32,000 nucleotides of DNA, from assembly GCA_002238765.1 (NCBI GenBank), contig MPMZ01000005.1, positions 1 to 32,000 of the forward strand, read 5' to 3'. Source of the stretch: Nitrospira sp. bin75 (lineage in GTDB: Bacteria; Nitrospirota; Nitrospiria; Nitrospirales; UBA8639). Under the pieces are notes generated by a model that was not told where the DNA came from, searched no databases, and was given only the letters and a program-made list of their open reading frames with translations. The position numbers were made by a program, and so were the translations under genes. Every line of letters begins with the position of its first letter. Positions within the stretch are counted from its first letter, which is position 1. Positions 1 through 32,000 of this stretch are shown here, piece after piece.

Positions 1-269
1 TTGACTTTGCCTTCGATCATCTTTTCGTTTTGACTGTAGACTCTCACGGTCACGTCCTGGAGTCCCGTTAACGACTTCATCTGCTGCATCAACATCAGCA
101 CGATCTTTCGGCTACGGTCCCGATCAACCGCCAGCCGCCGGTAAAATTCTTCGGTGACGTGCAGTTGCAAAAGGTCTCCCTTGACCAAGATGTCGTCCAC
201 GGCCCCGCTCTGGCCCAATAGCGCGCGTATGCGCTCGACAACCTGTTCATCCGTCATGACTTCACTCAT
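1..269 (-). CDS. hypothetical protein, N-terminal part (ORF runs off the left edge of the window)
   Basis: Own translation of the minus strand from ATG (267-269) gives MSEVMTDEQVVERIRALLGQSGAVDDILVKGDLLQLHVTEEFYRRLAVDRDRSRKIVLMLMQQMKSLTGLQDVTVRVYSQNEKMIEGKV.., with no stop before position 1. GGAGG lies upstream at 283-287, with a long spacer. It is absent from the ORF track because it is open-ended. No family recognised. Confidence 0.4.
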   Translation of the reverse strand, partial: MSEVMTDEQVVERIRALLGQSGAVDDILVKGDLLQLHVTEEFYRRLAVDRDRSRKIVLMLMQQMKSLTGLQDVTVRVYSQNEKMIEGKV

Positions 270-282
270 TTGTTGACAATTT

Positions 283-360
283 CCTCCTCACTCCAGCCCC
301 CTCCCCACTCCCCACTCCTCACTCCCTCTCCCCAGGCGGGAGAGGGTTGGGGTGAGGGGG
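283..360. repeat. GC-rich REP-like palindromic element (one hairpin unit), same family as 8841-8970
   Basis: Hairpin ccctctccc (324-332) / gggagaggg (338-346). The 43-nt stretch 318-360 matches 8927-8969 at 39 of 43 positions by my count. It lies just downstream of the stop of a minus-strand gene (pepP), as the other copy does for aconitase. Confidence 0.7.
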
Positions 361-370
361 AATATGCGAT

Positions 371-2167
371 TTAGGGCATTCGTTCCGTCGCCCGTTCCAA
401 CCAAGCGGCCGTAGACGAATCGACCAGCGGCCCAATGACCGCCCACACGCGAGCGTGGTAGGCATTGAGCCAGTCTTTTTCCGTTGCATTCAATAAGGTC
501 TCGTCGATCAGCGATGCATCAAACGGCACGAGGGTGATCGTCTCGAACGCGAACCATTCCCGTCCATCACCGCGGTCCGTCGTCGCAGGGATAACCACGA
601 CAAGATTTTCCAACCGGATCCCGTATTCTCCGCTTTTGTAATACCCGGGTTCGTTCGACAGGATCATCCCCGGTTGCAACGCAACCGTCTGCCCCCCTTT
701 CGAGATGCGTTGAGGTCCTTCGTGTACGCCCAGGTAACTCCCCACCCCGTGCCCGGTCCCATGGTCATAATCCAACCCCACTTCCCACAGCGGCCGCCGG
801 GCCACGGTATCGAGTTGTGCGCCAGTCGTTCCTTTGGGAAAGGTGGCCATGGCGAGGGCAATGTGTCCTTTAAGCACGCGAGTGTACCGGTCCCGGTGCT
901 CGGGTGTAGAGGACCCGATGGCGATCGTTCTGGTGATGTCGGTCGTCCCGTCCAAATATTGTCCCCCTGAATCCACGAGGTAGACTGTACCGGGCTCAAG
1001 CCTTCGACACTGCTCTTCGTCCGCCCGGTAATGCACGATCGCCCCATTGGGACCGGCTGCGGAAATAGTGGGAAAACTCATATCCTTCCAGAGCGGTTGC
1101 CGCCGCCGACAATCATCCAGATAGGATTGGGTGTCACGTTCGGAGAGTTGTCCCGTCCGGGCTTCGCGACTCAGCCAAGCCAGGAATTCACACACCGCTG
1201 CGCCATCTCGCCTATGCGCTTCCCGCGCCCCGTTGATCTCCACGACATTTTTGCAGGCCTTGGGGAGGAGGCATGGGTCATCCCCTTCAATCACAAGGGC
1301 CCCAAATCGAGCCAGGCGTTCCGGGATCCAACTCGCCGTGCGGTTGGGATCGCATAACACGCGCTCCCCCGCTTTGCCCAATTGTTCCAACGTATCAGGC
1401 AATTCCGTAACGGACTGAATCCGCACGGCTGGGCCCAAGTGCGGCTTCAAGACAGCGGTCACTTTGTTCGTATCGAGAAAGAGCGAGGCCGTGCCATCCT
1501 GATACAGCAGAGCAAAACCAAGAGGTAACGGCGTATGCTCAACGTCGCCGCCACGAATGTTAAAGAGCCAGGCAATGGAATCCGGTGCCGTCAGAACGGC
1601 CACGCCGATATTCTCATTTTTTAGTTGCCTGGAAAGCTTGTATCGTTTGTCCTCCGAGGACGTTCCCGTATAGACGATCTCATGCGGCACCACCTTGGCC
1701 GCAGGTGGAGCGGGACGAGAATCCCATAACGCATCAATGGGATTCGGTTCACATGGCAGCAACGCGGCGCCGGCCTTGGAACAAGCTTCTTTCAATTGTC
1801 TGACTTCTTGCGGCGTATGCAGCCACGGATCGTACCCCAGTTTGTCACCAGGCCGCAGCACGGCCGACAACCACGAAGGCACGGGTTCCTCGATGAGATG
1901 CCGGGCGCTCCACACCTGCACGTCGACTTGCGAGCGAACTTGTAGGGTATATCTGCCGTCCACGAAGATGGCGGCCTGCTCGGAAAGCACCACCGCCGTC
2001 CCTGCCGAACCCGTAAACCCCGTCAACCACGCCAACCGCTCGGCACAAGCCGGCAAATACTCGTTCTGGTACTCGTCGGCATGCGGGACAATGAATCCGG
2101 ACAATCCTTGCCGGACCAATTGTCCACGCAATGCGTGGACCCGCTCTTCACATGCGATTGCCATCAC
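371..2167 (-). CDS. pepP: Xaa-Pro aminopeptidase (aminopeptidase P, peptidase M24B with creatinase-like N-terminal domains)
   Basis: 598-aa ORF with M24B metal-ligand motifs: VDSGGQY..DITRT, HGTGHGVGSYLGVHEGP, SNEPGYY, IRLEN. Confidence 0.9.
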   Translation of the reverse strand: MMAIACEERVHALRGQLVRQGLSGFIVPHADEYQNEYLPACAERLAWLTGFTGSAGTAVVLSEQAAIFVDGRYTLQVRSQVDVQVWSARHLIEEPVPSWLSAVLRPGDKLGYDPWLHTPQEVRQLKEACSKAGAALLPCEPNPIDALWDSRPAPPAAKVVPHEIVYTGTSSEDKRYKLSRQLKNENIGVAVLTAPDSIAWLFNIRGGDVEHTPLPLGFALLYQDGTASLFLDTNKVTAVLKPHLGPAVRIQSVTELPDTLEQLGKAGERVLCDPNRTASWIPERLARFGALVIEGDDPCLLPKACKNVVEINGAREAHRRDGAAVCEFLAWLSREARTGQLSERDTQSYLDDCRRRQPLWKDMSFPTISAAGPNGAIVHYRADEEQCRRLEPGTVYLVDSGGQYLDGTTDITRTIAIGSSTPEHRDRYTRVLKGHIALAMATFPKGTTGAQLDTVARRPLWEVGLDYDHGTGHGVGSYLGVHEGPQRISKGGQTVALQPGMILSNEPGYYKSGEYGIRLENLVVVIPATTDRGDGREWFAFETITLVPFDASLIDETLLNATEKDWLNAYHARVWAVIGPLVDSSTAAWLERATERMP

Positions 2168-2305
2168 GCCACTCGACCTCTTACTTCAGCATAACTCTTC
2201 AATTATGACACGATCCTATGACCAGAGGCAGGTCTAAAACCCTCAATGTCGACATTTCCCCTATCCCAAGAAACCTCGACACTGGCGAGGGTCGCGAATC
2301 CGGAT

Positions 2306-3373
2306 TCATGCAATCCTGGAGAGTAAGTTCTCGGCAAGAGAATTTACCTCCCCTTGACTAAACATCTGCCTTTGATTTCCAACATACTGGGCGATTTGAT
2401 TATCGGACAGCGTTTTCACATATTGAAATTCCTGATTCGGCCTGTGATTCATTAAGCAGAGGATGTTTTTCGGAGATATTTTTTTGTCTCCCCAGTGGTT
2501 GGAAAAGTTATCGATATCCCCTCTCTCAACCGCCTTATTCAGTAACACAAAAATCGCAAAATTACTTCTCTTTAATTGCTTAATCGGAGAAAACAACTCC
2601 GGGTTCTCCACTGAATCCCTGCTCCAATTCTTTGTTTCCACCAAATAAAGACCGGTGGGTCCGACGACAACGTGATCTATCTGTATTGAATATATTTTAT
2701 CGTCATTATTCCTGTCATGCACAGGTTGGGAAAATTTCAACCTGTAATCGTTGATGACGATATGCGTATCAGGCAGTCTTGATAATTCCCGCGCCACCCT
2801 TTCCTCACCTTCGGCTCCGTAAAACAGGGATTTGTGTTTCCTGAAAACCGAAAGGATTTTTTCCTGTTCTTCTATATCACTGGCTGAATAGCGTTCCACC
2901 CAATTATCGGCGTTATTTCTTCTATCCTCTATTTCCGACCTTATACTGTTAATCTTTGTAAATCCTTTTCTGAAAGGTCTTCTCAATTCTTCCTCAAAAG
3001 AGATTTCCAAAATTTTCTTTCTCTTTGTTAATCTCTTTTTCCGAAAAAAGAAAAACAGCCGCAACAACATGTTTCGTTTTTCGTTTCCGGCAAGGGTCCC
3101 TTTCAGTTCTTCCAATTCATTTATTAGTAAAGATTCTCTTTCCTGAATTTTCCGATGAAGTTTCAATGATAATCTTTCATATTCTGACTCAAGATCAACG
3201 ACTTCCTGCATCAGGATTTCGCGGTATTCTTCCCTGATACGATTCAGAGAACTCTTGCAATCATTATGGAACGACCGAATTTCATCCATCGTTCTGAAGG
3301 CACCTATCCCCTCGCTTTCAAGTTCAGCAGTTAACTGAGTCAGTGAACCCACTTGCCTGTAAATCGTCGCCAT
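2306..3373 (-). CDS. NERD (nuclease-related domain) protein with long N-terminal coiled-coil region
   Basis: 355-aa ORF. The C-terminal half carries the NERD-type core IQIDHVVVGPTGLYLVETKNW. The N-terminal half is K/E/R/L-rich and heptad-like. The gene is visibly much more A/T-rich than its flanks. Confidence 0.75.
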   Translation of the reverse strand: MATIYRQVGSLTQLTAELESEGIGAFRTMDEIRSFHNDCKSSLNRIREEYREILMQEVVDLESEYERLSLKLHRKIQERESLLINELEELKGTLAGNEKRNMLLRLFFFFRKKRLTKRKKILEISFEEELRRPFRKGFTKINSIRSEIEDRRNNADNWVERYSASDIEEQEKILSVFRKHKSLFYGAEGEERVARELSRLPDTHIVINDYRLKFSQPVHDRNNDDKIYSIQIDHVVVGPTGLYLVETKNWSRDSVENPELFSPIKQLKRSNFAIFVLLNKAVERGDIDNFSNHWGDKKISPKNILCLMNHRPNQEFQYVKTLSDNQIAQYVGNQRQMFSQGEVNSLAENLLSRIA

Positions 3374-3530
3374 ACGATAACGTCATTAAAGCATCTATGT
3401 TTCAATTATATTCCTGTGCAGCATAGAGTTGAGCCTTGCTTCCCGACCGCTCATCCATGATGCCGGCGAGGGCCGATGAACACAGGATACAGTAGATTTT
3501 CTTGACGCGTTGTGTATATTATGAGCATAT

Positions 3531-3839
3531 ATGAAAATCGTCGGCCGTGATCGAATCATCGGCTTTCACTGGGACGAGGGCAACGCTAGGAAGAGCGTCG
3601 ACAAGCACGGCGTCACCCGGTCCGAAACGGAGGAAACGTTTCTGAACGAACCGCTTCTGGTCGTCGAGGACGTTGGCCACAGCCGATCCGAGTTACGGTT
3701 CCATGCTCTCGGTGTCACCAACGCCGGGCGCCGACTACATGTGACCTTTACTTTGCGAGAAGGGAATACCAAAATTCGCGTCATTTCCGCCCGAGACATG
3801 AGCCGTAAGGAGCGAGACCGCTATGAACAGGAAACGTAA
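3531..3839 (+). CDS. brnT: BrnT-family type II toxin (ribonuclease toxin, DUF497)
   Basis: 102-aa ORF with a FHWDEGNARKSVDKHGV.. start typical of BrnT (F-x-WD-x-x-K/N..KHG). It overlaps the downstream antitoxin ORF by 17 nt. Confidence 0.8.
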   Translation: MKIVGRDRIIGFHWDEGNARKSVDKHGVTRSETEETFLNEPLLVVEDVGHSRSELRFHALGVTNAGRRLHVTFTLREGNTKIRVISARDMSRKERDRYEQET

Positions 3840-4089
3840 ATCCATACCTACCTTCGAAAGTGAGGCGGAAGAACGGGTCTTTTGGGAAAGTCACGACTCG
3901 ACCGACCACGTGGACTGGAGCAAAGCTCAACGTGTCCGTTTCCCCAATCTCAAACCGTCCACCAAGCCGATTTCTCTGAGATTGCCGGTGGCTCTGCTTG
4001 AGCAAATCAAGACCGAGGCCAACAAGAGGGATGTCCCCTACCAGTCACTGATTAAGGTCTGGCTGTCCGAAAAGGTTGCTTCCATCTAG
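3823..4089 (+). CDS. brnA: BrnA-family antitoxin (CopG/RHH-like)
   Basis: 88-aa ORF. FWESHDSTDHVDW...KPISLRLPVALLEQIKTEANKRDVPYQSLIKVWLSEKV matches the BrnA pattern. It is overlapped by brnT. Confidence 0.8.
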   Translation: MNRKRKSIPTFESEAEERVFWESHDSTDHVDWSKAQRVRFPNLKPSTKPISLRLPVALLEQIKTEANKRDVPYQSLIKVWLSEKVASI

Positions 4090-4101
4090 GCCAAGCTCTC
4101 T

Positions 4102-4119
4102 CGTCTCTCATCAGAGACG
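4102..4119. terminator. candidate hairpin between convergent brnA and sucD
   Basis: Stem cgtctct (4102-4108) / agagacg (4113-4119), loop catc. There is no convincing U-tract on either strand. Confidence 0.25.
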
Positions 4120-4178
4120 TTGCGGTCAGGTCAGGGACGATGTGTTTTTGCCGGCCTGGGGAAAATGAACAATGCCGT

Positions 4179-5051
4179 TTAAGAACCGAGCGCGGCTTTG
4201 ACCGTCTCGCCGATCTCCGCGGGATTGCGAACGACTTGCACCCCGGCGGCTTCAAGGGCGGCGATTTTGTCTTTCGCCGTGCCTTGCCCGCCGGTAATAA
4301 TCGCGCCGGCGTGGCCCATGCGCCGGCCCGGAGGCGCCGTCATGCCGGCAATAAATCCGACGACCGGCTTCGTCATTTCTCGTTTGATGAACGCGGCGGC
4401 TTTTTCCTCGGCGTCCCCGCCGATCTCCCCGATCATGACCACGGCTTTCGTTTCCTCGTCGTGCTCGAACATTTGAAGCAGGTCGATGTACCCCGTGCCG
4501 ATGATGGGATCGCCGCCGATGCCCACGCAGGTCGTCTCGCCAAGCCCCAAATTCGTCAGCTGGTTCACGGCTTCATAGGTCAGGGTCCCGCTACGGGAAA
4601 TCACGCCGACCTTGCCTTTCCTATGAATGAACCCGGGCATGATGCCGATCTTGCACTCGTCCGCCGTGATGATCCCTGGACAATTGGGCCCGATGAGCCG
4701 GGTCTGCGTACTGGCCAGGGCGCGTTTCACCCGGACCATGTCATTCACGGGAATCCCTTCCGTGATACACACCACCAACCAGATCCCCGCATTGGCCGCC
4801 TCGAGGATCGCGTCCGCGGCAAACGGAGGAGGCACGAAAATCAACGACGTGGTAGCTTCCGTCTCTTTCACGGCGTCACGGACCGTATGAAAAACCGGGA
4901 TGCCTTCCACTTCCTGCCCGGCCTTACCGGGCGTCACACCCGCGACGACCTGGGTGCCGTACGCCTGACACTGAGTCGCATGGAACGACCCTTCTTTACC
5001 CGTAATCCCCTGTACGACCACCCGCGTTGACTTATTGACCAAAATACTCAT
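4179..5051 (-). CDS. sucD: succinyl-CoA synthetase (succinate--CoA ligase) alpha subunit
   Basis: 290-aa ORF with N-terminal [11 protein letters not shown] and the phosphohistidine loop [12 protein letters not shown]. It lies directly downstream of sucC. Confidence 0.95.
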
Positions 5052-5107
5052 GCGCTCTTCCTTTCCTCACTGCGTTCCAACGTGGCCAGATCCGAATGAT
5101 GGGGCGA

Positions 5108-6295
5108 TCACCCCTTCTTCTTTTTCTTGCGCTTCATGGCCACGATTTTTTGCGCGGCTTCCCAGAGATCCGTCGCAACGTCCACCTTCAACCCCGATTC
5201 GAGGAGAATCTTCCGCCCTTCCTCTGCATTGGTCCCTTGGAGGCGCACGACCACGGGCAAGGTGATGCCGACTTCTTTCGAGGCCTCGATCACGCCATTG
5301 GCGATCCGTTCACAGCGGACGATGCCTCCGAAAATATTGATGAAAATGCCTTTGACTTTTCTGTCCTTGAGGAGGATGCGAAACCCGGCGGCAACCGTCT
5401 CCTTGGTGGCGCCTCCGCCCACGTCCAAGAAGTTGGCGGGTTCGGCGCCGGCCAACTTGATCACGTCCATGGTGGCCATGGCCAACCCCGCCCCGTTCAC
5501 CATGCACCCGATGTCCCCGTCCAGTTTCACGTAATTGAGATTATTGGCGCCCGCTTCGATTTCAAGAGGCTCTTCCTCGTGCAGGTCGCGAAACGCCTGC
5601 ACGTCCTGATGCTTGTACAATGCATTGTCGTCGAAGGTGACCTTCCCATCAAGGGCGACCAGTTGTTTGTCCGTGGTAATCACCAAGGGATTGATCTCCA
5701 CCAATGACGCGTTTTTTTCCATAAACAGGCGATACAGGTTCCCGAGCATCTGAATGAAGGGCGTCACCACGGCTTTTTCCAGGGAGGGCAGCCCCAAGGC
5801 GAAGGCCAGATTCCGGCCGTTGTACGGATGATACCCGACGGCCGGATCGACCGTCTCCCTGAACAGTTTCTCCGGGGTCTTTTCCGCCACCTCTTCGATT
5901 TCCATGCCCCCCTCGGTACTCGCAAGGAACGTGGGGCACCCGCTGTCCCGGTCCACCAACAGGCTCAGATACAATTCCTTGTCGATCCCCGCGCCTTCCT
6001 CAATCAATAAACGACGGACTTTTCGGCCTTTCGGTCCGGTCTGATGCGTCACCAGGGTCTTTCCTATGAGTTCCCGCGTCAGGGCCGGTACCTCCTCACG
6101 CTGCTTGGTGATTTTGACGCCACCGGCCTTCCCCCGTCCCCCGGCGTGGATTTGGGCCTTGACCACGTAGACCGGCGTATCCAGGGCCGCAGCCCACTTT
6201 TCAGCGGCCCGCGGCGTCTTGATTTCCTTGCCGCGCGGCACCGGCACTCCGAATTGCGCAAATAACTGTTTCGCTTGAAACTCATGGATATTCAT
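5108..6295 (-). CDS. sucC: succinyl-CoA synthetase beta subunit (ATP-grasp)
   Basis: 395-aa ORF with MNIHEFQAKQLF.. and VVKAQIHAGGRGKAGGVK, canonical SucC. It has an unusual C-terminal KRKKKKKG tail. Confidence 0.95.
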   Translation of the reverse strand: MNIHEFQAKQLFAQFGVPVPRGKEIKTPRAAEKWAAALDTPVYVVKAQIHAGGRGKAGGVKITKQREEVPALTRELIGKTLVTHQTGPKGRKVRRLLIEEGAGIDKELYLSLLVDRDSGCPTFLASTEGGMEIEEVAEKTPEKLFRETVDPAVGYHPYNGRNLAFALGLPSLEKAVVTPFIQMLGNLYRLFMEKNASLVEINPLVITTDKQLVALDGKVTFDDNALYKHQDVQAFRDLHEEEPLEIEAGANNLNYVKLDGDIGCMVNGAGLAMATMDVIKLAGAEPANFLDVGGGATKETVAAGFRILLKDRKVKGIFINIFGGIVRCERIANGVIEASKEVGITLPVVVRLQGTNAEEGRKILLESGLKVDVATDLWEAAQKIVAMKRKKKKKG

Positions 6296-6377
6296 GATTC
6301 TCCTCTCGAAGAAAAAGACTGACTCAGCGATCTCTTCTTACCAGAAAACCGATAGAACTCTACAAAACCACTTGAAG

Positions 6378-6502
6378 GCAGGATGTTCAAAAAAGCCGGC
6401 CAGCGCGGCCGCAGCAAGCGAGGAGGCGAGGCGTACGTTTGGAGTACGTTGAGCCTCCGAGCGCTGCGAGAACAAAGCTGGTGGGTTTTTTCAACATCCT
6501 GC
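6378..6502. repeat. long imperfect multi-tier inverted repeat (extended stem-loop) in the frdA-sucC intergenic region
   Basis: Outer arms gcaggatgttcaaaaaagccggccagc (6378-6404) and gctggtgggttttttcaacatcctgc (6477-6502). Middle tier 6411-6427 pairs with 6453-6467. Apical stem cgtac (6432-6436) / gtacg (6444-6448). The element starts 2 nt after the frdA-like stop codon. Confidence 0.7.
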
Positions 6503-6504
6503 TG

Positions 6505-8085
6505 CTAGGGTTGTTCAGTATAGGCAGGCAGCACGACCGGCGACGTGACCTGGTTCGTGACCCTGTGCTTTTTCGCTTCGGCCCGGAACCGCTGCAAATG
6601 GTTCAACGTCAACCGGCCCTGAGAAGTGGTTTGCACGCGCTCCGCCACCGTCAACCCCGATCGTTTGCCGAAGACCATCAAATCCAACAATGAATTGCCC
6701 ATCAACCGATTGCGCCCGTGCAGCCCACCGGAGGTTTCTCCGGCCACGAAGAGGTTCTTCACGGACGTTTCGCCGTTGACGTCGATCTTCACGCCCCCGT
6801 TCTGATAATGAAGCGTCGGATAAATCAGGACCGGGTCCTTGCGGATATCGACGCCGTACCGGGCATATTGGCGCACCATGGCGGGGAAATGCTTGTCCAG
6901 CGTGCCTTCACCCTGCTCCGCCTCGAGCAACGGGGTATCCAACCATACGCCGACGCGGCCGGTCGGCATGCGGACGCCGCGACCTTCTTCGCATTCCCGG
7001 ATAATGGAGGAGGACACCACGTCGCGCGTATCCAACTCATTCACGAACCGTTCGCCCCGCCCATTGACCAGGTGCCCGCCCTCGGACCGTATCCCCTCGG
7101 TGACCAACTGCCCCACGAGTTGTTCCGGGTACACGCCTCCGGAAGGATGATATTGAAACGTATCGATTTGGACGAGCGGAGCCCCGATGCGATAGGCCAA
7201 GGCCAAGCCGTCGCCCGTGGCGCCATAATGGTTGCTCGTGGGAAAGCCTTGAATGTGCAACCGCCCGATGCCGCCGGTCGCCAAAATCACGGTCTTGGCG
7301 GCCACTACGAGAAACCGTTTATTGTCAAGATCCTGAAGCACCGCGCCGGTGCACGCGCCTTGCTCGTCACTCACCAGTTCCACGGCCGCGGCGAATTCCA
7401 GGAGTTGGATCTTCTGGTTGAGTACCTCATCCTTGAGGACCCGCATAATTTCGAGGCCGGTGTAATCCGAGCAGGTGAGCAGCCTCGCCTTGGTGCTGCC
7501 TCCCCCTTTTTTGACGTGGAGGTTGCCGTCGGCGTCCCGGTCGAAGAGCACACCCAATTCCAACAACCACTTCGCAATGGACGGCCCCTCTTCCACCATC
7601 GTCCTGAGCAACTGGTGGTCGTTTTTCATATGACCGCCCTTGAGGGTATCCAAGAAGTGCTGGACCGGGGAATCGTCGGGCGCCACGGCAATCTGCATGC
7701 CCCCTTGCGCCATCACCGAATTCGAATCAGCCAGGCGCAGCTTCGTGGCCAGGAGCACCTTGGCCCCCTGCCCGTGCGCGTGGAGCGCCGCGGCACATCC
7801 CGCGCCTCCGCCGCCCACGACCAGCACGTCCACCTCGTAGTCCGGCGTCAAGGCGAGGTCTTCGGACACCACGCTGTCGCCTTCCAGGACGGAAGCGAGT
7901 TCCCGTACCGTCATGTCCCCTTCATTGGGCCCGCAGGCCACGGGACGGTACGCGGCCTCCCGATGATCGGGATGGAATTTTTTGATCAGGGTGTCGCGTT
8001 CGGCCGGAGAGAGTTTGGGAAAGGTCTGTTGCCGCCGGGCGTCACGGGAATTGTGGACCACGTCGTGCAGGGCTTGAATATCCAC
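6505..8085 (-). CDS. fumarate reductase / succinate dehydrogenase-type FAD flavoprotein subunit (FrdA/SdhA/TfrA-like)
   Basis: 526-aa ORF with dinucleotide fold DVLVVGGGGAGCAAAL and SVMAQGG and HYQNGG-type motifs of the FRD/SDH/L-aspartate-oxidase family. It sits between an Fe-S subunit gene and sucCD in the rTCA block. It has a ~80-aa N-terminal extension before the FAD fold. Confidence 0.7.
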   Translation of the reverse strand: MDIQALHDVVHNSRDARRQQTFPKLSPAERDTLIKKFHPDHREAAYRPVACGPNEGDMTVRELASVLEGDSVVSEDLALTPDYEVDVLVVGGGGAGCAAALHAHGQGAKVLLATKLRLADSNSVMAQGGMQIAVAPDDSPVQHFLDTLKGGHMKNDHQLLRTMVEEGPSIAKWLLELGVLFDRDADGNLHVKKGGGSTKARLLTCSDYTGLEIMRVLKDEVLNQKIQLLEFAAAVELVSDEQGACTGAVLQDLDNKRFLVVAAKTVILATGGIGRLHIQGFPTSNHYGATGDGLALAYRIGAPLVQIDTFQYHPSGGVYPEQLVGQLVTEGIRSEGGHLVNGRGERFVNELDTRDVVSSSIIRECEEGRGVRMPTGRVGVWLDTPLLEAEQGEGTLDKHFPAMVRQYARYGVDIRKDPVLIYPTLHYQNGGVKIDVNGETSVKNLFVAGETSGGLHGRNRLMGNSLLDLMVFGKRSGLTVAERVQTTSQGRLTLNHLQRFRAEAKKHRVTNQVTSPVVLPAYTEQP

Positions 8086-8102
8086 GTGTCAGCCGCACTC
8101 CC

Positions 8103-8822
8103 CTACGACTTGATCGTGGCCGAGGTTTGTTGTAATTCGTCATCGGTCATCTTCAGGATTCGGTCCCAGTCGTCGTTGTACTGTCCATCGGCAATGGCTT
8201 GAATCCGGTCGGAGAGGCCGGGCGGCTTTTCCATTTCCCGGACGCCGTAGGCCCGGCTGGCATAGACCCCCACCAAGTTCGGCGCAATATCGGCAATACA
8301 CACCGGCACGCACAAACCGCACATCACACAGTCCATGAAGGTTTCCGACACCGCTTTGAAGTCCCCGAAGACGGCTTTCCACACGCCTTCCCGCACGTCG
8401 ATCTGTTGCGGGCAGGCTTCGGTGCACGCGTTGCAGTTCCGGCACAGGGGCGCTTCCGGATACAACTTGAACAGGTCCTGCTTGGGATTTTCGAGTTGAT
8501 TCAAATCGTACGTGGCCTTGCGCGCGGGAAACGCCGGGGCGAACGAAAACGACATGCCGTCTTCCACCGCGTGCGAACACCCGAGGCAGGTTTTCACTTT
8601 CGGATCGTCCTTGGTGCGATAATAGGTCGCGCAAGCCCCGCAAAACCCGCCCAGACAGCCGGCCCCCCGCGTGACTTCATGGCCCGTATACCAGAGGGCC
8701 TTCATCAGGGTAATCCCGGCCGGGACCTTGAAGGATTTCCCCGCAATCTCCACCGTGACCATAGGCGGTTTGAGCGCGTCTTCCTGGCTCACGGCCTTGC
8801 CCGTATCGAATGAACCCGTCAT
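8103..8822 (-). CDS. fumarate reductase / succinate dehydrogenase-type iron-sulfur subunit (FrdB/SdhB-like)
   Basis: 239-aa ORF with a 2Fe-2S pattern CLGGFCGAC...C, then CRNCNACTEACP and CVMCGLCVPVC cluster motifs. Confidence 0.7.
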   Translation of the reverse strand: MTGSFDTGKAVSQEDALKPPMVTVEIAGKSFKVPAGITLMKALWYTGHEVTRGAGCLGGFCGACATYYRTKDDPKVKTCLGCSHAVEDGMSFSFAPAFPARKATYDLNQLENPKQDLFKLYPEAPLCRNCNACTEACPQQIDVREGVWKAVFGDFKAVSETFMDCVMCGLCVPVCIADIAPNLVGVYASRAYGVREMEKPPGLSDRIQAIADGQYNDDWDRILKMTDDELQQTSATIKS

Positions 8823-8840
8823 GTCCGTTTACCGTACCCC

Positions 8841-8970
8841 GTTGTTCCCCTCACCCTACCCTCTCCCACAAGGGGAGAGGGTTCTCTCATCCCACTTCTT
8901 CTCTCCAGGCGGGAGAGAATTCCCTTCTCACTCCCTCTCCCTGGACGGGAGAGGGTTGGGGTGAGGGTGA
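8841..8970. repeat. GC-rich REP-like element, three tandem hairpin units inside an outer inverted repeat
   Basis: Hairpins ccctctccc/gggagaggg (8859-8881), ttctctcc/ggagagaa (8899-8919) and ccctctccc/gggagaggg (8934-8956). Outer arms are ccctcaccc (8848-8856) and gggtgaggg (8959-8967). The last unit is near-identical to 318-360. Confidence 0.75.
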
Positions 8971-8975
8971 AGAAA

Positions 8976-11225
8976 TCAGGCATTCAACGCATTCAATGCC
9001 GAACCCGCCTGGAACCATTTGATCTGCTGTTCGGTCATGCTGTGCCTGGCTTGAATCGTGACTTCTTTGCCATCCTTTTTATGAATGACCACCGACACCG
9101 GCTTGCCCGGCGCCAACTCGCTGAGCCCCCTCACGCTGACGCGGTCTTCCTGTTCGATCTGCTCATAATGCGCGGGGTCCGCAAACGTCATGGGCAGAAT
9201 GCCCTGTTTCTTCAAATTCGTTTCGTGAATGCGGGCAAAACTCTTGGTGAGAACGGCTTGCACGCCCAGGAAGCGCGGAGACATGGCCGCGTGTTCACGG
9301 CTGCTTCCTTCGCCGTAATTCTCGTCGCCGACCACGAACGACCCGACGCCCTTGCCCTTATAATCACGGGCAACCTGAGCCAGGGTGAGATCCGATTCTC
9401 CGGTCAACACGTTGTTCCCTTTTCCCGCTTCACTGGAAAACGCATTATTCGCACCCAGGAACATATTGTCACTGATCTTGTCCAAATGTCCACGAAACTT
9501 GAGCCAAGGTCCCGCCGGCGAAATATGATCCGTCGTGGTTTTCCCCTTGGTCTTGATCAGCAACGGCAACTTGTCGAAATCCTTCCCGTCCCACTTGGGA
9601 AAGGGCTGCAACAATTGCAGACGCTCACTGTTGGGAGGCAGATCGACAGCCAAACCATCGCCGTTCTCCGCCGGAGGAATAAACCCTTCTTCACCCTTGG
9701 CAAAGCCCTGGGCCGGCAATTCATCCCCTTGCGGAGGATCGAGTTTCAATTGTTTGCCGTCTGGAGTGGAAATGGTGTCCTGCAAAGGATTGAATCCCAG
9801 GTTGCCTGTCAGGGCATACGCGGCAACCAACTCCGGACTGGCCAAAAAGGACAGCGTGTCGGCGATCCCGTCGTTGCGACCGGGGAAGTTCCGGTTAAAG
9901 GTACTGACGATCGAATCGGATTTGCCTTTGACGCCGTCGGCGCGTTTCCACTGCCCGATACAGGGACCGCAGGCGTTGGCCAACACGGTCGCACCCAACT
10001 CCTCGAACGTCTCCAAAAAGCCGTCACGCTTCATGGTATGAAAAATTCGCTCCGAGCCGGGTGACACCAGAAAGGCGGTCTTGGCTTTCAGGCCCGCTTT
10101 CAACCCTTGTTGGGCAATATGGGCGGCCCGGCTGATATCTTCATACGAAGAATTCGTGCAACTGCCCAACAAGGTCGCCTTCAACTCCACGGGATACCCC
10201 TTCTCCTTGGCCTCGGCCTCCAACGAAGAAATGGGACGGGCCAAATCCGGGGAATGCGGCCCCACGACGTGCGGTTCCAGGGTCGAAAGGTCGATTTCCA
10301 GGATCTCGTCAAAATACTTCTCCGGCGACTCATACACTTCAGGATCGGCCACCAGCATCCCAGCATTGGCTTGCGCCAAGTCGGCAATCTCTTGGCGCTC
10401 CGTGATCGTGAGATAGTCCACCATCTTCTGGTCAAAGGGAAAAATCGACGTGGTCGCCCCGAGCTCCGCGCCCATGTTGGTGATCGTCCCCTTGCCCGTG
10501 GCGCTGATCGTTTCCGCGCCGGGGCCGAAGTACTCGACGATCTTGTTGGTGCCGCCTTTCACCGTCAGCTTGCCGCAAATATACAGGATCACGTCCTTGG
10601 GCGAGGCCCAGCCGCTCAACCTGCCGGTGAGCTTGACCCCGATCAGCTTGGGATGCAGCACTTCCCACGGCAACCCGGCCATGACCTCTCCCGCGTCGGC
10701 GCCGCCGACCCCGATCGCCAGCATGCCCAGCCCGCCGCCGTTCGGCGTGTGGGAATCGGTCCCGATAATCAACCCGCCCGGGAAGGCGTAATTCTCCAGA
10801 ACCACTTGATGAATGATGCCCGCCCCGGGTTTCCAGAACCCGATGCCATACTTCTTGGCAGCCGATTCCAGGAAATTATAGACTTCGCGATTTTCATCGC
10901 AGGCACGCAACAAGTCCTTGGACGATCCCATTTCCGCCCGAATCAAATGATCGCAATGAATGGTGCTGGGCACCGCGGCTTTTTTCTTACCCGCCTGGAT
11001 AAATTGCAACATGGCCATCTGAGCCGTGGCGTCCTGCATGGCCACACGGTCGGGACGAAGCGCCAACATGGCTTTTCCCCGATCCCAGACTTGGGTCGCA
11101 AGATTATCGGCATGGGAAACCAGAATTTTTTCGGCCAGGGTCAGCCCGCGACCGAACTGCTTTCTCGCCGCTTCCACGGCCGCCGGCATTCTGTTGTACA
11201 ACGTTTTGACAAGTTCAATCGACAT
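8976..11225 (-). CDS. acnA: aconitate hydratase (aconitase)
   Basis: Motifs IGTDSHTPN, GSCTNSS and ANACGPCIGQW. I place the start at the internal ATG 11223-11225 (MSIELVKTLYNRMP...). The ORF-track start at 11399 would overlap the aclA stop (11297) and adds a low-complexity extension. Confidence 0.92.
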   Translation of the reverse strand: MSIELVKTLYNRMPAAVEAARKQFGRGLTLAEKILVSHADNLATQVWDRGKAMLALRPDRVAMQDATAQMAMLQFIQAGKKKAAVPSTIHCDHLIRAEMGSSKDLLRACDENREVYNFLESAAKKYGIGFWKPGAGIIHQVVLENYAFPGGLIIGTDSHTPNGGGLGMLAIGVGGADAGEVMAGLPWEVLHPKLIGVKLTGRLSGWASPKDVILYICGKLTVKGGTNKIVEYFGPGAETISATGKGTITNMGAELGATTSIFPFDQKMVDYLTITERQEIADLAQANAGMLVADPEVYESPEKYFDEILEIDLSTLEPHVVGPHSPDLARPISSLEAEAKEKGYPVELKATLLGSCTNSSYEDISRAAHIAQQGLKAGLKAKTAFLVSPGSERIFHTMKRDGFLETFEELGATVLANACGPCIGQWKRADGVKGKSDSIVSTFNRNFPGRNDGIADTLSFLASPELVAAYALTGNLGFNPLQDTISTPDGKQLKLDPPQGDELPAQGFAKGEEGFIPPAENGDGLAVDLPPNSERLQLLQPFPKWDGKDFDKLPLLIKTKGKTTTDHISPAGPWLKFRGHLDKISDNMFLGANNAFSSEAGKGNNVLTGESDLTLAQVARDYKGKGVGSFVVGDENYGEGSSREHAAMSPRFLGVQAVLTKSFARIHETNLKKQGILPMTFADPAHYEQIEQEDRVSVRGLSELAPGKPVSVVIHKKDGKEVTIQARHSMTEQQIKWFQAGSALNALNA

Positions 11226-11296
11226 AAGACGTTCTCCGCATGGCTTCCCGGACCCGATCCTTTCCGTAGACCGGGTCAGGGAAACCGTCAATGTTG

Positions 11297-13123
11297 TTAT
11301 TTGAGTGGCGGCACTTCCCGACGCGCCGGTGCCGCGTAGTTCACCAGATAGTTGAACAACCGGATCAACCGGCTGCCCTGACGTTTTTGATCGGCCCAAT
11401 GCCCGATCAGCCCGATGGTCCTGGACAGGACGAAGAATCCGTTCAGACTGTCGACCGGGAATCCGAGATCGACGAGGACGGCTGCCATGGTCCCATCCAC
11501 GTTCAAAATCAGGTTATCCTTCTTCGCCGCCGTAATCTTTTCAACTTCCAGGGCAAAGTCCAAATGCGGCGTGGCCAAGTCCAGACTCTTCACGTACCCC
11601 ACCAGTTCCTTTACGCGTTTATCGGGATTCCGCAGGCTCTTCACCCGATGCCCGATCCCCGGCACCGGCCCGACGTTTTTCTTCATGTATCCCAGAAACT
11701 CATCCACGGACATGTTGTTGGCAATGGCATGGCTGAAATACCGGCCCGCATCGGTCACGGCTCCCCCGAATCGCGGACCGATCATGATCAACCCGGCTGC
11801 CACGGCTTGAGACAACCCGGTGCCGGCACAGGCCCCGATAATGGTAGTCAGCGCTCCGCTGACGCACGGACCGTGATCCGCCGACAGGATGATGATTCTC
11901 CTGATGATTTCGGCCTCCTGCTTGGACACCAGCCGCTTATCCCACAGGAGCCCGATGATATGAGGAATGTCGTAGCCTTTGTTGATGAGTTCGGACGCCG
12001 GATACCCTTCATACAAGGGCTCGTCGCCCCGGTCATCGCTGATGGTGGACTTGATCAGGGGAGCGACCAGGATGTCGCCGTCTTTCATGCCCTGTTCCAC
12101 GGTCCGGGGAAGCTTGGGCTTTTCCGCTTCACTGAGTTCGGGAATCGGCGTCACCTCACCGGACTTCACCAGTTCTTCATAGGTTTGCTTGATCGCCGGT
12201 CCCAGGGCGCCGAAAGTCTCGGGAACCATGGCCCCGGCCTTCTTCAAGGCTTCCGATTTTGCCCGGGCCGATCCTTCCCCTTGAAGACCTTCTTTGGCAC
12301 CGGCATGCCCGAATTTCATACCCTTGGGCAAACTTTCCTGACAAAACCCGGACACCACGGCCAGGAGTCGGATGCGACGTTTCTTCGCGCCGTACCATTC
12401 CGCGGCTCGTTCCTCCAAATCGCCGCCCATCTCGCCGACCACGACGACGGCCTTGGTTTGCGGATCGTTTTCGAACATTTCAAGGTACGTCACGTAATCC
12501 GTACCCGGGTAGGCGTCCCCGCCAATGCCGATGGCGGTTGTCACGCCGTCGGCGAATTGCGAACAAATCCAAATGATTTCATTCGACAGGCCGCCGGACT
12601 TCGTGATCACCCCGAAGGAACCTGGACGATACAGTTTGCAGGCCACCAGGTTGTCAAACGCCCCGCCGATCACCCCCAACCGGCATTCTCCGGCCGACAG
12701 GACGCCGATGGAGGACGGGCCGTTGAACACTTTCCCAAGTTTCCGCGCGTACGCCCCGAGCAATTTGGAATCTTTTTCAGGCAAGCCTTCCGTGATCATC
12801 GACACCACTTGAATGCCGGAATTGTCCAAGGCTTCCTTGGTGCCGGCATAGGCGCGGTCCGCGCCGATATAGACCAGGCTGGTATTGATTTCCGGATGGT
12901 TTGCGGTGGCCTCAGCGACCGTTTTGTACACCGGAATCGTGAGGAGCCGGTTCCCGCAGACGATTTCATTGGTTTTCCCGGCATCAGGAGGATACACAAA
13001 CGCCGACACGTTTAAAGGCTGCTGAATCATGTGGCGGAACTCGCCCATTCGCCGGGCCGCGTTCACGCCCGCCACCCCTCCTTGAATCACCACATGGGTC
13101 TCTTTCGTTGCCAGAATACTCAT
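11297..13123 (-). CDS. aclA: ATP-citrate lyase large (alpha) subunit: CoA-ligase domain plus citrate-synthase-like domain
   Basis: 608-aa ORF with phosphohistidine loop KFGHAGAKEG and a citryl-CoA lyase-like C-terminal half. It is adjacent to aclB, and the sizes (608/398 aa) match bacterial AclA/AclB. Confidence 0.92.
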   Translation of the reverse strand: MSILATKETHVVIQGGVAGVNAARRMGEFRHMIQQPLNVSAFVYPPDAGKTNEIVCGNRLLTIPVYKTVAEATANHPEINTSLVYIGADRAYAGTKEALDNSGIQVVSMITEGLPEKDSKLLGAYARKLGKVFNGPSSIGVLSAGECRLGVIGGAFDNLVACKLYRPGSFGVITKSGGLSNEIIWICSQFADGVTTAIGIGGDAYPGTDYVTYLEMFENDPQTKAVVVVGEMGGDLEERAAEWYGAKKRRIRLLAVVSGFCQESLPKGMKFGHAGAKEGLQGEGSARAKSEALKKAGAMVPETFGALGPAIKQTYEELVKSGEVTPIPELSEAEKPKLPRTVEQGMKDGDILVAPLIKSTISDDRGDEPLYEGYPASELINKGYDIPHIIGLLWDKRLVSKQEAEIIRRIIILSADHGPCVSGALTTIIGACAGTGLSQAVAAGLIMIGPRFGGAVTDAGRYFSHAIANNMSVDEFLGYMKKNVGPVPGIGHRVKSLRNPDKRVKELVGYVKSLDLATPHLDFALEVEKITAAKKDNLILNVDGTMAAVLVDLGFPVDSLNGFFVLSRTIGLIGHWADQKRQGSRLIRLFNYLVNYAAPARREVPPLK

Positions 13124-13174
13124 CGAACTCTCCTACGTATCAATATCAATATAAAAAGTCTCTCTCGATGGCTG

Positions 13175-14371
13175 CTATTTCTTGGCCAGGGCCATGTCCA
13201 CGATATCCGTCAACGGGGTCCGGCGATCGAACACTTCGATGTCGAAGCCTTCGTCCTTCAACGCCGTCATGGCGGCCAGCCCCTGTTTCTCGTTGGGCCC
13301 GCCTCGTCGCACCCAAATTCTCACGCCGTCCAGTTTCCCTTCCGTCTTGGCTTTGCGAAACGCATTGATAATGCCGCCGAAGGTCTTCTTGACGTCGGTG
13401 AAATTGGCAATGGCCCCGCCGACAATGATGTTTTTGATGCCCGGAAGGGAACAGACCTTGTCGGTCAGGACTTCGACGGCCCAATCCGGAGGATCGCCGG
13501 AATATTCGGCATAATTGGCCAACTTGCCGCCTCGGGCCACCACCGCGTCCGAGTAATACACGCTGGCCCCGCCGCCCGCCGGCAGCATCGCCGTGTCGCC
13601 GCCCGGAATTTCGATCAGCTTCACGGAGCCTTTCACCTTCGAATCCACGGCCATGACCTCTTCTTCATTCGTCGTATAGGCGCGACCGAATTCGGCGGCA
13701 AACGGAAAGGTCCAGTCCGGATGACGGAACTTGGCATCGCCATCCAACAGGGTCACGGCATCGAGCGCGACCAACTCGCCGGCGGCGTTGCGCACCACCG
13801 GATTGATTTCCAGATACTGCGCGTCTTCATTATCGAAGCAGAGAAACAGCTTCCTGGCGAAGTCGGCCACTTGGGGGACCAGGTCACCGGTAAACCCGGC
13901 TTCTTTCGCTAGAGCCTCAAGGGCCTTGTCGGTCGGAGTGTCGCCCACGACAACGGGGCAGCGTTTCACGCGATCCCAATTGGACTCCACTTCGACTCCG
14001 CCACAATTGGCGACCATCACGTCCGCACCGTCGCGGGTGGACTTCACGGCCACGTAATATTCCTCGCTATGGTCCACCGCTTCAGACACGATCACTTCCC
14101 GGATAGTCAACGTGCCGACGGTCCTACCGAGCATCTCTTTCGCCGCCGCCTTGGCCTCCTTGAGATCCAGGCCCACCTTCACGAGGCCGAGTTTAAAGCG
14201 CGAGCCCAACGCCTCATGGGCCTTGACCACCAACGAACTCTTGGTCAACCAGTCATTGGCCTGCGCCAACTGTTCCAGTTCTTCGGAAGAACCGACCACG
14301 GCATAATTCGGGGTTTGCAGACCCCATTTTCTCAACAAGCCCATTCCCGGGCCTTCAAGTACCTTTGCCAT
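13175..14371 (-). CDS. aclB: ATP-citrate lyase small (beta) subunit (ATP-grasp, SucC-like)
   Basis: 398-aa ORF with an ATP-grasp succinyl-CoA-synthetase-beta-like fold, directly upstream of aclA. Confidence 0.9.
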   Translation of the reverse strand: MAKVLEGPGMGLLRKWGLQTPNYAVVGSSEELEQLAQANDWLTKSSLVVKAHEALGSRFKLGLVKVGLDLKEAKAAAKEMLGRTVGTLTIREVIVSEAVDHSEEYYVAVKSTRDGADVMVANCGGVEVESNWDRVKRCPVVVGDTPTDKALEALAKEAGFTGDLVPQVADFARKLFLCFDNEDAQYLEINPVVRNAAGELVALDAVTLLDGDAKFRHPDWTFPFAAEFGRAYTTNEEEVMAVDSKVKGSVKLIEIPGGDTAMLPAGGGASVYYSDAVVARGGKLANYAEYSGDPPDWAVEVLTDKVCSLPGIKNIIVGGAIANFTDVKKTFGGIINAFRKAKTEGKLDGVRIWVRRGGPNEKQGLAAMTALKDEGFDIEVFDRRTPLTDIVDMALAKK

Positions 14372-14427
14372 AATCCAACCTTTAGTTAGTCTGAATGATA
14401 AGCGGAGATCCGGACATCAAACCGGTG

Positions 14428-14456
14428 ATTGTAAAGAGAATGTTTTCCAGCCGCAA
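14428..14456 (-). promoter_or_regulatory. candidate sigma70-type promoter for the aclBA-acn operon
   Basis: On the minus strand TTGCGG (14451-14456), a 17-nt spacer, then TACAAT (14428-14433), about 55 nt upstream of the aclB ATG. Pattern match only. Confidence 0.3.
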
Positions 14457-14532
14457 TCAATCGAAAGGCCCATATCGGGGAGTCACGAAAGACCCATTCC
14501 GGAACCTGACCTCACACGTTGTCCCGACAAGG

Positions 14533-15864
14533 TCAGAAATCTTCCCGCCACGTCCTCACCCGGGACGGGACGGTGAGCAACGCGGCTTGCAGGCGACAAC
14601 TGTCGTACTGGACGCTTAATGGTCCCCCCTGATGGTCGATCTCGCCGGCCCAGACCGCCCCGCGAATCACAATGCCGCTTCCCTCGCCGCTGAGAAACAG
14701 CGTGCCGGTGACCAGGATCATGCCATCCCACCGGACCTCGCCTTCCAACGTGGCGTTCCCATCCACCAGGAGGATACCAGATCCTCTGGTTTGCCGAACG
14801 CGGATGCCTTGGGGTTGAACGAACGACGCGCCTTCCGCAAAAAACGTCATGGGGACCAGCGCCGTTCCCAATTGTTGATTGACTTGATCCCCGTTCAAGA
14901 CCACCGCCTCCGCATTGAGCGTACCCAGGGCTGGGGCAGGGTCCGGGACAAGGGAACTGTGCTGCGGACTCGCGGGATTTCCGTTGAATTGCATGGTCGG
15001 GGTACTCGTGACGGTGCCTCCATACACGACCGGCGGCAGGCTGCCGACCTCGCCACAGGCGTCATGGCCATTGATCTCACCCGGCGTCCCCGCGAGGCTG
15101 ACGTCTCCGGACGAATGAAGCGCCCCGAGATGGTTCGGGCCCGGCGGGTGAACCACTTCTTCCTCCAGGACCACGGTGCCGCTCGTCGCAGTCCCACGAG
15201 CGACGATTTTCTCGATAGGTAACCACGGCGTGGACGCATTTGTCGTTAAGGAGACCGGAGCGGTACTCGTCTTCGAGGGATAGCCGAAGTAGACGATGTT
15301 GCCCCGGTTGCCCTTGCTATGGCGGGAGGTGCTGCCGTCAAGGTCAACATAGTGTGGTGTGGCCGGCTTGTGCCCGGCCCGCTCGGCATCGTATTCGGTT
15401 TTATGCCGAATCTTTACCCAGTACGGCAGGCCCGTCTGCAAGCTGTTCGGTTGCACCACCGTATTGGTTGGATTGCCCGGAACAGGAAGGACATTGGTTT
15501 CATGCGGAGCATACCCGGGATCGACGGATGGAGACCAGTCCGGAGAACCCACGACGTAGGCTGTCCACAACGGATCGGGAGAAACCGCCGGGTCCTTGAT
15601 GAAAGACGCCTCGGTTCCCATGGTCTTCCGTAAACGCGAACGGGCTTCCGCCAATCCGGCCTCGGCGGCATACAATTCCTGAATCGCCTGCTTGTGGTTC
15701 CCGCTGATCTGGATTTCGGTCGAGGTCGTCTGCAAGACCGTTGCCGTGACGATACCCACAACGGCCACCAGCAACAAAACCGCGACCAACGCAAAACCTC
15801 GGTTATGGTTCACGGTCGACCCTGCCAATGACCGAATGCTTCCAGTGTCGATATGAAATTCCAT
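14533..15864 (-). CDS. PilX-N-domain protein (type IV pilus / pseudopilus minor-component-like), orphan
   Basis: 443-aa ORF. The N-terminal RGFALVAVLLLVAVVGIVTATVLQTTSTEIQISGNHKQAIQELYAAEAGLAEA matches the PilX_N pattern (TM helix plus conserved A-x-x-AAEAG). Confidence 0.65.
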   Translation of the reverse strand: MEFHIDTGSIRSLAGSTVNHNRGFALVAVLLLVAVVGIVTATVLQTTSTEIQISGNHKQAIQELYAAEAGLAEARSRLRKTMGTEASFIKDPAVSPDPLWTAYVVGSPDWSPSVDPGYAPHETNVLPVPGNPTNTVVQPNSLQTGLPYWVKIRHKTEYDAERAGHKPATPHYVDLDGSTSRHSKGNRGNIVYFGYPSKTSTAPVSLTTNASTPWLPIEKIVARGTATSGTVVLEEEVVHPPGPNHLGALHSSGDVSLAGTPGEINGHDACGEVGSLPPVVYGGTVTSTPTMQFNGNPASPQHSSLVPDPAPALGTLNAEAVVLNGDQVNQQLGTALVPMTFFAEGASFVQPQGIRVRQTRGSGILLVDGNATLEGEVRWDGMILVTGTLFLSGEGSGIVIRGAVWAGEIDHQGGPLSVQYDSCRLQAALLTVPSRVRTWREDF

Positions 15865-15964
15865 GAAGAGGTCGTTTCCATGCGGGTCCGCTCATCTGCT
15901 GACAGAATACGGGATTGACCACAATACACCCGAACCTGTGCCTTGTTTCAACTCGGAATGGGAC

Positions 15965-15993
15965 TTGCCTCACCCAAGCCGGAGAGTTATAGT
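15965..15993 (+). promoter_or_regulatory. candidate sigma70-type promoter for the GPP34-P450 gene
   Basis: TTGCCT (15965-15970), a 17-nt spacer, then TATAGT (15988-15993), about 55 nt upstream of ATG 16048. Pattern match only. Confidence 0.35.
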
Positions 15994-16047
15994 ACTTAAA
16001 TGTAAGTGGGCTTATGGCATCGAGGTGATGCAGGGAGATCAAGTCCG

Positions 16048-18075
16048 ATGGCCGTGACGAAAGAGAGGTTGACGACCACAACGCTCAGTTTGCCCGAAGA
16101 GCTCATCCTGATGCTCCTCAACGAGGAGAACGGGTACTTTCACCAGGTCCCCGGCTGGGATTTGAACTGCGCTGTCGCCGGCGCAGTACTCGCGGAACTC
16201 TCCCTCCTGTCGCGCATCGACACGGACATGAATTCCCTGTTCCTCGTAGATCAGACCGAAACGGGCGACCCCGCCCTGGACCCCATTCTGAAAGAGATTG
16301 CAAGCGAATCGGTTCAACGGAGCACCCAATTCTGGATTGAACGGCTCGCCCCCCGTGCGGAGTCAGTCATTGATTTGACTCTGGATCGCCTGGTCGGCCA
16401 GAAGATCCTGGAATACCACGACGGCGAATTCTGGACGCTGAATCATACCGGCTGGCAGACGGAACTGTACGGCAACTCCCGGGAAAGCACTGCCGGGCAG
16501 TTCATCAAAACGCGGATCGGCAGGGCTATCTTCATGAACGAGATTCCCGATCCCAGAGACATTATCGTGATTTGCCTCGTCAATACGTGCGACGTCTTTC
16601 GCTTCATCTTCCAGCTCGATGAGGAGTCGGAAGAGCGCATCCAACTCATCTGCAAGATGGACGCGATCGGCCGGTCCATCGCCGATGCAGTCGCCCACAA
16701 CCTCGCCGGCCCCCTGCTTCGACATTCGGCCCTGACCAAGAAGATTCCGGCTGTCTCGCTGAGTAAAGTGTTGTTCAATCCACACGTTCGCAAAGTCAAC
16801 ATTCCGGCCCTCTTTGCGGACCTTGCACACGAATATGGACCGGTGTTTGCGATCCGCCTGCCGTTTGCGAAGCCTATGATCTTCCTGGCCGGACCCCGGA
16901 CAAATCGCTGGGCGCATAAGCGCGGGCGCATGTACCTGAGAGCCAAGGACTATCTTGCCGACTTCGAGAAAGTCTACGGCGCGTGCGGCGTCCTACCTTC
17001 CCTAGACGGCGCCGACCATTTCCGGCTTCGCAAGTCCATGTCAACGGCGTATTCCCGTAGAAGAGTTGAATTGCAACTGGACCAACTCTTTCATCTTGCC
17101 AGAACACATATGGCGCATTGGAAGGTTGGAGACTCGTATACCGCGAGGTCCATGTGCCGGCGAATGATCAACGCACAAATCTCGCCGTTCTACGTCAGCG
17201 TGGATTCTCAGGACATCATCGACGACCTGATGACGTACAAGGAACGGGCGCTCAAAACTCACATCTTGAAGAGCCTGCCCAAATTCATGCTGAACACGCC
17301 GGGCATGAAACGCCGGGCAAAAGCCGTGGACACGTTGCTGGAACGGATCCAGAGTGTCCACACGCCCGCCCAGCGCGCCGGTTGCCCGAGAGACCTTGCG
17401 GATGACTGGCTGAGCCTGCACGCGAGCGATCCGCAGTTCATGCCGGAGTCGAACCTGCGTTTCGCTCTCTCTGCAGCGCTGATTGCCAGCGTGTACCTCG
17501 GCGATGCCTTCAGTTTTGCGCTCTACGCCATGGCGTCACAGCCGGAGATCTACGCCAAGATCCGGAGTGAAGCCGATGCCCTGTTCGACAACGGCGATCC
17601 GAACGGCGAGAACTTCAACCCGTCCGCCATTGACGTCACGCACCGCTTCCTCATGGAATGCCTGCGCATGTACCCGATCGTCCCGATGTCTATTCGAACC
17701 GTGATGAACGCGTGCGTGGTCGAGGACTACGAATTGCCGGTCGGGACAAACATCTACATTGCCCAATCGGCCGCGCATTACATGGACGACGTCTTTCCCG
17801 ACCCGTTCACGTTCGATATCGACCGCTATCTTCCTGCGCGCAATGAGCACCTCAGTCCCGGGTACGCCCCGTACGGGCTGGGTACGCACACGTGTCTCGG
17901 CAACCGGCAGATGGACCTGAAATTGGCCGTCAACGTGCTAATGGTCGCGCATTACTTCACGATCGAGGTAGCCCCCGCGAACTACAAGCTCCGGTTCGAT
18001 CCTCTTCCGTCGATGAAACCGAGCAAGAAGCTGAATTTCCTCATCTCCGAGCGGAGGCGCGAGATTAGCGTCTAG
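16048..18075 (+). CDS. fusion protein: N-terminal GOLPH3/GPP34 (Vps74-like) domain and C-terminal cytochrome P450
   Basis: The N-terminal LSLPEELILMLLNEENGYF...LNCAVAGAVLAELSLLSRID is the GPP34-family signature. The C-terminal ~440 aa is a P450 with ExxR (ECLR), PDPFTFDIDRY, and heme loop YGLGTHTCLG (Cys codon 17893-17895). The start is taken at ATG 16048, preceded by GGGAGA (16034-16039); the ORF-track start is 16006. Confidence 0.85.
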   Translation: MAVTKERLTTTTLSLPEELILMLLNEENGYFHQVPGWDLNCAVAGAVLAELSLLSRIDTDMNSLFLVDQTETGDPALDPILKEIASESVQRSTQFWIERLAPRAESVIDLTLDRLVGQKILEYHDGEFWTLNHTGWQTELYGNSRESTAGQFIKTRIGRAIFMNEIPDPRDIIVICLVNTCDVFRFIFQLDEESEERIQLICKMDAIGRSIADAVAHNLAGPLLRHSALTKKIPAVSLSKVLFNPHVRKVNIPALFADLAHEYGPVFAIRLPFAKPMIFLAGPRTNRWAHKRGRMYLRAKDYLADFEKVYGACGVLPSLDGADHFRLRKSMSTAYSRRRVELQLDQLFHLARTHMAHWKVGDSYTARSMCRRMINAQISPFYVSVDSQDIIDDLMTYKERALKTHILKSLPKFMLNTPGMKRRAKAVDTLLERIQSVHTPAQRAGCPRDLADDWLSLHASDPQFMPESNLRFALSAALIASVYLGDAFSFALYAMASQPEIYAKIRSEADALFDNGDPNGENFNPSAIDVTHRFLMECLRMYPIVPMSIRTVMNACVVEDYELPVGTNIYIAQSAAHYMDDVFPDPFTFDIDRYLPARNEHLSPGYAPYGLGTHTCLGNRQMDLKLAVNVLMVAHYFTIEVAPANYKLRFDPLPSMKPSKKLNFLISERRREISV

Positions 18076-18111
18076 TGCCAAATGGGGCCCGCTGACTACG
18101 AAGTTGACCGC

Positions 18112-19146
18112 CTAAAGGGGTTTGCGAGCCAGGAAACAGTACAACGGCGTGAAGATCCCCGACTTGCCACCCGCGACGTAGGCGTCTGCGGTTCGATCCA
18201 GGAGACGGACGACTTCCGCGGAGCCCTTCGGAAAGAGCCGCAGCACCTCGGCCAGCTTCGATCCCGCGATACAACATCTGCGGCCCCATGGAAGCCTGCA
18301 CACGAGGTTACCCAGTGTCCCGTACCGCGTCTCCATGGGTTGATACCAGGGTGTGGACGGCCCCTCCTTGACGTCGCGGTCCTTCCCCTCGATGACCTGA
18401 AATCCCGCCGCTTCGAGCGCACGATTCACTTCCCCGAACGTCGCGATGTCCTTCAGCGCAATGCCACGCATAAGTTCCCGCTTGATGGCCCGGTGCCGGC
18501 TGTCGTTCGGATCGTACTTGTCCGTCAGACACATGTCCTGACCCCAGAACAGGGCTCCGGGTTTCAATACACGGAATATCTCCGCGAACGCGCGTGGCTT
18601 GTCCGGCGCATGGCACGTTGACTCGATGGCATAACCCCGGTCGAACGTCTCGTCTTTGATGGCGCTCATATCCATGAAGCTGCACGTCTCGTAATCGACC
18701 ATGTGGTCGAGCCCCGCCTCGGCGTTCAACCGTTTCGCATTTGCCAACTGGATGTGATTGATGTTGATCCCGACAACCCGGACACCGGCCTCACGGACGA
18801 CCCGGCGCATCGGGCCGCCGATCCCGCAACCGACATCGACCACCGTCATGCCGGGGTGCAACTCCAGCTTGGCGATCATCAACCGCTGGTGCCGGACTTT
18901 GGAATCCCCCAGACTCTCCTGAGGCGTGAGGGGTGCGAAGTGCAGGGATTCGCCCCAACCGTACACCATGAACTCGCTGCAAAGATCATAGTAGTCTTTT
19001 ACCGTTTGGGTGTGGTCGTATCCGTTCACGCCAGCAGCCTCCGGCGTCGCCCGGTCGATCCAGCCGTCGAAGTGCTCCACGCGACGGGTGACGTCCCCCT
19101 CCCGGTACGCTTCCTTGAGCGCGTGCAGAAGTTTGCCTAGTTGCAT
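18112..19146 (-). CDS. sterol C-24 methyltransferase family protein (ERG6/SMT-like), paralog 1
   Basis: 344-aa ORF with SMT region I variant YYDLCSEFMVYGWGESLHFAP, SAM motif VVDVGCGIGGP, IESTCHAPD, and the Sterol_MT_C-type end GGKSGIFTPLYCFLARKP. RBS GGAAGGAG lies before the ATG. Confidence 0.88.
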   Translation of the reverse strand: MQLGKLLHALKEAYREGDVTRRVEHFDGWIDRATPEAAGVNGYDHTQTVKDYYDLCSEFMVYGWGESLHFAPLTPQESLGDSKVRHQRLMIAKLELHPGMTVVDVGCGIGGPMRRVVREAGVRVVGININHIQLANAKRLNAEAGLDHMVDYETCSFMDMSAIKDETFDRGYAIESTCHAPDKPRAFAEIFRVLKPGALFWGQDMCLTDKYDPNDSRHRAIKRELMRGIALKDIATFGEVNRALEAAGFQVIEGKDRDVKEGPSTPWYQPMETRYGTLGNLVCRLPWGRRCCIAGSKLAEVLRLFPKGSAEVVRLLDRTADAYVAGGKSGIFTPLYCFLARKPL

Positions 19147-19238
19147 GATGAGATTTCTCCTTCCACTTTTGTGTCCACTGCGAAAACCGTGTCAGCAGTG
19201 GAGAGGACGGCGCCACCGGCGGCCTCGTCCATCGGCAC

Positions 19239-19577
19239 TCATTCCGAACCATCCGGATAGAATTGCCTGCAATACCGTCGATACGCGCCAATTTCCCCGT
19301 CCGAGCGACAGAGTAGCGGGCGGGGCCGATGCTGTTTTCGGCCCCAGATGACGACGTCCTGCAACACGTCCCGGCTCTGAGCCGCCATGATGATTTTGTT
19401 CATGAGCCTGGTGCGCAGGCGTAACGGCAGGAAGCGCATGCCCACGATCGGCCGCTTCGGTCTCAGGATTTGACGCACGTGGCTGACCAGCACCAGTTCG
19501 ACGAGTCTGCCGTCGATGGGCGTAGTCAGCACCCACAAACATGTGAAATCAGTCTCATGTCGTCTCCTCTCTGTCAA
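19239..19577 (-). CDS. possible small hypothetical protein between the regulatory module and SMT paralog 1 (start uncertain: TTG 19577 / TTG 19538 / GTG 19532 / ATG further in)
   Basis: It is the only frame in the 19147-19540 gap with protein-like composition and G/C-rich third positions (..PIDGRLVELVLVSHVRQILRPKRPIVGMRFLPLRLRTRLMNKIIMAAQSRDVLQDVVIW..). No family recognised and no clear RBS. Confidence 0.3.
   Translation of the reverse strand: MTERRRHETDFTCLWVLTTPIDGRLVELVLVSHVRQILRPKRPIVGMRFLPLRLRTRLMNKIIMAAQSRDVLQDVVIWGRKQHRPRPLLCRSDGEIGAYRRYCRQFYPDGSE
19526..19558 (-). other. candidate leader uORF, copy 1 (MRLISHVCGC*)
   Basis: The minus strand reads GAGAGGAGAcgacATG AGA CTG ATT TCA CAT GTT TGT GGG TGC TGA. 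The RBS, the ATG and the first six codons are conserved with the copy at 29284-29346. Confidence 0.3.
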
Positions 19578-19703
19578 CTCGTCCGCCTATTGTCTTCCCG
19601 GATCGTGTCCCGAGGCCTGGCGTAAAAGAGTTTTGCCCCACGCGCCTGCCAGCGGGCGGGTAGAAACATTCAGGATGCCACGGCAGATAATTTGAAACGC
19701 ACC

Positions 19704-19732
19704 ACTGTAGCCTACTGAAACCATGGAGTCTA
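19704..19732 (-). promoter_or_regulatory. candidate minus-strand promoter inside module copy 1
   Basis: On the minus strand TAGACT (19727-19732), a 17-nt spacer, then TACAGT (19704-19709). The same geometry occurs in copy 2 (TAGACT-17-TATAAT). Confidence 0.35.
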
Positions 19733-19867
19733 GTATTATGTGTTGCACTCCTATAATTTTATACTTGTCATTCCACAGGTGAAGAGACACCGACGAGGCA
19801 GGGGCTTCCGCCTCGTTGGAACATAAGGCCAAGGAGCTTGGACGTCATGCAGTGCAATAAATGATGC

Positions 19868-19896
19868 TTGCATATCTTGTTTGGCTCAGCTATAAT
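19868..19896 (+). promoter_or_regulatory. candidate plus-strand promoter for SMT paralog 2
   Basis: TTGCAT (19868-19873), a 17-nt spacer, then TATAAT (19891-19896), about 105 nt upstream of the GTG start at 20004. The -10 box is conserved in copy 2. Confidence 0.5.
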
Positions 19897-20003
19897 GTTA
19901 CTTCAGGATTTCTGTCCCGGCAACCCGAGTGTCACGGCCCTGCCCTCCCGAAAACGCGTGACAACGACCAGGACAAATCGTACGAATCCGGAAGAGTAAT
20001 CGA

Positions 20004-21035
20004 GTGAACCCTACGCCCGCCAAACAATCCAATTCTCGTTCCCTCGCGGATCTGGCCCCGGATGAAGTCAAATCCACGGTCGATGGATACACCGCGATCT
20101 ACGACGCCGGCCTGGAGAGCAGGAAAGAGCGTTATCAATCGCTCGTCAATCACTACTACGACTTGGTGACCGATTTTTTCGAATTCGGCTGGGGCCAGTC
20201 TTTTCACTTTGCCCCACGGCAACGAGGCGAGAGCTTCAAGGCGTCCCTGCTCAAGCACGAACAATTTCTCGCCGATCGGTTGTCCCTGAAACCGGGAATG
20301 CAGGTACTTGACGTGGGGTGCGGGGTAGGAGGTCCGATGGGTGCTCTGGCCCGCTATTCCGGGGCCAGCTTTGTCGGTATTAACAATAACGCCTACCAGA
20401 TCAAGCGCGCGAAACTGCACACACGGGATGTCGCATCGTTATGCCGCTTCATCTGCGGCGACTACATGCAGATTCCCGAAGGTGACGACCAGTACGATGC
20501 CGCCTTCGCCATCGAGTCAACGGCCCACGCACCGGACAAAACGGCGGCGTTCCGGGAGATCTTCCGCGTCCTGCGTCCGGGGGCCTGTTTCGCAGGCTAC
20601 GAATGGTGTCTCACCGATGAATACGATCCGGAGAACGCGAAGCACCTGAGGATCAAGAACGATATCATGGTGGGGGGTGGGTTACCGGATATCGCCGTCA
20701 CGTCAAAAATCTGCACCGCATTGCGCACGGCCGGATTCGAACTCCTGGAAGCCTGCGACCGCGCCCCCGAATCGGATCCGGAAATGCCCTGGTACCGCGC
20801 CTTGCAGGGTCGAGACCTCAGCATGGGGAGTATTCCGCGTACCCCTGTCGGCCGCGCCTTGACCAATTTGGTGTTACGGGTTGGGGAGAAATTGCGGCTG
20901 GTTCCGGAGGGCGCCCGCGAGGTCAGCACGCTGTTGAATGCAGGGGCGGACGCGCTGGTCGAAGGCGGCAAATCCGGAATTTTTACTCCGATGTTTTTTT
21001 TCCTGGCACGCAAACCCCGTCGCTCGGAAGACTGA
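20004..21035 (+). CDS. sterol C-24 methyltransferase family protein (ERG6/SMT-like), paralog 2
   Basis: 343-aa ORF with canonical SMT region I YYDLVTDFFEFGWGQSFHFAP, SAM motif VLDVGCGVGGP, IESTAHAPD, and C-terminal GGKSGIFTPMFFFLARKP. It uses a GTG start preceded by GGAAGAG. Confidence 0.9.
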   Translation: MNPTPAKQSNSRSLADLAPDEVKSTVDGYTAIYDAGLESRKERYQSLVNHYYDLVTDFFEFGWGQSFHFAPRQRGESFKASLLKHEQFLADRLSLKPGMQVLDVGCGVGGPMGALARYSGASFVGINNNAYQIKRAKLHTRDVASLCRFICGDYMQIPEGDDQYDAAFAIESTAHAPDKTAAFREIFRVLRPGACFAGYEWCLTDEYDPENAKHLRIKNDIMVGGGLPDIAVTSKICTALRTAGFELLEACDRAPESDPEMPWYRALQGRDLSMGSIPRTPVGRALTNLVLRVGEKLRLVPEGAREVSTLLNAGADALVEGGKSGIFTPMFFFLARKPRRSED

Positions 21036-21124
21036 ATGAAGTCGGTGTTCGACTCCGGGATCCTTCTCGACGTCGCTCATTCCCGTCGCGATCTGCCGAT
21101 GGAGAAGATGAACGCCGTTATCGC

Positions 21125-24100
21125 TCAAGACAAAGAATAGGTGGGAACCGCTTCAGGCAAGGGCGCCGTCGCGTCGGCAGCAGAGACGGCGGAGGCGGTC
21201 AGTTCCAGCCGGGCCCGACGCCGCTGCTCGTAAAGACCGAGCGCGTGCAGGGGAAAATACTGCCGATACAGGACGTAGTCCAACAGCGCCGTACGGAAAA
21301 AGATCCCGGCCATGTCTTGTTTGGGCCATGTCCCATCCGCTTCCTGGGTGTCGAGCAAAAACCGGGCGCCCCGCGAAATCGCGGTCCAGTTCGAATCCCC
21401 CGCCTCGAGGAGCGCAAGCATGGCCCACGAAGTTTGGATGACCTGACTTTCCTCATGCGCGACGTAGCGGCCGGTCAGGCACCCGCTGTGGTGCTCACCC
21501 CATCCCCCGTCTTCCCGCTGGCGGTCCAGTAACCACCGGCAGGCCAGACGTAGGGCCGGATCACCGGGACGGGCCCCGGCGGCCAGCAGCCCCCTGACCC
21601 CGAAGAAGGTGCCGTAGATGAACTGAACGCCCCAGACGCCGCGCCACGACCCATCGCTGGCCTGGTTCCGGCGAAGCCAGGTGTCAGCCCGTGAGACGGC
21701 GCTCATCATCGCCCCATCCGTGATTTGCGGGAAGTGCTCCTGACAGGCGGCGAGCGCCGCGAGACAAGACGCGGTGCACTCGACGTAGGAATGTTCGGTC
21801 GTCGACTCGCCGAACATCTCGGCCGGATTCAGCCACTCAAGAGGAACCACGGAGCGTTGCGCCTCGTAGCTCCCAAAACCGCCATCGCGGTTCTGACCGC
21901 GCAACATGAACCGAACCGCTTCGTCGAGCATTGTCGTGCTCGTGGCCTCGCAGTCCGCGGCGATAATCCCAAGCACCGCTTCCGCGGTGCAGTCGGTCAC
22001 CGGCCAGCCGTGCCATCCCCCTGGAAAACACCAGCCGCCCTTGGGGTCGCTCCGATAGGCCTCGCGAAATCCTTCGAAGCTGGTACCGATTTGTTCCCGG
22101 CGCAGGAAATCGGCTCCGCGTTGGAGGGCGGTTCGAACCCCGTCGAACTCGGGCACCGTCGCCAGCGCCTGCAGGGCGAATCCGGTATCCCACGAGGAGC
22201 TTCTCGCTCCGGTCACTCGCGCTCCACACTCCTCGTCTTCCCAGATCCAGCCGTCCAGCTTCGCGAACGCCTGCCGGCAGTCTGAATCGTTTGGATCACG
22301 CAGCCATAACGCAAGAATGTTCAGGAAGCCGCTGACCGGAGAGATGCTCGTGTGGCTGGTGGTTTGCAGCTCCCATTTGATGTGCCGAATGATCGATTCC
22401 ATACATCGGGCGCGCAGACGTTTGCCGTGGAACCGCTCGACTACCCGCGCCAACCCATATCCGGCACGGAGCCACACGCTGGGTCGCGCGTACAGGTCGG
22501 CGCTTCGCAAGCGATTGCGGCCCGCGGAAAAATTCACGTTGGCAAACCCCTGGGGGAACAACTCCTCTCGTAACGACGCGATCGTGGGCGTGACGGGTGC
22601 TTGAAACCGATGCGGGTAAATCGCCGCCATCGCCATATAGATGAGCCGGGTATGGCAGTACCAATTCGAGGGGTGTAACACGATCCAGCGCGGCAAGATC
22701 CACAACTCCGGGAGAATGGCGTTGACCCCGCGCCAGTCGTAGAGATGGAGAAGCGCCAGCCAGAACTTCCCCCAACTCGGGATATTGAGAACCCCTTCTG
22801 CTTGCATGAATCGACGGGCCGGCTCGATTAACGGATCATCCCGTTCGATACCGAGTAATCTCGCCGCGACGTACACCAGGGTGGTGACAAACAGGTTGGG
22901 TGGTGAGTGCTCGTGTAAACCCCATACGCCTTCCCGGAGACGGGTCCGTTCGAAGGAGCGTAGCACACGCCGGCACCGGCCGGGATCGAGCGGCCGCTCC
23001 ATCATGTGGAGCAATAACACATATTGCGCGGTCAGCATGGGACACCACACCATCTCACCCTCCCAAGCGCCATCCTCACCCTGGAGACGTAACAGACGCG
23101 CGCACGCGCTCTTCAAGGCCGGTTCGGCATAGGGTGACGCAACTTCCCTCGGGCGGATGGACTGGGGGTTACTCACGCTCGACGGCATGGAGACCAATAG
23201 CGCACGAGCCAAGGTGTCCCGAATTCGCTCGTCTTGTGCTCCGCCCTCGCCTCTCGCCTTGCGCAGATGTATGACGCCACGCAGGAGCCACTGGAGACGA
23301 ACGGCGAGCGCCTGAACGACGTCGCAGGCCCTCCGCCAAGCGAACTGGTCGCAGGATCGCGGAATCGCCCCGGCAACCGCCCGAAACACCATCGCGCAAC
23401 CCGCGAAACTCATATGGGATACCGATATGTCTTCACAGGCGAGCAAACGCATGGTCTCGTTGCGGAACGCGGAACTTGCCCGCCAACGCCGGTAGATCGC
23501 GTGTCTGACTGCCACCACCTCGGCCCGGTGATCGGCAAAGGTCTCATAGAGCTCCATGGCAAGGAGCTCGGGAGTGTGGGTCGCTTGGAAACGCTTTGTG
23601 GTGAAGTCGTGAAAGTCCTTGCCTTCGGCCAGCGTCAGCGCATCGCCGAAACCCAGGGGCATTCCCACCGCCGTCAGGGGATGGTAGTGCCCGGCCGCAT
23701 CGCCGATCAGCACTCGATGGGGGCTCCCGTACGTGACGCGCGGACTCAGTTCATTGGCCGCGGCCTGGAATTGCCCCGCCCGTAGCGCTTCGATAAACGC
23801 AGGCCTGAGTGTTTCCGGCAACACACCGGCATACGCGTCCGACAGAAAGCCAATCCGGTCCCAGGGTGTCCAGCCGTCCGATGGGACATCGACGATGACC
23901 CGGACGCAATGATCTCCCAAACGGTACATGAGAATTGGACCCGGTCCACCACACAACACGTGCCCATAACCCTCCAGCGGTAAACGCACCCCTCTCAATG
24001 TGACCCCCACCATCCGCGAGCAGGTCTTCGGTTTGATCGATAAGCCCAAGGATCGACGCACGATTGAGGCCCGGCCGTCGGCGCCGACAATCCGCGCGGC

Positions 24101-24550
24101 GGATAGGGATTTCTCTGTACCGTTGCAGGAAAACGTGACGCGCGCGTCTTCCACTGAACGGACCCACGCGTGGGGAATAAAGTCGACACCCGGTTCGCTC
24201 TCGATCGCTTCACGCAGATTCGAGACGATCGCCGCATGCTCGCACGCCAAACCGTGAAGTCCCTCCGGATAAGGGAGCACGATCGGCTCCGAGCCGTCTT
24301 CCGGGAACACGACAAATCCCTTACCGGTGGTGCTGAGGGGCTGCGTATCGAGCCTGATGCCGAAATCGCGTAACATCCGCACGGCAAGCGGATGCAGCCA
24401 TTCGCCCGCCATTCGTTTGGAAGCATTGGGATTGGCTTCGAGCAGAGCCACCCTGGCGCCGTTCCGCGCGTGAGCGAGCGCGCACAAGCTGCCTGCCGGA
24501 CCCGCGCCGACGATGGCAACGTCGTAGCGCCGAACAGTGGCGTCACTCAT
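21125..24550 (-). CDS. single-ORF fusion of squalene monooxygenase (epoxidase, N-terminal ~470 aa) and oxidosqualene cyclase (C-terminal ~650 aa)
   Basis: N-terminal YDVAIVGAGPAGS (FAD) and GDAAGHYHPLTAVGMPLGFGDA (squalene-epoxidase motif). The C-terminal part has QW-type repeats (GEDGAWEGE, RDGGFG, SDGSWRG, EDGGWGEH, ADGTWP) and the epoxide-protonating VTDCTAE motif (21980-22015). No in-frame stop lies between the domains. I place the start at ATG 24548-24550, which overlaps the cyp51 stop as ATGA; the ORF-track start 24787 adds 79 non-homologous residues. Confidence 0.88.
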   Translation of the reverse strand: MSDATVRRYDVAIVGAGPAGSLCALAHARNGARVALLEANPNASKRMAGEWLHPLAVRMLRDFGIRLDTQPLSTTGKGFVVFPEDGSEPIVLPYPEGLHGLACEHAAIVSNLREAIESEPGVDFIPHAWVRSVEDARVTFSCNGTEKSLSAARIVGADGRASIVRRSLGLSIKPKTCSRMVGVTLRGVRLPLEGYGHVLCGGPGPILMYRLGDHCVRVIVDVPSDGWTPWDRIGFLSDAYAGVLPETLRPAFIEALRAGQFQAAANELSPRVTYGSPHRVLIGDAAGHYHPLTAVGMPLGFGDALTLAEGKDFHDFTTKRFQATHTPELLAMELYETFADHRAEVVAVRHAIYRRWRASSAFRNETMRLLACEDISVSHMSFAGCAMVFRAVAGAIPRSCDQFAWRRACDVVQALAVRLQWLLRGVIHLRKARGEGGAQDERIRDTLARALLVSMPSSVSNPQSIRPREVASPYAEPALKSACARLLRLQGEDGAWEGEMVWCPMLTAQYVLLLHMMERPLDPGRCRRVLRSFERTRLREGVWGLHEHSPPNLFVTTLVYVAARLLGIERDDPLIEPARRFMQAEGVLNIPSWGKFWLALLHLYDWRGVNAILPELWILPRWIVLHPSNWYCHTRLIYMAMAAIYPHRFQAPVTPTIASLREELFPQGFANVNFSAGRNRLRSADLYARPSVWLRAGYGLARVVERFHGKRLRARCMESIIRHIKWELQTTSHTSISPVSGFLNILALWLRDPNDSDCRQAFAKLDGWIWEDEECGARVTGARSSSWDTGFALQALATVPEFDGVRTALQRGADFLRREQIGTSFEGFREAYRSDPKGGWCFPGGWHGWPVTDCTAEAVLGIIAADCEATSTTMLDEAVRFMLRGQNRDGGFGSYEAQRSVVPLEWLNPAEMFGESTTEHSYVECTASCLAALAACQEHFPQITDGAMMSAVSRADTWLRRNQASDGSWRGVWGVQFIYGTFFGVRGLLAAGARPGDPALRLACRWLLDRQREDGGWGEHHSGCLTGRYVAHEESQVIQTSWAMLALLEAGDSNWTAISRGARFLLDTQEADGTWPKQDMAGIFFRTALLDYVLYRQYFPLHALGLYEQRRRARLELTASAVSAADATAPLPEAVPTYSLS

Positions 24551-25956
24551 TGGACAATGCTCGCTTGCGAGCGGCGGCGATAGCGGACCCGGCACGGTGC
24601 CTTGGGACCCGTCACCCAACTCCCGTAATTCGGGGCGGGAAACGCCGTGTCGAGATGAAAATCGAAGCGATCGAGCAGCACGGTCCAGATCGCTTTCAGT
24701 TGCAGGTAAGCAAAAAGTTTCCCCATACACACGTGTTTGCCGCCGCCGAAACCGATCAGGGCGTACTGATGTTGCTTGTCCTCGCAAGCGGGAGGGTCAA
24801 AACGCTCCGGAGAGAACCGTTCCGGGTCGGCAAACACGTGGGGCAGCCGGTGAGAGACTGCAGGGGACACCATGGCCAGGGTGCCGGCAGGCACGAGATG
24901 GTCTCCGTAACGCACGGGTTTCAGCACCTTGCGGATCAGCATGATCAACGGCGGGTGCATCCGCTCACACTCACGGACGGCGTGTTCCAGCGCCACTTGT
25001 CGTTTGAGACTAGCAAGGGTCATGGCTCCTTCCTCACGGTAAACGTCTTGCATCTCGTCTCTGACCCGCGCCAGGTATGATGGTGCCCTCACGAGTTCCA
25101 GACCGGTCCAGGTTGCGAGCACCGCGCTGGTGTGTTGGCCCGCGAACAAGACCGTCAGCAAGATCCCAGAAATTTCGTCGTCGCTCAAAGCACGGCCATC
25201 CTTGTACCGGGCGTGCATGAGTGCCTGCATGAAATCATCGGGACAGGCCCCGGAAAACCGGCGTTCCGCCATGATCCGGCTAAAGAGTTCGACCACGTTT
25301 CGCCGGGCCCGGTCGCGGCTTCGATGCGCCGCGGTCGGAAGTCTGGGGAGAAAAAATCCCAAGGTGTTGATGCCTTTTTGCAGATCGTGATACGCCTCGG
25401 CAAAACCCGAGTCCACCTGATCCCGGACTTCCTGTCCAATGAGGCAACGACTGGCGATCTTGACGGTGAGTTCGTTCAACGCGACCGGCAGATCGGCTTC
25501 ACCCTCCTCGCCGAGGGCGTCGGCGAACCAGCTCGTCTCCTCGAACATGATGCGCGCAAACCTGCTCATCGCGGCCTCGCGGAGCGCCGGAAACAAGAAT
25601 CCCAGTTGCTCGTCCATGAGTTCGGGGGGGGCATCGTACGCCACGCCGCGTCCGAAGATGGGTACCGTGAATTGATAGACGGCTTTGGCGTTCAGTTGAT
25701 CCTCGGGCGCCCTGAAGTAAACTTCGTGGGCTTCGGGTCCGGTGAAGAGAACAAACTCTCGGGGACCGAGCCGGAACCGGAAGAGATCGCCCTGCTCGCG
25801 CCAGCCGCGGCTCAACATCGAGACCGGATCCTTGAGAAAATCCGGCAGATGACCGATCAACGGCCATCCACCCCCAAGCTCGGGAACGGCTTTTGCGACG
25901 CGCGGCGAGAACTGCGCCGAACGCAGGGTTGCCACACTGTGAGACCGATCTTCCAC
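24547..25956 (-). CDS. cyp51: sterol 14-alpha-demethylase, cytochrome P450 family 51
   Basis: CYP51 signatures: B'-helix YQFTVPIFGRGVAYDAP, I-helix LFAGQHTSAV, and heme loop FGGGKHVCMG. The preferred start is GTG 25954-25956, with GGAGAG 8 nt upstream overlapping the preceding gene's TGA. The alternative ATG at 26022 would overlap the upstream gene by 55 nt. Confidence 0.9.
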   Translation of the reverse strand: MEDRSHSVATLRSAQFSPRVAKAVPELGGGWPLIGHLPDFLKDPVSMLSRGWREQGDLFRFRLGPREFVLFTGPEAHEVYFRAPEDQLNAKAVYQFTVPIFGRGVAYDAPPELMDEQLGFLFPALREAAMSRFARIMFEETSWFADALGEEGEADLPVALNELTVKIASRCLIGQEVRDQVDSGFAEAYHDLQKGINTLGFFLPRLPTAAHRSRDRARRNVVELFSRIMAERRFSGACPDDFMQALMHARYKDGRALSDDEISGILLTVLFAGQHTSAVLATWTGLELVRAPSYLARVRDEMQDVYREEGAMTLASLKRQVALEHAVRECERMHPPLIMLIRKVLKPVRYGDHLVPAGTLAMVSPAVSHRLPHVFADPERFSPERFDPPACEDKQHQYALIGFGGGKHVCMGKLFAYLQLKAIWTVLLDRFDFHLDTAFPAPNYGSWVTGPKAPCRVRYRRRSQASIVQ

Positions 25957-25967
25957 CCCTGCTCTCC

Positions 25968-27062
25968 TCAATAGACAAACGGCAGCATCGAAAAGCGCAC
26001 TCGCTGCGTGTAGCGTTCCCACAATTCGCCATACTTGGCTCGGCAGCGGTGCTCATCACGTCTCGAGCGATGCCACAACAAACCCGCCAGCCACACGGGT
26101 AACAGGTAGGGTACCCAGGATGCGAATCCGGTGGTCAGGGTGAACGCGAGGTAGATGCAGATTTCACCGGTATAGTTGAGATGCCGTCCAATGCCCCAAA
26201 AGCCGGAGACCAGCAGGCGCCCGTCCATGGACCGGGCGGGTTGTCCCCAAATCATGATGTCGGGGTCACGCTTGAAGCGGTGCTTTTGCTGGTTGGCGCC
26301 GCGGAAGACCCAGAAGCCGAACAACAGGACGATCGCAGCCGCGGCAATGGGAGACAGCGGTGCCGATGCGTGGATCAGCCACCAGCCGGGGAGGCAGTAG
26401 AAAAACGGCACCAGCACGTAGTCTCCCCAAATCAACATCCATCCGAAGCGCTCACTGACGATGTCCCAAGTGTGGATCATGCCGTATTCGAACTGGAAGT
26501 AATTGAGCACGTACAGGAAGGTGAAGATCTGATAGAGCGCCATGGCCAAGGTCAGCCCGCCGTAGGTTTCGTACTGCGCGACGGCAAACGAGGCGTTGAG
26601 CAGCGCCAGGCCGATGAGGGAAGGGCGGTAACTGAAAAGCTTCAAATCCACCCCGAACCAGGTGGGATTGAGTTCCACGCCAAAGAAGAAACCTTTCCAC
26701 GGTCCCGGTGGTGCATCCCCCAACTCGGCTCTTCGCCAATACAGCCAGCCGGACAAGGCGAATGCGAATACGTTGGTCACCACGAACAACGCGGCGAAGT
26801 GGGTATGCAGCACGGAAAGAGAAAACCACCCGAAGACCTCGGCGAGACAGGCCACGATCACGGTCATCAGGAACAAGGCAAGGCCGTTGAGCTTGTAGGT
26901 GTGCGTTTTTCCGCCGATCTCCGGCCCCGTCACCCGCCGTCCGGACAGGAACGCCGAACCCAGAAACAACACGCCGACAAACACCGACACCATGACCGTC
27001 GCATCGAGCACCGTGCCGGCCGACAGCGTGGACAACGGGAAGTGCAGCTCAGACGCCGGCAT
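25968..27062 (-). CDS. ERG4/ERG24-family sterol reductase (most likely C-14 reductase; C-24(28) or C-7 reductase not excluded)
   Basis: 364-aa polytopic membrane ORF with family motifs GANQQKHRFK, GFWGIGRHLNYTGE and HRSRRDEHRCRAKYGELWERY. It lies immediately upstream of cyp51. Confidence 0.85.
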   Translation of the reverse strand: MPASELHFPLSTLSAGTVLDATVMVSVFVGVLFLGSAFLSGRRVTGPEIGGKTHTYKLNGLALFLMTVIVACLAEVFGWFSLSVLHTHFAALFVVTNVFAFALSGWLYWRRAELGDAPPGPWKGFFFGVELNPTWFGVDLKLFSYRPSLIGLALLNASFAVAQYETYGGLTLAMALYQIFTFLYVLNYFQFEYGMIHTWDIVSERFGWMLIWGDYVLVPFFYCLPGWWLIHASAPLSPIAAAAIVLLFGFWVFRGANQQKHRFKRDPDIMIWGQPARSMDGRLLVSGFWGIGRHLNYTGEICIYLAFTLTTGFASWVPYLLPVWLAGLLWHRSRRDEHRCRAKYGELWERYTQRVRFSMLPFVY

Positions 27063-28176
27063 CGCCGTTCTCCGTCCCCCGCACCATGTACTCCCGCCAC
27101 TTGCGCACGGTCACGTTTTGAAAAGCCCGCACCGCCGGATTGTACTCGATGGGGGGAGCGTCCCAATGTTGCTCGTAACCCTGCTGCTCCGCTTCGACCG
27201 CAACGCCGTCCTGGGCGAGTAAAGGGCCGATGAGTACACGGTTCGAGATCTTCAACACCGCGGTCATGGCGAAACGGGGAATACGAACAGGCAGCAAGGG
27301 CACCTTCAGCGACTTGAAGTAAAACAGGAAAAACGCCCGGGTAGTACGCTCATCGATCGGCAGGACGAAAAGCCAGTGTTTGATCGCGTCATCGGTGTTC
27401 GACCACTGGTAGGGGTATTGATAGCACAGTTCCATATGAGTGGTATCGAGCCGGTGGTGATCGACAAACAGTCCGGAGATGCGCCCGCGCCCGACCCGCG
27501 TATCGTAGGCCACGTGCACGTCGTCGCCGACGGTCTCGCAACGGGTGAGAGTGGCGTCTTCTTCGAAGGGACGGTATTGACGGTGCAGGTGGGCGTGGGT
27601 GAAGTCGCTCACGTTATCGATCACCATCGAGTGGTGGGCCGACCAGGTGAAAACCAGCGGCTCGCAGGCCCACCGCTCGGGTCCCTCGAGTTCCGGGATG
27701 TCCGGGATCCGGCGCAACTCCGCCCGCTCCGGTTCCCCGGGGAACAACCAGACCAGACCGTATCGGACCTTCACGGGATAGGTTCTGAGCGGGAGCTTCG
27801 GGAGACCCCGTCCGGAGAGGTCGTGGGGGATCGCGACACAGCGTCCGTTTCCATCATACTGCCAGCCATGGTAGGCGCACACGAGCCGGCAGCCTTGCAC
27901 CTCGCCCAGGGAGAGTTTGAGCTGGCGATGCGCACAGCGATTCTCGATAGCGTGAAACGAGCCGTCCTTTCCCCGGAACAGCGCAATGGAACGTTTCCAG
28001 AAAATGACCTCGACCACCGTCCCCGGTTTGACGCGGTGCACTTCCTCAACCGCGTACCAATAATCCGGGTCCATCCCCGCGGCACGGGCTTGCTGGCGCA
28101 AGCTGCCGGCTTCCTCGAAGCCGGGTGGCGCACCCGGCGCCGGAATCACGTTGAGCCTTCTTTTCGCGTTATCCAT
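27049..28176 (-). CDS. sdmA: Rieske [2Fe-2S] non-heme-iron oxygenase, SdmA-like (bacterial sterol C-4 methyl oxidase candidate)
   Basis: Rieske motif CAHRQLKLS..(x)..CAYHGW and a mononuclear-iron region DNVSDFTHAHLH. It is paired with an SDR gene as in the Methylococcus capsulatus sdmAB arrangement. The symbol is assigned by context and family, not by a search. Confidence 0.7.
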   Translation of the reverse strand: MDNAKRRLNVIPAPGAPPGFEEAGSLRQQARAAGMDPDYWYAVEEVHRVKPGTVVEVIFWKRSIALFRGKDGSFHAIENRCAHRQLKLSLGEVQGCRLVCAYHGWQYDGNGRCVAIPHDLSGRGLPKLPLRTYPVKVRYGLVWLFPGEPERAELRRIPDIPELEGPERWACEPLVFTWSAHHSMVIDNVSDFTHAHLHRQYRPFEEDATLTRCETVGDDVHVAYDTRVGRGRISGLFVDHHRLDTTHMELCYQYPYQWSNTDDAIKHWLFVLPIDERTTRAFFLFYFKSLKVPLLPVRIPRFAMTAVLKISNRVLIGPLLAQDGVAVEAEQQGYEQHWDAPPIEYNPAVRAFQNVTVRKWREYMVRGTENGDAGV

Positions 28177-29287
28177 AGGCCTGGCTCGGAGAAAAATTGT
28201 CCACGGGTGCCGCGGCGGTCACGCACGGACGTTTCGCGAGCGGATTCGTGATCGCGTTGCGATGGTAGTGAAAGGCGTAAGCCTCACGAACCGCAGCACG
28301 GATACTGGTTGGCTGATAGCCGAGTTCCCGTTTCGCTTTGCTAGTGTCGGCGTGACGGCGCTTTCGTAACAGGCGGATGGCGCCGGGGGTGAACCGCTGG
28401 GGAAAGCTCGGGTGAAACCGGCTCAGATAAAAGCTCGCCACTTCCGAAAAGCCGAGCATCAGGCGGGTCGGAATCCGCCGGCACGGTCGCGGGAGTCCCG
28501 AGACTTCCTCGAACAGATCCAAGATCTCGGAGATGGTTTTGTACTCGCTGCTGAAGATGTACTTTTCGCCCGATCGTCCTTTGTGCATACACAACAGGTG
28601 TCCTTCGACAATGTCCCTCGCCGCGACAAACTCGAACCCCCCGTCGACGTAGGCGCGGATCTTGCGGTTGGTGTAGTCGCACAAGGTCCGTCCCAATCGC
28701 GAGGGGAAAAAATCACCGCCCCCGATCACCGCACAACACGTGGCGACCACGACGTCCTGTCCCTTCGCCGCGGCCTTCCAGCACTCGTGCTCGACGAGCG
28801 CTTTGCTGCGCTCGTAGGGCATCGTGCGCTCCATGGGATAGAACTGCATCGTCTCGTCGCTGGGAGAGGACGGATTATCCAGATCGTACCCGACCGCACT
28901 GAAAGAGCCCGTCACCACCACCCGGCCGGCCCCCGCCTCCCGCGCAGCCTGCAGCACGTGGCGGGTACCGAGCACGTTGCACTCGAACACTTCCCGCCGA
29001 TGGGCGCGGTTGCCTTCGATGGTCGAGACCTTGGCCGCGACGTGATAGACGCCTTGACAGCCTTCGAGCGCGCGCCTGGTGGCATTCAAGTCTCGAATGT
29101 CACCGAACGAGCGTTCAACATCAAGGCCTTCCAACGCCTCGTTGTTGTCCTCGTGTCTCAGCAACACCCGGACCCGGACGCCATCGTCGAGCAGCCGGCG
29201 CACAAGATTGGCGCCCACGTGCCCGGCCGATCCGGTAACGAAAACAGGCGGCGGAGAACCGGCGAATGCGCCCGATCCTGAGGTCAT
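28169..29287 (-). CDS. sdmB: NAD(P)-dependent SDR (3-beta-HSD / epimerase family), SdmB-like (C-4 decarboxylase/ketoreductase candidate)
   Basis: Rossmann VFVTGSAGHVGANLVRRLL and catalytic YERSK (YxxxK). It overlaps the sdmA-like start by 8 nt and is the first gene of the five-gene unit. RBS GGAAGGA lies before the ATG. Confidence 0.7.
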   Translation of the reverse strand: MTSGSGAFAGSPPPVFVTGSAGHVGANLVRRLLDDGVRVRVLLRHEDNNEALEGLDVERSFGDIRDLNATRRALEGCQGVYHVAAKVSTIEGNRAHRREVFECNVLGTRHVLQAAREAGAGRVVVTGSFSAVGYDLDNPSSPSDETMQFYPMERTMPYERSKALVEHECWKAAAKGQDVVVATCCAVIGGGDFFPSRLGRTLCDYTNRKIRAYVDGGFEFVAARDIVEGHLLCMHKGRSGEKYIFSSEYKTISEILDLFEEVSGLPRPCRRIPTRLMLGFSEVASFYLSRFHPSFPQRFTPGAIRLLRKRRHADTSKAKRELGYQPTSIRAAVREAYAFHYHRNAITNPLAKRPCVTAAAPVDNFSPSQAYG

Positions 29288-29346
29288 CTAGTATCCTTCC
29301 GAAGTCTTGCCGTGGGAGCGCTTGCGCGATGTGAAATTAGTCTCAT
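29284..29346 (-). other. candidate leader uORF, copy 2 (MRLISHRASAPTARLRKDTR*), stop overlapping the sdmB-like ATG
   Basis: The minus strand reads GAGAAGAGAttccATG AGA CTA ATT TCA CAT ... AGA TGA, where the TGA (29284-29286) overlaps the sdmB ATG (29285-29287) as ATGA. The first six codons match copy 1 except for one synonymous CTG/CTA change. Confidence 0.3.
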
Positions 29347-29496
29347 GGAATCTCTTCTCTGTCAACTCGCTCACTAACTGTCTTCCCGGACCGTGTCCCA
29401 AGGGGTGTGGTAGGAGCGTTTTGCTCCACGAGGCTGCCGCCGGGCAAGAGCGGGACGGTGAGGGTGCCCATTCTTTTTAACAGCCTTGATTTACGT

Positions 29497-29525
29497 ATTA
29501 TAGCCCACTGAATGTTTTGAGTCTA
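29497..29525 (-). promoter_or_regulatory. candidate minus-strand promoter inside module copy 2
   Basis: On the minus strand TAGACT (29520-29525), a 17-nt spacer, then TATAAT (29497-29502). Confidence 0.4.
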
Positions 29526-29663
29526 GTATTATTTATTGCACTCTTTTGATACTCAGATCGACCTTCTGCCCGCTGAGGCTCACATCAACGAAGCGGGGCC
29601 GTGCCGCCTCGTCGAGTCGTGAGGCCTGGTAGCGGGCCATGCGGTGAGTGCAATGCATGATAC

Positions 29664-29692
29664 TGGAATCTCTTATTTCATTAAGCTATAAT
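29664..29692 (+). promoter_or_regulatory. candidate plus-strand promoter for the RND transporter
   Basis: TGGAAT (29664-29669), a 17-nt spacer, then TATAAT (29687-29692). It aligns position-for-position with the copy-1 promoter. Confidence 0.4.
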
Positions 29693-29842
29693 GCGCCCTC
29701 AGGCTTCCTGCTGCGGCACCCTGAGTGTCCGCGCCCTCCCCTACGGAAGCCACATGGCGATGATCGAAATGCACCCCCAGCACACAACCGCCAAGGGAAC
29801 CAGCCGGGTCGCCGCGGCTGCACGCCGCCGGACAGCGAAGGC

Positions 29843-32000
29843 ATGAGCTCCGCCACTCTGGACCGCTACACCGCGTTCATGTTGCGCCGCCGATGGCTGG
29901 TCCTCGCGTCGGCCGTGGCAGTCATGCTGGCTCTGACGGCCGGCGTCCAATTCATCAACATCTCCAACGACTGGCGTGACATGTTGGACGAGGACAATCC
30001 TCAACTCGTGGCATTCGACGCCTTGGAGGATACCTACACGGCCACCAATGCGGCGCTGGTCGCGGTCGCGCCCAAGGGCGGGTCGGTCTTCACCCGCGAG
30101 GCGCTCGGCGCCGTCGAGGAGTTGACCGAGGCCGCGTGGCGCGTGCCCTCGTCCACCCGGGTCGACTCCTTGACCAACTATAGCCACACCGAGTCGGTCG
30201 AGGACGATTTGAACGTCGAACGGCTCGTGGACGACGCGGGATCGCTGAGCGATGACGACCTCGCGCGGATCAAGGAAATTGCGTTAAACGAGCCCAGTGT
30301 CGCGGGCCGTCTCGTTTCCCACGACGGGCGCGTTGCCGGACTGGTCATCAGTTTCACCTTGCCCGAGCATTCGGACGCCGCGGAGATCCGGATTCTCAAC
30401 TATGTCCGCGGCCTCCTGGAAGAGGCCAGGGCGGCGCATCCGGACATCGCCTATCACGTCACCGGCAATGTCTTCGTGAACCGAGTCCTGACGAAGGCGG
30501 CCCAGGACGATATGGGAATTCTCGCGCCCGTCGCGTTCCTCGTCATCGTGTCCGTCGCCGCCATTCTGCTGCGCTCCCTGTTCGGCACGCTGTCCCTCGT
30601 CGCGGTGCTCCTTTTCGTCGTCGGCTCGACCATGGGCGTCATCGGCTGGACCGGTTTGGTGCTCAACGCCGCCAACTCCGGCGTTCCCCTCATCATCATG
30701 ACGCTCGCCATCGCGCACTCGGTCCACGTCGTCGAGAAGATCGTGTCCGGCATGAGCCGGGGTCTGGATAGGGACACGGCGGTCGTCGAATCGTTGCGCG
30801 ACAATGCCTGGCCGGTCTTCCTGACGACGGCCACGACGATGATCGGGTTCCTCAGCATGAACGCCTCGGACTCTCCGCCCTTCCGGGTCCTCGGTAATCT
30901 TGTGGCGTTCGGGATGTTCTGCGCCTACGTGTATTCCATGACGCTTCTTCCGGCGCTGCTGTTGGTCCTGCCGTTGCGCGCGAGTCCCGTACGCGCCGGG
31001 CGTTCCAATTTCTTCGATCGCCTCGGCGCCTTCGTCGTCGCGCGCCGCGGGCTCCTGCTCTGGTCCATGGCCGCCGTCGCGATTACCCTGATAGCCGGCG
31101 TGCCCCGCGTCGAGCTGACGGACAACTGGACGACGCATTTGGATGAACGTTACGAGTTTCGGCGCGATACGGACTTCGTCATCGAGAACCTGTCCGGCGT
31201 AGAGACGCTGGAGTACAGCCTGAGAGCCGGACGCGAAGGCGGCATCACCGATCCCGGCTATCTGCGCAAGGCCGACGCTTTGGCCGAATGGTACCGGGCC
31301 CAGCCGGAAGTGGCTCACGTCCGGGCGTTTTCAGACATCATGAAGCGCCTCAACAAGAACATGCACGGCGACGACCAGGCCTTTTACCGGCTGCCCGAAA
31401 ACCCCGAGCTTGCCGCGCAGTACCTGCTGCTCTACGAACTTTCGGTTCCCTTCGGCATGGACCTCAACAACCGAATGGACATCGGCAAAACCTCGACGCG
31501 GATGACCGTCACGCTCCACAGACTGAAGTCCGAGGAGATGCGTGAGCTCGAAGTGCGCGGGCAGGAGTGGCTCCGCGCCAACGCGCCCGACCTCGCGTCC
31601 GAGGCATCGGGGTACAGCCTCATCTTCGCCCATCTGGCCATACGGAACACCATGAGCATGTTGTGGGGCACGATCACGGGTATGGTCCTCATTTCGCTGC
31701 TCCTGATCGCGATTTTCAGAAGCGTACGCCTCGGCCTCATCAGCCTCGTGCCCAACCTCATCCCCTCGTTTATGGCTTTCGGCGTTTGGGGCTATCTGTA
31801 CAGCGAGGTGGGGCCCGCCGGCTCGCTCGTGACCGCGATCGCCTTCGGCACCGTCGTCGATGACACGATTCACCTCATGAGCAAGTATCTGAAGGCGCGT
31901 CGCGAAGGACTTTCCGCGTCCGAGGCGGTATGCTACGCTTTTCGTTCGGTCGGTCAGGCGTTGTTCACCACAACCATGATGCTGGTGCTGGGCTTCCTGG
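29843..32000 (+). CDS. RND-superfamily MMPL/HpnN-type transporter (BstA-like sterol transporter candidate), C-terminus beyond window
   Basis: Own translation from ATG 29843 gives MSSATLDRYTAFMLRRRWLVLASAVAVMLALTAG..., then a periplasmic loop, a TM bundle (..LIIMTLAIAHSVHVV.., ..TTATTMIGFLSMN..), a second loop, and a second bundle with FGTVVDDTIHLMSKY. The frame is open to 32000. It is absent from the ORF track because it is open-ended. Confidence 0.85.
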   Translation, partial: MSSATLDRYTAFMLRRRWLVLASAVAVMLALTAGVQFINISNDWRDMLDEDNPQLVAFDALEDTYTATNAALVAVAPKGGSVFTREALGAVEELTEAAWRVPSSTRVDSLTNYSHTESVEDDLNVERLVDDAGSLSDDDLARIKEIALNEPSVAGRLVSHDGRVAGLVISFTLPEHSDAAEIRILNYVRGLLEEARAAHPDIAYHVTGNVFVNRVLTKAAQDDMGILAPVAFLVIVSVAAILLRSLFGTLSLVAVLLFVVGSTMGVIGWTGLVLNAANSGVPLIIMTLAIAHSVHVVEKIVSGMSRGLDRDTAVVESLRDNAWPVFLTTATTMIGFLSMNASDSPPFRVLGNLVAFGMFCAYVYSMTLLPALLLVLPLRASPVRAGRSNFFDRLGAFVVARRGLLLWSMAAVAITLIAGVPRVELTDNWTTHLDERYEFRRDTDFVIENLSGVETLEYSLRAGREGGITDPGYLRKADALAEWYRAQPEVAHVRAFSDIMKRLNKNMHGDDQAFYRLPENPELAAQYLLLYELSVPFGMDLNNRMDIGKTSTRMTVTLHRLKSEEMRELEVRGQEWLRANAPDLASEASGYSLIFAHLAIRNTMSMLWGTITGMVLISLLLIAIFRSVRLGLISLVPNLIPSFMAFGVWGYLYSEVGPAGSLVTAIAFGTVVDDTIHLMSKYLKARREGLSASEAVCYAFRSVGQALFTTTMMLVLGFL

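Follow-up and report, generated by a model that had tools for sequence, protein, structure and literature searches.

Altogether, our data make it very likely that the 32,000-nucleotide window analyzed here comes from the chromosome of a Nitrospirales bacterium living in symbiosis with the sponge Aplysina aerophoba, in which an ACL-type rTCA operon stands beside a horizontally shared sterol cluster, the same locus as the one described by Brown et al. On sequence grounds, we identify this locus with contig JGIcombinedJ30088_10000835 of the A. aerophoba metagenome (Brown et al. 2023, Nat Commun, PMC10070321). Indeed, both ERG6-type methyltransferases recognized in the earlier note are present, and their identities to yeast ERG6 (BLASTP), 42.357% for SMT2 and 35.159% for SMT1, reproduce the published values of 42.36% for gene 11 and 35.16% for gene 9. 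The gene order is that of genes 9, 11, 12, 13, 14, 15 and 16 of this work, SMT1 being gene 9 ("2 of 2") and SMT2 gene 11 ("1 of 2"). Furthermore, residue G225 of SMT2, located in VGGGLP, fits the published numbering G249(G225), and the exact SMT2 sequence is found under MetaClust accession 891.fasta_scaffold00835_9, in which "scaffold00835" accords with the contig name. Since ERG6 identities, gene order, G225 numbering and accession all agree with the published locus, SMT2 is the published propylating enzyme, Ap_sym_SMT.

The earlier note held that such a combination of reactions was unreported in a lineage of this kind. It was in fact already in print: ERG24-CYP51-LSS clusters had been described from sponge Nitrospiria by Kelly et al. 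2022 (PMC9531527), a Nitrospirota MAG of A. aerophoba among them, and Brown et al. 2023 published the gene cluster and assayed both its SMTs as well as a further pair encoded by a Nitrospira MAG of coral-reef origin. The latter paper makes the relevance for sterane biomarkers its central point, 24-isopropyl being the "sponge biomarker" side chain. Possibly new here are the assignment of the published contig to Nitrospirales, the location of GPP34_L (see below) within a conserved P450, KshA-type Rieske, flavoprotein and RND module flanking the sterol core, the truncated-remnant status of the Rieske gene and the description of SMT1 as a conserved divergent subfamily.

Table 1. Position, strand and supporting evidence of the features found in the window.
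Feature	Position	Strand	Evidence
rTCA block	4179..14371	-	Pfam, NCBIfam
sucD	4179-5051	-	Pfam, NCBIfam
sucC	5108-6295	-	Pfam, NCBIfam
TfrA/FrdA-like flavoprotein	6505-8085	-	Pfam, NCBIfam
Fe-S protein	8103-8822	-	Pfam, NCBIfam
Aconitase	8976-11225	-	Pfam, NCBIfam
aclA	11297-13123	-	Pfam, NCBIfam
aclB	13175-14371	-	Pfam, NCBIfam
PilX_N / GspK-like pseudopilin gene	14533..15864	-	Pfam PilX_N, NCBIfam GspK
GPP34 (GOLPH3-like) and divergent cytochrome P450 fusion	16048..18075	+	Pfam GPP34 4.5e-27, p450 5.8e-34
SMT1, divergent ERG6-family methyltransferase	18112..19146	-	Pfam Sterol_MT_C
Truncated Rieske/KshA_C oxygenase remnant	19251..19538	-	Pfam KshA_C on 112-aa ORF
Copy A of roughly 430-bp repeated intergenic region, upstream of SMT2	19541..19967	+	Repeat families D1-D3, alignment
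SMT2, ERG6-type sterol C-24 methyltransferase	20004..21035	+	Pfam
SQMO-OSC fusion (1141-aa single ORF, as in public assemblies)	21125..24550	-	Pfam SE, SQHop_cyclase_N and _C
CYP51 sterol 14-alpha-demethylase	24547..25956	-	PDB matches, signature motifs
Delta-14 sterol reductase (ERG24 / TM7SF2 type)	25968..27062	-	Pfam ERG4_ERG24 237 bits
SdmA-like Rieske oxygenase (C-4 methyl oxidation)	27049..28176	-	Pfam Rieske, VanA_C
SdmB-like SDR (C-4 decarboxylase/ketoreductase type)	28169..29287	-	Pfam Epimerase, 3Beta_HSD
Copy B of roughly 430-bp intergenic region, divergent sdmB / MMPL promoter region	29329..29763	+	Repeat search, alignment
MMPL/HAE3-family RND transporter	29843..32000 (window end cuts gene)	+	Pfam MMPL 114 bits

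The nine genes listed in the earlier note are all there, with boundaries identical or shifted by a few bases (ORFs, Pfam, NCBIfam), and every motif quoted in it was recovered by string search. The sterol core is a five-gene minus-strand operon, in the order sdmB, sdmA, ERG24, CYP51 and SQMO-OSC, with overlaps of 4, 14 and 8 bp between its coding sequences; that of 14 bp joins the sdmA and ERG24 genes, and the SQMO-OSC start codon shares bases with the CYP51 stop codon (ATGA). About 500 homologs display the fused SQMO-OSC architecture. The motif VTDCTAE lies at residue 851 of the fusion, in which a search for the literal DxDDTA pattern gave no match. Against the PDB, the protein scored 438 bits with human LSS, 176 with SHC and 92 with human SQLE; against NCBIfam, it scored 720 bits with osq_cycl (TIGR03463, curated cutoff 851) and 265 with the hopene-cyclase model. 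Because profile and PDB scores both fit an OSC more closely than a hopene cyclase, we assign the cyclase, as had been read from its motif, to the oxidosqualene cyclases and not to the hopene cyclases. The residues that determine its product are of mixed type (A381, H449 and V453, human numbering), so that the product could be lanosterol, parkeol or cycloartenol.

For CYP51, the top PDB matches are all CYP51 proteins, the best being that of Methylococcus capsulatus (341 bits); the motifs AGQHTS, YQFTVPIFGRGVAYD and FGGGKHVCMG are present and the protein carries no ferredoxin fusion. The reductase matches the delta(14)-sterol reductase 4QUV with 241 bits and contains LNYTGE and RDEHRCRAKYG. The likening of the next two proteins to SdmA and SdmB also holds, these being their best NCBIfam matches at scores below the equivalog cutoffs (NF052579, 4-beta-methylsterol monooxygenase SdmA, 410 bits, and NF052578, SdmB, 316 bits, against 600 in each case). 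Brown et al. (PMC10070321) reported 47.06% identity to MCA1016 for the former and, for the latter, 45.02% to MCA1017 and 50-52% to SdmB and SdmC from E. salina. The window contains neither a squalene synthase nor a ferredoxin or ferredoxin reductase, so substrate and electrons have to be supplied from elsewhere. Between sponge MAGs of Binatia, Acidimicrobiales, Alpha- and Gammaproteobacteria, Opitutales, Bryobacterales and Rhodothermales, the core proteins share 70-90% identity, and the horizontal sharing that we propose is in line with Kelly et al. 2022 (PMC9531527).

The two methyltransferases differ. F81, F83 and G249 are present in SMT2, as is each of the 25 residues listed for functional SMTs, and Ap_sym_SMT accepts desmosterol and 24-methylenecholesterol in vitro and adds from one to three carbons, with 24-isopropyl as the upper limit (Brown et al., PMC10070321). 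In SMT1, the SAM-binding motifs are intact but Region I, which binds the sterol, has been remodelled (S78, M81, L89 and I249, yeast numbering), a signature kept in orthologs from five other loci (66-98% identity). SMT1 belongs to a conserved divergent subfamily, probably inactive on delta-24 sterols.

We propose that squalene would be epoxidised by the operon products and the epoxide cyclised into a lanosterol-type tetracycle; the 14-methyl group would then be removed and the delta-14 bond reduced, before the loss of one or both C-4 methyl groups. SMT2 would finally alkylate the delta-24 side chain at C-24, up to three times. As predicted in the earlier note, the gene set covers epoxidation, cyclisation, C-14 demethylation and reduction, C-4 demethylation and C-24 alkylation. 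Brown et al. demonstrated in vitro that SMT2 methylates, ethylates and propylates; the rest of the pathway, the step order, the cyclase product and production in vivo are what we infer. Since 24-isopropyl sterols are not reported among the native sterols of A. aerophoba (Brown et al., PMC10070321), output in vivo may be low, or consist of something else.

One could also imagine that the cluster mainly modifies sterols of the sponge host, by side-chain alkylation and nuclear tailoring, instead of making them de novo, as has been proposed for the SMTs of Chlamydiae. The in vitro substrates of SMT2 are of animal type, the accessory module contains RND/MMPL transporters and a lipid-binding-type domain, the window is devoid of squalene synthase, and mixed host and symbiont pathways were deemed possible by Brown et al. 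(PMC10070321). We nevertheless consider this improbable: the SQMO-OSC is intact, co-transcribed with CYP51, ERG24 and SdmAB and highly conserved across phyla, the core genes are under purifying selection (omega 0.13-0.26; Kelly et al., PMC9531527), the core enzymes have only early, de novo intermediates as substrates, and a related Nitrospira MAG possesses an ERG9-type squalene synthase elsewhere in it (Brown et al., PMC10070321).

Even less credible is a cyclase making a non-sterol product, an arborane- or parkeol-type triterpenol modified downstream, with an end product other than a conventional 4-desmethyl sterol. An arborinol-making bacterial OSC is known, and the mixed specificity residues and the TIGR03463 score below its cutoff would fit such a product. 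However, the co-encoded CYP51, delta-14 reductase and SdmAB need a lanosterol-, cycloartenol- or parkeol-type substrate with 14-methyl and 4,4-dimethyl groups, and Brown et al. 2023 (PMC10070321) assign the OSCs of their demosponge-metagenome clusters to bacterial OSC Group 1.

Concerning the host, the flanking rTCA block is real, with sucD, sucC, aconitase, aclA and aclB all found by Pfam and NCBIfam; the aconitase start was taken from the 749-aa gene called in a comparison locus (L130). The pair named frdAB in the earlier note does exist, but it consists of a TfrA/NadB-like flavoprotein and a poorly assigned Fe-S protein rather than canonical FrdAB. The cluster-mates carry the NCBI name "Nitrospira sp.", and aclA and aclB are 94-97% identical to those of Nitrospirales MAG loci also carrying the sterol cluster. 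On this basis, we assign the host, in line with the first reading, to a Nitrospirota organism with an ACL-type rTCA. The pseudopilin gene (426 aa, 14533-15813 in public assemblies) separates the ACL operon from the sterol locus, and its position is kept in six loci with 77-84% identity.

The rTCA-to-sterol join is genuine. The sterol cluster adjoins PilX and aclB or aclBA in six other Nitrospirales genomes (the records of three are labelled "chromosome: 1", two of which reach only aclB within the 10 kb fetched), and the junction is identical in two independent ENA assemblies of the same strain. The sterol genes match the rTCA genes in GC3 (0.70-0.79 against 0.70-0.77) and in tetranucleotide usage. 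An assembly chimera at about 14.5 to 16 kb, or contamination by eukaryotic (sponge) DNA, is therefore refuted by synteny and would be most extraordinary: GC climbs slightly, from about 0.58 to about 0.62, on passing the boundary, and the sterol enzymes are eukaryote-like, but their genes have no introns and show overlapping stop/start codons, the SQMO-OSC fusion is of a bacterial type with about 500 homologs in bacteria, and the 625-residue alignment of the cyclase region with human LSS is that of a diverged homolog, not of a near-identical contaminant.

The sterol core is flanked by pieces of a second, conserved module of accessory genes. What had been taken for an extra P450 is indeed a P450, but fused to GPP34 (Pfam), an architecture termed GPP34_L and reported to be exclusive to sponge symbionts (PMC11706023). 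Its heme-binding motif YGLGTHTCLG is at residue 609 and, among solved P450s, CYP51 and CYP120 come nearest, at just about 1e-17; among more than 2000 homologs, the best 120 all combine GPP34 and P450, with at least 75% identity. The Rieske remnant keeps about the last 96 codons of a 358-aa gene: in tblastn with two full-length proteins from other loci, only their residues 254-349 match. Full-length KshA_C Rieske copies occur in six loci, and the copy of a further one is frameshifted. The transporter, 762 aa long in an identical contig, belongs to the MMPL family as announced but not to the HpnN type (HAE3, 154 bits; HpnN, 52.8 bits for a cutoff of 751.85). It shows borderline Patched and sterol-sensing-domain Pfam matches and, in the PDB, weak MmpL4/5 matches only. 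Past the window end come an amine-oxidase-like flavoprotein and a TPR protein.

Of 80 loci, 18 have a GPP34-P450 gene, and 17 an MMPL gene, within 10 kb of the OSC. Conversely, in six other genomes the GPP34-P450 is always beside a Rieske/KshA_C oxygenase; an RND/MMPL pump is adjacent in five, the sixth having a disrupted ACR_tran gene about 3.5 kb off, and the amine-oxidase-like flavoprotein is adjacent in three and two genes away in a fourth. None of these six has an OSC within 10 kb of the GPP34-P450, and the link between module and sterol is therefore facultative. The module could tailor and/or export a lipid, plausibly the sterol.

Finally, the window contains two copies of a repeated intergenic region. 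Copy A starts at the exact end of the Rieske remnant, contains a TATAAT-like box and gave no match in an Rfam search. Copy B is kept at the same place in three Nitrospirales loci and has one sigma-70-like site, on the minus strand.

A combination of ORF listing, Pfam and NCBIfam recovered all nine genes of the sterol locus reported in the earlier note, and a string search found every peptide motif quoted there. The five minus-strand genes running from sdmB to the squalene-monooxygenase/oxidosqualene-cyclase gene (SQMO-OSC) overlap by 8, 14 and 4 bp with a single gap of 11 bp, and this overlapping or near-abutting layout is that of an operon. Neither squalene synthase nor redox partners are encoded in the window. 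No tRNA gene was found in the window, and a reading of the locus as a tRNA-flanked island was rejected.

Features of the sterol locus and of its surroundings in the window
Feature	Position	Strand	Remark
NERD-domain nuclease-like gene	2306-3373	-	in low-GC island
BrnT-type toxin gene	3531-3839	+	in low-GC island
Flavoprotein and Fe-S protein genes of the rTCA block	6505-8822	-	
GPP34-P450 fusion (GPP34_L)	16048-18075	+	
SMT1, ERG6-family methyltransferase	18112-19146	-	
Rieske/KshA_C oxygenase remnant	19251-19538	-	last ~96 codons of a 358-aa gene
Direct repeat, ~430 bp, first copy	19541-19967		67-79% identity between copies; TATAAT-like boxes
SMT2, ERG6-family methyltransferase	20004-21035	+	
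SQMO-OSC	21125-24550	-	single 1141-aa ORF
CYP51	24547-25956	-	
ERG24-type reductase	25968-27062	-	
Rieske oxygenase (SdmA-like)	27049-28176	-	
SDR (SdmB-like)	28169-29287	-	
Direct repeat, ~430 bp, second copy	29329-29763		67-79% identity between copies; TATAAT-like boxes
MMPL transporter	from 29843	+	runs past window end

The VTDCTAE motif of the fusion, which fits the V-x-D-C-T-A-E pattern around the catalytic acid of OSCs (D-x-D-D-T-A in SHCs), lies at residue 851 and aligns with V453-S-D455-CTAE of human LSS. The cyclase domain scored 438 bits against human LSS versus 176 bits against the squalene-hopene cyclase (SHC) of A. acidocaldarius, and 720.5 bits with the NCBIfam model TIGR03463 osq_cycl (own cutoff 851) versus 264.6 bits with the hopene cyclase model TIGR01507. 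These scores favour OSC over SHC, and the grouping with squalene-hopene cyclases that the earlier note had considered was not found. The string 'DxDDTA' was unmatched in the fusion, but this search took the letters literally and alone excludes nothing. At the positions corresponding to 381, 449 and 453 of human LSS, the fusion carries A381, H449 and V453. Lanosterol-type and cycloartenol-type residues thus occur side by side, and with this mixed signature the product may be lanosterol, parkeol or cycloartenol. The canonical triads are T/C/V in lanosterol synthase and Y/H/I in cycloartenol synthase, and the cyclase fits neither.

The assignments of CYP51 and of the delta-14 reductase are unambiguous. 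The CYP51 signature, consisting of the B' helix Y-x-x-F-x-x-P-x-F-G-x-x-V-x-Y-D, the I-helix AGQHTS and the heme-ligand cysteine, is found at residues 94, 272 and 403, and CYP51s, or P450s from the same family, account for 56 of the 57 PDB matches with E <= 1e-30, the top one being M. capsulatus CYP51 (341 bits). The reductase matches ERG4_ERG24 over its full length (Pfam 237.5 bits; PDB 4QUV 241 bits) and carries the motifs LNYTGE and RDEHRCRAKYG, expected for NADPH binding at the C-terminal end. The resemblance of the Rieske/SDR pair to SdmA and SdmB, proposed in the earlier note, holds as regards gene pairing (8 bp overlap, in the same operon as ERG24 and CYP51), the Rieske Cys/His ligands, which are in place (CAHRQ and CAYHGW), and the best-matching NCBIfam models, SdmA (NF052579, 409.9 bits) and SdmB (NF052578, 316.2 bits) being the top matches by a wide margin; on the other hand, neither protein reaches the equivalog cutoff of 600 bits that applies to each model. 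The published identities of the SdmA/SdmB pair are 47% to MCA1016 and 45% to MCA1017 (Brown et al. 2023, PMC10070321).

Judging from family membership and operon structure, the fusion enzyme would convert squalene into 2,3-oxidosqualene and then into a protosterol, CYP51 would remove the 14-methyl group, the ERG24-type reductase would reduce the delta-14 bond, and SdmA together with SdmB would bring about the loss of one or both C-4 methyls. Alkylation at C-24 by SMT2, for which in vitro activity of an identical protein is published, would be the final step. The M. capsulatus pathway relies on the same enzyme families to carry out epoxidation and cyclisation, demethylation at C-14 and, by a Rieske/SDR pair, demethylation at C-4. 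Besides the sub-cutoff SdmA/SdmB scores, the locus in the window differs from it by the fusion of SQMO with OSC, by a CYP51 devoid of the ferredoxin that is fused to M. capsulatus CYP51, by the presence of SMTs and by a transporter of the MMPL/HAE3 type.

The sterol locus adjoins, via a PilX-like gene, an rTCA block whose content (sucDC, flavoprotein, Fe-S protein, aconitase, aclA and aclB) was confirmed with Pfam and NCBIfam. AclB displays ATP-grasp and Citrate_bind domains and AclA displays CoA-binding, CoA-ligase and citrate-synthase-like domains (Pfam), which are those of a two-subunit bacterial ATP-citrate lyase. NCBI names the acl proteins 'ATP citrate lyase [Nitrospira sp.]' and labels cluster-mate proteins 'Nitrospira sp.'. 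A flavoprotein and an Fe-S gene are indeed present where frdAB had been announced, but they do not correspond to a canonical quinol:fumarate reductase. The former encodes a TfrA/NadB-like soluble-type flavoprotein (TfrA 365 bits, under cutoff) and the latter a 239-aa Fe-S protein with weak family matches.

When species-representative genomes were scanned with the fusion protein, 80 loci emerged, nearly all from sponge-associated MAGs. In six Nitrospirales genomes (loci L052, L061, L065, L074, L092 and L097), the sterol cluster adjoins the PilX-like gene and aclB; three of these genomes have records labelled 'chromosome: 1', the stretch covered extends to aclA in L052, L074 and L097, and the aclA/aclB genes are 94-97% identical to those of the window. 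Moreover, two ENA assemblies made independently from the same strain share an identical acn-aclA-aclB-PilX-GPP34P450-SMT1 junction. GC3 ranges from 0.70 to 0.79 in the sterol genes and from 0.70 to 0.77 in the rTCA genes, and the tetranucleotide correlation is 0.85 between the two blocks and 0.91 within blocks. A chimeric join or a contamination, which the earlier note had envisaged, is refuted by a junction shared by six genomes and two assemblies and by matching GC3. Altogether, the join between the sterol and rTCA genes is real, the host is a Nitrospirales bacterium, and the sterol cluster occupies a conserved chromosomal site adjoining aclBA.

Among loci L050-L129, which come from sponge MAGs of ten or more bacterial orders, the proteins of the sterol core share 70-90% identity. 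The gene order around the core differs: SMT2 is located upstream of sdmB in L051 and L070, SMT2 is duplicated in L074, and two MMPL copies are found in L092. This combination of high core identity with a shifting gene order indicates that the cluster spread horizontally in recent times and was often rearranged.

The locus itself is not new, and SMT2, its key enzyme, has been characterised biochemically. Brown et al. (2023, Nat Commun 14:1859, PMC10070321) described the contig JGIcombinedJ30088_10000835 from an A. aerophoba metagenome (32,339 bp, 23 genes), in which SMTs are encoded by genes 9 and 11, while gene 12 represents ERG1 together with ERG7 and is followed by ERG11, ERG24, sdmA and sdmB as genes 13-16. 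The order in the window is equal, namely an SMT, one gene between, a second SMT, SMO-OSC as a single gene, ERG11, ERG24, sdmA and sdmB. Against yeast ERG6, default BLASTP gave 42.357% identity (133/314) for SMT2 and 35.159% (122/347) for SMT1, in agreement to two decimals with the published values of 42.36% and 35.16% (PMC10070321). With ERG6 as query the value for SMT2 was 42.99%, and swapping query and subject gave 42.357%; the yeast ERG6 sequence used was checked against the residue numbers of a preprint (Brown & Welander 2025), with 28/28 correct. The same preprint equates yeast G249 with G225 of the A. aerophoba symbiont enzyme, and residue 225 of SMT2 is the central Gly of VGGGLP. The exact SMT2 sequence is found under the MetaClust accession 891.fasta_scaffold00835_9 and also in JGI/IMG. 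From L001, a contig identical to the window that runs past its end, a length of 32,339 bp with 23 genes would fit a span that starts roughly at sucC or frdA and ends shortly after IDH. JGIcombinedJ30088_10000835 itself was absent from the matches when JGI metagenome contigs were scanned with SMT2, the best ones being ~80% identical relatives, and the identity of that contig with the window is thus established indirectly. No protein-level difference between the two is detectable; the window reaches further upstream (M24 peptidase, NERD, BrnT) and ends within the MMPL gene.

The host of the published contig was called 'yet-unknown' (PMC10070321), and the rTCA genes carried by the same contig assign this symbiont to the Nitrospirales. 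The P450, the transporter and the rTCA genes are mentioned neither in Brown et al. 2023 nor in the Brown & Welander 2025 preprint. 'Clusters of steroid genes' made of ERG24, CYP51 and LSS have been reported in 115 of 537 Ircinia MAGs spanning ten phyla, including Nitrospiria and one A. aerophoba Nitrospirota MAG (Kelly et al. 2022, Microbiome 10:164, PMC9531527). They display the same core order and fused LSS as the window, their flanking 'DFR' and 'hypothetical' genes corresponding to SdmB and SdmA, respectively, but no SdmAB function was assigned and no enzyme was tested in that study; two SMTs and the GPP34-P450 and MMPL flanks come in addition in the window. Since two SMTs of a coral-reef Nitrospira MAG were also assayed by Brown et al. 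(2023, PMC10070321), the view that such a pathway was unreported in this lineage is out of date in the light of both studies.

In vitro enzyme activity is published for SMT2, and the production of sterols in vivo by a Nitrospira is predicted. A bacterium capable of making sterols that are demethylated at C-14 and C-4 and alkylated one to three times at C-24 undermines the reading of 24-isopropylcholestane and other alkylated steranes as markers of eukaryotes or sponges only. The importance given to this biology for sterane biomarkers was justified, but the case had already been made by Brown et al. (2023) with assays on the same proteins. What we add is the host assignment, the conserved site by aclBA, the GPP34_L/Rieske/MMPL context and a lead concerning SMT1.

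The published protein identical to SMT2 converts desmosterol stepwise in vitro into 24-methyl, 24-ethyl and 24S-24-isopropylcholesta-5,25-dienol (PMC10070321). Functional SMTs are recognised by a Sterol_MT_C domain and 25 residues conserved in all of them (Brown & Welander 2025); SMT2 keeps 25/25 of these residues and matches Pfam Sterol_MT_C with 80 bits. It also carries F59, F61 and G225 at yeast positions 81, 83 and 249, that is, the propylating signature (Gly at 249 with Phe at 81 and/or 83) which Brown & Welander regard as necessary, not sufficient.

The functional set is incomplete in SMT1, which displays T78S and F89L and additionally M81 and I249. S78, M81, L89 and I249 are also present in its orthologs from five loci (L050, L058, L065, L077 and L129) of Nitrospirales, Binatia, Opitutales and Gammaproteobacteria (66-98% identity), and the SAM-binding motifs are intact. 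Conserved substitutions and intact SAM motifs make SMT1 a maintained subfamily and not a decaying copy, in which the sterol-binding Region I (S78, M81 and L89) is remodelled in a manner shared across lineages. SMT1 was among the enzymes assayed by Brown et al. (2023, PMC10070321); the outcome for SMT '2 of 2' is given in a figure only and not in the paper text or supplements, and delta-24 sterols were probably not converted by SMT1 in these assays. According to the same authors, the C-26 sterol methyltransferase is still undiscovered, (epi)codisterol is a product of bacterial SMTs, and aplysterol, a 26-methyl sterol, is the main sterol of A. aerophoba. Speculating on this basis, SMT1 could be a testable candidate for the missing C-26 methyltransferase.

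SMT1 usually adjoins a Rieske gene. In the window, the 857-bp gap between SMT1 and SMT2 retains the 3' remnant as the sole part of a Rieske/KshA_C gene, which is full-length beside SMT1-type genes in six other loci (L056, L063, L065, L070, L077 and L129) and frameshifted in L050. One copy of the ~430-bp direct repeat constitutes the divergent intergenic region between sdmB and MMPL; the other precedes SMT2 and begins exactly at the end of the Rieske remnant. The missing part of the Rieske gene is replaced by a duplicated sdmB/MMPL intergenic region. This element recurs before transcription units of the sterol locus in other Nitrospirales (L050, L074 and L092). It has no Rfam match, and its reading as a riboswitch or known RNA was rejected.

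The gene initially described as an extra P450 does contain a P450 domain, but it is in fact a fusion, with GPP34 at residues 29-230 and p450 at residues 437-674 of a 689-aa ORF (Pfam), an architecture shared by its homologs. The same architecture defines GPP34_L, reported as exclusive to sponge symbionts, present in 85.7% of sponge Nitrospirota genomes and proposed to be a secreted effector that binds PI4P and keeps phagosomes from maturing (Microbiome 13:4, 2025, PMC11706023); sterols, squalene, cyclases and MMPL are never mentioned in that paper. PI4P binding by GOLPH3 involves W81, R90, R171 and R174. The GPP34 domain aligns weakly and partially with GOLPH3 (3KN1, E 0.03); in this alignment R90 pairs with Ala and W81 with Pro, with a Trp two residues on, and R171 and R174 fall outside the alignment.

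Within 10 kb of the OSC gene, GPP34-P450 is found in 18 of the 80 loci and MMPL in 17, both being present in 12, and the GPP34-P450 neighbours include at least six non-Nitrospirales lineages. We also sampled GPP34_L in six other large genomes (loci L139-L144). It lies beside a Rieske/KshA_C oxygenase in all six, directly beside an RND or MMPL pump in five (in the sixth, an ACR_tran gene ~3.5 kb off is disrupted) and directly beside an amine-oxidase-like flavoprotein in three, a fourth having it two genes apart. A strict linkage with OSC was rejected, no OSC being found within 10 kb of GPP34_L in any of these six genomes. GPP34_L is therefore part of its own oxygenase-plus-exporter module, which in Nitrospirales flanks the sterol core. 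Given this genomic context, an N-terminus that is unremarkable by eye and a dependence on redox partners of the cytoplasm, we favour a putative lipid-oxidising enzyme over a secreted effector. A more ambitious proposal, to which we give little credence as a whole, would be that SMT1, rather than duplicating the C-24 activity, acts on another side-chain olefin, such as the delta-25(27) bond of (epi)codisterol, leading to 26-methyl sterols of the aplysterol or 26-methylstigmastane type, and that the module of GPP34-P450, KshA-type Rieske, flavoprotein and MMPL serves sterol tailoring and export instead of acting as a phagosome effector.

The pump, previously called HpnN-type, better fits HAE3/MMPL. 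An HpnN identity was rejected, with 52.8 bits for TIGR03480 (cutoff 751.85) and 26 bits for NF052374 (cutoff 1100) in NCBIfam and no HpnN structure among its PDB matches. Both HpnN and this pump are nevertheless lipid transporters of the RND-superfamily inner-membrane type and encoded beside triterpenoid genes, and the latter displays a borderline similarity to sterol-sensing domains.

Downstream of the MMPL gene and shortly after the window end, L001 (positions 199-4838) encodes an amine-oxidase-like flavoprotein together with a TPR protein of 246 aa and an isocitrate dehydrogenase of the monomeric type. Among solved structures, the flavoprotein is nearest to LkcE and to the fatty-acid isomerase of P. 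acnes, and its counterparts near OSC genes are 76-96% identical across phyla; HpnE was rejected as its identity (26 bits, cutoff 283). The TPR protein gave generic TPR matches only, and a BstC-like or other known identity was rejected; its presence near the cluster is conserved in several phyla.

Finally, at the other end of the rTCA block, an island at 2306-3839 has a GC content of 0.40-0.47 versus about 0.59 elsewhere, and probably arose by insertion of a mobile or defence element next to the rTCA operon.

Follow-up and report, generated by a model that had tools for sequence, protein, structure and literature searches.

A GOLPH3-like domain fused to a cytochrome P450 beside the sterol locus of a sponge-symbiont Nitrospira: a candidate sterol-tailoring enzyme on a recurring cassette

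Introduction

What could a GPP34 (GOLPH3/Vps74-like) domain do in bacteria, which have no Golgi, when it is fused to a cytochrome P450 and encoded next to sterol genes? Such a gene lies in the 32,000-nucleotide stretch of DNA analyzed here as a whole (the window). A sequence-only reading of this DNA proposed that the N-terminal domain docks a sterol-tailoring P450 to lipids or membranes, and took the architecture to be undescribed. This last point did not hold, since 656 proteins combining GPP34 and P450 were catalogued under the name GPP34_L, in sponge symbionts only (Ferreira et al., 2025, Microbiome 13:4, PMC11706023). In the same work, the GPP34 family was present in 604 of 780 symbiont genomes and in none of 85 free-living genomes, restricted to sponge and coral symbionts, and Nitrospirota possessed the long form only (PMC11706023). 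GPP34-P450 proteins have been reported in most high-microbial-abundance sponge symbiont lineages, and the sole published idea on their role, which the sequence analyzed here does not favour, is that of a secreted PI4P-binding effector, proposed in a paper in which neither sterols nor methyltransferases come up (Ferreira et al., 2025; PMC11706023). In the literature that we could search, we found no report linking GPP34-P450 proteins to sterols. The window protein carries GPP34 and cytochrome P450 in one polypeptide, as in the definition of GPP34_L; it is a further member of this catalogued family and its architecture is not new.

Results

A continuous gene encodes the GPP34-P450 fusion

The fusion gene and the features of its product are as follows.

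16048..18075, + strand: GPP34-P450 fusion gene, 675 aa, GPP34_L family; both Pfam domains, more than 200 full-length homologs
16090..16695, + strand: GPP34 (GOLPH3/Vps74-like) domain, aa 15-216; Pfam PF05719, E=4e-27; predicted beta-hairpin at aa 121-131
16696..16752, + strand: inter-domain linker, aa about 217-235; low AF2 pLDDT at 222-227
16753..18072, + strand: complete cytochrome P450 domain, aa about 236-675; Foldseek against P450 structures, phmmer against CYP51 (E=5e-17)
17446..17535, + strand: I-helix, aa 467-496, helix from the AF2 model
17656..17667, + strand: ExxR motif E537-C-L-R540, invariant in family alignments
17872..17901, + strand: heme loop Y609-GLGTHTC616LG618 with the thiolate ligand Cys616; G610, H614 and C616 invariant

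The 675-aa protein is encoded by one uninterrupted ORF on the + strand, from the ATG at 16048 to 18075, without any internal stop. An alternative GTG start is present at 16006 on the same strand; the ATG at 16048 is favoured, as more than 200 homologs are 675 aa long and the ATG is preceded, at 9 nt, by the Shine-Dalgarno sequence GGGAGA. The sequence-only reading had allowed for a stop near 16700-16800, and none was found there. The same protein, 100% identical and with matching neighbours, was recovered from the independent assemblies ENA ERZ27241796 and JGI 3300027327, which makes the fusion neither an assembly nor a frameshift artefact. A stop or frameshift between GPP34 and P450 was thus ruled out by the continuous ORF, the agreement of the two assemblies and the homologs of the same length. 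A one-off fusion was also ruled out, with 2199 matches in the first homolog search and 373 representatives at E<1e-30. A promoter and terminator scan around the gene gave matches no better than chance.

The GPP34 domain is a GOLPH3 homolog that lacks the PI4P pocket

The PF05719 match scored 95.9 bits against a cut-off of 29.1 and covered profile positions 1-199 of 201 (Pfam). In addition, a profile of the N-terminal domain matched human GOLPH3 (3kn1) over the whole domain (E=8e-13) and Vps74 (E=9e-11). The GPP34 assignment of the sequence-only reading was therefore upheld by both the Pfam HMM and the profile match to 3kn1.

The PI4P pocket of GOLPH3 is formed by W81, R90, R171 and R174, and double-alanine mutants abolish binding (Wood et al., 2009, PMC2806290). 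In our alignment, these residues correspond to V34, A44, E105 and I108 of the fusion. Among 122 close homologs the four positions hold V, then V, A or I, then E or D, then I or V, which makes the pocket non-basic throughout the clade, and the equivalents of R90 and R171 are missing from every GPP34-P450 subfamily. From these substitutions, PI4P docking in the manner of GOLPH3 would be unlikely for the fusion, and it is plausible that the domain docks to membranes or lipids through some other surface. The earlier proposal of lipid or membrane docking is thus retained only in this broader form, all four pocket residues of the GOLPH3-like mode being replaced.

Neither a signal peptide nor a transmembrane anchor was found in the fusion protein; the lack of an anchor had been anticipated from the sequence. 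GPP34 also occurs in fusions with Rieske or ABC-ATPase domains, and as a free-standing gene it is often found beside a P450 gene (PMC11706023). This joining of GPP34 to other enzymes, or its position beside them, fits an intracellular accessory role.

The P450 domain is complete and has an unusual I-helix

The p450 profile PF00067 matched aa 423-660 (118 bits, E=5e-34; Pfam). The AF2 model of the fusion (pLDDT 85.7, pTM 0.78) was compared with solved structures using Foldseek, and TM-scores of 0.78-0.83 over about 450-470 columns were obtained against CYP51 (6mcw), CYP184A1, CYP120A1 and BM3. An overlap of this extent with full P450 structures points to a complete P450, although the N-terminal half of the domain had no detectable sequence similarity to CYP51. 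The three motifs picked out by the sequence-only reading were all located: ECLR is E537-R540, PDPFTFDIDRY holds the PERF-like motif FDIDRY with R593, invariant in the family alignments, and YGLGTHTCLG contains Cys616. Since Cys616, ExxR and R593 are invariant, the fusion should bind heme. Taken together, Pfam, profile, structure model and continuous ORF confirm that GPP34 is joined to a complete P450 in one protein, the P450 part of the model superposing on whole P450 structures.

The closest solved P450s share 15-21% identity with the fusion, and the substrate is therefore not inferable from homology; in NCBIfam, P450 models matched weakly, far below threshold, and assigned no function. We ruled out a duplicate of the CYP51 of the locus (23% identity, BLASTP). 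P450s of the same family are above about 40% identity in CYP nomenclature. The fusion is 19% identical to M. capsulatus CYP51 and 23% to the CYP51-like protein of the window, and a separate ERG11 homolog is present. As the locus has its own CYP51 homolog, the fusion is not the 14-demethylase.

No fused Fe-S, flavin or other redox-partner domain was detected, GPP34 being the sole extra domain (Pfam, NCBIfam), and among the neighbours in 80 loci no ferredoxin or reductase gene was recurrent. Because GPP34 carries no cofactor, electrons must be supplied by another source, if they are needed at all.

The sequence-only reading had noted that the I-helix lacks the usual acid-alcohol pair, which the alignments bore out. 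The stretch that it quoted, ALIASVYLGDAFSFALYAM, is correct in sequence, but corresponds to aa 477-495, that is nt 17476-17532 and not 17469-17531. In place of AGxDT, the helix reads A480-S-V-Y-L-G-D486 (S481-D486, nt 17488-17505), with one residue deleted. S481, Y483, G485 and D486 are invariant among the 122 close homologs; for Tyr483, this extends to 213 proteins from two subfamilies. At this place, distant paralogs carry AG(I/L)(D/E)T(A/S) and retain DT, ET or HT. The I-helix thus splits the GPP34-P450 family into Tyr-type and canonical-type subfamilies. An I-helix Thr is likewise not known from the CYP710/ERG5 desaturases.

The fusion gene adjoins a complete sterol locus in Nitrospirales

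Downstream of the fusion gene, the window contains the following genes.

18112..19146, - strand: SMT1-type sterol methyltransferase; Pfam Sterol_MT_C + methyltransferase; gene 9 ('2 of 2') of Brown et al.
19239..19577, - strand: KshA_C fragment, 112 aa, truncated remnant of the cassette Rieske oxygenase; PF19298, called in two assemblies
20004..21035, + strand: SMT2-type sterol methyltransferase; Pfam; gene 11 ('1 of 2') of Brown et al.
21125..24787, - strand: squalene epoxidase (aa 88-451) and oxidosqualene cyclase (aa 559-1187) in a single ORF; Pfam
24547..26022, - strand: CYP51-like P450, candidate 14-demethylase; Pfam; ERG11 homolog in the supplement of Brown et al.
25968..27062, - strand: ERG4/ERG24-family sterol reductase; Pfam E=3e-70
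27049..28176, - strand: SdmA-like Rieske C-4 demethylation oxygenase; Pfam Rieske + VanA_C; sdmA homolog, 47% identity, in the supplement of Brown et al.
28169..29287, - strand: SdmB-like NAD-dependent dehydrogenase (3beta-HSD family); Pfam; supplement of Brown et al.
29840..32000, past the window end, + strand: MMPL/HAE3 RND transporter with a sterol-sensing-type domain; MMPL E=7e-33 + Patched/SSD

This gene order matches the sterol cluster scaffold of the A. aerophoba metagenome (Brown et al., 2023), a study that does not mention the GPP34-P450 gene. The closest named homolog of the fusion comes from Nitrospira sp. SB0662_bin_26; gene order and closest homologs thus agree with the sponge-symbiont origin of GPP34_L. 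The ACL genes of the window are 94-98% identical to their counterparts in Nitrospirales MAGs.

The SMT1-type gene is the cassette partner of the fusion, an SMT 67-89% identical to it adjoining the fusion in 44/80 loci. In the window the two genes are convergent and hence not co-transcribed. The 112-aa KshA_C fragment corresponds to the C-terminal end of the cassette Rieske family c2 (362 aa). The SMT2-type enzyme ('1 of 2') produced 24-isopropyl sterols in vitro (Brown et al., 2023). The SMT-like proteins also match the profile of CMAS (lipid cyclopropane synthase). Six Nitrospirales loci share the epoxidase-cyclase ORF at a length of about 1220 aa, and ERG1 and ERG7 match one and the same gene in the supplement of Brown et al.; in the window, this ORF probably has its true start farther downstream, past the stretch shared with the next gene. 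The MMPL gene has a TIGR00921 match (E=3e-45) and also an HpnN-like one. An 'unknown ORF' at 30284-31318 (- strand) was ruled out as a cassette gene, being the antisense shadow of this + strand MMPL gene.

The fusion recurs across phyla with a sterol-related cassette

We surveyed 80 genome loci with fusion homologs 67-87% identical to the window protein and counted the neighbours within 10 kb. Homologs in this range carry at least nine phylum-level MAG labels, some of which may be binning errors. The partners were an SMT (44 loci), a KshA-type Rieske oxygenase (44), an MMPL transporter with a sterol-sensing domain (35), AcrB (33) and an FAD oxidoreductase (27). At least one partner was present in 77/80 loci, and an SMT or a KshA-type Rieske lay within 10 kb in 62/80. 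MMPL/SSD was found in 28/29 Chloroflexota and 3/3 Actinomycetota loci, AcrB in 16/16 Latescibacterota and 11/11 Gemmatimonadota loci; the type of RND transporter tracks the envelope type. Among solved structures, the cassette Rieske is nearest to KshA steroid 9alpha-hydroxylases (E=5e-23), and the FAD enzyme falls in PF01593, the amine-oxidase family. One compact locus has SMT, FAD oxidase, Rieske and fusion on one strand, with an adjoining AcrB pump and flanking transposases.

The reverse test, starting from the SMT, covered 51 SMT1-type loci with a length of 8 kb or more: 18 had a close fusion, and about eight others had a fusion at 42-50% identity. Triterpenoid or steroid genes also accompany other subfamilies, which occur with IspH, two SQS_PSY and MMPL genes; with DUF1295 and Rieske; with 3beta-HSD, steroid 5alpha-reductase and EcKL kinase; with sulfotransferases and APS kinase; or with GT1 glycosyltransferases and acyltransferases, the contrast in context between Tyr-type and canonical-type being drawn from about five loci sampled per distant subfamily. 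Linkage to sterol genes, which the sequence-only reading had made one test of its proposal, is thus conserved across lineages, the survey, the reverse test and the other subfamilies being in agreement. By contrast, its placement at the edge of a sterol locus applies to Nitrospirales and one Thermodesulfobacteriota locus, the only ones where the OSC/CYP51 pathway adjoins the fusion; in the other phyla, the SMT/Rieske/FAD/RND cassette was present and no OSC or CYP51 was found within 10 kb of the fusion.

Discussion

A candidate sterol-tailoring P450 on a proposed mobile cassette

With a confidence slightly above even, we propose that the fusion is an intracellular, membrane-associated sterol- or steroid-tailoring P450 that travels on a horizontally mobile cassette; the sterol-tailoring function is suggested by the gene neighbourhood. 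The GPP34 domain would be an accessory module and not a redox partner; most likely, it would keep the P450 on the cytoplasmic side of the membrane or supply it with sterol embedded there. In eukaryotic sterol P450s, the same job is done by an N-terminal transmembrane helix. The proposed mobile cassette of sponge symbionts comprises the GPP34-P450, an SMT1-type SMT, a KshA-type Rieske, an FAD amine-oxidase-type oxidoreductase and an RND transporter, and stands in Nitrospirales beside a complete de novo sterol pathway. Since no OSC or CYP51 is nearby in most other phyla, the enzyme may act there on host sterol that the transporter moves. The invariant S-x-Y-L-G-D that replaces the acid-Thr pair suggests a non-canonical chemistry, such as side-chain desaturation over ordinary hydroxylation; the reaction itself may, at a guess, be a desaturation, a hydroxylation or a demethylation.

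If this proposal is true, a symbiosis-specific family gains a concrete, testable biochemical role, and bacterial sterol side-chain alkylation and modification would be far commoner than the few OSC-containing clusters suggest. It would bear on the debate over 24-isopropylcholestane and 26-methyl steranes as reliable animal biomarkers. The fusion would also establish a new P450 class, marked by an N-terminal lipid or membrane module without redox function and by an invariant I-helix Tyr instead of the acid-Thr pair.

A more specific version, which we regard as rather unlikely, is that the cassette lets unrelated symbionts, most without a cyclase of their own, import host sterols, rebuild the side chain by P450/Rieske/FAD desaturation or oxidation and SMT alkylation (which could include 24-isopropyl and 26-methyl), and then insert the products in the membrane or export them. 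If true, a lipid that aids tolerance or mimicry would explain the symbiont-only distribution, the protein would not be a PI4P effector, and bacteria would be a widespread potential source of 'sponge' sterane biomarkers. GPP34 would then be a new membrane or sterol-delivery module for P450s, and the Tyr-type I-helix a new catalytic variant.

Other explanations

Host sterol could instead be degraded or detoxified, with a CYP125/CYP142-like P450, the KshA-type Rieske opening ring B and the RND transporter providing uptake, the sterol being used as a carbon source or neutralised. The affinity of the Rieske to KshA, the lack of a nearby OSC in most host genomes and the recurrent transporter (MMPL 35/80, AcrB 33/80) agree with this. 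However, the most frequent direct neighbour is the SMT, a biosynthetic tailoring enzyme; beta-oxidation, Hsa-type ring-cleavage or KstD genes do not recur in the 80 loci, the FAD enzyme is of the PF01593 amine-oxidase family and not of the KstD family, and a de novo biosynthetic pathway adjoins the fusion in Nitrospirales. We therefore consider catabolism unlikely.

We find it quite unlikely, too, that the substrate is another hydrophobic compound (hopanoid, carotenoid or retinoid, fatty acid, sponge secondary metabolite or xenobiotic) and that sterol genes are nearby through shared lipid handling. The methyltransferases next to the fusion carry Sterol_MT_C, a paralog in the same locus is experimentally a sterol C-24 methyltransferase, and the recurrent neighbours hold steroid-family domains (KshA_C, sterol-sensing, Steroid_dh, 3Beta_HSD, DUF1295), whereas squalene-hopene cyclase or carotenoid genes do not recur. 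Such a substrate would be in line with the structural neighbours CYP120A1 (retinoic acid), CYP184A1 and BM3 (fatty acids), with the likeness of the transporters to the hopanoid transporter HpnN, with the CMAS match of the SMT-like proteins and with the one SQS_PSY context, which could feed hopanoid or carotenoid synthesis.

In the proposal of Ferreira et al. (2025), the protein is exported into the sponge cell, where it binds phagosome PI4P and blocks maturation, the P450 being auxiliary. In its favour, the GPP34 domain is genuinely homologous to GOLPH3, reports of the family come from sponge and coral symbionts alone (604/780 against 0/85 free-living genomes), and the sample names among our loci are those of sponge or coral MAG sets. 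Nevertheless, this effector role appears improbable: the pocket residues have become V, A, E and I and are non-basic in the 122 homologs, with R90 and R171 absent family-wide; there is no signal peptide; the P450 joined to it is whole and keeps its heme-thiolate loop intact; GPP34 is fused to other cytoplasmic enzymes too; and the genes conserved around it encode enzymes of lipid modification and RND lipid transporters instead of protein secretion systems.

Equally improbable is a GPP34 domain acting as a protein-protein adaptor that tethers the P450 to the SMT or transporter, as Vps74 does with glycosyltransferase tails, or a P450 that serves as a heme sensor without catalytic activity. In eukaryotes, GOLPH3/Vps74 does bind cytosolic tails of membrane enzymes (PMC2806290), GPP34 occurs joined to or beside several enzyme types, and the acid-Thr pair on which normal O2 activation depends is absent from the fusion. 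However, identity among the fusions remains at about 70-80% across the switch between the unrelated MMPL and AcrB transporters, which argues against a specific transporter interface, and the heme-binding and structural P450 motifs are strictly conserved, as expected of a working enzyme.

Comparison with known systems

Compared with GOLPH3/Vps74 (3kn1, 2zih), the N-terminal domain of the fusion is homologous over its full length, with a helical core and a predicted beta-hairpin. By contrast, it has neither the PI4P pocket residues nor the eukaryotic N-terminal extension, and it is joined to an enzyme, in bacteria.

CYP51 (M. capsulatus 6mcw, 7jj1) is the nearest solved structure by sequence and fold (E=5e-17, TM 0.83), belongs to the sterol pathway and also has an unusual I-helix; however, identity is 19-23% and the I-helix motif differs. 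Like P450 BM3 and the M. capsulatus CYP51-ferredoxin, the fusion is a bacterial P450 covalently joined to an accessory domain, but this accessory is a C-terminal redox partner in those proteins and here an N-terminal GOLPH3-like domain without cofactor.

The CYP710/ERG5 C22-desaturases offer an analogy for the proposed role only, as P450s acting after the SMT on the side chain and bearing an N-terminal membrane-engaging element. Unlike them, the fusion has a globular domain instead of a transmembrane helix, and no close sequence relationship was shown. The tomato sterol C22-desaturase requires its N-terminal membrane helix for in vivo activity (PMC7972189), which may serve, by analogy only, as a parallel for the role of GPP34.

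The cassette partners come from the families of BstA/HpnN (MMPL/HAE3 with a sterol-sensing domain) and KshA (Rieske with KshA_C). Their scores are far below the equivalog cut-offs, so they are relatives and not orthologs of BstA/HpnN and KshA; a linkage of GPP34-P450 with these families had not been described before.

Finally, the window protein has the PF05719 + PF00067 architecture of GPP34_L, identical to it, and is a member of that family. Its hosts are shared as well, namely sponge-symbiont MAGs of Nitrospirota, Latescibacterota, Gemmatimonadota, Chloroflexota, Proteobacteria, Actinobacteriota and others. In contrast to the view of GPP34_L given by Ferreira et al. (2025), we observed the absence of the PI4P pocket, an SMT/Rieske/FAD/RND cassette and a split of the subfamilies by their I-helix.

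The fusion gene and its two domains

The GPP34-P450 gene at 16048-18075 (+) is a single unbroken ORF. An in-frame GTG lies upstream at 16006, and the ATG at 16048, with the ribosome-binding sequence GGGAGA located 9 nt 5' of it, opens a protein of 675 aa, the length common to the homologs. The same protein (100% identity), with the same neighbours, was recovered from two independent assemblies (ENA ERZ27241796; JGI 3300027327), which therefore rules out an assembly artefact or a stop concealed between the domains, the latter being one of the refuting conditions named in the sequence-only reading. Both domain assignments of that reading were borne out. Pfam recognised GPP34 in full length at aa 15-216 (95.9 bits, E=4e-27), and when 17 diverse N-terminal domains were combined into a profile, it aligned to GOLPH3 along the entire domain (E=8e-13). 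The P450 profile matched in the C-terminal half only (aa 423-660, 118 bits, E=5e-34). The AlphaFold2 model of the fusion (pLDDT 85.7, pTM 0.78) was superposed on whole P450 structures over about 450-470 aligned columns, with TM-scores of 0.83 for Methylococcus capsulatus CYP51 (6mcw), 0.83 for CYP184A1, 0.81-0.83 for CYP120A1 and about 0.78 for BM3. Because the model superposes on entire P450 structures, the P450 domain is complete, and all the motifs quoted in the sequence-only reading are present (E537-C-L-R540, F-D-I-D-R593-Y and Y-G-L-G-T-H-T-C616-L-G).

Gene content of the locus and its published counterpart

The window holds every element of the cassette described in the next section, the Rieske copy being a truncated 112-aa fragment.

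Features of the locus
4179-14371 (-), contiguous reverse-TCA block left of the fusion: succinyl-CoA synthetase, fumarate-reductase-like flavoprotein and Fe-S subunit, aconitase, ATP-citrate lyase alpha and beta
14533-15864 (-), PilX N-terminal (pilin-like) domain protein, 443 aa, between the ATP-citrate lyase genes and the fusion
16048-18075 (+), GPP34-P450 fusion
18112-19146 (-), methyltransferase SMT1, right of the fusion
19239-19577 (-), KshA_C fragment, 112 aa, KshA_C domain only, between the two SMTs
20004-21035 (+), methyltransferase SMT2
21125-24787 (-), SE-OSC, a single ORF of about 1220 aa encoding squalene epoxidase (aa 88-451) and oxidosqualene cyclase (aa 559-1187)
sterol locus, right of the fusion: CYP51-like P450
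sterol locus, right of the fusion: ERG4/24-type reductase
sterol locus, right of the fusion: SdmA-like and SdmB-like genes
29840-32000 (+), MMPL/HAE3 RND transporter with a sterol-sensing-type domain, terminating the sterol locus, open-ended and leaving the window

The ATP-citrate lyase genes share 94-98% identity with their counterparts in Nitrospirales MAGs, so the window comes from a Nitrospirales symbiont; the PilX-like gene occupies the same position in Nitrospirales loci, at 71-84% identity. Two independent assemblies contain the KshA_C fragment, which matches the C-terminal end of the cassette's 362-aa Rieske oxygenase; the Nitrospirales locus therefore holds what is, by sequence, a decayed copy of that gene. 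The SE-OSC ORF has the same length in 6 Nitrospirales-type loci, and ERG1 and ERG7 match one and the same gene in the supplement of Brown et al. 2023 (PMC10070321); it appears to be a genuine fusion enzyme. Since its initial 240 nt overlap the CYP51-like gene, the true start is probably further downstream. A minus-strand ORF at 30284-31318 (344 aa) was rejected as a gene: it is an antisense shadow of the MMPL transporter, rich in R, D, G and H, with no homologs. At the other end of the window, the stretch 2000-4000 has a low GC content (0.45-0.48 vs about 0.58 elsewhere), carries a NERD nuclease-related domain gene (2306-3373, -) and may be an inserted island.

The gene order (SMT, small gene, SMT, ERG1 and ERG7 as a single gene, ERG11, ERG24, sdmA, sdmB) exactly matches that of scaffold JGIcombinedJ30088_10000835 from the sponge Aplysina aerophoba (Brown et al. 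2023, PMC10070321). In that study gene 11 ('1 of 2'), the SMT2 of the window, produced 24-isopropyl sterols in vitro, and gene 9 ('2 of 2') is the counterpart of SMT1. From its place in the order, the fusion would be gene 8; the article mentions no P450 or cytochrome.

A conserved cassette around the fusion

Homologs of the fusion are numerous. In a first search, over 120 clusters with 75-88% identity were retrieved, all of about 675 aa and with both domains, and an exhaustive search of representatives gave 373 at E<1e-30, dozens of them full-length fusions with 24-57% identity; a profile search added subfamilies at about 34%, 43-50% and 63% identity. Neighbourhoods were counted for the best 80 (67-87% identity) of 189 relatives in species-representative genomes, by clustering and annotating all ORFs of these loci.

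Genes recurring near the fusion in the 80 loci
SMT1-type methyltransferase: 44/80
362-aa Rieske + KshA_C oxygenase: 44/80; nearest solved structures, KshA steroid 9alpha-hydroxylases (E=5e-23)
825-aa MMPL/HAE3 RND transporter with a sterol-sensing domain: 35/80
AcrB-type RND pump with HlyD adaptor and outer-membrane factor: 33/80
462-aa FAD amine-oxidase-type oxidoreductase: 27/80

In its 44 loci the methyltransferase, 67-89% identical in a tblastn comparison with the window's genes, lies within 10 kb of the fusion and is mostly directly adjacent. At least one cassette gene was found in 77 of the 80 loci; 62 had SMT or Rieske. The position 'at the edge of the sterol locus' proposed from the sequence alone holds more narrowly: by tblastn, SE-OSC, CYP51, ERG24 and SdmA/B adjoin the fusion in seven Nitrospirales loci and one Thermodesulfobacteriota locus, but not in the rest of the 80. 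The type of RND transporter tracks the type of cell envelope, the single-component MMPL/SSD protein being found in 28/29 Chloroflexota and 3/3 Actinomycetota loci and the tripartite AcrB system with HlyD and OEP in 16/16 Latescibacterota and 11/11 Gemmatimonadota loci; the fusion is about 70-80% identical in both settings. The most compact cassette belongs to a member at 63% identity, with SMT, FAD oxidase, Rieske and fusion on the same strand, AcrB and adaptor alongside, and flanking transposases.

The reverse test started from 75 SMT1-type loci of sponge metagenomes, 51 of them of at least 8 kb. A close fusion was present in 18 of these 51 and a fusion at 42-50% identity in about 8 more; OSC, CYP51 or SdmAB occurred within 10 kb in none of the 51. 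Less frequent neighbour families near the fusion were lineage-specific housekeeping genes, with no recurring ferredoxin or reductase among them. A 395-aa MpaB/Lcp-type oxygenase (PF09995, ORF family c10), which may be an extra cassette oxygenase, was observed in 7 loci, including L038, L061, L062 and L078; those identified belong to Gemmatimonadota, Gammaproteobacteria and one unclassified MAG.

Two types of I-helix in different neighbourhoods

The sequence-only reading had noted that the I-helix lacks the acid-alcohol pair. This absence stands, with the segment shifted by about 7 nt from the coordinates then given, to aa 477-495 (nt 17476-17532). The heme ligand Cys616, the ExxR motif and R593 are invariant across the whole family alignment. 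In the close clade (n=122 proteins) S481, Y483, G485 and D486 are invariant, and Y483 and G485 remain so in the clade at 40-55% identity (n=91 proteins), whereas the canonical AG(I/L)(D/E/H)T is retained by most members with less than 40% identity; relative to these canonical members, both the acid-Thr pair and one helix residue have been lost in the window's type. Such a derived I-helix suggests non-canonical chemistry.

In the contexts sampled, fusions with the Tyr-type helix (Y483) adjoin SMT, Rieske and FAD genes, and those with the canonical helix adjoin conjugating enzymes. The 46% subfamily lies beside a KshA-type Rieske, RND adaptor, IspH, two squalene/phytoene-synthase genes, MMPL and AcrB; the 49% subfamily beside an epimerase, DUF1295 (steroid-reductase-like) and a KshA-type Rieske; the 42% subfamily has a KshA-type Rieske directly upstream. 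At about 34% identity, the neighbours were two sulfotransferases and APS kinase, a sulfotransferase and GT1 glycosyltransferase, an acyltransferase and GT1 glycosyltransferase, or 3beta-HSD, steroid 5alpha-reductase (PF02544) and an ecdysteroid-kinase-like gene. These fusions (L162, L163, L084, L166, L165) are of the canonical type, and transposase or TnpB genes are frequent near them. With small samples for the distant subfamilies, Tyr-type neighbourhoods suggest C-C bond or desaturation chemistry, and canonical-type ones hydroxylation followed by sulfation, glycosylation or acylation. The latter contexts hint that sponge symbionts carry out steroid chemistry involving sulfation or glycosylation.

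Distribution across phyla

According to MAG labels, in which errors are possible, the best 80 relatives come from Nitrospirales, Latescibacterota, Binatia, Thermodesulfobacteriota, Gemmatimonadota, Chloroflexota/Dehalococcoidia/SAR202, Rhodothermaceae, Gammaproteobacteria and Acidimicrobiia; many of the isolates bear names (SB066x_bin, APA_bin, RHO_bin) of known sponge MAG sets. Fusion identity between phyla (medians 0.70-0.75, maxima 0.79-0.96 over the listed phylum pairs) is on par with that within phyla (medians 0.71-0.76), and 14 of 69 sequences have their nearest relative in a different phylum. The GC content of the fusion is 0.57-0.61 regardless of that of its flanks (0.57-0.66). Horizontal spread is the most economical explanation, some very similar cross-phylum pairs being on short contigs and perhaps binning errors. 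In Nitrospirales loci, the fusion is just 71-87% identical whereas ATP-citrate lyase is 94-98% identical, and because of this difference the fusion is, on sequence comparison, either much faster-evolving than these genes or exchanged. Pairs of fusions 90-96% identical across phylum labels were L038/L065 (Gemmatimonadota, Gammaproteobacteria), L005/L009 (Latescibacterota, Rhodothermaceae) and L011/L012 (Binatia, Thermodesulfobacteriota); each could reflect a very recent transfer, short-contig binning contamination or inconsistent taxonomy labels.

Possible role of the fusion

Judged from gene neighbourhood, we somewhat favour an intracellular sterol- or steroid-tailoring P450 carried on a mobile cassette. 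The fusion would travel horizontally with the SMT, the KshA-type oxygenase, the FAD oxidoreductase and an envelope-matched RND transporter. This cassette adjoins a de novo sterol pathway in Nitrospirales, and in other phyla the substrate may be host sterol. The P450 reaction is perhaps a side-chain desaturation, supplying or consuming SMT substrates. With the same oxygenases and transporters the cassette might serve sterol catabolism or detoxification, which we consider unlikely beside methyltransferases; a non-sterol lipid as substrate of the P450 is marginally less probable again.

Ferreira et al. proposed that GPP34 is secreted as an effector, binds PI4P of the host and stops phagosomes from maturing (PMC11706023). 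The PtdIns4P pocket of GOLPH3 comprises W81, R90, R171 and R174, and double-alanine mutants abolish binding (Wood et al. 2009, PMC2806290). At these positions the alignment places V34, A44, E105 and I108 in the window protein and V (100%), V/A/I, E/D and I/V in the close clade, and no subfamily alignment retains R90 or R171; a beta-hairpin is predicted by the model at aa 121-131. The window protein has neither signal peptide nor N-terminal anchor, and its two most hydrophobic 19-residue windows are the GPP34-domain core helix and the I-helix, in agreement with the earlier view that it has no TM anchor. We thus give little credence to the secreted PI4P effector for this protein. Ferreira et al. 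2025 (PMC11706023) also recorded rare fusions of GPP34 to Rieske or ABC-ATPase domains, and P450 genes adjoining free GPP34 genes; these partner types are consistent with an accessory role inside the cell, next to lipid-handling enzymes and transporters. A function as adaptor or sensor is as improbable as the secreted effector. In the favoured tailoring P450, GPP34 would stand in for the membrane anchor, or for the element that delivers substrate, in eukaryotic sterol P450s, acting by a route other than the GOLPH3 PI4P pocket.

Comparison with the published GPP34_L family

The architecture already has a place in the literature, where Ferreira et al. 2025 (Microbiome 13:4, PMC11706023) distinguish GPP34_S, the domain alone, from the long form GPP34_L, in which GPP34 is joined to a cytochrome P450 in 656 of 663 cases. 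They found GPP34_L confined to sponge-symbiont genomes of many phyla, with Nitrospirota carrying the long form only (85.7% of symbiont genomes) and GPP34 in 0/85 free-living genomes. Neither 'sterol' nor 'methyltransferase' occurs in that article, and in the literature searched GPP34 was tied to sterols or sponge symbionts nowhere else. The window protein thus belongs to a family that is known but uncharacterised, and whose architecture and symbiont restriction are published. To this description our analysis adds three features that appear unreported in the literature searched: the absence of the PI4P pocket in this family, the split between Tyr-type and canonical I-helices with differing neighbourhoods, and the conserved cassette with SMT, steroid-type oxygenases and envelope-matched RND transporters.

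Follow-up and report, generated by a model that had tools for sequence, protein, structure and literature searches.

The two methyltransferases described here have the fold of yeast ERG6 and of plant SMT1 and SMT2 and belong to the same mechanism class, in which an olefin of the side chain is methylated with SAM; Regions I-IV are common to all of them, as is the Sterol_MT_C domain. In plants and some protists, the two methylation steps are catalysed by distinct paralogs of sterol methyltransferase (SMT). The closest described single enzyme is Ap_sym_SMT, which alone performs three sequential methylations in vitro and converts desmosterol to C28, C29 and C30 (24-isopropyl) sterols, identified by GC-MS and NMR (PMC10070321). 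Its formation of 24-methyl, 24-ethyl and 24-isopropyl sterols from desmosterol is also reported in a preprint, where production of the C30 sterol is lost in the G249D (G225D) mutant (bioRxiv 10.64898/2025.12.19.695621). Steroid clusters of Ircinia symbionts have an ERG24-CYP51-OSC core that has spread by horizontal gene transfer across about ten phyla and in which SMT is enriched (Kelly et al. 2022, PMC9531527). GPP34_L, a fusion of GPP34 and cytochrome P450 found exclusively in sponge symbionts, has been proposed to modulate host phagocytosis via PI4P binding (Microbiome 2025, PMC11706023); sterols and methyltransferases are not mentioned in the main text of that paper.

The window is the whole stretch of DNA that was analysed (32,000 nucleotides). 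It very probably represents the sterol-biosynthesis locus of a Nitrospira that lives with sponges (Aplysina aerophoba-type); its SMT pair would be that of Brown et al., with one multi-step alkylase (paralog 2, hereafter B) and one divergent enzyme acting on another substrate (paralog 1, hereafter A). The genes are the following.

16006..18075, + strand: fusion of GPP34 (GOLPH3-like) and cytochrome P450 (Pfam GPP34 and p450)
18112..19146, - strand: SMT paralog 1, A (ATG start, 344 aa)
19242..19538, - strand: remnant of a KshA-like Rieske oxygenase (codons 272-370 of 370), within the ORF 19239..19577
20004..21035, + strand: SMT paralog 2, B (GTG start, 343 aa)
21125..24787, - strand: fused squalene monooxygenase and oxidosqualene cyclase, SMO/OSC (Pfam SE, FAD_binding_3, SQHop_cyclase_N/C; NCBIfam osq_cycl, 720 bits)
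24547..26022, - strand: CYP51, sterol 14-alpha-demethylase (matches to CYP51 in PDB, E 1e-100; Pfam p450)
25968..27062, - strand: ERG4/ERG24-family sterol reductase, C-14 reductase-like (Pfam ERG4_ERG24, 237 bits)
27049..28176, - strand: SdmA-like Rieske 4-methylsterol monooxygenase of bacterial C-4 demethylation (NCBIfam NF052579, 410 bits; Pfam Rieske and VanA_C)
28169..29287, - strand: SdmB-like NAD-dependent component of sterol C-4 demethylase (NCBIfam NF052578, 316 bits)
29843..32000, + strand: MMPL/RND-superfamily transporter (Pfam MMPL, 114 bits), cut by the end of the window

OSC with squalene epoxidase, CYP51, a C-14 reductase and SdmA/B-like genes are thus co-located, as in bacterial clusters for de novo sterol synthesis. 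The SMO/OSC fusion is 1220 aa in its longest ORF and 1141 aa according to gene callers; the same fusion is gene 12 in Brown 2023 (PMC10070321). The SdmA and SdmB matches are below the NCBIfam equivalog cut-offs (600 for each), hence "SdmA-like" and "SdmB-like". The transporter has weak Pfam matches to Patched and Sterol-sensing domains, and a gene is called at this place in L001. The ERG24-CYP51-OSC core and the SMT genes are shared with the Ircinia clusters (PMC9531527).

The two SMT-family ORFs lie in divergent orientation on either side of an 857-bp spacer, exactly where the initial annotation had placed them, and its assignment of both to the ERG6/SMT family holds: Sterol_MT_C (PF08498, cut-off 21.7 bits) scores 61.3 bits in A and 80.2 bits in B, and class-I methyltransferase domains are present in both. 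All motifs that it had quoted were found: MVYGWGESLHFAP, AIESTCHAPD and GGKSGIFTPLYCFLARKP in A; FEFGWGQSFHFAP, AIESTAHAPD and GGKSGIFTPMFFFLARKP in B. A and B are 45% identical over 304 aa (BLASTP, E 1e-87).

On protein-level evidence, B is to be equated with "Aplysina aerophoba JGIcombinedJ30088_10000835 1 of 2", i.e. Ap_sym_SMT. Of the 343 residues of B, 316 are covered by exact 5-mers that also occur in the codon-optimised gene as published (three frames; the published text is OCR-damaged), and the N- and C-termini of B are those of Ap_sym_SMT. The primer context of the G225D mutation, MVG[D]GLP, fits M222-V-G-G225-G-L-P of B. Identity to ERG6 is 43.0% (published: 42.36%). The exact B protein is MetaClust entry 891.fasta_scaffold00835_9, and the gene order of the window (SMT, small ORF, SMT, SMO/OSC, ERG11, ERG24, sdmA, sdmB) is that of JGI genes 9-16 of scaffold 10000835. 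This scaffold itself was not returned by the metagenome scan, so that identity with it rests on the protein-level matches and the MetaClust identifier. Outside the OCR-damaged stretches of the published gene, no difference between B and Ap_sym_SMT is detectable, and the cluster context is also alike. A tblastn identity of 56% between B and the published gene was set aside as misleading, being due to frameshifts in the damaged text.

The SAM core of B is LDVGCGVGGP (Region II, D-x-G-x-G-x-x-G-P; Pfam Methyltransf_11/25), with D125, G127, G129 and P133 conserved; E195 of Region III and Sterol_MT_C are present. Region I, FEFGWGQSFHF, fits [YF]E[YF]GWGxSFHF. It had been called canonical beforehand, which is correct for the motif but not for its first aromatic position: F81 occurs in just 2 of the 120 closest homologs, Y81 being usual. 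F59 and F61 of B correspond to yeast positions 81 and 83, and G225 to yeast position 249. B carries the signature of propylating SMTs (Brown & Welander 2025: Gly at yeast 249, Phe at 81 and/or 83 and 25 residues conserved in functional SMTs), every checked conserved position being present; within the set of its 120 nearest homologs, the combination of F81, F83 and G249 is almost unique to B.

B, which adjoins the fused epoxidase-cyclase, is the working side-chain alkylase: a single SAM-dependent enzyme that attacks the delta-24 bond and then methylates again the olefins that it has formed. As published, the route leads from desmosterol to 24-methyl(ene) and then 24-ethyl(idene) sterols, e.g. 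isofucosterol, and finally to 24S-24-isopropylcholesta-5,25-dienol. Repeat methylation may be enabled by a roomy pocket formed by F81 and F83 (Region I) and the Gly at yeast position 249. B performs three methylations, whereas ERG6 performs one and the plant enzymes one or two. The earlier proposal that the organism may make C28-C30 side chains is therefore supported as regards enzymatic capacity, through the published in vitro assays of B.

A is, by the same kind of comparison, to be equated with "Aplysina aerophoba JGIcombinedJ30088_10000835 2 of 2": the published alignment row of the latter, DRATPEAAGVNGYDHTQTVKDYYDL, equals residues 31-55 of A, and the identity of A to ERG6 (35.159%) is that published for gene 9 (35.16%). 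In the preprint, "2 of 2" belongs to a "No activity" group of 11 SMTs, defined by assays of E. coli lysates with two substrates, desmosterol and 24-methylenecholesterol (Suppl. Fig. 1, figure via OCR; bioRxiv 10.64898/2025.12.19.695621). The same group includes three other A-type SMTs: Petrosia LXNJ01004423, Theonella Chromatiales 2 of 2 and Nitrospira coral 2 of 2. Active symbiont SMTs number 8 of 10 in the 2023 text (PMC10070321) and 7 as implied by the 2025 figure (via OCR), which indicates that the status of one symbiont SMT changed between the two papers. Both proteins, and the C28-C30 chemistry of B, are already in the literature; the locus is rediscovered, not new. The gene identities, the chemistry of B and the inactivity of A on two substrates are established, the assays of both enzymes being those of the published work.

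A retains the SAM core (VDVGCGIGGP), AIESTCHAPD (with E195) and Sterol_MT_C. Region I is M60-V61-Y62-GWGES-L68-HF, and I229 occupies yeast position 249; M81, V82, L89 and I249 thus replace Y, E, F and D of ERG6. The canonical Region I residues (Y/F81, E82, F89) and T78 are missing, S being found at 78. According to the preprint, all functional SMTs conserve F89 and T78 (bioRxiv 10.64898/2025.12.19.695621). The propylating signature is likewise lacking in A, owing to I at 249, M at 81, L at 89 and S at 78. A search of PDB yielded no true SMT structure.

These departures recur across the A clade. M81 and L89 occur in 120 of 120 members of the A clade, I249 and C362 in 119 of 120, V or I at position 82 in all 120 and S at position 78 in 98. 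D125, G127, G129, P133, E195, H90, W85, G217 and W286 are invariant (120/120). The sterol pocket of A would thus be remodelled, and conserved as such across the clade (M81, V82, L89, I249); since the deviations are invariant, they point to specialisation rather than drift. The dN/dS ratio is 0.07-0.28 for A and 0.20-0.24 for B, and A is under selection, not decaying. Full-length orthologs, 75-98% identical to A, were found in at least 551 genome stretches from at least 12 phyla (MAGs); the SMT of relative L013 is 89% identical. All 75 metagenome matches to A are on contigs with sponge-metagenome prefixes. The A clade is divergent, strongly conserved and specific to sponge and coral symbionts. 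Between phyla, dS of A-type genes is just 0.44-0.67, a low value that indicates recent horizontal transfer. Other A-type SMTs that were assayed, and "2 of 2" itself, are treated in the literature as non-functional or poor candidates, whereas here they make up a clade that is conserved, under selection and set in a gene neighbourhood of its own.

Outside Nitrospirales, this neighbourhood usually consists of GPP34-P450 and KshA-like genes, not of B and the OSC core. Among 80 A loci (species-level genomes), a GPP34-P450 ortholog is present in 61, at 400 bp or less in 55, and is upstream of A and co-directional with it in 42 (median gap, 48 bp). A full-length KshA-like gene is found in 66 and both partners in 51. 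Among 51 sponge-metagenome A loci with 4-kb flanks, the P450 was found in 23 and KshA in 16. A is often, but not always, linked to P450 and KshA. In the window, the fusion is convergent with A; its P450 domain is nearest to CYP51/CYP120 in PDB (E about 1e-17). Relatives keep an intact KshA-like gene upstream of A, at the position where the spacer between A and B now holds a 99-codon remnant whose Rieske domain is gone. When the full-length L012 gene (Rieske and KshA_C) was used as tblastn query, residues 272-370 alone matched in the window (89% identity), and the 112-aa ORF of the spacer matches Pfam KshA_C. In the window, the KshA partner is thus lost and A is intact, which argues against a strict dependence of A on KshA.

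In the explanation preferred for the window, A is not a partner in a two-step relay but a divergent SMT-family methyltransferase under selection, with a rebuilt sterol pocket. Its substrate would be another one, most likely a sterol that is oxygenated or otherwise modified, and the GPP34-P450 fusion and the KshA-like oxygenase may make or receive this sterol. With A, these two genes would form a module that moves horizontally between symbionts of sponges and corals. In the lineage of the window, the module is eroded, the Rieske gene being a stump. Against this explanation, the two-substrate assay leaves A possibly a C-24 SMT for an earlier intermediate (lanosterol, zymosterol or a 4-methyl sterol). 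A farther-reaching reading, with a probability somewhat short of even, is that A is a working methyltransferase of new specificity, part of a mobile module restricted to sponge and coral symbionts which, with GPP34_L and the KshA-like oxygenase, makes or remodels an oxygenated, unusually alkylated sterol. The proposed module often also includes an RND exporter and an amine-oxidase-type flavoprotein. In the window, the fusion has the architecture of GPP34_L and likewise comes from a sponge-symbiont lineage. The published proposal for GPP34_L is phagocytosis (PMC11706023), whereas the genes found next to the fusion here (SMT-family, KshA-like oxygenase) speak for a function in lipid modification. 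A literature search for GPP34-P450 fusions tied to bacterial sterols returned nothing, and no report of the link between A, the fusion and the KshA-like gene was found; in the Ircinia study (PMC9531527), SMT clades are not separated and the module of A-type SMT, GPP34-P450 and Rieske oxygenase is not described. Steroid catabolism (CYP125/KshA-like) is a less favoured role for the P450 and the Rieske oxygenase: a catabolic pathway would have no use for an SMT, and the P450 resembles CYP51/CYP120 more closely.

A division of labour like that of plant SMT1 and SMT2, in which one paralog performs the first (C-24) and the other the later (C-28) methylations leading to C28-C30 sterols, had been implied at first but is unlikely. 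Both genes do lie within one cluster, and A could favour an early intermediate, as SMT1 favours cycloartenol, the substrates assayed being desmosterol and 24-methylenecholesterol. However, B alone performs all three steps in vitro, and neither the substrate of the first step nor that of the second was converted by A or by three further A-type enzymes. The published assays of this very pair reveal no complementary step specificity, and A orthologs outside Nitrospirales usually have the neighbours given above in place of B and the OSC core. A falls outside the group containing B and ERG6 (neighbour-joining tree without bootstrap support). A is not a recent sister of B; its clade stands apart, is divergent and has a conserved gene neighbourhood of its own.

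It is quite improbable that A is a side-chain methyltransferase of other regiochemistry, e.g. the long-sought C-26 (delta-25) SMT, acting on the delta-25 products of B, for which (epi)codisterol, epiclerosterol and 24-isopropyl-5,25-dienol are candidate substrates. Delta-25 sterols are among the products of B and other bacterial SMTs, and Brown et al. name them as substrates of hypothetical 26-SMTs. The residues of A nearest the side chain (M81, I249, L89) are unlike those of all C-24 SMTs, and A-type genes are present in the metagenomes of both sponges invoked for C-26-alkylated sterols; petrosterol is also said to derive from C-26 alkylation (Djerassi's work on sponge sterols). However, symbionts of Ircinia, Sarcotragus, Theonella and a coral, hosts that are not known for 26-methyl sterols, have A-type genes just as commonly, and the conserved P450 and Rieske partners are left unexplained. 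No characterised bacterial 26-SMT came up in a literature search.

That A is a dead or decaying duplicate (pseudoenzyme) without catalytic role, B alone being of importance, is very improbable: its inactivity in the published assays, its departures at F89 and T78 and the pseudogene remnant of the adjacent Rieske gene are countered by a dN/dS comparable to that of B, the number and phyletic breadth of its full-length orthologs, the complete conservation of its SAM-binding and acid/base residues and its conserved operon-like spacing to the P450 gene.

24-Isopropylcholestane has been taken as the earliest chemical record of animals. The locus is one of three bacterial enzyme sources that complicate this reading, a point already published. 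The remaining interest is in the A clade, which is found in hundreds of sponge-symbiont genomes of many phyla, is under selection, has failed every published assay and adjoins GPP34-P450. If the farther-reaching reading of A is true, GPP34_L would be reassigned from presumed phagocytosis effector to lipid-modifying enzyme, and the A module could supply a missing reaction of sponge-sterol synthesis, e.g. C-26 methylation. If the module modifies sterols, this would bear on which of the sponge "biomarker" sterols are microbial and on the persistence of symbionts in sponges.

The initial annotation had recognised two divergently transcribed sterol methyltransferase (SMT) genes, here called A (paralog 1) and B (paralog 2). 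The ORF listing, Pfam and BLASTP bear out both, with their positions and all the motifs quoted for them:

18112..19146 (-), SMT A, ATG start, 344 aa (ORF listing).
20004..21035 (+), SMT B, GTG start, 343 aa (ORF listing).

The genes are divergent and 857 bp apart; their products are 45% identical over 304 aa (BLASTP, E 1e-87). Against a cut-off of 21.7, A scores 61 bits and B 80 bits for Pfam Sterol_MT_C. Both also match several class-I methyltransferase models of Pfam; no NCBIfam model is matched by either at or above its cut-off. The pair is real and was correctly recognised, yet it had been described and assayed before. The setting of both genes is a bacterial sterol cluster.

Features of the sterol cluster and its surroundings in the window.
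4179-14371 (-), reverse TCA cycle block: succinyl-CoA synthetase alpha/beta, fumarate-reductase-like flavoprotein and Fe-S subunit, aconitase, ATP-citrate lyase alpha/beta.
16006..18075 (+), GPP34 (GOLPH3-like) + P450 fusion (Pfam), adjoining SMT A.
21125..24787 (-), fusion of squalene epoxidase (squalene monooxygenase, SMO) and oxidosqualene cyclase (OSC), one ORF, 1141-1220 aa.
24547..26022 (-), CYP51, with PDB CYP51 matches (E 1e-100).
25968..27062 (-), ERG4/ERG24 reductase (family match).
27049..28176 (-), SdmA-like C-4 demethylation gene (family match).
28169..29287 (-), SdmB-like C-4 demethylation gene (family match).
29843..32000 (+), continuing past the window end, MMPL/RND-superfamily transporter; similarity to the Patched/sterol-sensing domain is weak.

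The same SMO/OSC fusion is found in Brown 2023, where ERG1 and ERG7 match one gene (PMC10070321). The MMPL/RND-superfamily transporter, next after sdmB, could be a sterol exporter; a 344-aa ORF opposite it (30284-31318) is without family match and probably spurious. The reverse TCA genes fit an autotrophic Nitrospira and the name 'MAG: Nitrospira sp.' that NCBI gives to the identical or 99% identical proteins; in Nitrospirales relatives this block and the SMT A module are syntenic. The GC content of positions 2001-4000 is 45-48% (57-64% elsewhere in the window). This stretch contains a NERD (nuclease-related) domain gene (2306-3373, -) and may be a small foreign island.

Two SMTs of the Aplysina aerophoba metagenome scaffold JGIcombinedJ30088_10000835, '1 of 2' (Ap_sym_SMT) and '2 of 2', were assayed in Brown 2023 (PMC10070321). 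In Supplementary Data 1 of that study, genes 9 and 11 are SMTs with 35.16% and 42.36% identity to ERG6, respectively; gene 12 is a fused SMO/OSC, 13 ERG11, 14 ERG24, 15 sdmA and 16 sdmB (PMC10070321). The gene order of the window is that of genes 9-16, including one small gene call separating the SMTs, and the MetaClust id '891.fasta_scaffold00835_9' is the exact B protein. Identity to ERG6 is 35.159% for A and 42.99% for B, relative to a reference ERG6 sequence; its residue numbers agree with those of the 2025 preprint in 28/28 checks. A codon-optimised version of the '1 of 2' gene is printed in that preprint (Brown & Welander 2025, bioRxiv 10.64898/2025.12.19.695621). Exact 5-mers from its three frames cover 316/343 residues of B vs 30/344 of A, as measured despite OCR errors in the printed gene text. 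The sequence encoded by the G225D primer is MVG[D]GLP, matching M222-V-G-G225-G-L-P in B; the '2 of 2' alignment row DRATPEAAGVNGYDHTQTVKDYYDL equals A residues 31-55 (bioRxiv 10.64898/2025.12.19.695621). Because gene order, MetaClust id, 5-mers, primer, alignment row and ERG6 identities agree, B is identified as '1 of 2' and A as '2 of 2', a sequence-based assignment that is firmly established.

Equally firm, from publication, is triple methylation by '1 of 2'. From desmosterol it makes 24-methyl sterols and from 24-methylenecholesterol 24-ethyl sterols; it then proceeds to 24S-24-isopropylcholesta-5,25-dienol, chiefly via isofucosterol, and the products were confirmed by 13C-NMR (PMC10070321). 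In the window cluster, the native substrate is probably a delta-8,24 4-desmethyl sterol. The C28-C30 side-chain capacity proposed in the initial annotation is thus upheld. Its two-enzyme logic is not, since B alone methylates three times and A is inactive on the two substrates tested, desmosterol and 24-methylenecholesterol. An SMT1/SMT2-style relay, with A acting on an early intermediate, is unlikely; distinctly unlikely is a role of A as a C-26 methyltransferase on the delta-25 products of B.

The G249D mutant (G225D in B; residues are given in yeast ERG6 numbering) of '1 of 2' loses C30 and keeps C29; in a related enzyme, more C30 is made with Phe at 81/83 (bioRxiv 10.64898/2025.12.19.695621). 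Y81 is found in 118/120 and F83 in 119/120 of the nearest homologs of B (76-99% identity; Nitrospira, Defluviicoccus, Rhodospirillaceae and Deltaproteobacteria MAGs). At position 249, 76 of them carry D, 32 N, 8 T and 4 G. F81, F83 and G249 are combined only in B and its 99% twin. Within a common clade of bacterial SMTs, B is therefore out of the ordinary, which fits its unusual product range.

The inactivity of A on the two substrates is likewise firmly established from publication. In Supplementary Figure 1, '2 of 2' comes first among the SMTs grouped under 'No activity'; OCR leaves the position of its label imprecise (bioRxiv 10.64898/2025.12.19.695621). It is placed in this group because the 11 SMTs of the group, 7 of which deviate from the conserved residues, tally only with it. 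A carries L89 and S78 vs the F89 and T78 conserved in all functional SMTs (bioRxiv 10.64898/2025.12.19.695621), which agrees with this reading. Activity on desmosterol was given for 8/10 sponge-symbiont SMTs in the 2023 text (PMC10070321); three of those ten are under 'No activity' in the 2025 supplementary figure, implying 7/10 (bioRxiv 10.64898/2025.12.19.695621). The status of one symbiont SMT apparently changed between the two papers.

In 120 homologs of A (76-100% identity), no variation is seen at the SAM-binding and catalytic residues D125, G127, G129, P133, H90, W85, E195, G217 and W286. Residues of the pocket are clade-specific: M81, L89 and V/I82, 120/120 each; I249 and C362, 119/120 each; W or Y at position 83, 117/120. 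Residues 81 and 249 were docked at ≤5 Å from the sterol side chain (bioRxiv 10.64898/2025.12.19.695621). Pairwise dN/dS is 0.07-0.28 for A, like that of B (0.20-0.24). As judged from sequence conservation and dN/dS, the clade of A is not decaying; that A is a pseudoenzyme is very improbable. In a representative library of 1.84 billion proteins, only a handful are close to A, sharing Region I M-x-[FWY]-GW-x-ES-L-HFAP; all remaining matches are canonical, [YF]E[YF]GWG. A neighbour-joining tree (midpoint-rooted, without bootstrap, indicative only) separates the A group (12 leaves) from everything else, B and ERG6 among them.

A scan of species-representative genomes gave at least 551 stretches with A relatives (L numbers); neighbours within 10 kb on either side were counted in the best 80 (75-98% identity). 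Hosts of these 80 are Nitrospirales, Dehalococcoidia/Chloroflexota, Gemmatimonadota, Latescibacterota, Nitrospinota, Binatia, Rhodothermales, Thermodesulfobacteriota, Actinomycetes, Opitutales, Acidobacteria, and Alpha- and Gammaproteobacteria MAGs. Many isolate labels among the A relatives are those of sponge or coral bin series; L013, 70,077 bp long, is the contig named 'Nitrospira sp., coral reef' in Brown 2023. The dS between window A and orthologs of other phyla is only 0.44-0.67, which points to recent horizontal transfer of A.

Neighbours of A in the best 80 of at least 551 stretches.
GPP34-P450 ortholog (at least 50% identity), 61/80 loci, within 400 bp in 55; examples, L012:11155-13188 and L029:7944-9962.
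Full-length KshA-like Rieske oxygenase, 66/80 loci, with GPP34-P450 in 51.
AcrB-type RND pump, 38/80 loci, median ~85% identity; RND pump L029:4718-7912, adaptor L029:3519-4721.
Amine-oxidase-type flavoprotein, 33/80 loci, median ~80% identity; L012:6307-7665 and L055:13718-15094.

In the same best 80, GPP34-P450 is immediately upstream of A and co-directional at 42 loci (median gap, 48 bp), and the B + OSC core lies no more than 10 kb from A in Nitrospirales and at one other locus, and nowhere else. The gap between GPP34-P450 and the A-type SMT is often 15-50 bp. In the nearest relatives, L009-L011, L017 and L021 (Nitrospirales; A orthologs, 88-98% identical), the adjoining P450 is only ~43-46% identical to the GPP34-P450 of the window, which suggests either two or more GPP34-P450 subfamilies or replacement at the position beside SMT A.

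In the metagenome collection, 75/75 A matches carry prefixes of A. aerophoba, P. ficiformis, S. foetidus or MKWU, the last probably an A. aerophoba assembly. Prefixes were assigned to the three sponges by Brown et al. (PMC10070321). At metagenome loci, where orthologs are more divergent and flanks only 4 kb long, the P450 is present at 23/51 and KshA at 16/51; this weaker linkage indicates that the linkage of A is frequent, not obligate.

Extra SMT-like genes of some genomes, at most 10 kb away from an A-type gene; Region I is canonical (YEYGWG) and identity to B is 47-52%. They may be a third SMT clade of sponge symbionts.
L018:1443-2357 and 2521-3435, tandem pair.
L036:3896-4870.
L039:3425-4336.
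L046:15114-16088.
L069:2835-3740.

In the lineage of the window, the module is rearranged and eroded, with A and GPP34-P450 kept intact. The KshA-like Rieske gene between the SMTs, intact in relatives (e.g. L012:8796-9908), is reduced to codons 272-370 of 370:

19242..19538 (-), Rieske stump, inside ORF 19239-19577.

The flavoprotein and OMP genes found between the SMTs in relatives (L012:6307-7665, L012:7854-8759) are absent from the window; neither an AcrB-type RND pump nor an amine-oxidase-family flavoprotein is near A in the window. The stump and the missing flavoprotein and OMP genes point to rearrangement or deletion in this lineage.

A would be an active methyltransferase that uses a different substrate and probably works together with the oxygenases encoded beside it. 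Weak similarity puts the P450 domain nearest to CYP51/CYP120; the Rieske protein is closest to KshA. These comparisons are compatible with steroid-like substrates, without being proof. The GPP34 + P450 fusion was described as exclusive to sponge symbionts, in many phyla, and phagocytosis interference was proposed; 'sterol' and 'methyltransferase' are both absent from the main text of that study (PMC11706023). ERG24-CYP51-OSC clusters, SMT enrichment and HGT are known from Ircinia symbionts (PMC9531527). In the limited literature searched, no mention of a link between the inactive SMT clade and GPP34-P450 or the Rieske gene was found, which is absence of evidence only. What interest remains concerns the orphan clade of A and its gene module.

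Follow-up and report, generated by a model that had tools for sequence, protein, structure and literature searches.

A bacterial sterol gene cluster lies within the 32,000 nucleotides analysed here (contig MPMZ01000005.1, positions 1 to 32,000; hereafter the window), and two of its intergenic regions are homologous copies of one divergent promoter region. Together they front four transcription units which are not paralogous. Each copy contains a pair of inverted promoter cassettes that are conserved among relatives and, in the DNA sampled, limited to sterol-cluster promoters, and remnants of genes mark the junctions where the copies meet their present neighbours. The copies are probably paralogues of a promoter region native to the sterol cluster of this clade, the sponge-associated Nitrospirales, which has been reused through local deletions, fusions and duplications, with gene fragments left at the junctions. 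The unit would then have been put to new use by local rearrangement and not by transport on a mobile element, and the case is one of promoter reuse or capture by rearrangement, a kind that is already known. More than one order of rearrangements fits the data, and a 25-nt leader block and the conserved blocks of the right leader fall outside such a model.

Two collinear copies and their promoter cassettes

Is the resemblance between the two regions better than chance? Positions 19541-19952 (copy 1) and 29329-29748 (copy 2) are collinear with 67.1% identity in 429 columns (blastn, E=3e-27; overall identity 66-67%), and the pair is the only long repeat of its kind within the window. The local alignment score is 124, while 300 dinucleotide-preserving shuffles gave 18.4 +/- 2.0 with a maximum of 27 (z=53), and so the similarity is far above that of shuffled controls. 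Collinearity over the whole length, the conserved blocks and their order are as the initial annotation had them; its right ends were set too early, similarity continuing for about 25 nt beyond them, and at the other end homology stops inside the remnant of a gene start. Identity between the copies is mosaic: 77-83% in the left 75 nt, about 80% in the surroundings of the minus-strand promoter and 73-77% at the plus-strand promoter, falling to 37-53% in the spacer at 19660-19723. The best 50-nt window (19566-19615) reaches 82% and the best 100-nt window 79%. The flanking genes are indeed non-paralogous, with a KshA remnant and SMT1 versus sdmB on the left, and SMT2 versus an MMPL/RND pump on the right.

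Each copy has two 48-nt cassettes, inverted and homologous to one another, with an outward leader after each (Table 1). The cassette comprises an upstream segment, AGTGCAAT-NN-ATRATACT, a -35 hexamer T(G/A)GA(C/A)T, a 17-nt spacer ending in GC and a -10 hexamer TATA(A/G)T, and the hexamers of all four cassettes in the window are where they had been placed previously. Left cassettes are detected by a model made from right cassettes only (best E=5e-10), and right ones by a left-only model (3e-9). Among 16 cassette instances AGTGCAA and the -10 hexamer are kept in 14-16, the -10 being TATA(A/G)T in 15-16 and separated from the -35 by 17 nt, while the spacer varies; the upstream AGTGCAAT box is conserved as strongly as the -10 hexamer. 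With -35- and -10-like hexamers kept among homologues at a distance within the 16-18 nt of sigma-70-type promoters, the cassettes are predicted to be active promoters of that type. A generic sigma-70 scan passes one of the four in the window, the left cassette of copy 2 (10 of 12 matches), and fails the other three.

Box-to-box spacing is 101-106 bp, about 104 (seven units). AGTGCAANNNATNAT occurs four times in the window where 0.17 occurrences are expected, all inside the modules, and across the loci compared every box match is in a module or an SMT2 promoter. A scan of about 127 kb of these genomes, and of four loci searched separately, found no cassette elsewhere; the relatives' DNA covered is about ±10 kb around the sterol genes, and the restriction to sterol promoters holds for that sample. 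The motif is over-represented at the candidate promoters and absent elsewhere in the sampled sterol-cluster DNA, which is the distribution looked for in a shared operator. A weaker resemblance had been remarked upstream of the GPP34-P450 gene; it is unsupported, as that region has its own TTGCCT-17-TATAGT with no box, and no further cassette was found there. The spacer between the cassettes has a GC-rich inverted repeat. Described earlier as a 9-bp hairpin, it does have nine pairs in copy 1, one of them G-T, but in copy 2 only seven of nine; it was found in six homologues, decaying without compensation, and is missing from L018.

Eleven related Nitrospirales loci, designated by L numbers, formed the comparison set. 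The search of related genomes for further copies, advised at the outset, did find the same unit before sterol-cluster genes in other Nitrospirales. ‘Shared cis-regulatory cassette’ is a fair description, since the regions are homologous, the unit is conserved in relatives and so is the promoter core, including the AGTGCAAT box. Copy 1 is 67% identical to copy 2 and 66-70% identical to the modules of other genomes; as it is no closer to the one than to the others, the duplication is old. The module is not in all relatives, since L019 and L021 are without it; the sterol cluster of L021, which comes from a 4.8-Mb assembly, is arranged differently.

Table 1. Positions of features in and beside the two copies (window coordinates)
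Feature	Position	Strand	Details
KshA-like Rieske oxygenase remnant (codons 244-342)	19239..19535	-	Lies between copy 1 and SMT1; matches only the last 50 positions of Pfam KshA_C
OMP_b-brl gene-start remnant, copy 1	19541..19558	-	ATG 19558-19556, codons MRLISH; opens 10-codon ORF 19558-19526
Shine-Dalgarno site of one-time OMP gene, copy 1	19563..19571	-	GAGAGGAGA; kept in 9 homologues
Most conserved leader block, copy 1	19591..19615	-	tgtcttcccggatcgtgtcccgagg (TCCCGGA-N5-TCCCGAG), 25 nt
Leader block, copy 1	19630..19642	-	gttttgccccacg; 5' arm and loop of small GGAGC-AAAAC-GCUCC type RNA hairpin
Left cassette, copy 1	19703..19749	-	AGTGCAA box 19749-19735, -35 TAGACT 19732-19727, -10 TACAGT 19709-19704; nhmmer E=1e-12; also detected by right-type-only model, E=9e-8
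GC-rich inverted repeat, copy 1	19791-19799/19810-19818		cgacgaggc / gcctcgttg; in 101-bp spacer between cassettes
Right cassette, copy 1	19851..19897	+	AGTGCAA box 19851-19865, -35 TTGCAT 19868-19873, -10 TATAAT 19891-19896; nhmmer E=6e-9
Right leader, copy 1	19903..20003	+	To SMT2 start (GTG at 20004); like copy 2 until ~19975, then SMT2-specific
Upstream ORF, copy 2	29284..29346	-	MRLISHRASAPTARLRKDTR, then stop; 20 codons; OMP N-terminal remnant and junction sequence
Most conserved leader block, copy 2	29379..29403	-	tgtcttcccggaccgtgtcccaagg
Left cassette, copy 2	29495..29542	-	AGTGCAA box 29542-29528, -35 TAGACT 29525-29520, -10 TATAAT 29502-29497; nhmmer E=3e-11
GC-rich inverted repeat, copy 2	29588-29596/29604-29612		In 104-bp spacer between cassettes
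Right cassette, copy 2	29647..29694	+	AGTGCAA box 29647-29661, -35 TGGAAT 29665-29670, -10 TATAAT 29688-29693; nhmmer E=1.5e-13; also detected by left-type-only model, E=5e-9
Right leader, copy 2	29700..29846	+	To RND/MMPL pump (ATG at 29843)
30-codon ORF, copy 2 right leader	29754-29846	+	Stop overlaps pump ATG
Predicted transcription starts	near 19697, 29490	-	Downstream of -10 hexamers
Predicted transcription starts	near 19903, 29700	+	Downstream of -10 hexamers

Gene remnants at the junctions

The first block at the left end (atgtgaaatNagtctcatg...tctcNtctc) had been considered a candidate operator. It is what is left of the beginning of an outer-membrane beta-barrel gene (OMP_b-brl) that relatives have intact, namely the Shine-Dalgarno site, the start codon and the first codons. 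The remnant in copy 1 aligns with the intact gene starts of L008, L009, L012 and L016, and in these four and in L020 the intact gene is preceded by the left arm. The view that only regulatory DNA was duplicated needs correcting for this block, which is a trace of deletion and fusion in the origin of the region and not an operator. In L009 and L020 the layout, taken as ancestral, is SMT1<-KshA<-OMP, with SMT2->sdmB->sdmA->ERG24->CYP51->SQMO/OSC as one operon, and in L008 OMP and SMT2 are divergent. The left arm would be the promoter and leader of the beta-barrel gene heading an OMP-KshA-SMT1 operon.

What became of that operon at copy 1? Rather than adjoining SMT1 directly, as had been thought, copy 1 is separated from it by 99 codons left over from a KshA-like Rieske oxygenase gene; L009 has the protein intact (342 aa), and the remnant matches its residues 244-342 at 89% identity. 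The deletion involved, 1,738 bp, was mapped to the base against L009: window 18900-19540 corresponds to L009 4626-5266 at 88%, and 19544-19657 to L009 7005-7107. A recent duplicate of sdmA was also considered for this neighbour and rejected, the remnant being 22% identical to sdmA versus 89% to the separate KshA-like gene of L009. Copy 1 would be in its original place, the 1.7-kb deletion having taken two thirds of the KshA-like gene along with the OMP gene. Between copy 1 and SMT1 nothing resembling a terminator or promoter was found, and SMT1 would now be read from the OMP promoter through the pseudogene remnant.

Copy 2 has a different junction. It has counterparts facing sdmB in L007 (81%), L010 (74%), L018 (72%) and L011 (67%), and at the sdmB junction there are OMP codons and an apparent SMT2 3' tail. 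An older fusion, common to at least four other genomes, would have joined the OMP promoter, leader and first ~10 codons to sdmB, which was presumably co-operonic with SMT2 earlier, so that the remnant start now opens a short ORF ending on the start codon of sdmB. The stop codon of this upstream ORF (TGA, 29286-29284) overlaps the sdmB ATG (29287-29285) as ATGA. The same in-frame arrangement ends AGATGA in L007, L010, L011 and L018; the ATGA overlap outlasts a 33-nt in-frame deletion in L011, and all five cases, that of the window included, are from one fusion. Such short ORFs may couple translation, an idea that is weakened by the loss of the remnant ATG in L007 and L018, where an in-frame TTG alone remains. 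The left cassette of copy 2 is predicted to drive sdmB-sdmA-ERG24-CYP51-SQMO/OSC.

The right arms face RND, SMT2 or a 287-aa methyltransferase, depending on the genome, and in the window the arm of copy 1 would drive SMT2 and that of copy 2 the RND/sterol-sensing-domain pump. The SMT2-specific tail of the leader is common to copy 1 and L007 8232-8300. Two candidate leader peptides were rejected. One was a 28-codon ORF common to both copies (VGQNSFTPGLGTRSGKT... / VEQNAPTTPLGTRSGKT...); the conservation is not that of coding sequence, because L008 and L012 have the conserved block in another frame. The other, the 30-codon ORF ahead of the RND pump, has mostly non-synonymous changes between the window and L012, and its peptide has no protein-level conservation in L011 or L012.

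Regulator, intrinsic promoter strength or leader RNA

As judged from the shared sequence, sterol core synthesis, side-chain methylation and the transporter are probably under one control region; the four units would be co-expressed, and co-regulation through the AGTGCAAT box is plausible. Does the box bind something? That it is the site of a shared factor, rather than acting in an UP-like manner, falls a little short of an even bet. The alternative does without a dedicated regulator: the AGTGCAAT/A+T-rich segment would be UP-like or otherwise an intrinsic part of a strong constitutive promoter, and the units would have similar basal expression with no signal involved. The segment does lie ~2-19 nt upstream of the -35, which is the UP-element position, and it is A+T-rich in a G+C-rich genome; moreover no transcription-factor domain was found in the main ORFs of the window, where no regulator gene had been seen before either, or in the genes called in the relatives' flanks. 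However, AGTGC and not the A/T tract is the best-conserved part of the segment, the 18-nt element has partial dyad symmetry (AGT-N12-ACT around ATGCAT), the 101-106 bp spacing of the boxes is held even where the spacer sequence has been replaced (L018), and the box persists in the otherwise different SMT2 promoters of L008. Purely intrinsic action is, then, a reasonable though somewhat doubtful explanation. The more elaborate proposal, that the box (two per unit, ~104 bp apart) and the 25-nt leader block (TCCCGGA-N5-TCCCGAG) are sites of a dedicated regulator which switches on sterol core synthesis, C-24 side-chain methylation and export together, is tentative and rather unlikely. Resemblances to Fur, IscR and SRE motifs, judged by eye, are too weak to claim.

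The conserved blocks outside the promoters had also been thought of as 5'-UTR RNA elements. As cis-acting leader RNA that senses a ligand or regulator, whether like a riboswitch or by binding a protein or sRNA, they would control the four units after transcription start. The 25-nt block, TGTYTTCCCGRANCGTGTCMCGAGG, is in the transcribed leader and nearly invariant in nine sequences, whichever gene is downstream (OMP, sdmB or the KshA remnant), and a two-block pattern beginning with it picked out seven Nitrospirales genomes. The right leader has conserved blocks ahead of three gene classes, and small hairpins, GGAGC-AAAAC-GCUCC and CUCGGG-N6-UCCGGG, can be drawn in the left leader RNA. However, Rfam gave no match to the window at gathering score, and 19400-20100 had none even at E<=10. 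The suggested covariation check, run with RNAalifold on nine left leaders, found 17 pairs with a covariation term of +0.21, i.e., essentially none: pairs are invariant or broken with almost no compensatory changes, those of the GGAGC-AAAAC-GCUCC hairpin being for the most part invariant or wobble pairs without compensation. Measured against dinucleotide shuffles, none of the four leaders folds any better (z +0.18, +0.77, +1.41 and +1.09), and the only long-range pairing in the right leader has its 5' arm deleted in L007 (8215-8440) and L010. Structured elements are not upheld by these results, and control by leader RNA is improbable; the leader RNA may carry a linear protein- or sRNA-binding motif.

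Could the similarity instead be what is left of an old segmental duplication, now without function and in decay, its blocks being chance survivors? An overall identity of only 66-67% and a hairpin that decays without compensation would be in keeping, but the blocks are kept in at least nine other genomes and in both paralogous contexts while spacers drop to 37-53%, and the box and -10 positions are kept in 14-16 of 16 instances, making a mere relic very improbable. That the module is, or came on, a small non-autonomous mobile element (MITE, Correia or REPIN-like) spreading outward promoters is scarcely credible: each unit has an internal inverted repeat in its two cassettes, and IS elements are near or in some loci (an IS481-like gene at the L007 edge, a DDE transposase in L019, an rve-type IS inside the L016 module), but the inverted repeats are not terminal, the module ends are dissimilar with no target duplication visible, the boundaries are gene-fragment junctions accounted for by deletion and fusion, module copies are only within the sterol cluster in the DNA sampled, and the strict leader pattern has one match per genome in seven representative genomes, though diverged copies would escape it. 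The strict cassette pattern, which diverged copies would also escape, found in JGI metagenomes only the same strain (L017, 100% identical) and no new contexts.

Known systems and the sterol cluster

Divergent promoter regions with shared control sites are familiar from araC-araBAD and bioA-bioBFCD of E. coli. The sterol unit resembles these in having two outward promoters in one intergenic region and repeated upstream sites at a fixed distance; it differs in that its promoters, which do not overlap, are inverted homologues with about 200 bp from one start to the other, and its control site is a candidate only.

With regard to promoter reuse, PMC3575422 provides three comparisons. In the E. coli long-term evolution experiment the rnk promoter was captured by citT (Blount et al. 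2012, cited in PMC3575422), and there too a gene cut off from its own promoter was put under a duplicated neighbouring promoter by local rearrangement. The captured genes in the sterol cluster would be sdmB and its operon, once read from the SMT2 promoter. Whereas rnk-citT is a recent tandem duplication seen experimentally, the sterol case is ancient and deduced by comparison, and its captured promoter also brings a leader, ribosome-binding site and start codon. An identity of 80% or more across 50 nt or more was the mark of putative mobile promoters (Matus-Garcia, Nijveen and van Passel, Nucleic Acids Res 2012, in PMC3575422), and the pairs have a mean identity of about 92% (PMC3575422). Like them the sterol copies are homologous upstream DNA before non-paralogous genes in one genome, and with 82% in their best 50 nt they pass that threshold, but at 66% overall against the ~92% mean they are older. 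They differ also in having a traceable route, with gene remnants at the deletion and fusion junctions, in being bidirectional and in being confined to one biosynthetic cluster. Promoter-bearing MITEs, which include Correia elements, ERIC and REPIN (PMC3575422), are again short repeated non-coding DNA carrying promoters; the sterol unit, by contrast, has no terminal inverted repeats or target duplication and is present in one or two copies per genome, with none outside the sterol cluster in the sampled DNA.

Sterol clusters have been reported from sponge Nitrospirota (Brown et al. 2023, PMC10070321; Kelly et al. 2022, PMC9531527); in the passages searched, the two papers do not mention the intergenic regions, their duplication or any promoter motif. 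The Aplysina aerophoba contig JGIcombinedJ30088_10000835 has the same gene order as the window, SMT, SMT, SMO/OSC, ERG11, ERG24. The A. aerophoba symbiont cluster published by Brown et al. 2023 (PMC10070321) appears to be the one in the window, and the organism carrying it is now assignable to Nitrospirales. Both SMTs of the A. aerophoba contig were tested in vitro, and one 24-isopropyl-producing SMT was placed within a sterol gene cluster (Brown et al. 2023, PMC10070321). This SMT work bears on how far 24-isopropylcholestane can be relied on as a sponge biomarker.

No cis-regulatory code for sterol synthesis in bacteria turned up in a limited literature search, and action of the box and leader block through a dedicated regulator, if true, might be the first, with a handle on the regulator and its signal. 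The 48-nt motif from this locus is a query for the rest of the regulon, and for a regulator, in complete Nitrospirales genomes. The locus itself is a clear and traceable case of operon rewiring through promoter reuse, whose history can be read from what remains at the junctions, a truncated oxygenase and a start codon that now opens an upstream ORF. If it is true that one promoter unit fronts the core pathway, both methyltransferases and the RND/sterol-sensing pump, their joint expression in one organism is probable, and such expression would favour de novo bacterial making, and possibly export, of side-chain-alkylated sterols.

Two copies of one intergenic unit

The intergenic region of about 410 bp that occurs twice in the window is probably a duplicated back-to-back predicted promoter unit, set repeatedly before different sterol-cluster genes. 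With blastn against the whole window, copy 1 has a single strong second match (19541-19952 versus 29329-29748, 67%, E=3e-27), the pair provides the top families of a repeat finder run on the window, and pairwise alignment has the copies collinear with few indels. Their local alignment score of 124 is far above those of 300 dinucleotide-preserving shuffles (18.4±2.0, maximum 27), and the two collinear homologous regions proposed in the initial annotation are borne out, as are the positions of its promoter hexamers and hairpin. Overall the copies share 66-67% identity, and their best 50-nt window reaches 82%; the pattern is mosaic, with 77-83% for the conserved blocks picked out earlier and 37-53% for the spacer 19660-19723. 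Of the module promoters, a generic sigma-70 scan passes only TAGACT-17-TATAAT of copy 2. Further genes to the left of the cluster are a PilX-like gene and those of the reverse TCA cycle.

Features of the window, with supporting scans where these apply
Feature	Position	Strand	Remark
G+C-rich palindromic repeats, CCCTCTCCC...GGGAGAGGG	315-362, 8854-8883, 8893-8971		Members 84-90% alike; two intergenic regions 8.5 kb apart; look like REP elements or terminators
NERD-domain nuclease gene	2306-3373	-	Adjoins reverse-TCA-cycle genes; unrelated to module
BrnT-type toxin gene	3531-3839	+	Adjoins reverse-TCA-cycle genes; unrelated to module
GPP34 (Golgi phosphoprotein 3) domain-cytochrome P450 fusion	16006-18075	+	Left of cluster; fusion kept in related loci
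SMT1	18112-19146	-	Pfam scans, frame translation
KshA-like ORF, 112 codons	19239-19577	-	Pfam; matches only last 50 positions of KshA_C
Module copy 1	from 19541		Between KshA-like ORF and SMT2
Predicted cassettes, copy 1	19703-19749, 19851-19897	-, +	
SMT2	20004-21035	+	Pfam scans, frame translation
Squalene monooxygenase-oxidosqualene cyclase fusion (SQMO/OSC)	21125-24787	-	About 1,140-1,220 aa; fusion kept in related loci
CYP51		-	Between SQMO/OSC and ERG24-type reductase
ERG24-type reductase		-	Between CYP51 and sdmA
sdmA, Rieske protein		-	Between ERG24-type reductase and sdmB
sdmB	28169-29287	-	Pfam scans, frame translation
Module copy 2	from 29329		Between sdmB and pump
Predicted cassettes, copy 2	29495-29542, 29647-29694	-, +	
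Right-leader ORF, about 30 codons	29754-29846	+	Also in L011, L012
MMPL/RND pump	start 29843	+	Sterol-sensing-domain signal

Predicted inverted promoters and their upstream box

Sixteen predicted promoters from both halves, aligned in the direction of transcription, share a 48-nt architecture: AGTGCAAT NN AT R AT ACT, then T(G/A)GA(C/A)T, a spacer and GC TATA(A/G)T. The AGTGCAA box is kept in 14-16 of the 16, on a par with the -10, and spacer positions are variable. As a model built from right-type cassettes only finds the left-type ones with E down to 5e-10, and its left-type counterpart finds right-type ones at about 3e-9 (127 kb in each case), the paired promoters within a unit are inverted homologues of each other, which also accounts for the weak inverted blastn matches of copy 1. 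Throughout the DNA sampled (window and sterol-cluster loci) no cassette was found beyond the modules, and AGTGCAANNNATNAT occurs four times in the window versus 0.17 expected. The boxes lie 101-106 bp apart in seven units, among them that of the related locus L018, where the spacer sequence differs. The SMT2 promoter of locus L008, otherwise different, has a diverged box; the region upstream of GPP34-P450, in which a weaker resemblance was noted earlier, has an ordinary TTGCCT-17-TATAGT and lacks the box.

Upstream of the present SMT2 in two related loci (L009 8815-8899, L008 8801-8884) is what remains of a second copy of the 5′ coding end of SMT2 (71-76% identity with window 20008-20102), and between remnant and gene is an A+T-rich, promoter-like insert of about 65 nt with a diverged AGTGCAA box. 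Promoter turnover appears to have happened at SMT2 too, in these ‘ancestral-layout’ genomes.

Gene starts, deletions and fusions around the unit

What, then, are the conserved blocks? Sequence preceding the intact OMP_b-brl genes of L008, L009, L012 and L016 can be aligned with the leftmost ~215 nt of the module, and a weaker match precedes the OMP gene of L020. The first block is the Shine-Dalgarno site (GAGAGGAGA), ATG and first codons of the OMP gene, the remnant reading MRLISH... in the window and the intact genes MRRISYRISMF..., and the view that only regulatory DNA was duplicated is, given this gene-start remnant, not quite right. L009 and L020 have, leftward, SMT1<-KshA-like Rieske (342 aa)<-OMP_b-brl<-amine oxidase and, divergently, SMT2->sdmB->sdmA->ERG24->CYP51->SQMO/OSC; L008 has the OMP gene back to back with SMT2. 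By this gene order sdmB is downstream of SMT2 in one operon in these genomes, and, since relatives retain the KshA-like gene whole between OMP and SMT1, an oxygenase of steroid-degradation type is part of this biosynthetic cluster.

Copy 1 probably occupies the ancestral location. Window 18900-19540 aligns collinearly with L009 4626-5266 (88%) and 19544-19657 resumes at L009 7005-7107; the 1,738 bp absent relative to L009 comprise the first 243 KshA codons and all of the OMP gene beyond its first codons. Codons 244-342 survive in an open frame, at 89% identity with the L009 protein residues, and are joined to 13 codons supplied by the module leader. Since no terminator-like or promoter-like site was found between copy 1 and SMT1, SMT1 is plausibly read from the predicted left promoter of copy 1, as expected in the L009 operon.

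The left half of copy 2 is a paralogue joined to sdmB, a fusion also present in L007, L010, L011 and L018. Sequence resembling the SMT2 3′ tail lies between OMP remnant and sdmB ATG, which fits sdmB having once been cut off from SMT2. In all five (the window included) the remnant frame ends ...AGA TGA over the sdmB ATG, and L011 keeps this ending even though 33 nt have been deleted in frame. The remnant of L007 and L018 has lost its ATG and is left with only an in-frame TTG. Translational coupling of the remnant ORF to sdmB is possible, the case being weak because all five fusion genomes are from one origin.

The right ~200 nt (promoter and leader) stands before several unlike genes: the RND pump in window copy 2, L011 and, twice, L018; RND fragments in L012 and L016; SMT2 in window copy 1 and L007 (8232-8356); and a 287-aa methyltransferase in L007, with an L010 counterpart placed by tblastn similarity to SMTs only. 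The leaders are alike through ...GTGGCGATGA and then diverge by downstream gene. The poorly conserved right-leader ORF starts at this GTGGCGATGA, its stop overlapping the pump ATG (ATGA), and may derive from a further gene start put to new use. L007 has a 12-codon ORF with the same beginning, which likewise terminates at the start of the SMT. Two 764-aa RND/MMPL pump genes stand in tandem in L018 (1-4440, 1852-1997), and each has its own right cassette and leader in front. In L012 (1164-1529) only pump residues 71-192, 94% identical to the window pump, remain directly 3′ of the right leader, followed by an SMT-like gene, in what looks like a further deletion placing a methyltransferase under the pump promoter.

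Relatives and interpretation

The identical SMT1 protein is on contigs of MAG GCA_026713625.1 and in several ENA and JGI assemblies, and the window gene order is that of Aplysina aerophoba contig JGIcombinedJ30088_10000835 (32,339 bp), where, as described by Brown et al. 2023 (PMC10070321), genes 9 and 11 are SMT, both assayed in vitro, 12 SMO/OSC, 13 ERG11 and 14 ERG24. Ga0209021, an A. aerophoba metagenome according to the same source, carries copy 2 at 100% identity (L017, Ga0209021_1003807). Loci L007-L009 and L018-L021 were reached through sdmB homologues; a pattern made of two left-leader blocks matched once in each of seven genomes, all ‘MAG: Nitrospirales bacterium’, and the close relatives found are all under Nitrospirales titles. 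The sdmB homologues form over 100 clusters of unusually high identity (79-93%), some of them from MAGs that carry the labels Gammaproteobacteria, Chromatiales and Gemmatimonadales; such a spread agrees with the proposal of Kelly et al. 2022 (PMC9531527) that sterol genes of sponge symbionts have been transferred horizontally.

That one cis-regulatory cassette serves four sterol units, as first suggested, is reasonable and supported by conservation; its blocks are nevertheless not uniform regulatory sites, their content being a mixture of promoter core, upstream box, ribosome-binding site/start-codon remnant and leader sequences. From sequence we infer transcription starts, co-expression of the four units, a box-binding factor and short-ORF coupling; a dedicated sterol regulon code seems rather unlikely. 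For the blocks as structured 5′-UTR RNA, Rfam, covariation and folding are all against: the module has no Rfam match, RNAalifold on nine left leaders gives three small hairpins with pairs invariant or broken (covariation term +0.21), folding z-scores of four leaders are +0.18 to +1.41, and a candidate long-range right-leader pairing lacks its 5′ arm in two homologues. Leader peptides were rejected, as the short leader ORFs are not conserved as peptides. A nearly invariant 25-nt leader block (TGTCTTCCCGGAYCGTGTCCCRAGG in the window; TCCCGGA-N5-TCCCGAG) could be a protein site, on DNA or RNA. As for mobility, the module has its inverted repeat in the interior and shows neither inverted similarity between its ends nor a target duplication; copies number one or two per genome, all inside sterol clusters in the DNA sampled. 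An rve integrase-core IS (L016 5830-6930), inserted at the right cassette where it replaces the AGTGCAAT box, with the pump downstream in fragments, disrupts the unit and does not carry it.

Keyword search, non-exhaustive, found no literature on how bacteria control the transcription of their sterol genes, nor did the sponge-symbiont sterol papers (PMC10070321, PMC9531527), non-exhaustively searched, yield descriptions of these intergenic regions. The duplicated promoter unit would be repositioned by local deletions, fusions and duplications, events of a type matching promoter reuse or capture, a described phenomenon (PMC3575422); the kind of event is already known, and this instance and its motif are new.

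Follow-up and report, generated by a model that had tools for sequence, protein, structure and literature searches.

The window, by which we mean the whole stretch of 32,000 nucleotides analyzed here, contains a set of sterol biosynthesis genes, one of which encodes in a single protein the two enzymes that open the sterol pathway, a squalene epoxidase (SE, also termed squalene monooxygenase, SMO) and an oxidosqualene cyclase (OSC). The features of the locus are as follows, with the basis of each assignment in parentheses.

18112..19146, minus strand: second sterol methyltransferase paralog (Pfam Sterol_MT_C and Methyltransf_11)
20004..21035, plus strand: sterol methyltransferase (SMT/ERG6-like), convergent with the fusion gene (Pfam Sterol_MT_C and Methyltransf_11)
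21125..24550, minus strand: fused squalene epoxidase-oxidosqualene cyclase, complete CDS of 1141 aa plus stop (ORF, Pfam, gene calls, full-length homologs)
21125..23161, minus strand: OSC half, residues ~464-1141 plus stop (human LSS alignment, TIGR03463, Foldseek)
21980..21994, minus strand: catalytic DCTAE of the OSC half, residues 853-857
23162..23185, minus strand: true fusion junction, residues 456-463, PSSVSNPQ (comparison with the unfused locus L082, pLDDT, conservation)
23186..24550, minus strand: SE/SMO half, residues 1-455 (PDB search, Foldseek, alignment to the L082 SE)
23651..23704, minus strand: GD motif of the SE half, residues 283-300
24491..24508, minus strand: FAD Rossmann motif of the SE half, residues 15-20
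24547..26022, minus strand: CYP51-type P450, sterol 14-demethylase (Pfam p450; gene caller start ~25956)
25968..27062, minus strand: ERG4/ERG24-family sterol C-14 reductase (Pfam PF01222, 237 bits; operon-conserved across phyla)
27049..28176, minus strand: SdmA-like Rieske oxygenase of bacterial C-4 demethylation (Pfam Rieske and VanA_C)
28169..29287, minus strand: SdmB-like NAD-dependent reductase/decarboxylase of bacterial C-4 demethylation (Pfam Epimerase/3Beta_HSD)

The longest open reading frame of the fusion gene extends from 24787 to 21125 on the minus strand and would encode 1220 aa if begun at TTG. Translation actually starts at an ATG at position 24550 (MSDATVRRYDVAIVGAGPAGS), which yields a product of 1141 aa. 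Within an ATGA, this start codon shares bases with the TGA that ends the CYP51 gene immediately upstream, and the same start was picked by an independent gene caller in other assemblies. In the numbering of the 1220-aa frame, Pfam placed FAD_binding_3 and SE at 88-451, SQHop_cyclase_N at 559-852, and SQHop_cyclase_C at 863-1187, all far above their gathering scores. The initial annotation had described a single SE plus OSC frame of approximately 1140 aa at 21125-24550, and this was borne out by a minus-strand frame of 1141 aa that is free of stops and carries both domain sets. The motifs it had quoted were also found, namely GDAAGHYHPLTAVGMPLG at residues 283-300, VTDCTAE at residues 851-857, and approximately five QW-like repeats. 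The locus is thus one gene coding for two complete enzymes, both apparently active.

The SE half carries the GxGxxG motif as VGAGPAG at residues 14-20, and matched PF01494 at 68 bits (cut-off 22) and PF08491 (SE) at 78.7 bits (gathering cut-off 20.1). When it was searched against the PDB, the best sequence match was human SQLE (6c6n) with an E value of 5e-26, the next PDB family following at 8e-06. Foldseek comparison with 6c6p gave a TM of 0.80 over approximately 445 columns, which take in the entire catalytic domain together with its C-terminal helices; the three such helices of the SE half, residues 377-452, match the membrane-associated helical domain of human SQLE. The stand-alone SE of an unfused sister operon, L082, aligned one to one with this half over residues 1-455 of both proteins. 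Conversion of squalene to 2,3-oxidosqualene is the predicted activity of this half; no electron donor for the epoxidase was identified within the window.

The active-site pair of human SQLE, Q168 and Y195, is absent from the fusion protein, which has H53 and F79 at the equivalent positions. In human SQLE, the Y195F substitution causes a loss of more than 90% of activity (PMC6327030). The H/F pair nonetheless recurred in almost every bacterial SE representative examined, whether fused or stand-alone; we therefore regard it as typical of the lineage and not as a fault specific to this gene, and rejected it as a mark of an inactive epoxidase. In the sequences compared, the Tyr195-Gln168 pair defines eukaryotic SQLE and not the bacterial SE family. 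Among the bacterial SE representatives examined, none could be linked to an experimentally validated producer.

The OSC half matched human lanosterol synthase (LSS, 1w6k) with an E value of 5.5e-130, and Foldseek superposed it on human OSC with a TM of 0.85 and an rmsd of 2.2 Å. The equivalents of human LSS D455, C456, H232, Y503, and C533 are all kept: VTDCTAE, together with YVECT at residues 922-926, aligns to the D455/C456/C533 sites, and H232 and Y503 have their counterparts in WYCHTR and GSYE. Both VTDCTAE and YVECT were nearly invariant in 149 fused proteins. Two of the approximately five QW-like motifs are strict. The half scored 720.5 bits with TIGR03463 (osq_cycl), below the trusted cut-off of 851 but far above its 264.6 with the hopene cyclase model; it passed the broader TIGR01787 model at 502.8 versus 322.7. 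At the positions of human 381/449/453, a specificity triad of T/C,Q/V is associated with lanosterol and one of Y/H/I with cycloartenol. The triad of the OSC half is A782/H847/V851, a mixed pattern nearly invariant across the fused family that fits neither rule, and product prediction from the triad was abandoned.

Between the two halves, an Arg/Ser/Pro-rich linker of about 60 aa had been proposed. A mild enrichment was indeed found, with R, S, and P making up 13.1, 11.5, and 8.2% of residues 421-481 compared to 9.6, 6.1, and 5.3% of the whole protein. The size of the linker was overstated, as most of this segment is homologous either to the C-terminal helices of stand-alone SEs (to residue 455) or to the N-terminus of stand-alone OSCs (from approximately residue 464), and the junction proper amounts to some 8 residues. 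The fusion has these residues where unfused L082 has a 22-aa SE tail, a stop codon, a spacer of 5 nt, and a start codon. The AlphaFold model of the 1141-residue chain had a pLDDT of 88.9 and a pTM of 0.89, and residues 455-464 were the sole internal stretch with a pLDDT below 50, predicted to be disordered. Within the clade of fused proteins from sponge-associated bacteria, the junction shows the lowest conservation yet no indels, with a fixed 74 aa between anchors; in myxobacterial fusions, the distance between the same anchors varies from 47 to 107 aa.

The fusion gene is the last in the order sdmB-sdmA-erg24-cyp51-SE/OSC, and the two sterol methyltransferase genes flank it. The best NCBIfam match of the SdmA-like protein was NF052579 (4beta-methylsterol monooxygenase) at 410 bits, and that of the SdmB-like protein was NF052578 (SdmB) at 316 bits, each below the cut-off of 600. 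Genes for ATP-citrate lyase and other rTCA enzymes neighbor the operon, which indicates that the host is a Nitrospirales genome. The exact operon order was found in 38 of 80 loci and small variations in most of the others; the overlap of the CYP51 stop with the fusion start, as ATGA or GTGA, is kept in most loci, and the SMT gene adjoins the operon in most. Operon proteins are approximately 70-90% identical in amino acid sequence across phyla, with a dS of just ~0.3-0.45 among the Nitrospirales, Binatia, and Gammaproteobacteria copies. The whole operon is horizontally mobile among apparent sponge symbionts of more than 10 phyla. As for a transfer vehicle, we found no tRNA in the window and no integrase or transposase among its annotated ORFs, and no close fused homolog was found on catalogued plasmids, the best plasmid matches being a Streptomyces megaplasmid, on which the genes are separate, and a Planktothrix plasmid whose OSC stands alone (55% identity). 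In three loci (L032, L066, and L071), the fused frame runs approximately 460-530 aa further upstream; a triple fusion with CYP51 was considered for these and rejected, as no Pfam P450 was found there, and the longer frames are chance open frames in GC-rich DNA.

An identical 1141-aa protein was called in three independent contigs. Among the best 80 genome loci, the query was covered end to end in every case and lay in a single stop-free frame in 79, the sole exception being cut by a contig end. These 80 species-level genomes span more than 10 phyla, many are complete, Mb-scale chromosomes, and nearly all look sponge-associated. The top 120 database matches listed were all fused (72-100% identity, 1107-1180 aa), and, clustered at 90% identity, the fused proteins among the matches listed formed more than 240 distinct groups. 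The window protein belongs to the sponge clade, having both domains in one ORF, at least 68% identity to the clade, and its fixed junction length. Both halves are under purifying selection. Omega was 0.15-0.21 in the OSC half and 0.18-0.39 in the SE core, in agreement with the 0.17 that Kelly et al. 2022 (PMC9531527) gave for the same 'LSS' gene.

We consider it very probable that a bacterial, FAD-dependent SMO (N-terminal) and an OSC (C-terminal) are genuinely and naturally fused in this gene, which closes a translationally coupled sterol operon. With the SE and OSC genes only 5 nt apart in a related operon, a lone indel could make them look fused in any one assembly, and an artefact of assembly or sequencing, for instance a stop that was overlooked or a frameshift between two neighboring genes, had been raised as a concern. 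The chance of this is vanishingly small, since the frame is intact in 79 of 80 independent species genomes, Mb-scale complete chromosomes included, and three independent contigs carry the identical protein; the many distinct fused clusters and the junction codons, which align across the sponge clade without indels, also argue against it. It is improbable, though less extremely so, that the fused gene nonetheless supplies the cell with two separate enzymes, through proteolysis in the disordered junction or internal initiation ahead of the cyclase. In favor of such a separation are the predicted disorder of residues 455-464, a relaxed constraint on the junction (omega up to ~1.2 on 23 codons), and an in-frame ATG (Met455) right where the homology to SE stops. 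However, Met455 is preceded by nothing resembling a Shine-Dalgarno sequence (2/6 match) and gives way to Ile or Leu in 16 of the 80 homologs, and we rejected it as an internal start for a free cyclase; Met500 was also rejected, its Shine-Dalgarno-like GGGAGGG being the invariant W-E-G codons inside the cyclase fold. The retention of frame and exact junction length in 79 of 80 species, with no stop regained, would be unexpected if separation were the selected state, and a truly split arrangement, that of L082, exists and differs in look.

We assign a comparably low likelihood to the reading in which one half is a degenerate passenger, or in which the product is not a sterol, whether by another epoxidase substrate or by formation of arborane-type or other triterpenols. 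H53 and F79 do stand in place of a pair needed for human SQLE activity, the A/H/V triad is non-canonical, and the TIGR03463 score lies under its cut-off; arborinol-making bacterial OSCs are also known, reportedly from work by Banta and colleagues in 2017. Against this, the purifying selection extends to both halves, the H/F pair recurs in nearly all of the bacterial SEs examined, including the stand-alone SEs of sterol operons, and the OSC catalytic residues are all present. Moreover, CYP51, the C-14 reductase, SdmA/B, and the SMTs all need a 4,4,14-trimethyl protosterol substrate, and SMTs of such sponge-symbiont clusters alkylated sterols in vitro (PMC10070321).

For a natural fusion of two working enzymes, we propose an origin by in-frame joining of two adjacent genes lying a few nucleotides apart, as they do in the unfused sister operon. 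The N-terminal domain would epoxidize squalene at the membrane surface with O2 and reduced FAD, and 2,3-oxidosqualene would then reach the tethered cyclase via the same membrane patch or a fixed inter-domain arrangement. Protonation of the epoxide by the DCTAE aspartate would yield a protosterol, probably of the lanosterol or parkeol type, which CYP51, ERG24, SdmA/B, and the SMTs would demethylate and alkylate on the side chain. We infer that both activities reside in one polypeptide in vivo, as we do the identity of the product and any kinetic benefit of the tether.

The initial annotation had suggested that the fusion channels a labile 2,3-oxidosqualene directly into the cyclase. Such substrate channelling may occur; 2,3-oxidosqualene is, however, a stable, isolable intermediate, and the benefit is therefore likelier to lie in co-localization, 1:1 stoichiometry, avoidance of a second epoxidation, or easier horizontal transfer. 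A bolder model, which we hold to be doubtful, is that the two monotopic membrane domains pack in a fixed orientation, as the pTM of 0.89 for the full chain might suggest, so that 2,3-oxidosqualene moves out of the epoxidase pocket into the cyclase channel and bypasses the membrane pool, an autonomy that might partly explain the recent spread of the operon across more than 10 sponge-dwelling phyla. If true, the fixed packing would make the protein a self-contained 'squalene-to-protosterol synthase', with one gene serving two membrane steps.

The fused gene is the entry point of a sterol operon for which sponge symbionts are enriched and which they exchange with one another. Sterol synthesis in bacteria matters for whether sterane biomarkers are read as sponge/eukaryote or bacterial in source, and also for the origin of eukaryotic sterol synthesis. 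Pipelines label the fused gene just 'lanosterol synthase' or just 'FAD-dependent monooxygenase', and surveys can therefore conclude that sponge-symbiont bacteria are without a squalene epoxidase. For biochemists and engineers, the natural fusion and its natural split control, L082, are well suited to asking whether flux improves when two monotopic membrane enzymes are tethered.

The fusion is genuine but already known: hundreds of publicly available genomes, from myxobacteria and from bacteria associated with sponges, carry it. The earlier caution that fused homologs might exist in databases was well placed, since a search for the same architecture found them in abundance. Brown et al. 2023, Nat Commun (PMC10070321) mentioned 'fused SMO/OSC homologs' of sponge-symbiont sterol clusters, and their supplement lists one gene ID matching both ERG1 and ERG7 in a Nitrospira MAG and likewise in an A. 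aerophoba scaffold; the SE part was trimmed off before phylogeny, and the fusion itself was not analyzed (PMC10070321). Kelly et al. 2022, Microbiome (PMC9531527) described genes labeled LSS/ERG7 in 'clusters of steroid genes' of Ircinia symbionts, with no analysis of a fusion and no mention of an epoxidase anywhere, and their 'LSS' alignment of 3765 nt has the length of the fused gene. Our literature searches for a characterized natural SE-OSC fusion turned up nothing more than the brief reference by Brown et al. 2023, and the searched literature contained no biochemical or proteomic report of an intact 125-kDa polypeptide or of both activities.

The published sponge-symbiont fusions share with the window gene their architecture, operon order, and taxa (including Nitrospira/Nitrospiria) at 72-91% identity, the published order being DFR-like/SdmB, hypothetical/SdmA, ERG24, CYP51, the fused gene, and an SMT on the opposite strand. 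The window gene is a member of this group, with no difference of kind. Fusions from Myxococcota (Polyangium aurulentum, Polyangium sp. 15x6, and Polyangiaceae/Polyangiales MAGs) have the same domain order and junction anchors, are 1104-1191 aa long and 44-53% identical to the window protein, and come from free-living soil bacteria, cultured Polyangium species among them; they are annotated 'FAD-dependent oxidoreductase' or 'lanosterol synthase'. A neighbor-joining tree of the OSC half, built without support values, placed nearly all fused proteins, sponge and myxobacterial, together with a few stand-alone OSCs inside, whereas fused and stand-alone SEs were interleaved in the SE-half tree, also without support values. 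A single origin of the fusion was not retained, as only the OSC tree groups the sponge and myxobacterial fusions.

Methylococcus capsulatus and Gemmata obscuriglobus are characterized bacteria with separate, adjacent SMO and OSC genes. This arrangement, which the initial annotation had correctly given for characterized bacteria, is illustrated by L082, whose split pair comprises the same enzymes in the same SE-then-OSC order with the same operon neighbors. Its OSC is 76% and its SE 59% identical to the respective halves of the window protein, but they are two polypeptides of 477 and 666 aa, and their genes are set apart by a stop codon and the 5-nt spacer. Human SQLE (6C6N/6C6P) and human LSS (1W6K) have the same folds as the two halves, with the FAD and GD motifs and the OSC catalytic Asp/Cys/His/Tyr set conserved. 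The human enzymes are separate ER proteins rather than one polypeptide, and neither the N-terminal regulatory domain of SQLE nor the first ~83 residues of human OSC has a counterpart in the window protein.

The fusion is the last gene of a co-directional, overlapping series and lies within a minus-strand open reading frame whose translation ran from 24787 to 21125. The ATG at 24550 (MSDATVRRYDVAIVGAGPAGS) was preferred as the biologically sensible start, giving a protein of 1141 residues. This ATG shares an ATGA with the stop codon (TGA) of the P450 gene just upstream, an ATGA or GTGA overlap was seen again at the fusion start in most related loci, and an independent gene caller picked the same start in other assemblies. 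In Pfam, the N-terminal 40% matched FAD_binding_3 and the squalene epoxidase domain and the C-terminal 60% matched the two squalene/oxidosqualene cyclase domains, with every score far above its gathering threshold. The initial annotation had described squalene epoxidase (SE) and oxidosqualene cyclase (OSC) in one uninterrupted frame, and the reading frame and the domains of both enzymes confirmed this; the motifs it quoted were all found.

Sterol cluster and adjoining genes (coordinates, orientation, product)
28169-29287, same direction as the fusion, SdmB-like protein, upstream in the series
27049-28176, same direction as the fusion, SdmA-like Rieske protein, upstream in the series
25968-27062, same direction as the fusion, ERG24-family reductase, upstream in the series
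24547-26022, same direction as the fusion, CYP51, directly upstream of the fusion
21125-24550, minus, SE/OSC fusion, end of the series
20004-21035, plus, sterol methyltransferase (SMT), after the fusion
18112-19146, minus, second SMT, after the first
16006-18075, plus, GPP34-P450 fusion ORF of 689 aa (PF05719 GPP34/GOLPH3-like at residues 29-230, cytochrome P450 at approximately 437-674)
30284-31318, minus, ORF of 344 aa with no Pfam or NCBIfam match

An assembly or frameshift artefact was ruled out as the source of the single frame. The identical protein is present on three independent metagenome contigs. When a 5.8-billion-protein collection was searched for homologs, the best 120 matches (72-100% identity) were all 1107-1180 aa long with both domain sets. 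The best 80 loci, drawn from one-genome-per-species contigs and each translated anew, aligned to the fusion in one piece from approximately residue 1 to approximately residue 1130, many of them on Mb-scale complete chromosomes. A single stop-free frame spanned the whole gene in 79 of the 80, the remaining locus being truncated by the contig end.

The closest stand-alone epoxidase found (P0138, 59% identity) belongs to an unfused sister operon on a 430-kb contig, L082, with the order SdmB-SdmA-CYP51-SE-OSC and without an ERG24 gene. At L082:6001-9440 (ENA ERZ24894576), a 5-nt gap divides the genes for SE (477 aa) and OSC (666 aa). The L082 SE aligned residue for residue with fusion residues 1-455, and the L082 OSC, from its second residue, with 464 onward; the junction was therefore assigned to residues 456-463, PSSVSNPQ (23162-23185). 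By this alignment, the junction takes the place of the 22-residue tail, stop codon, spacer, and start codon of the split arrangement. A 60-aa Arg/Ser/Pro-rich linker had been proposed for residues 421-481; mild enrichment in these residues was indeed seen, but the true junction is confined to the eight residues defined by L082. In the sponge clade, 74 residues of invariant length separate two conserved anchors flanking the junction, and in myxobacterial fusions 47 to 107 residues lie between the same anchors. A separately initiated cyclase is without support: no ribosome-binding site precedes the in-frame Met455, and the residue varies among homologs. The L082 split pair makes a useful natural control for the fusion.

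The nearest PDB entry to the N-terminal half was human squalene epoxidase (SQLE; E 5e-26), the next PDB family being at 8e-06. With Foldseek, this half of an AlphaFold2 model superposed on SQLE with a TM of 0.80; the match took in approximately 445 of 450 residues and extended over the membrane-associated helices at the C-terminus. A codon analysis with close relatives put omega at 0.18-0.39 for the epoxidase core. His53 (24392-24394) and Phe79 (24314-24316) occupy the positions of human Gln168 and Tyr195, and Y195F cuts human SQLE activity by >90% (PMC6327030). A lesion of the fusion epoxidase was nonetheless rejected, as the pair occurs in almost every bacterial SE representative examined (stand-alone, OSC-fused, or fused to other domains) and is therefore a bacterial signature. 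The pair implies that the active site is arranged differently in the bacterial SE lineage, and such epoxidases would probably be insensitive to tertiary-amine SQLE inhibitors. Outside the window, a separate clade (P0188, P0206, P0211, P0216, P0221, P0240, and approximately 10 more; ~1030-1200 aa) carries an N-terminal squalene epoxidase, a middle of ~300 aa with weak cyclase/alpha-alpha-toroid matches, and a C-terminal squalene/phytoene synthase domain. Their make-up is an epoxidase joined to the upstream enzyme and a half-cyclase-like module, and their source records give them no protein name.

The C-terminal half aligned with human lanosterol synthase residues 84-722 (E 5.5e-130). The catalytic Asp (in VTDCTAE) and its partner Cys residues are conserved, as are the His and Tyr close to the site of deprotonation. 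The top NCBIfam model was 2,3-oxidosqualene cyclase at 720 bits, below the strict cut-off of 851, with hopene cyclase at 265 bits. The modeled half superposed on human OSC with a TM of 0.85 and an rmsd of 2.2 Å (Foldseek), and omega was 0.15-0.21 by the same codon analysis. In the alignment to the human enzyme the specificity triad reads A/H/V, which fits neither the pattern canonical for lanosterol nor that for cycloartenol. A stand-alone oxidosqualene-cyclase-like gene with 55% identity to this half was noted on the 62-kb Planktothrix agardhii plasmid NZ_LR882940.1 (53966-55990).

GPP34-P450 homologs (66-81% identity) adjoin the sterol operon in Nitrospirales, Binatia, Opitutales, and Gammaproteobacteria loci, so this ORF may be an uncharacterised sterol-modifying accessory. 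The 344-aa ORF recurs in several Nitrospirales loci at 64-85% identity, adjacent to either SdmB or the fusion, and may likewise be an uncharacterised cluster member. The ~850 bp between the two SMT genes (19147-20003) hold no convincing ORF. A reductive-TCA-type block on the minus strand (4179-14371) fits a Nitrospirales autotroph, and its AclB gene shares 94-95% identity with those of two Nitrospirales loci also bearing the sterol operon, which identifies the host as a Nitrospirales bacterium. A low-GC island at 2001-4000 (45-48% versus ~58% in the flanks) may be foreign DNA.

Reductive-TCA-type block and low-GC island (coordinates, strand, product)
11297-14371, minus, ATP-citrate lyase subunits
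8976-11399, minus, aconitase
6505-8822, minus, fumarate reductase/succinate dehydrogenase flavoprotein and Fe-S subunit
4179-6295, minus, succinyl-CoA synthetase-like subunits
2306-3373, minus, NERD (nuclease-related) domain protein, inside the low-GC island

The order SdmB-SdmA-ERG24-CYP51-SE/OSC(±SMT) was kept in most of the best 80 loci at ~70-90% protein identity. By their labels these span >10 phyla, with hosts among Nitrospirales, Binatia, Thermodesulfobacteriota, Acidimicrobiales, Gamma- and Alphaproteobacteria, Bryobacterales, Vicinamibacterales, Opitutales, Rhodothermales, and Longimicrobiales, and most of the genome names point to sponges. The dS of the fusion against the Binatia and Gammaproteobacteria copies (L005 and L011) was ~0.3-0.45, far below saturation, which indicates recent cross-phylum transfer of the operon. 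As to a vehicle, the window held no tRNA and no mobile-element gene among annotated ORFs, and no close plasmid homolog was found. Outside sponges, a search that started from a distant fused protein brought up at least 120 further fused proteins, among them those of Polyangium aurulentum (genome of 12.3 Mb) and Polyangium sp. 15x6, annotated as "FAD-dependent oxidoreductase" or "lanosterol synthase". Among the top 150 representatives, clustering at 50% gave at least nine distinct fused clusters.

Both domains of the fusion are complete and under constraint, the junction is short and flexible, the gene is translationally coupled to CYP51, and the other operon enzymes need a 4,4,14-trimethyl protosterol. 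We propose that the polypeptide would stay intact, epoxidise squalene, and then cyclise the product. The AlphaFold2 model, built with 149 fused homologs as input, was confident (mean pLDDT 88.9, pTM 0.89), pLDDT falling below 50 internally only at residues 455-464, coinciding with the junction; a Foldseek search with it returned no solved structure covering both halves. The pTM suggests a defined mutual orientation of the halves, and each parent enzyme is a monotopic membrane protein, which makes substrate channelling plausible. The channelling proposal had called the intermediate labile, but 2,3-oxidosqualene is not particularly labile, and co-localisation, fixed stoichiometry, avoidance of dioxidosqualene, and easier co-transfer are therefore equally good rationales for the fusion.

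No paper on biochemical characterisation of an SE-OSC fusion was found among open-access papers and bioRxiv. The initial annotation had allowed that fused homologs might already exist in databases, and the fusion is in fact already known as a member of a recorded, widespread family. Brown et al. 2023 (PMC10070321) mention fused SMO/OSC homologs, and in their Supplementary Data 1 the ERG1 and ERG7 homologs share one gene ID, both for an Aplysina aerophoba scaffold and for a MAG labelled "Nitrospira sp., coral reef", which has ERG11, ERG24, and two SMTs as the neighbors. In Ircinia sponge symbionts, Kelly et al. 2022 (PMC9531527) described a "cluster of steroid genes" in which a DFR-like gene and a hypothetical protein come before ERG24-CYP51-LSS and an SMT lies on the other strand; it occurred in 10 phyla, Nitrospiria and Binatia among them, and was subject to purifying selection and HGT. 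Their omega of 0.17 for the LSS gene agrees with our values. The paper never mentions an epoxidase, yet its LSS alignment of 3765 nt has the length of the fused gene, and the sterol operon in the window is exactly the cluster they described.
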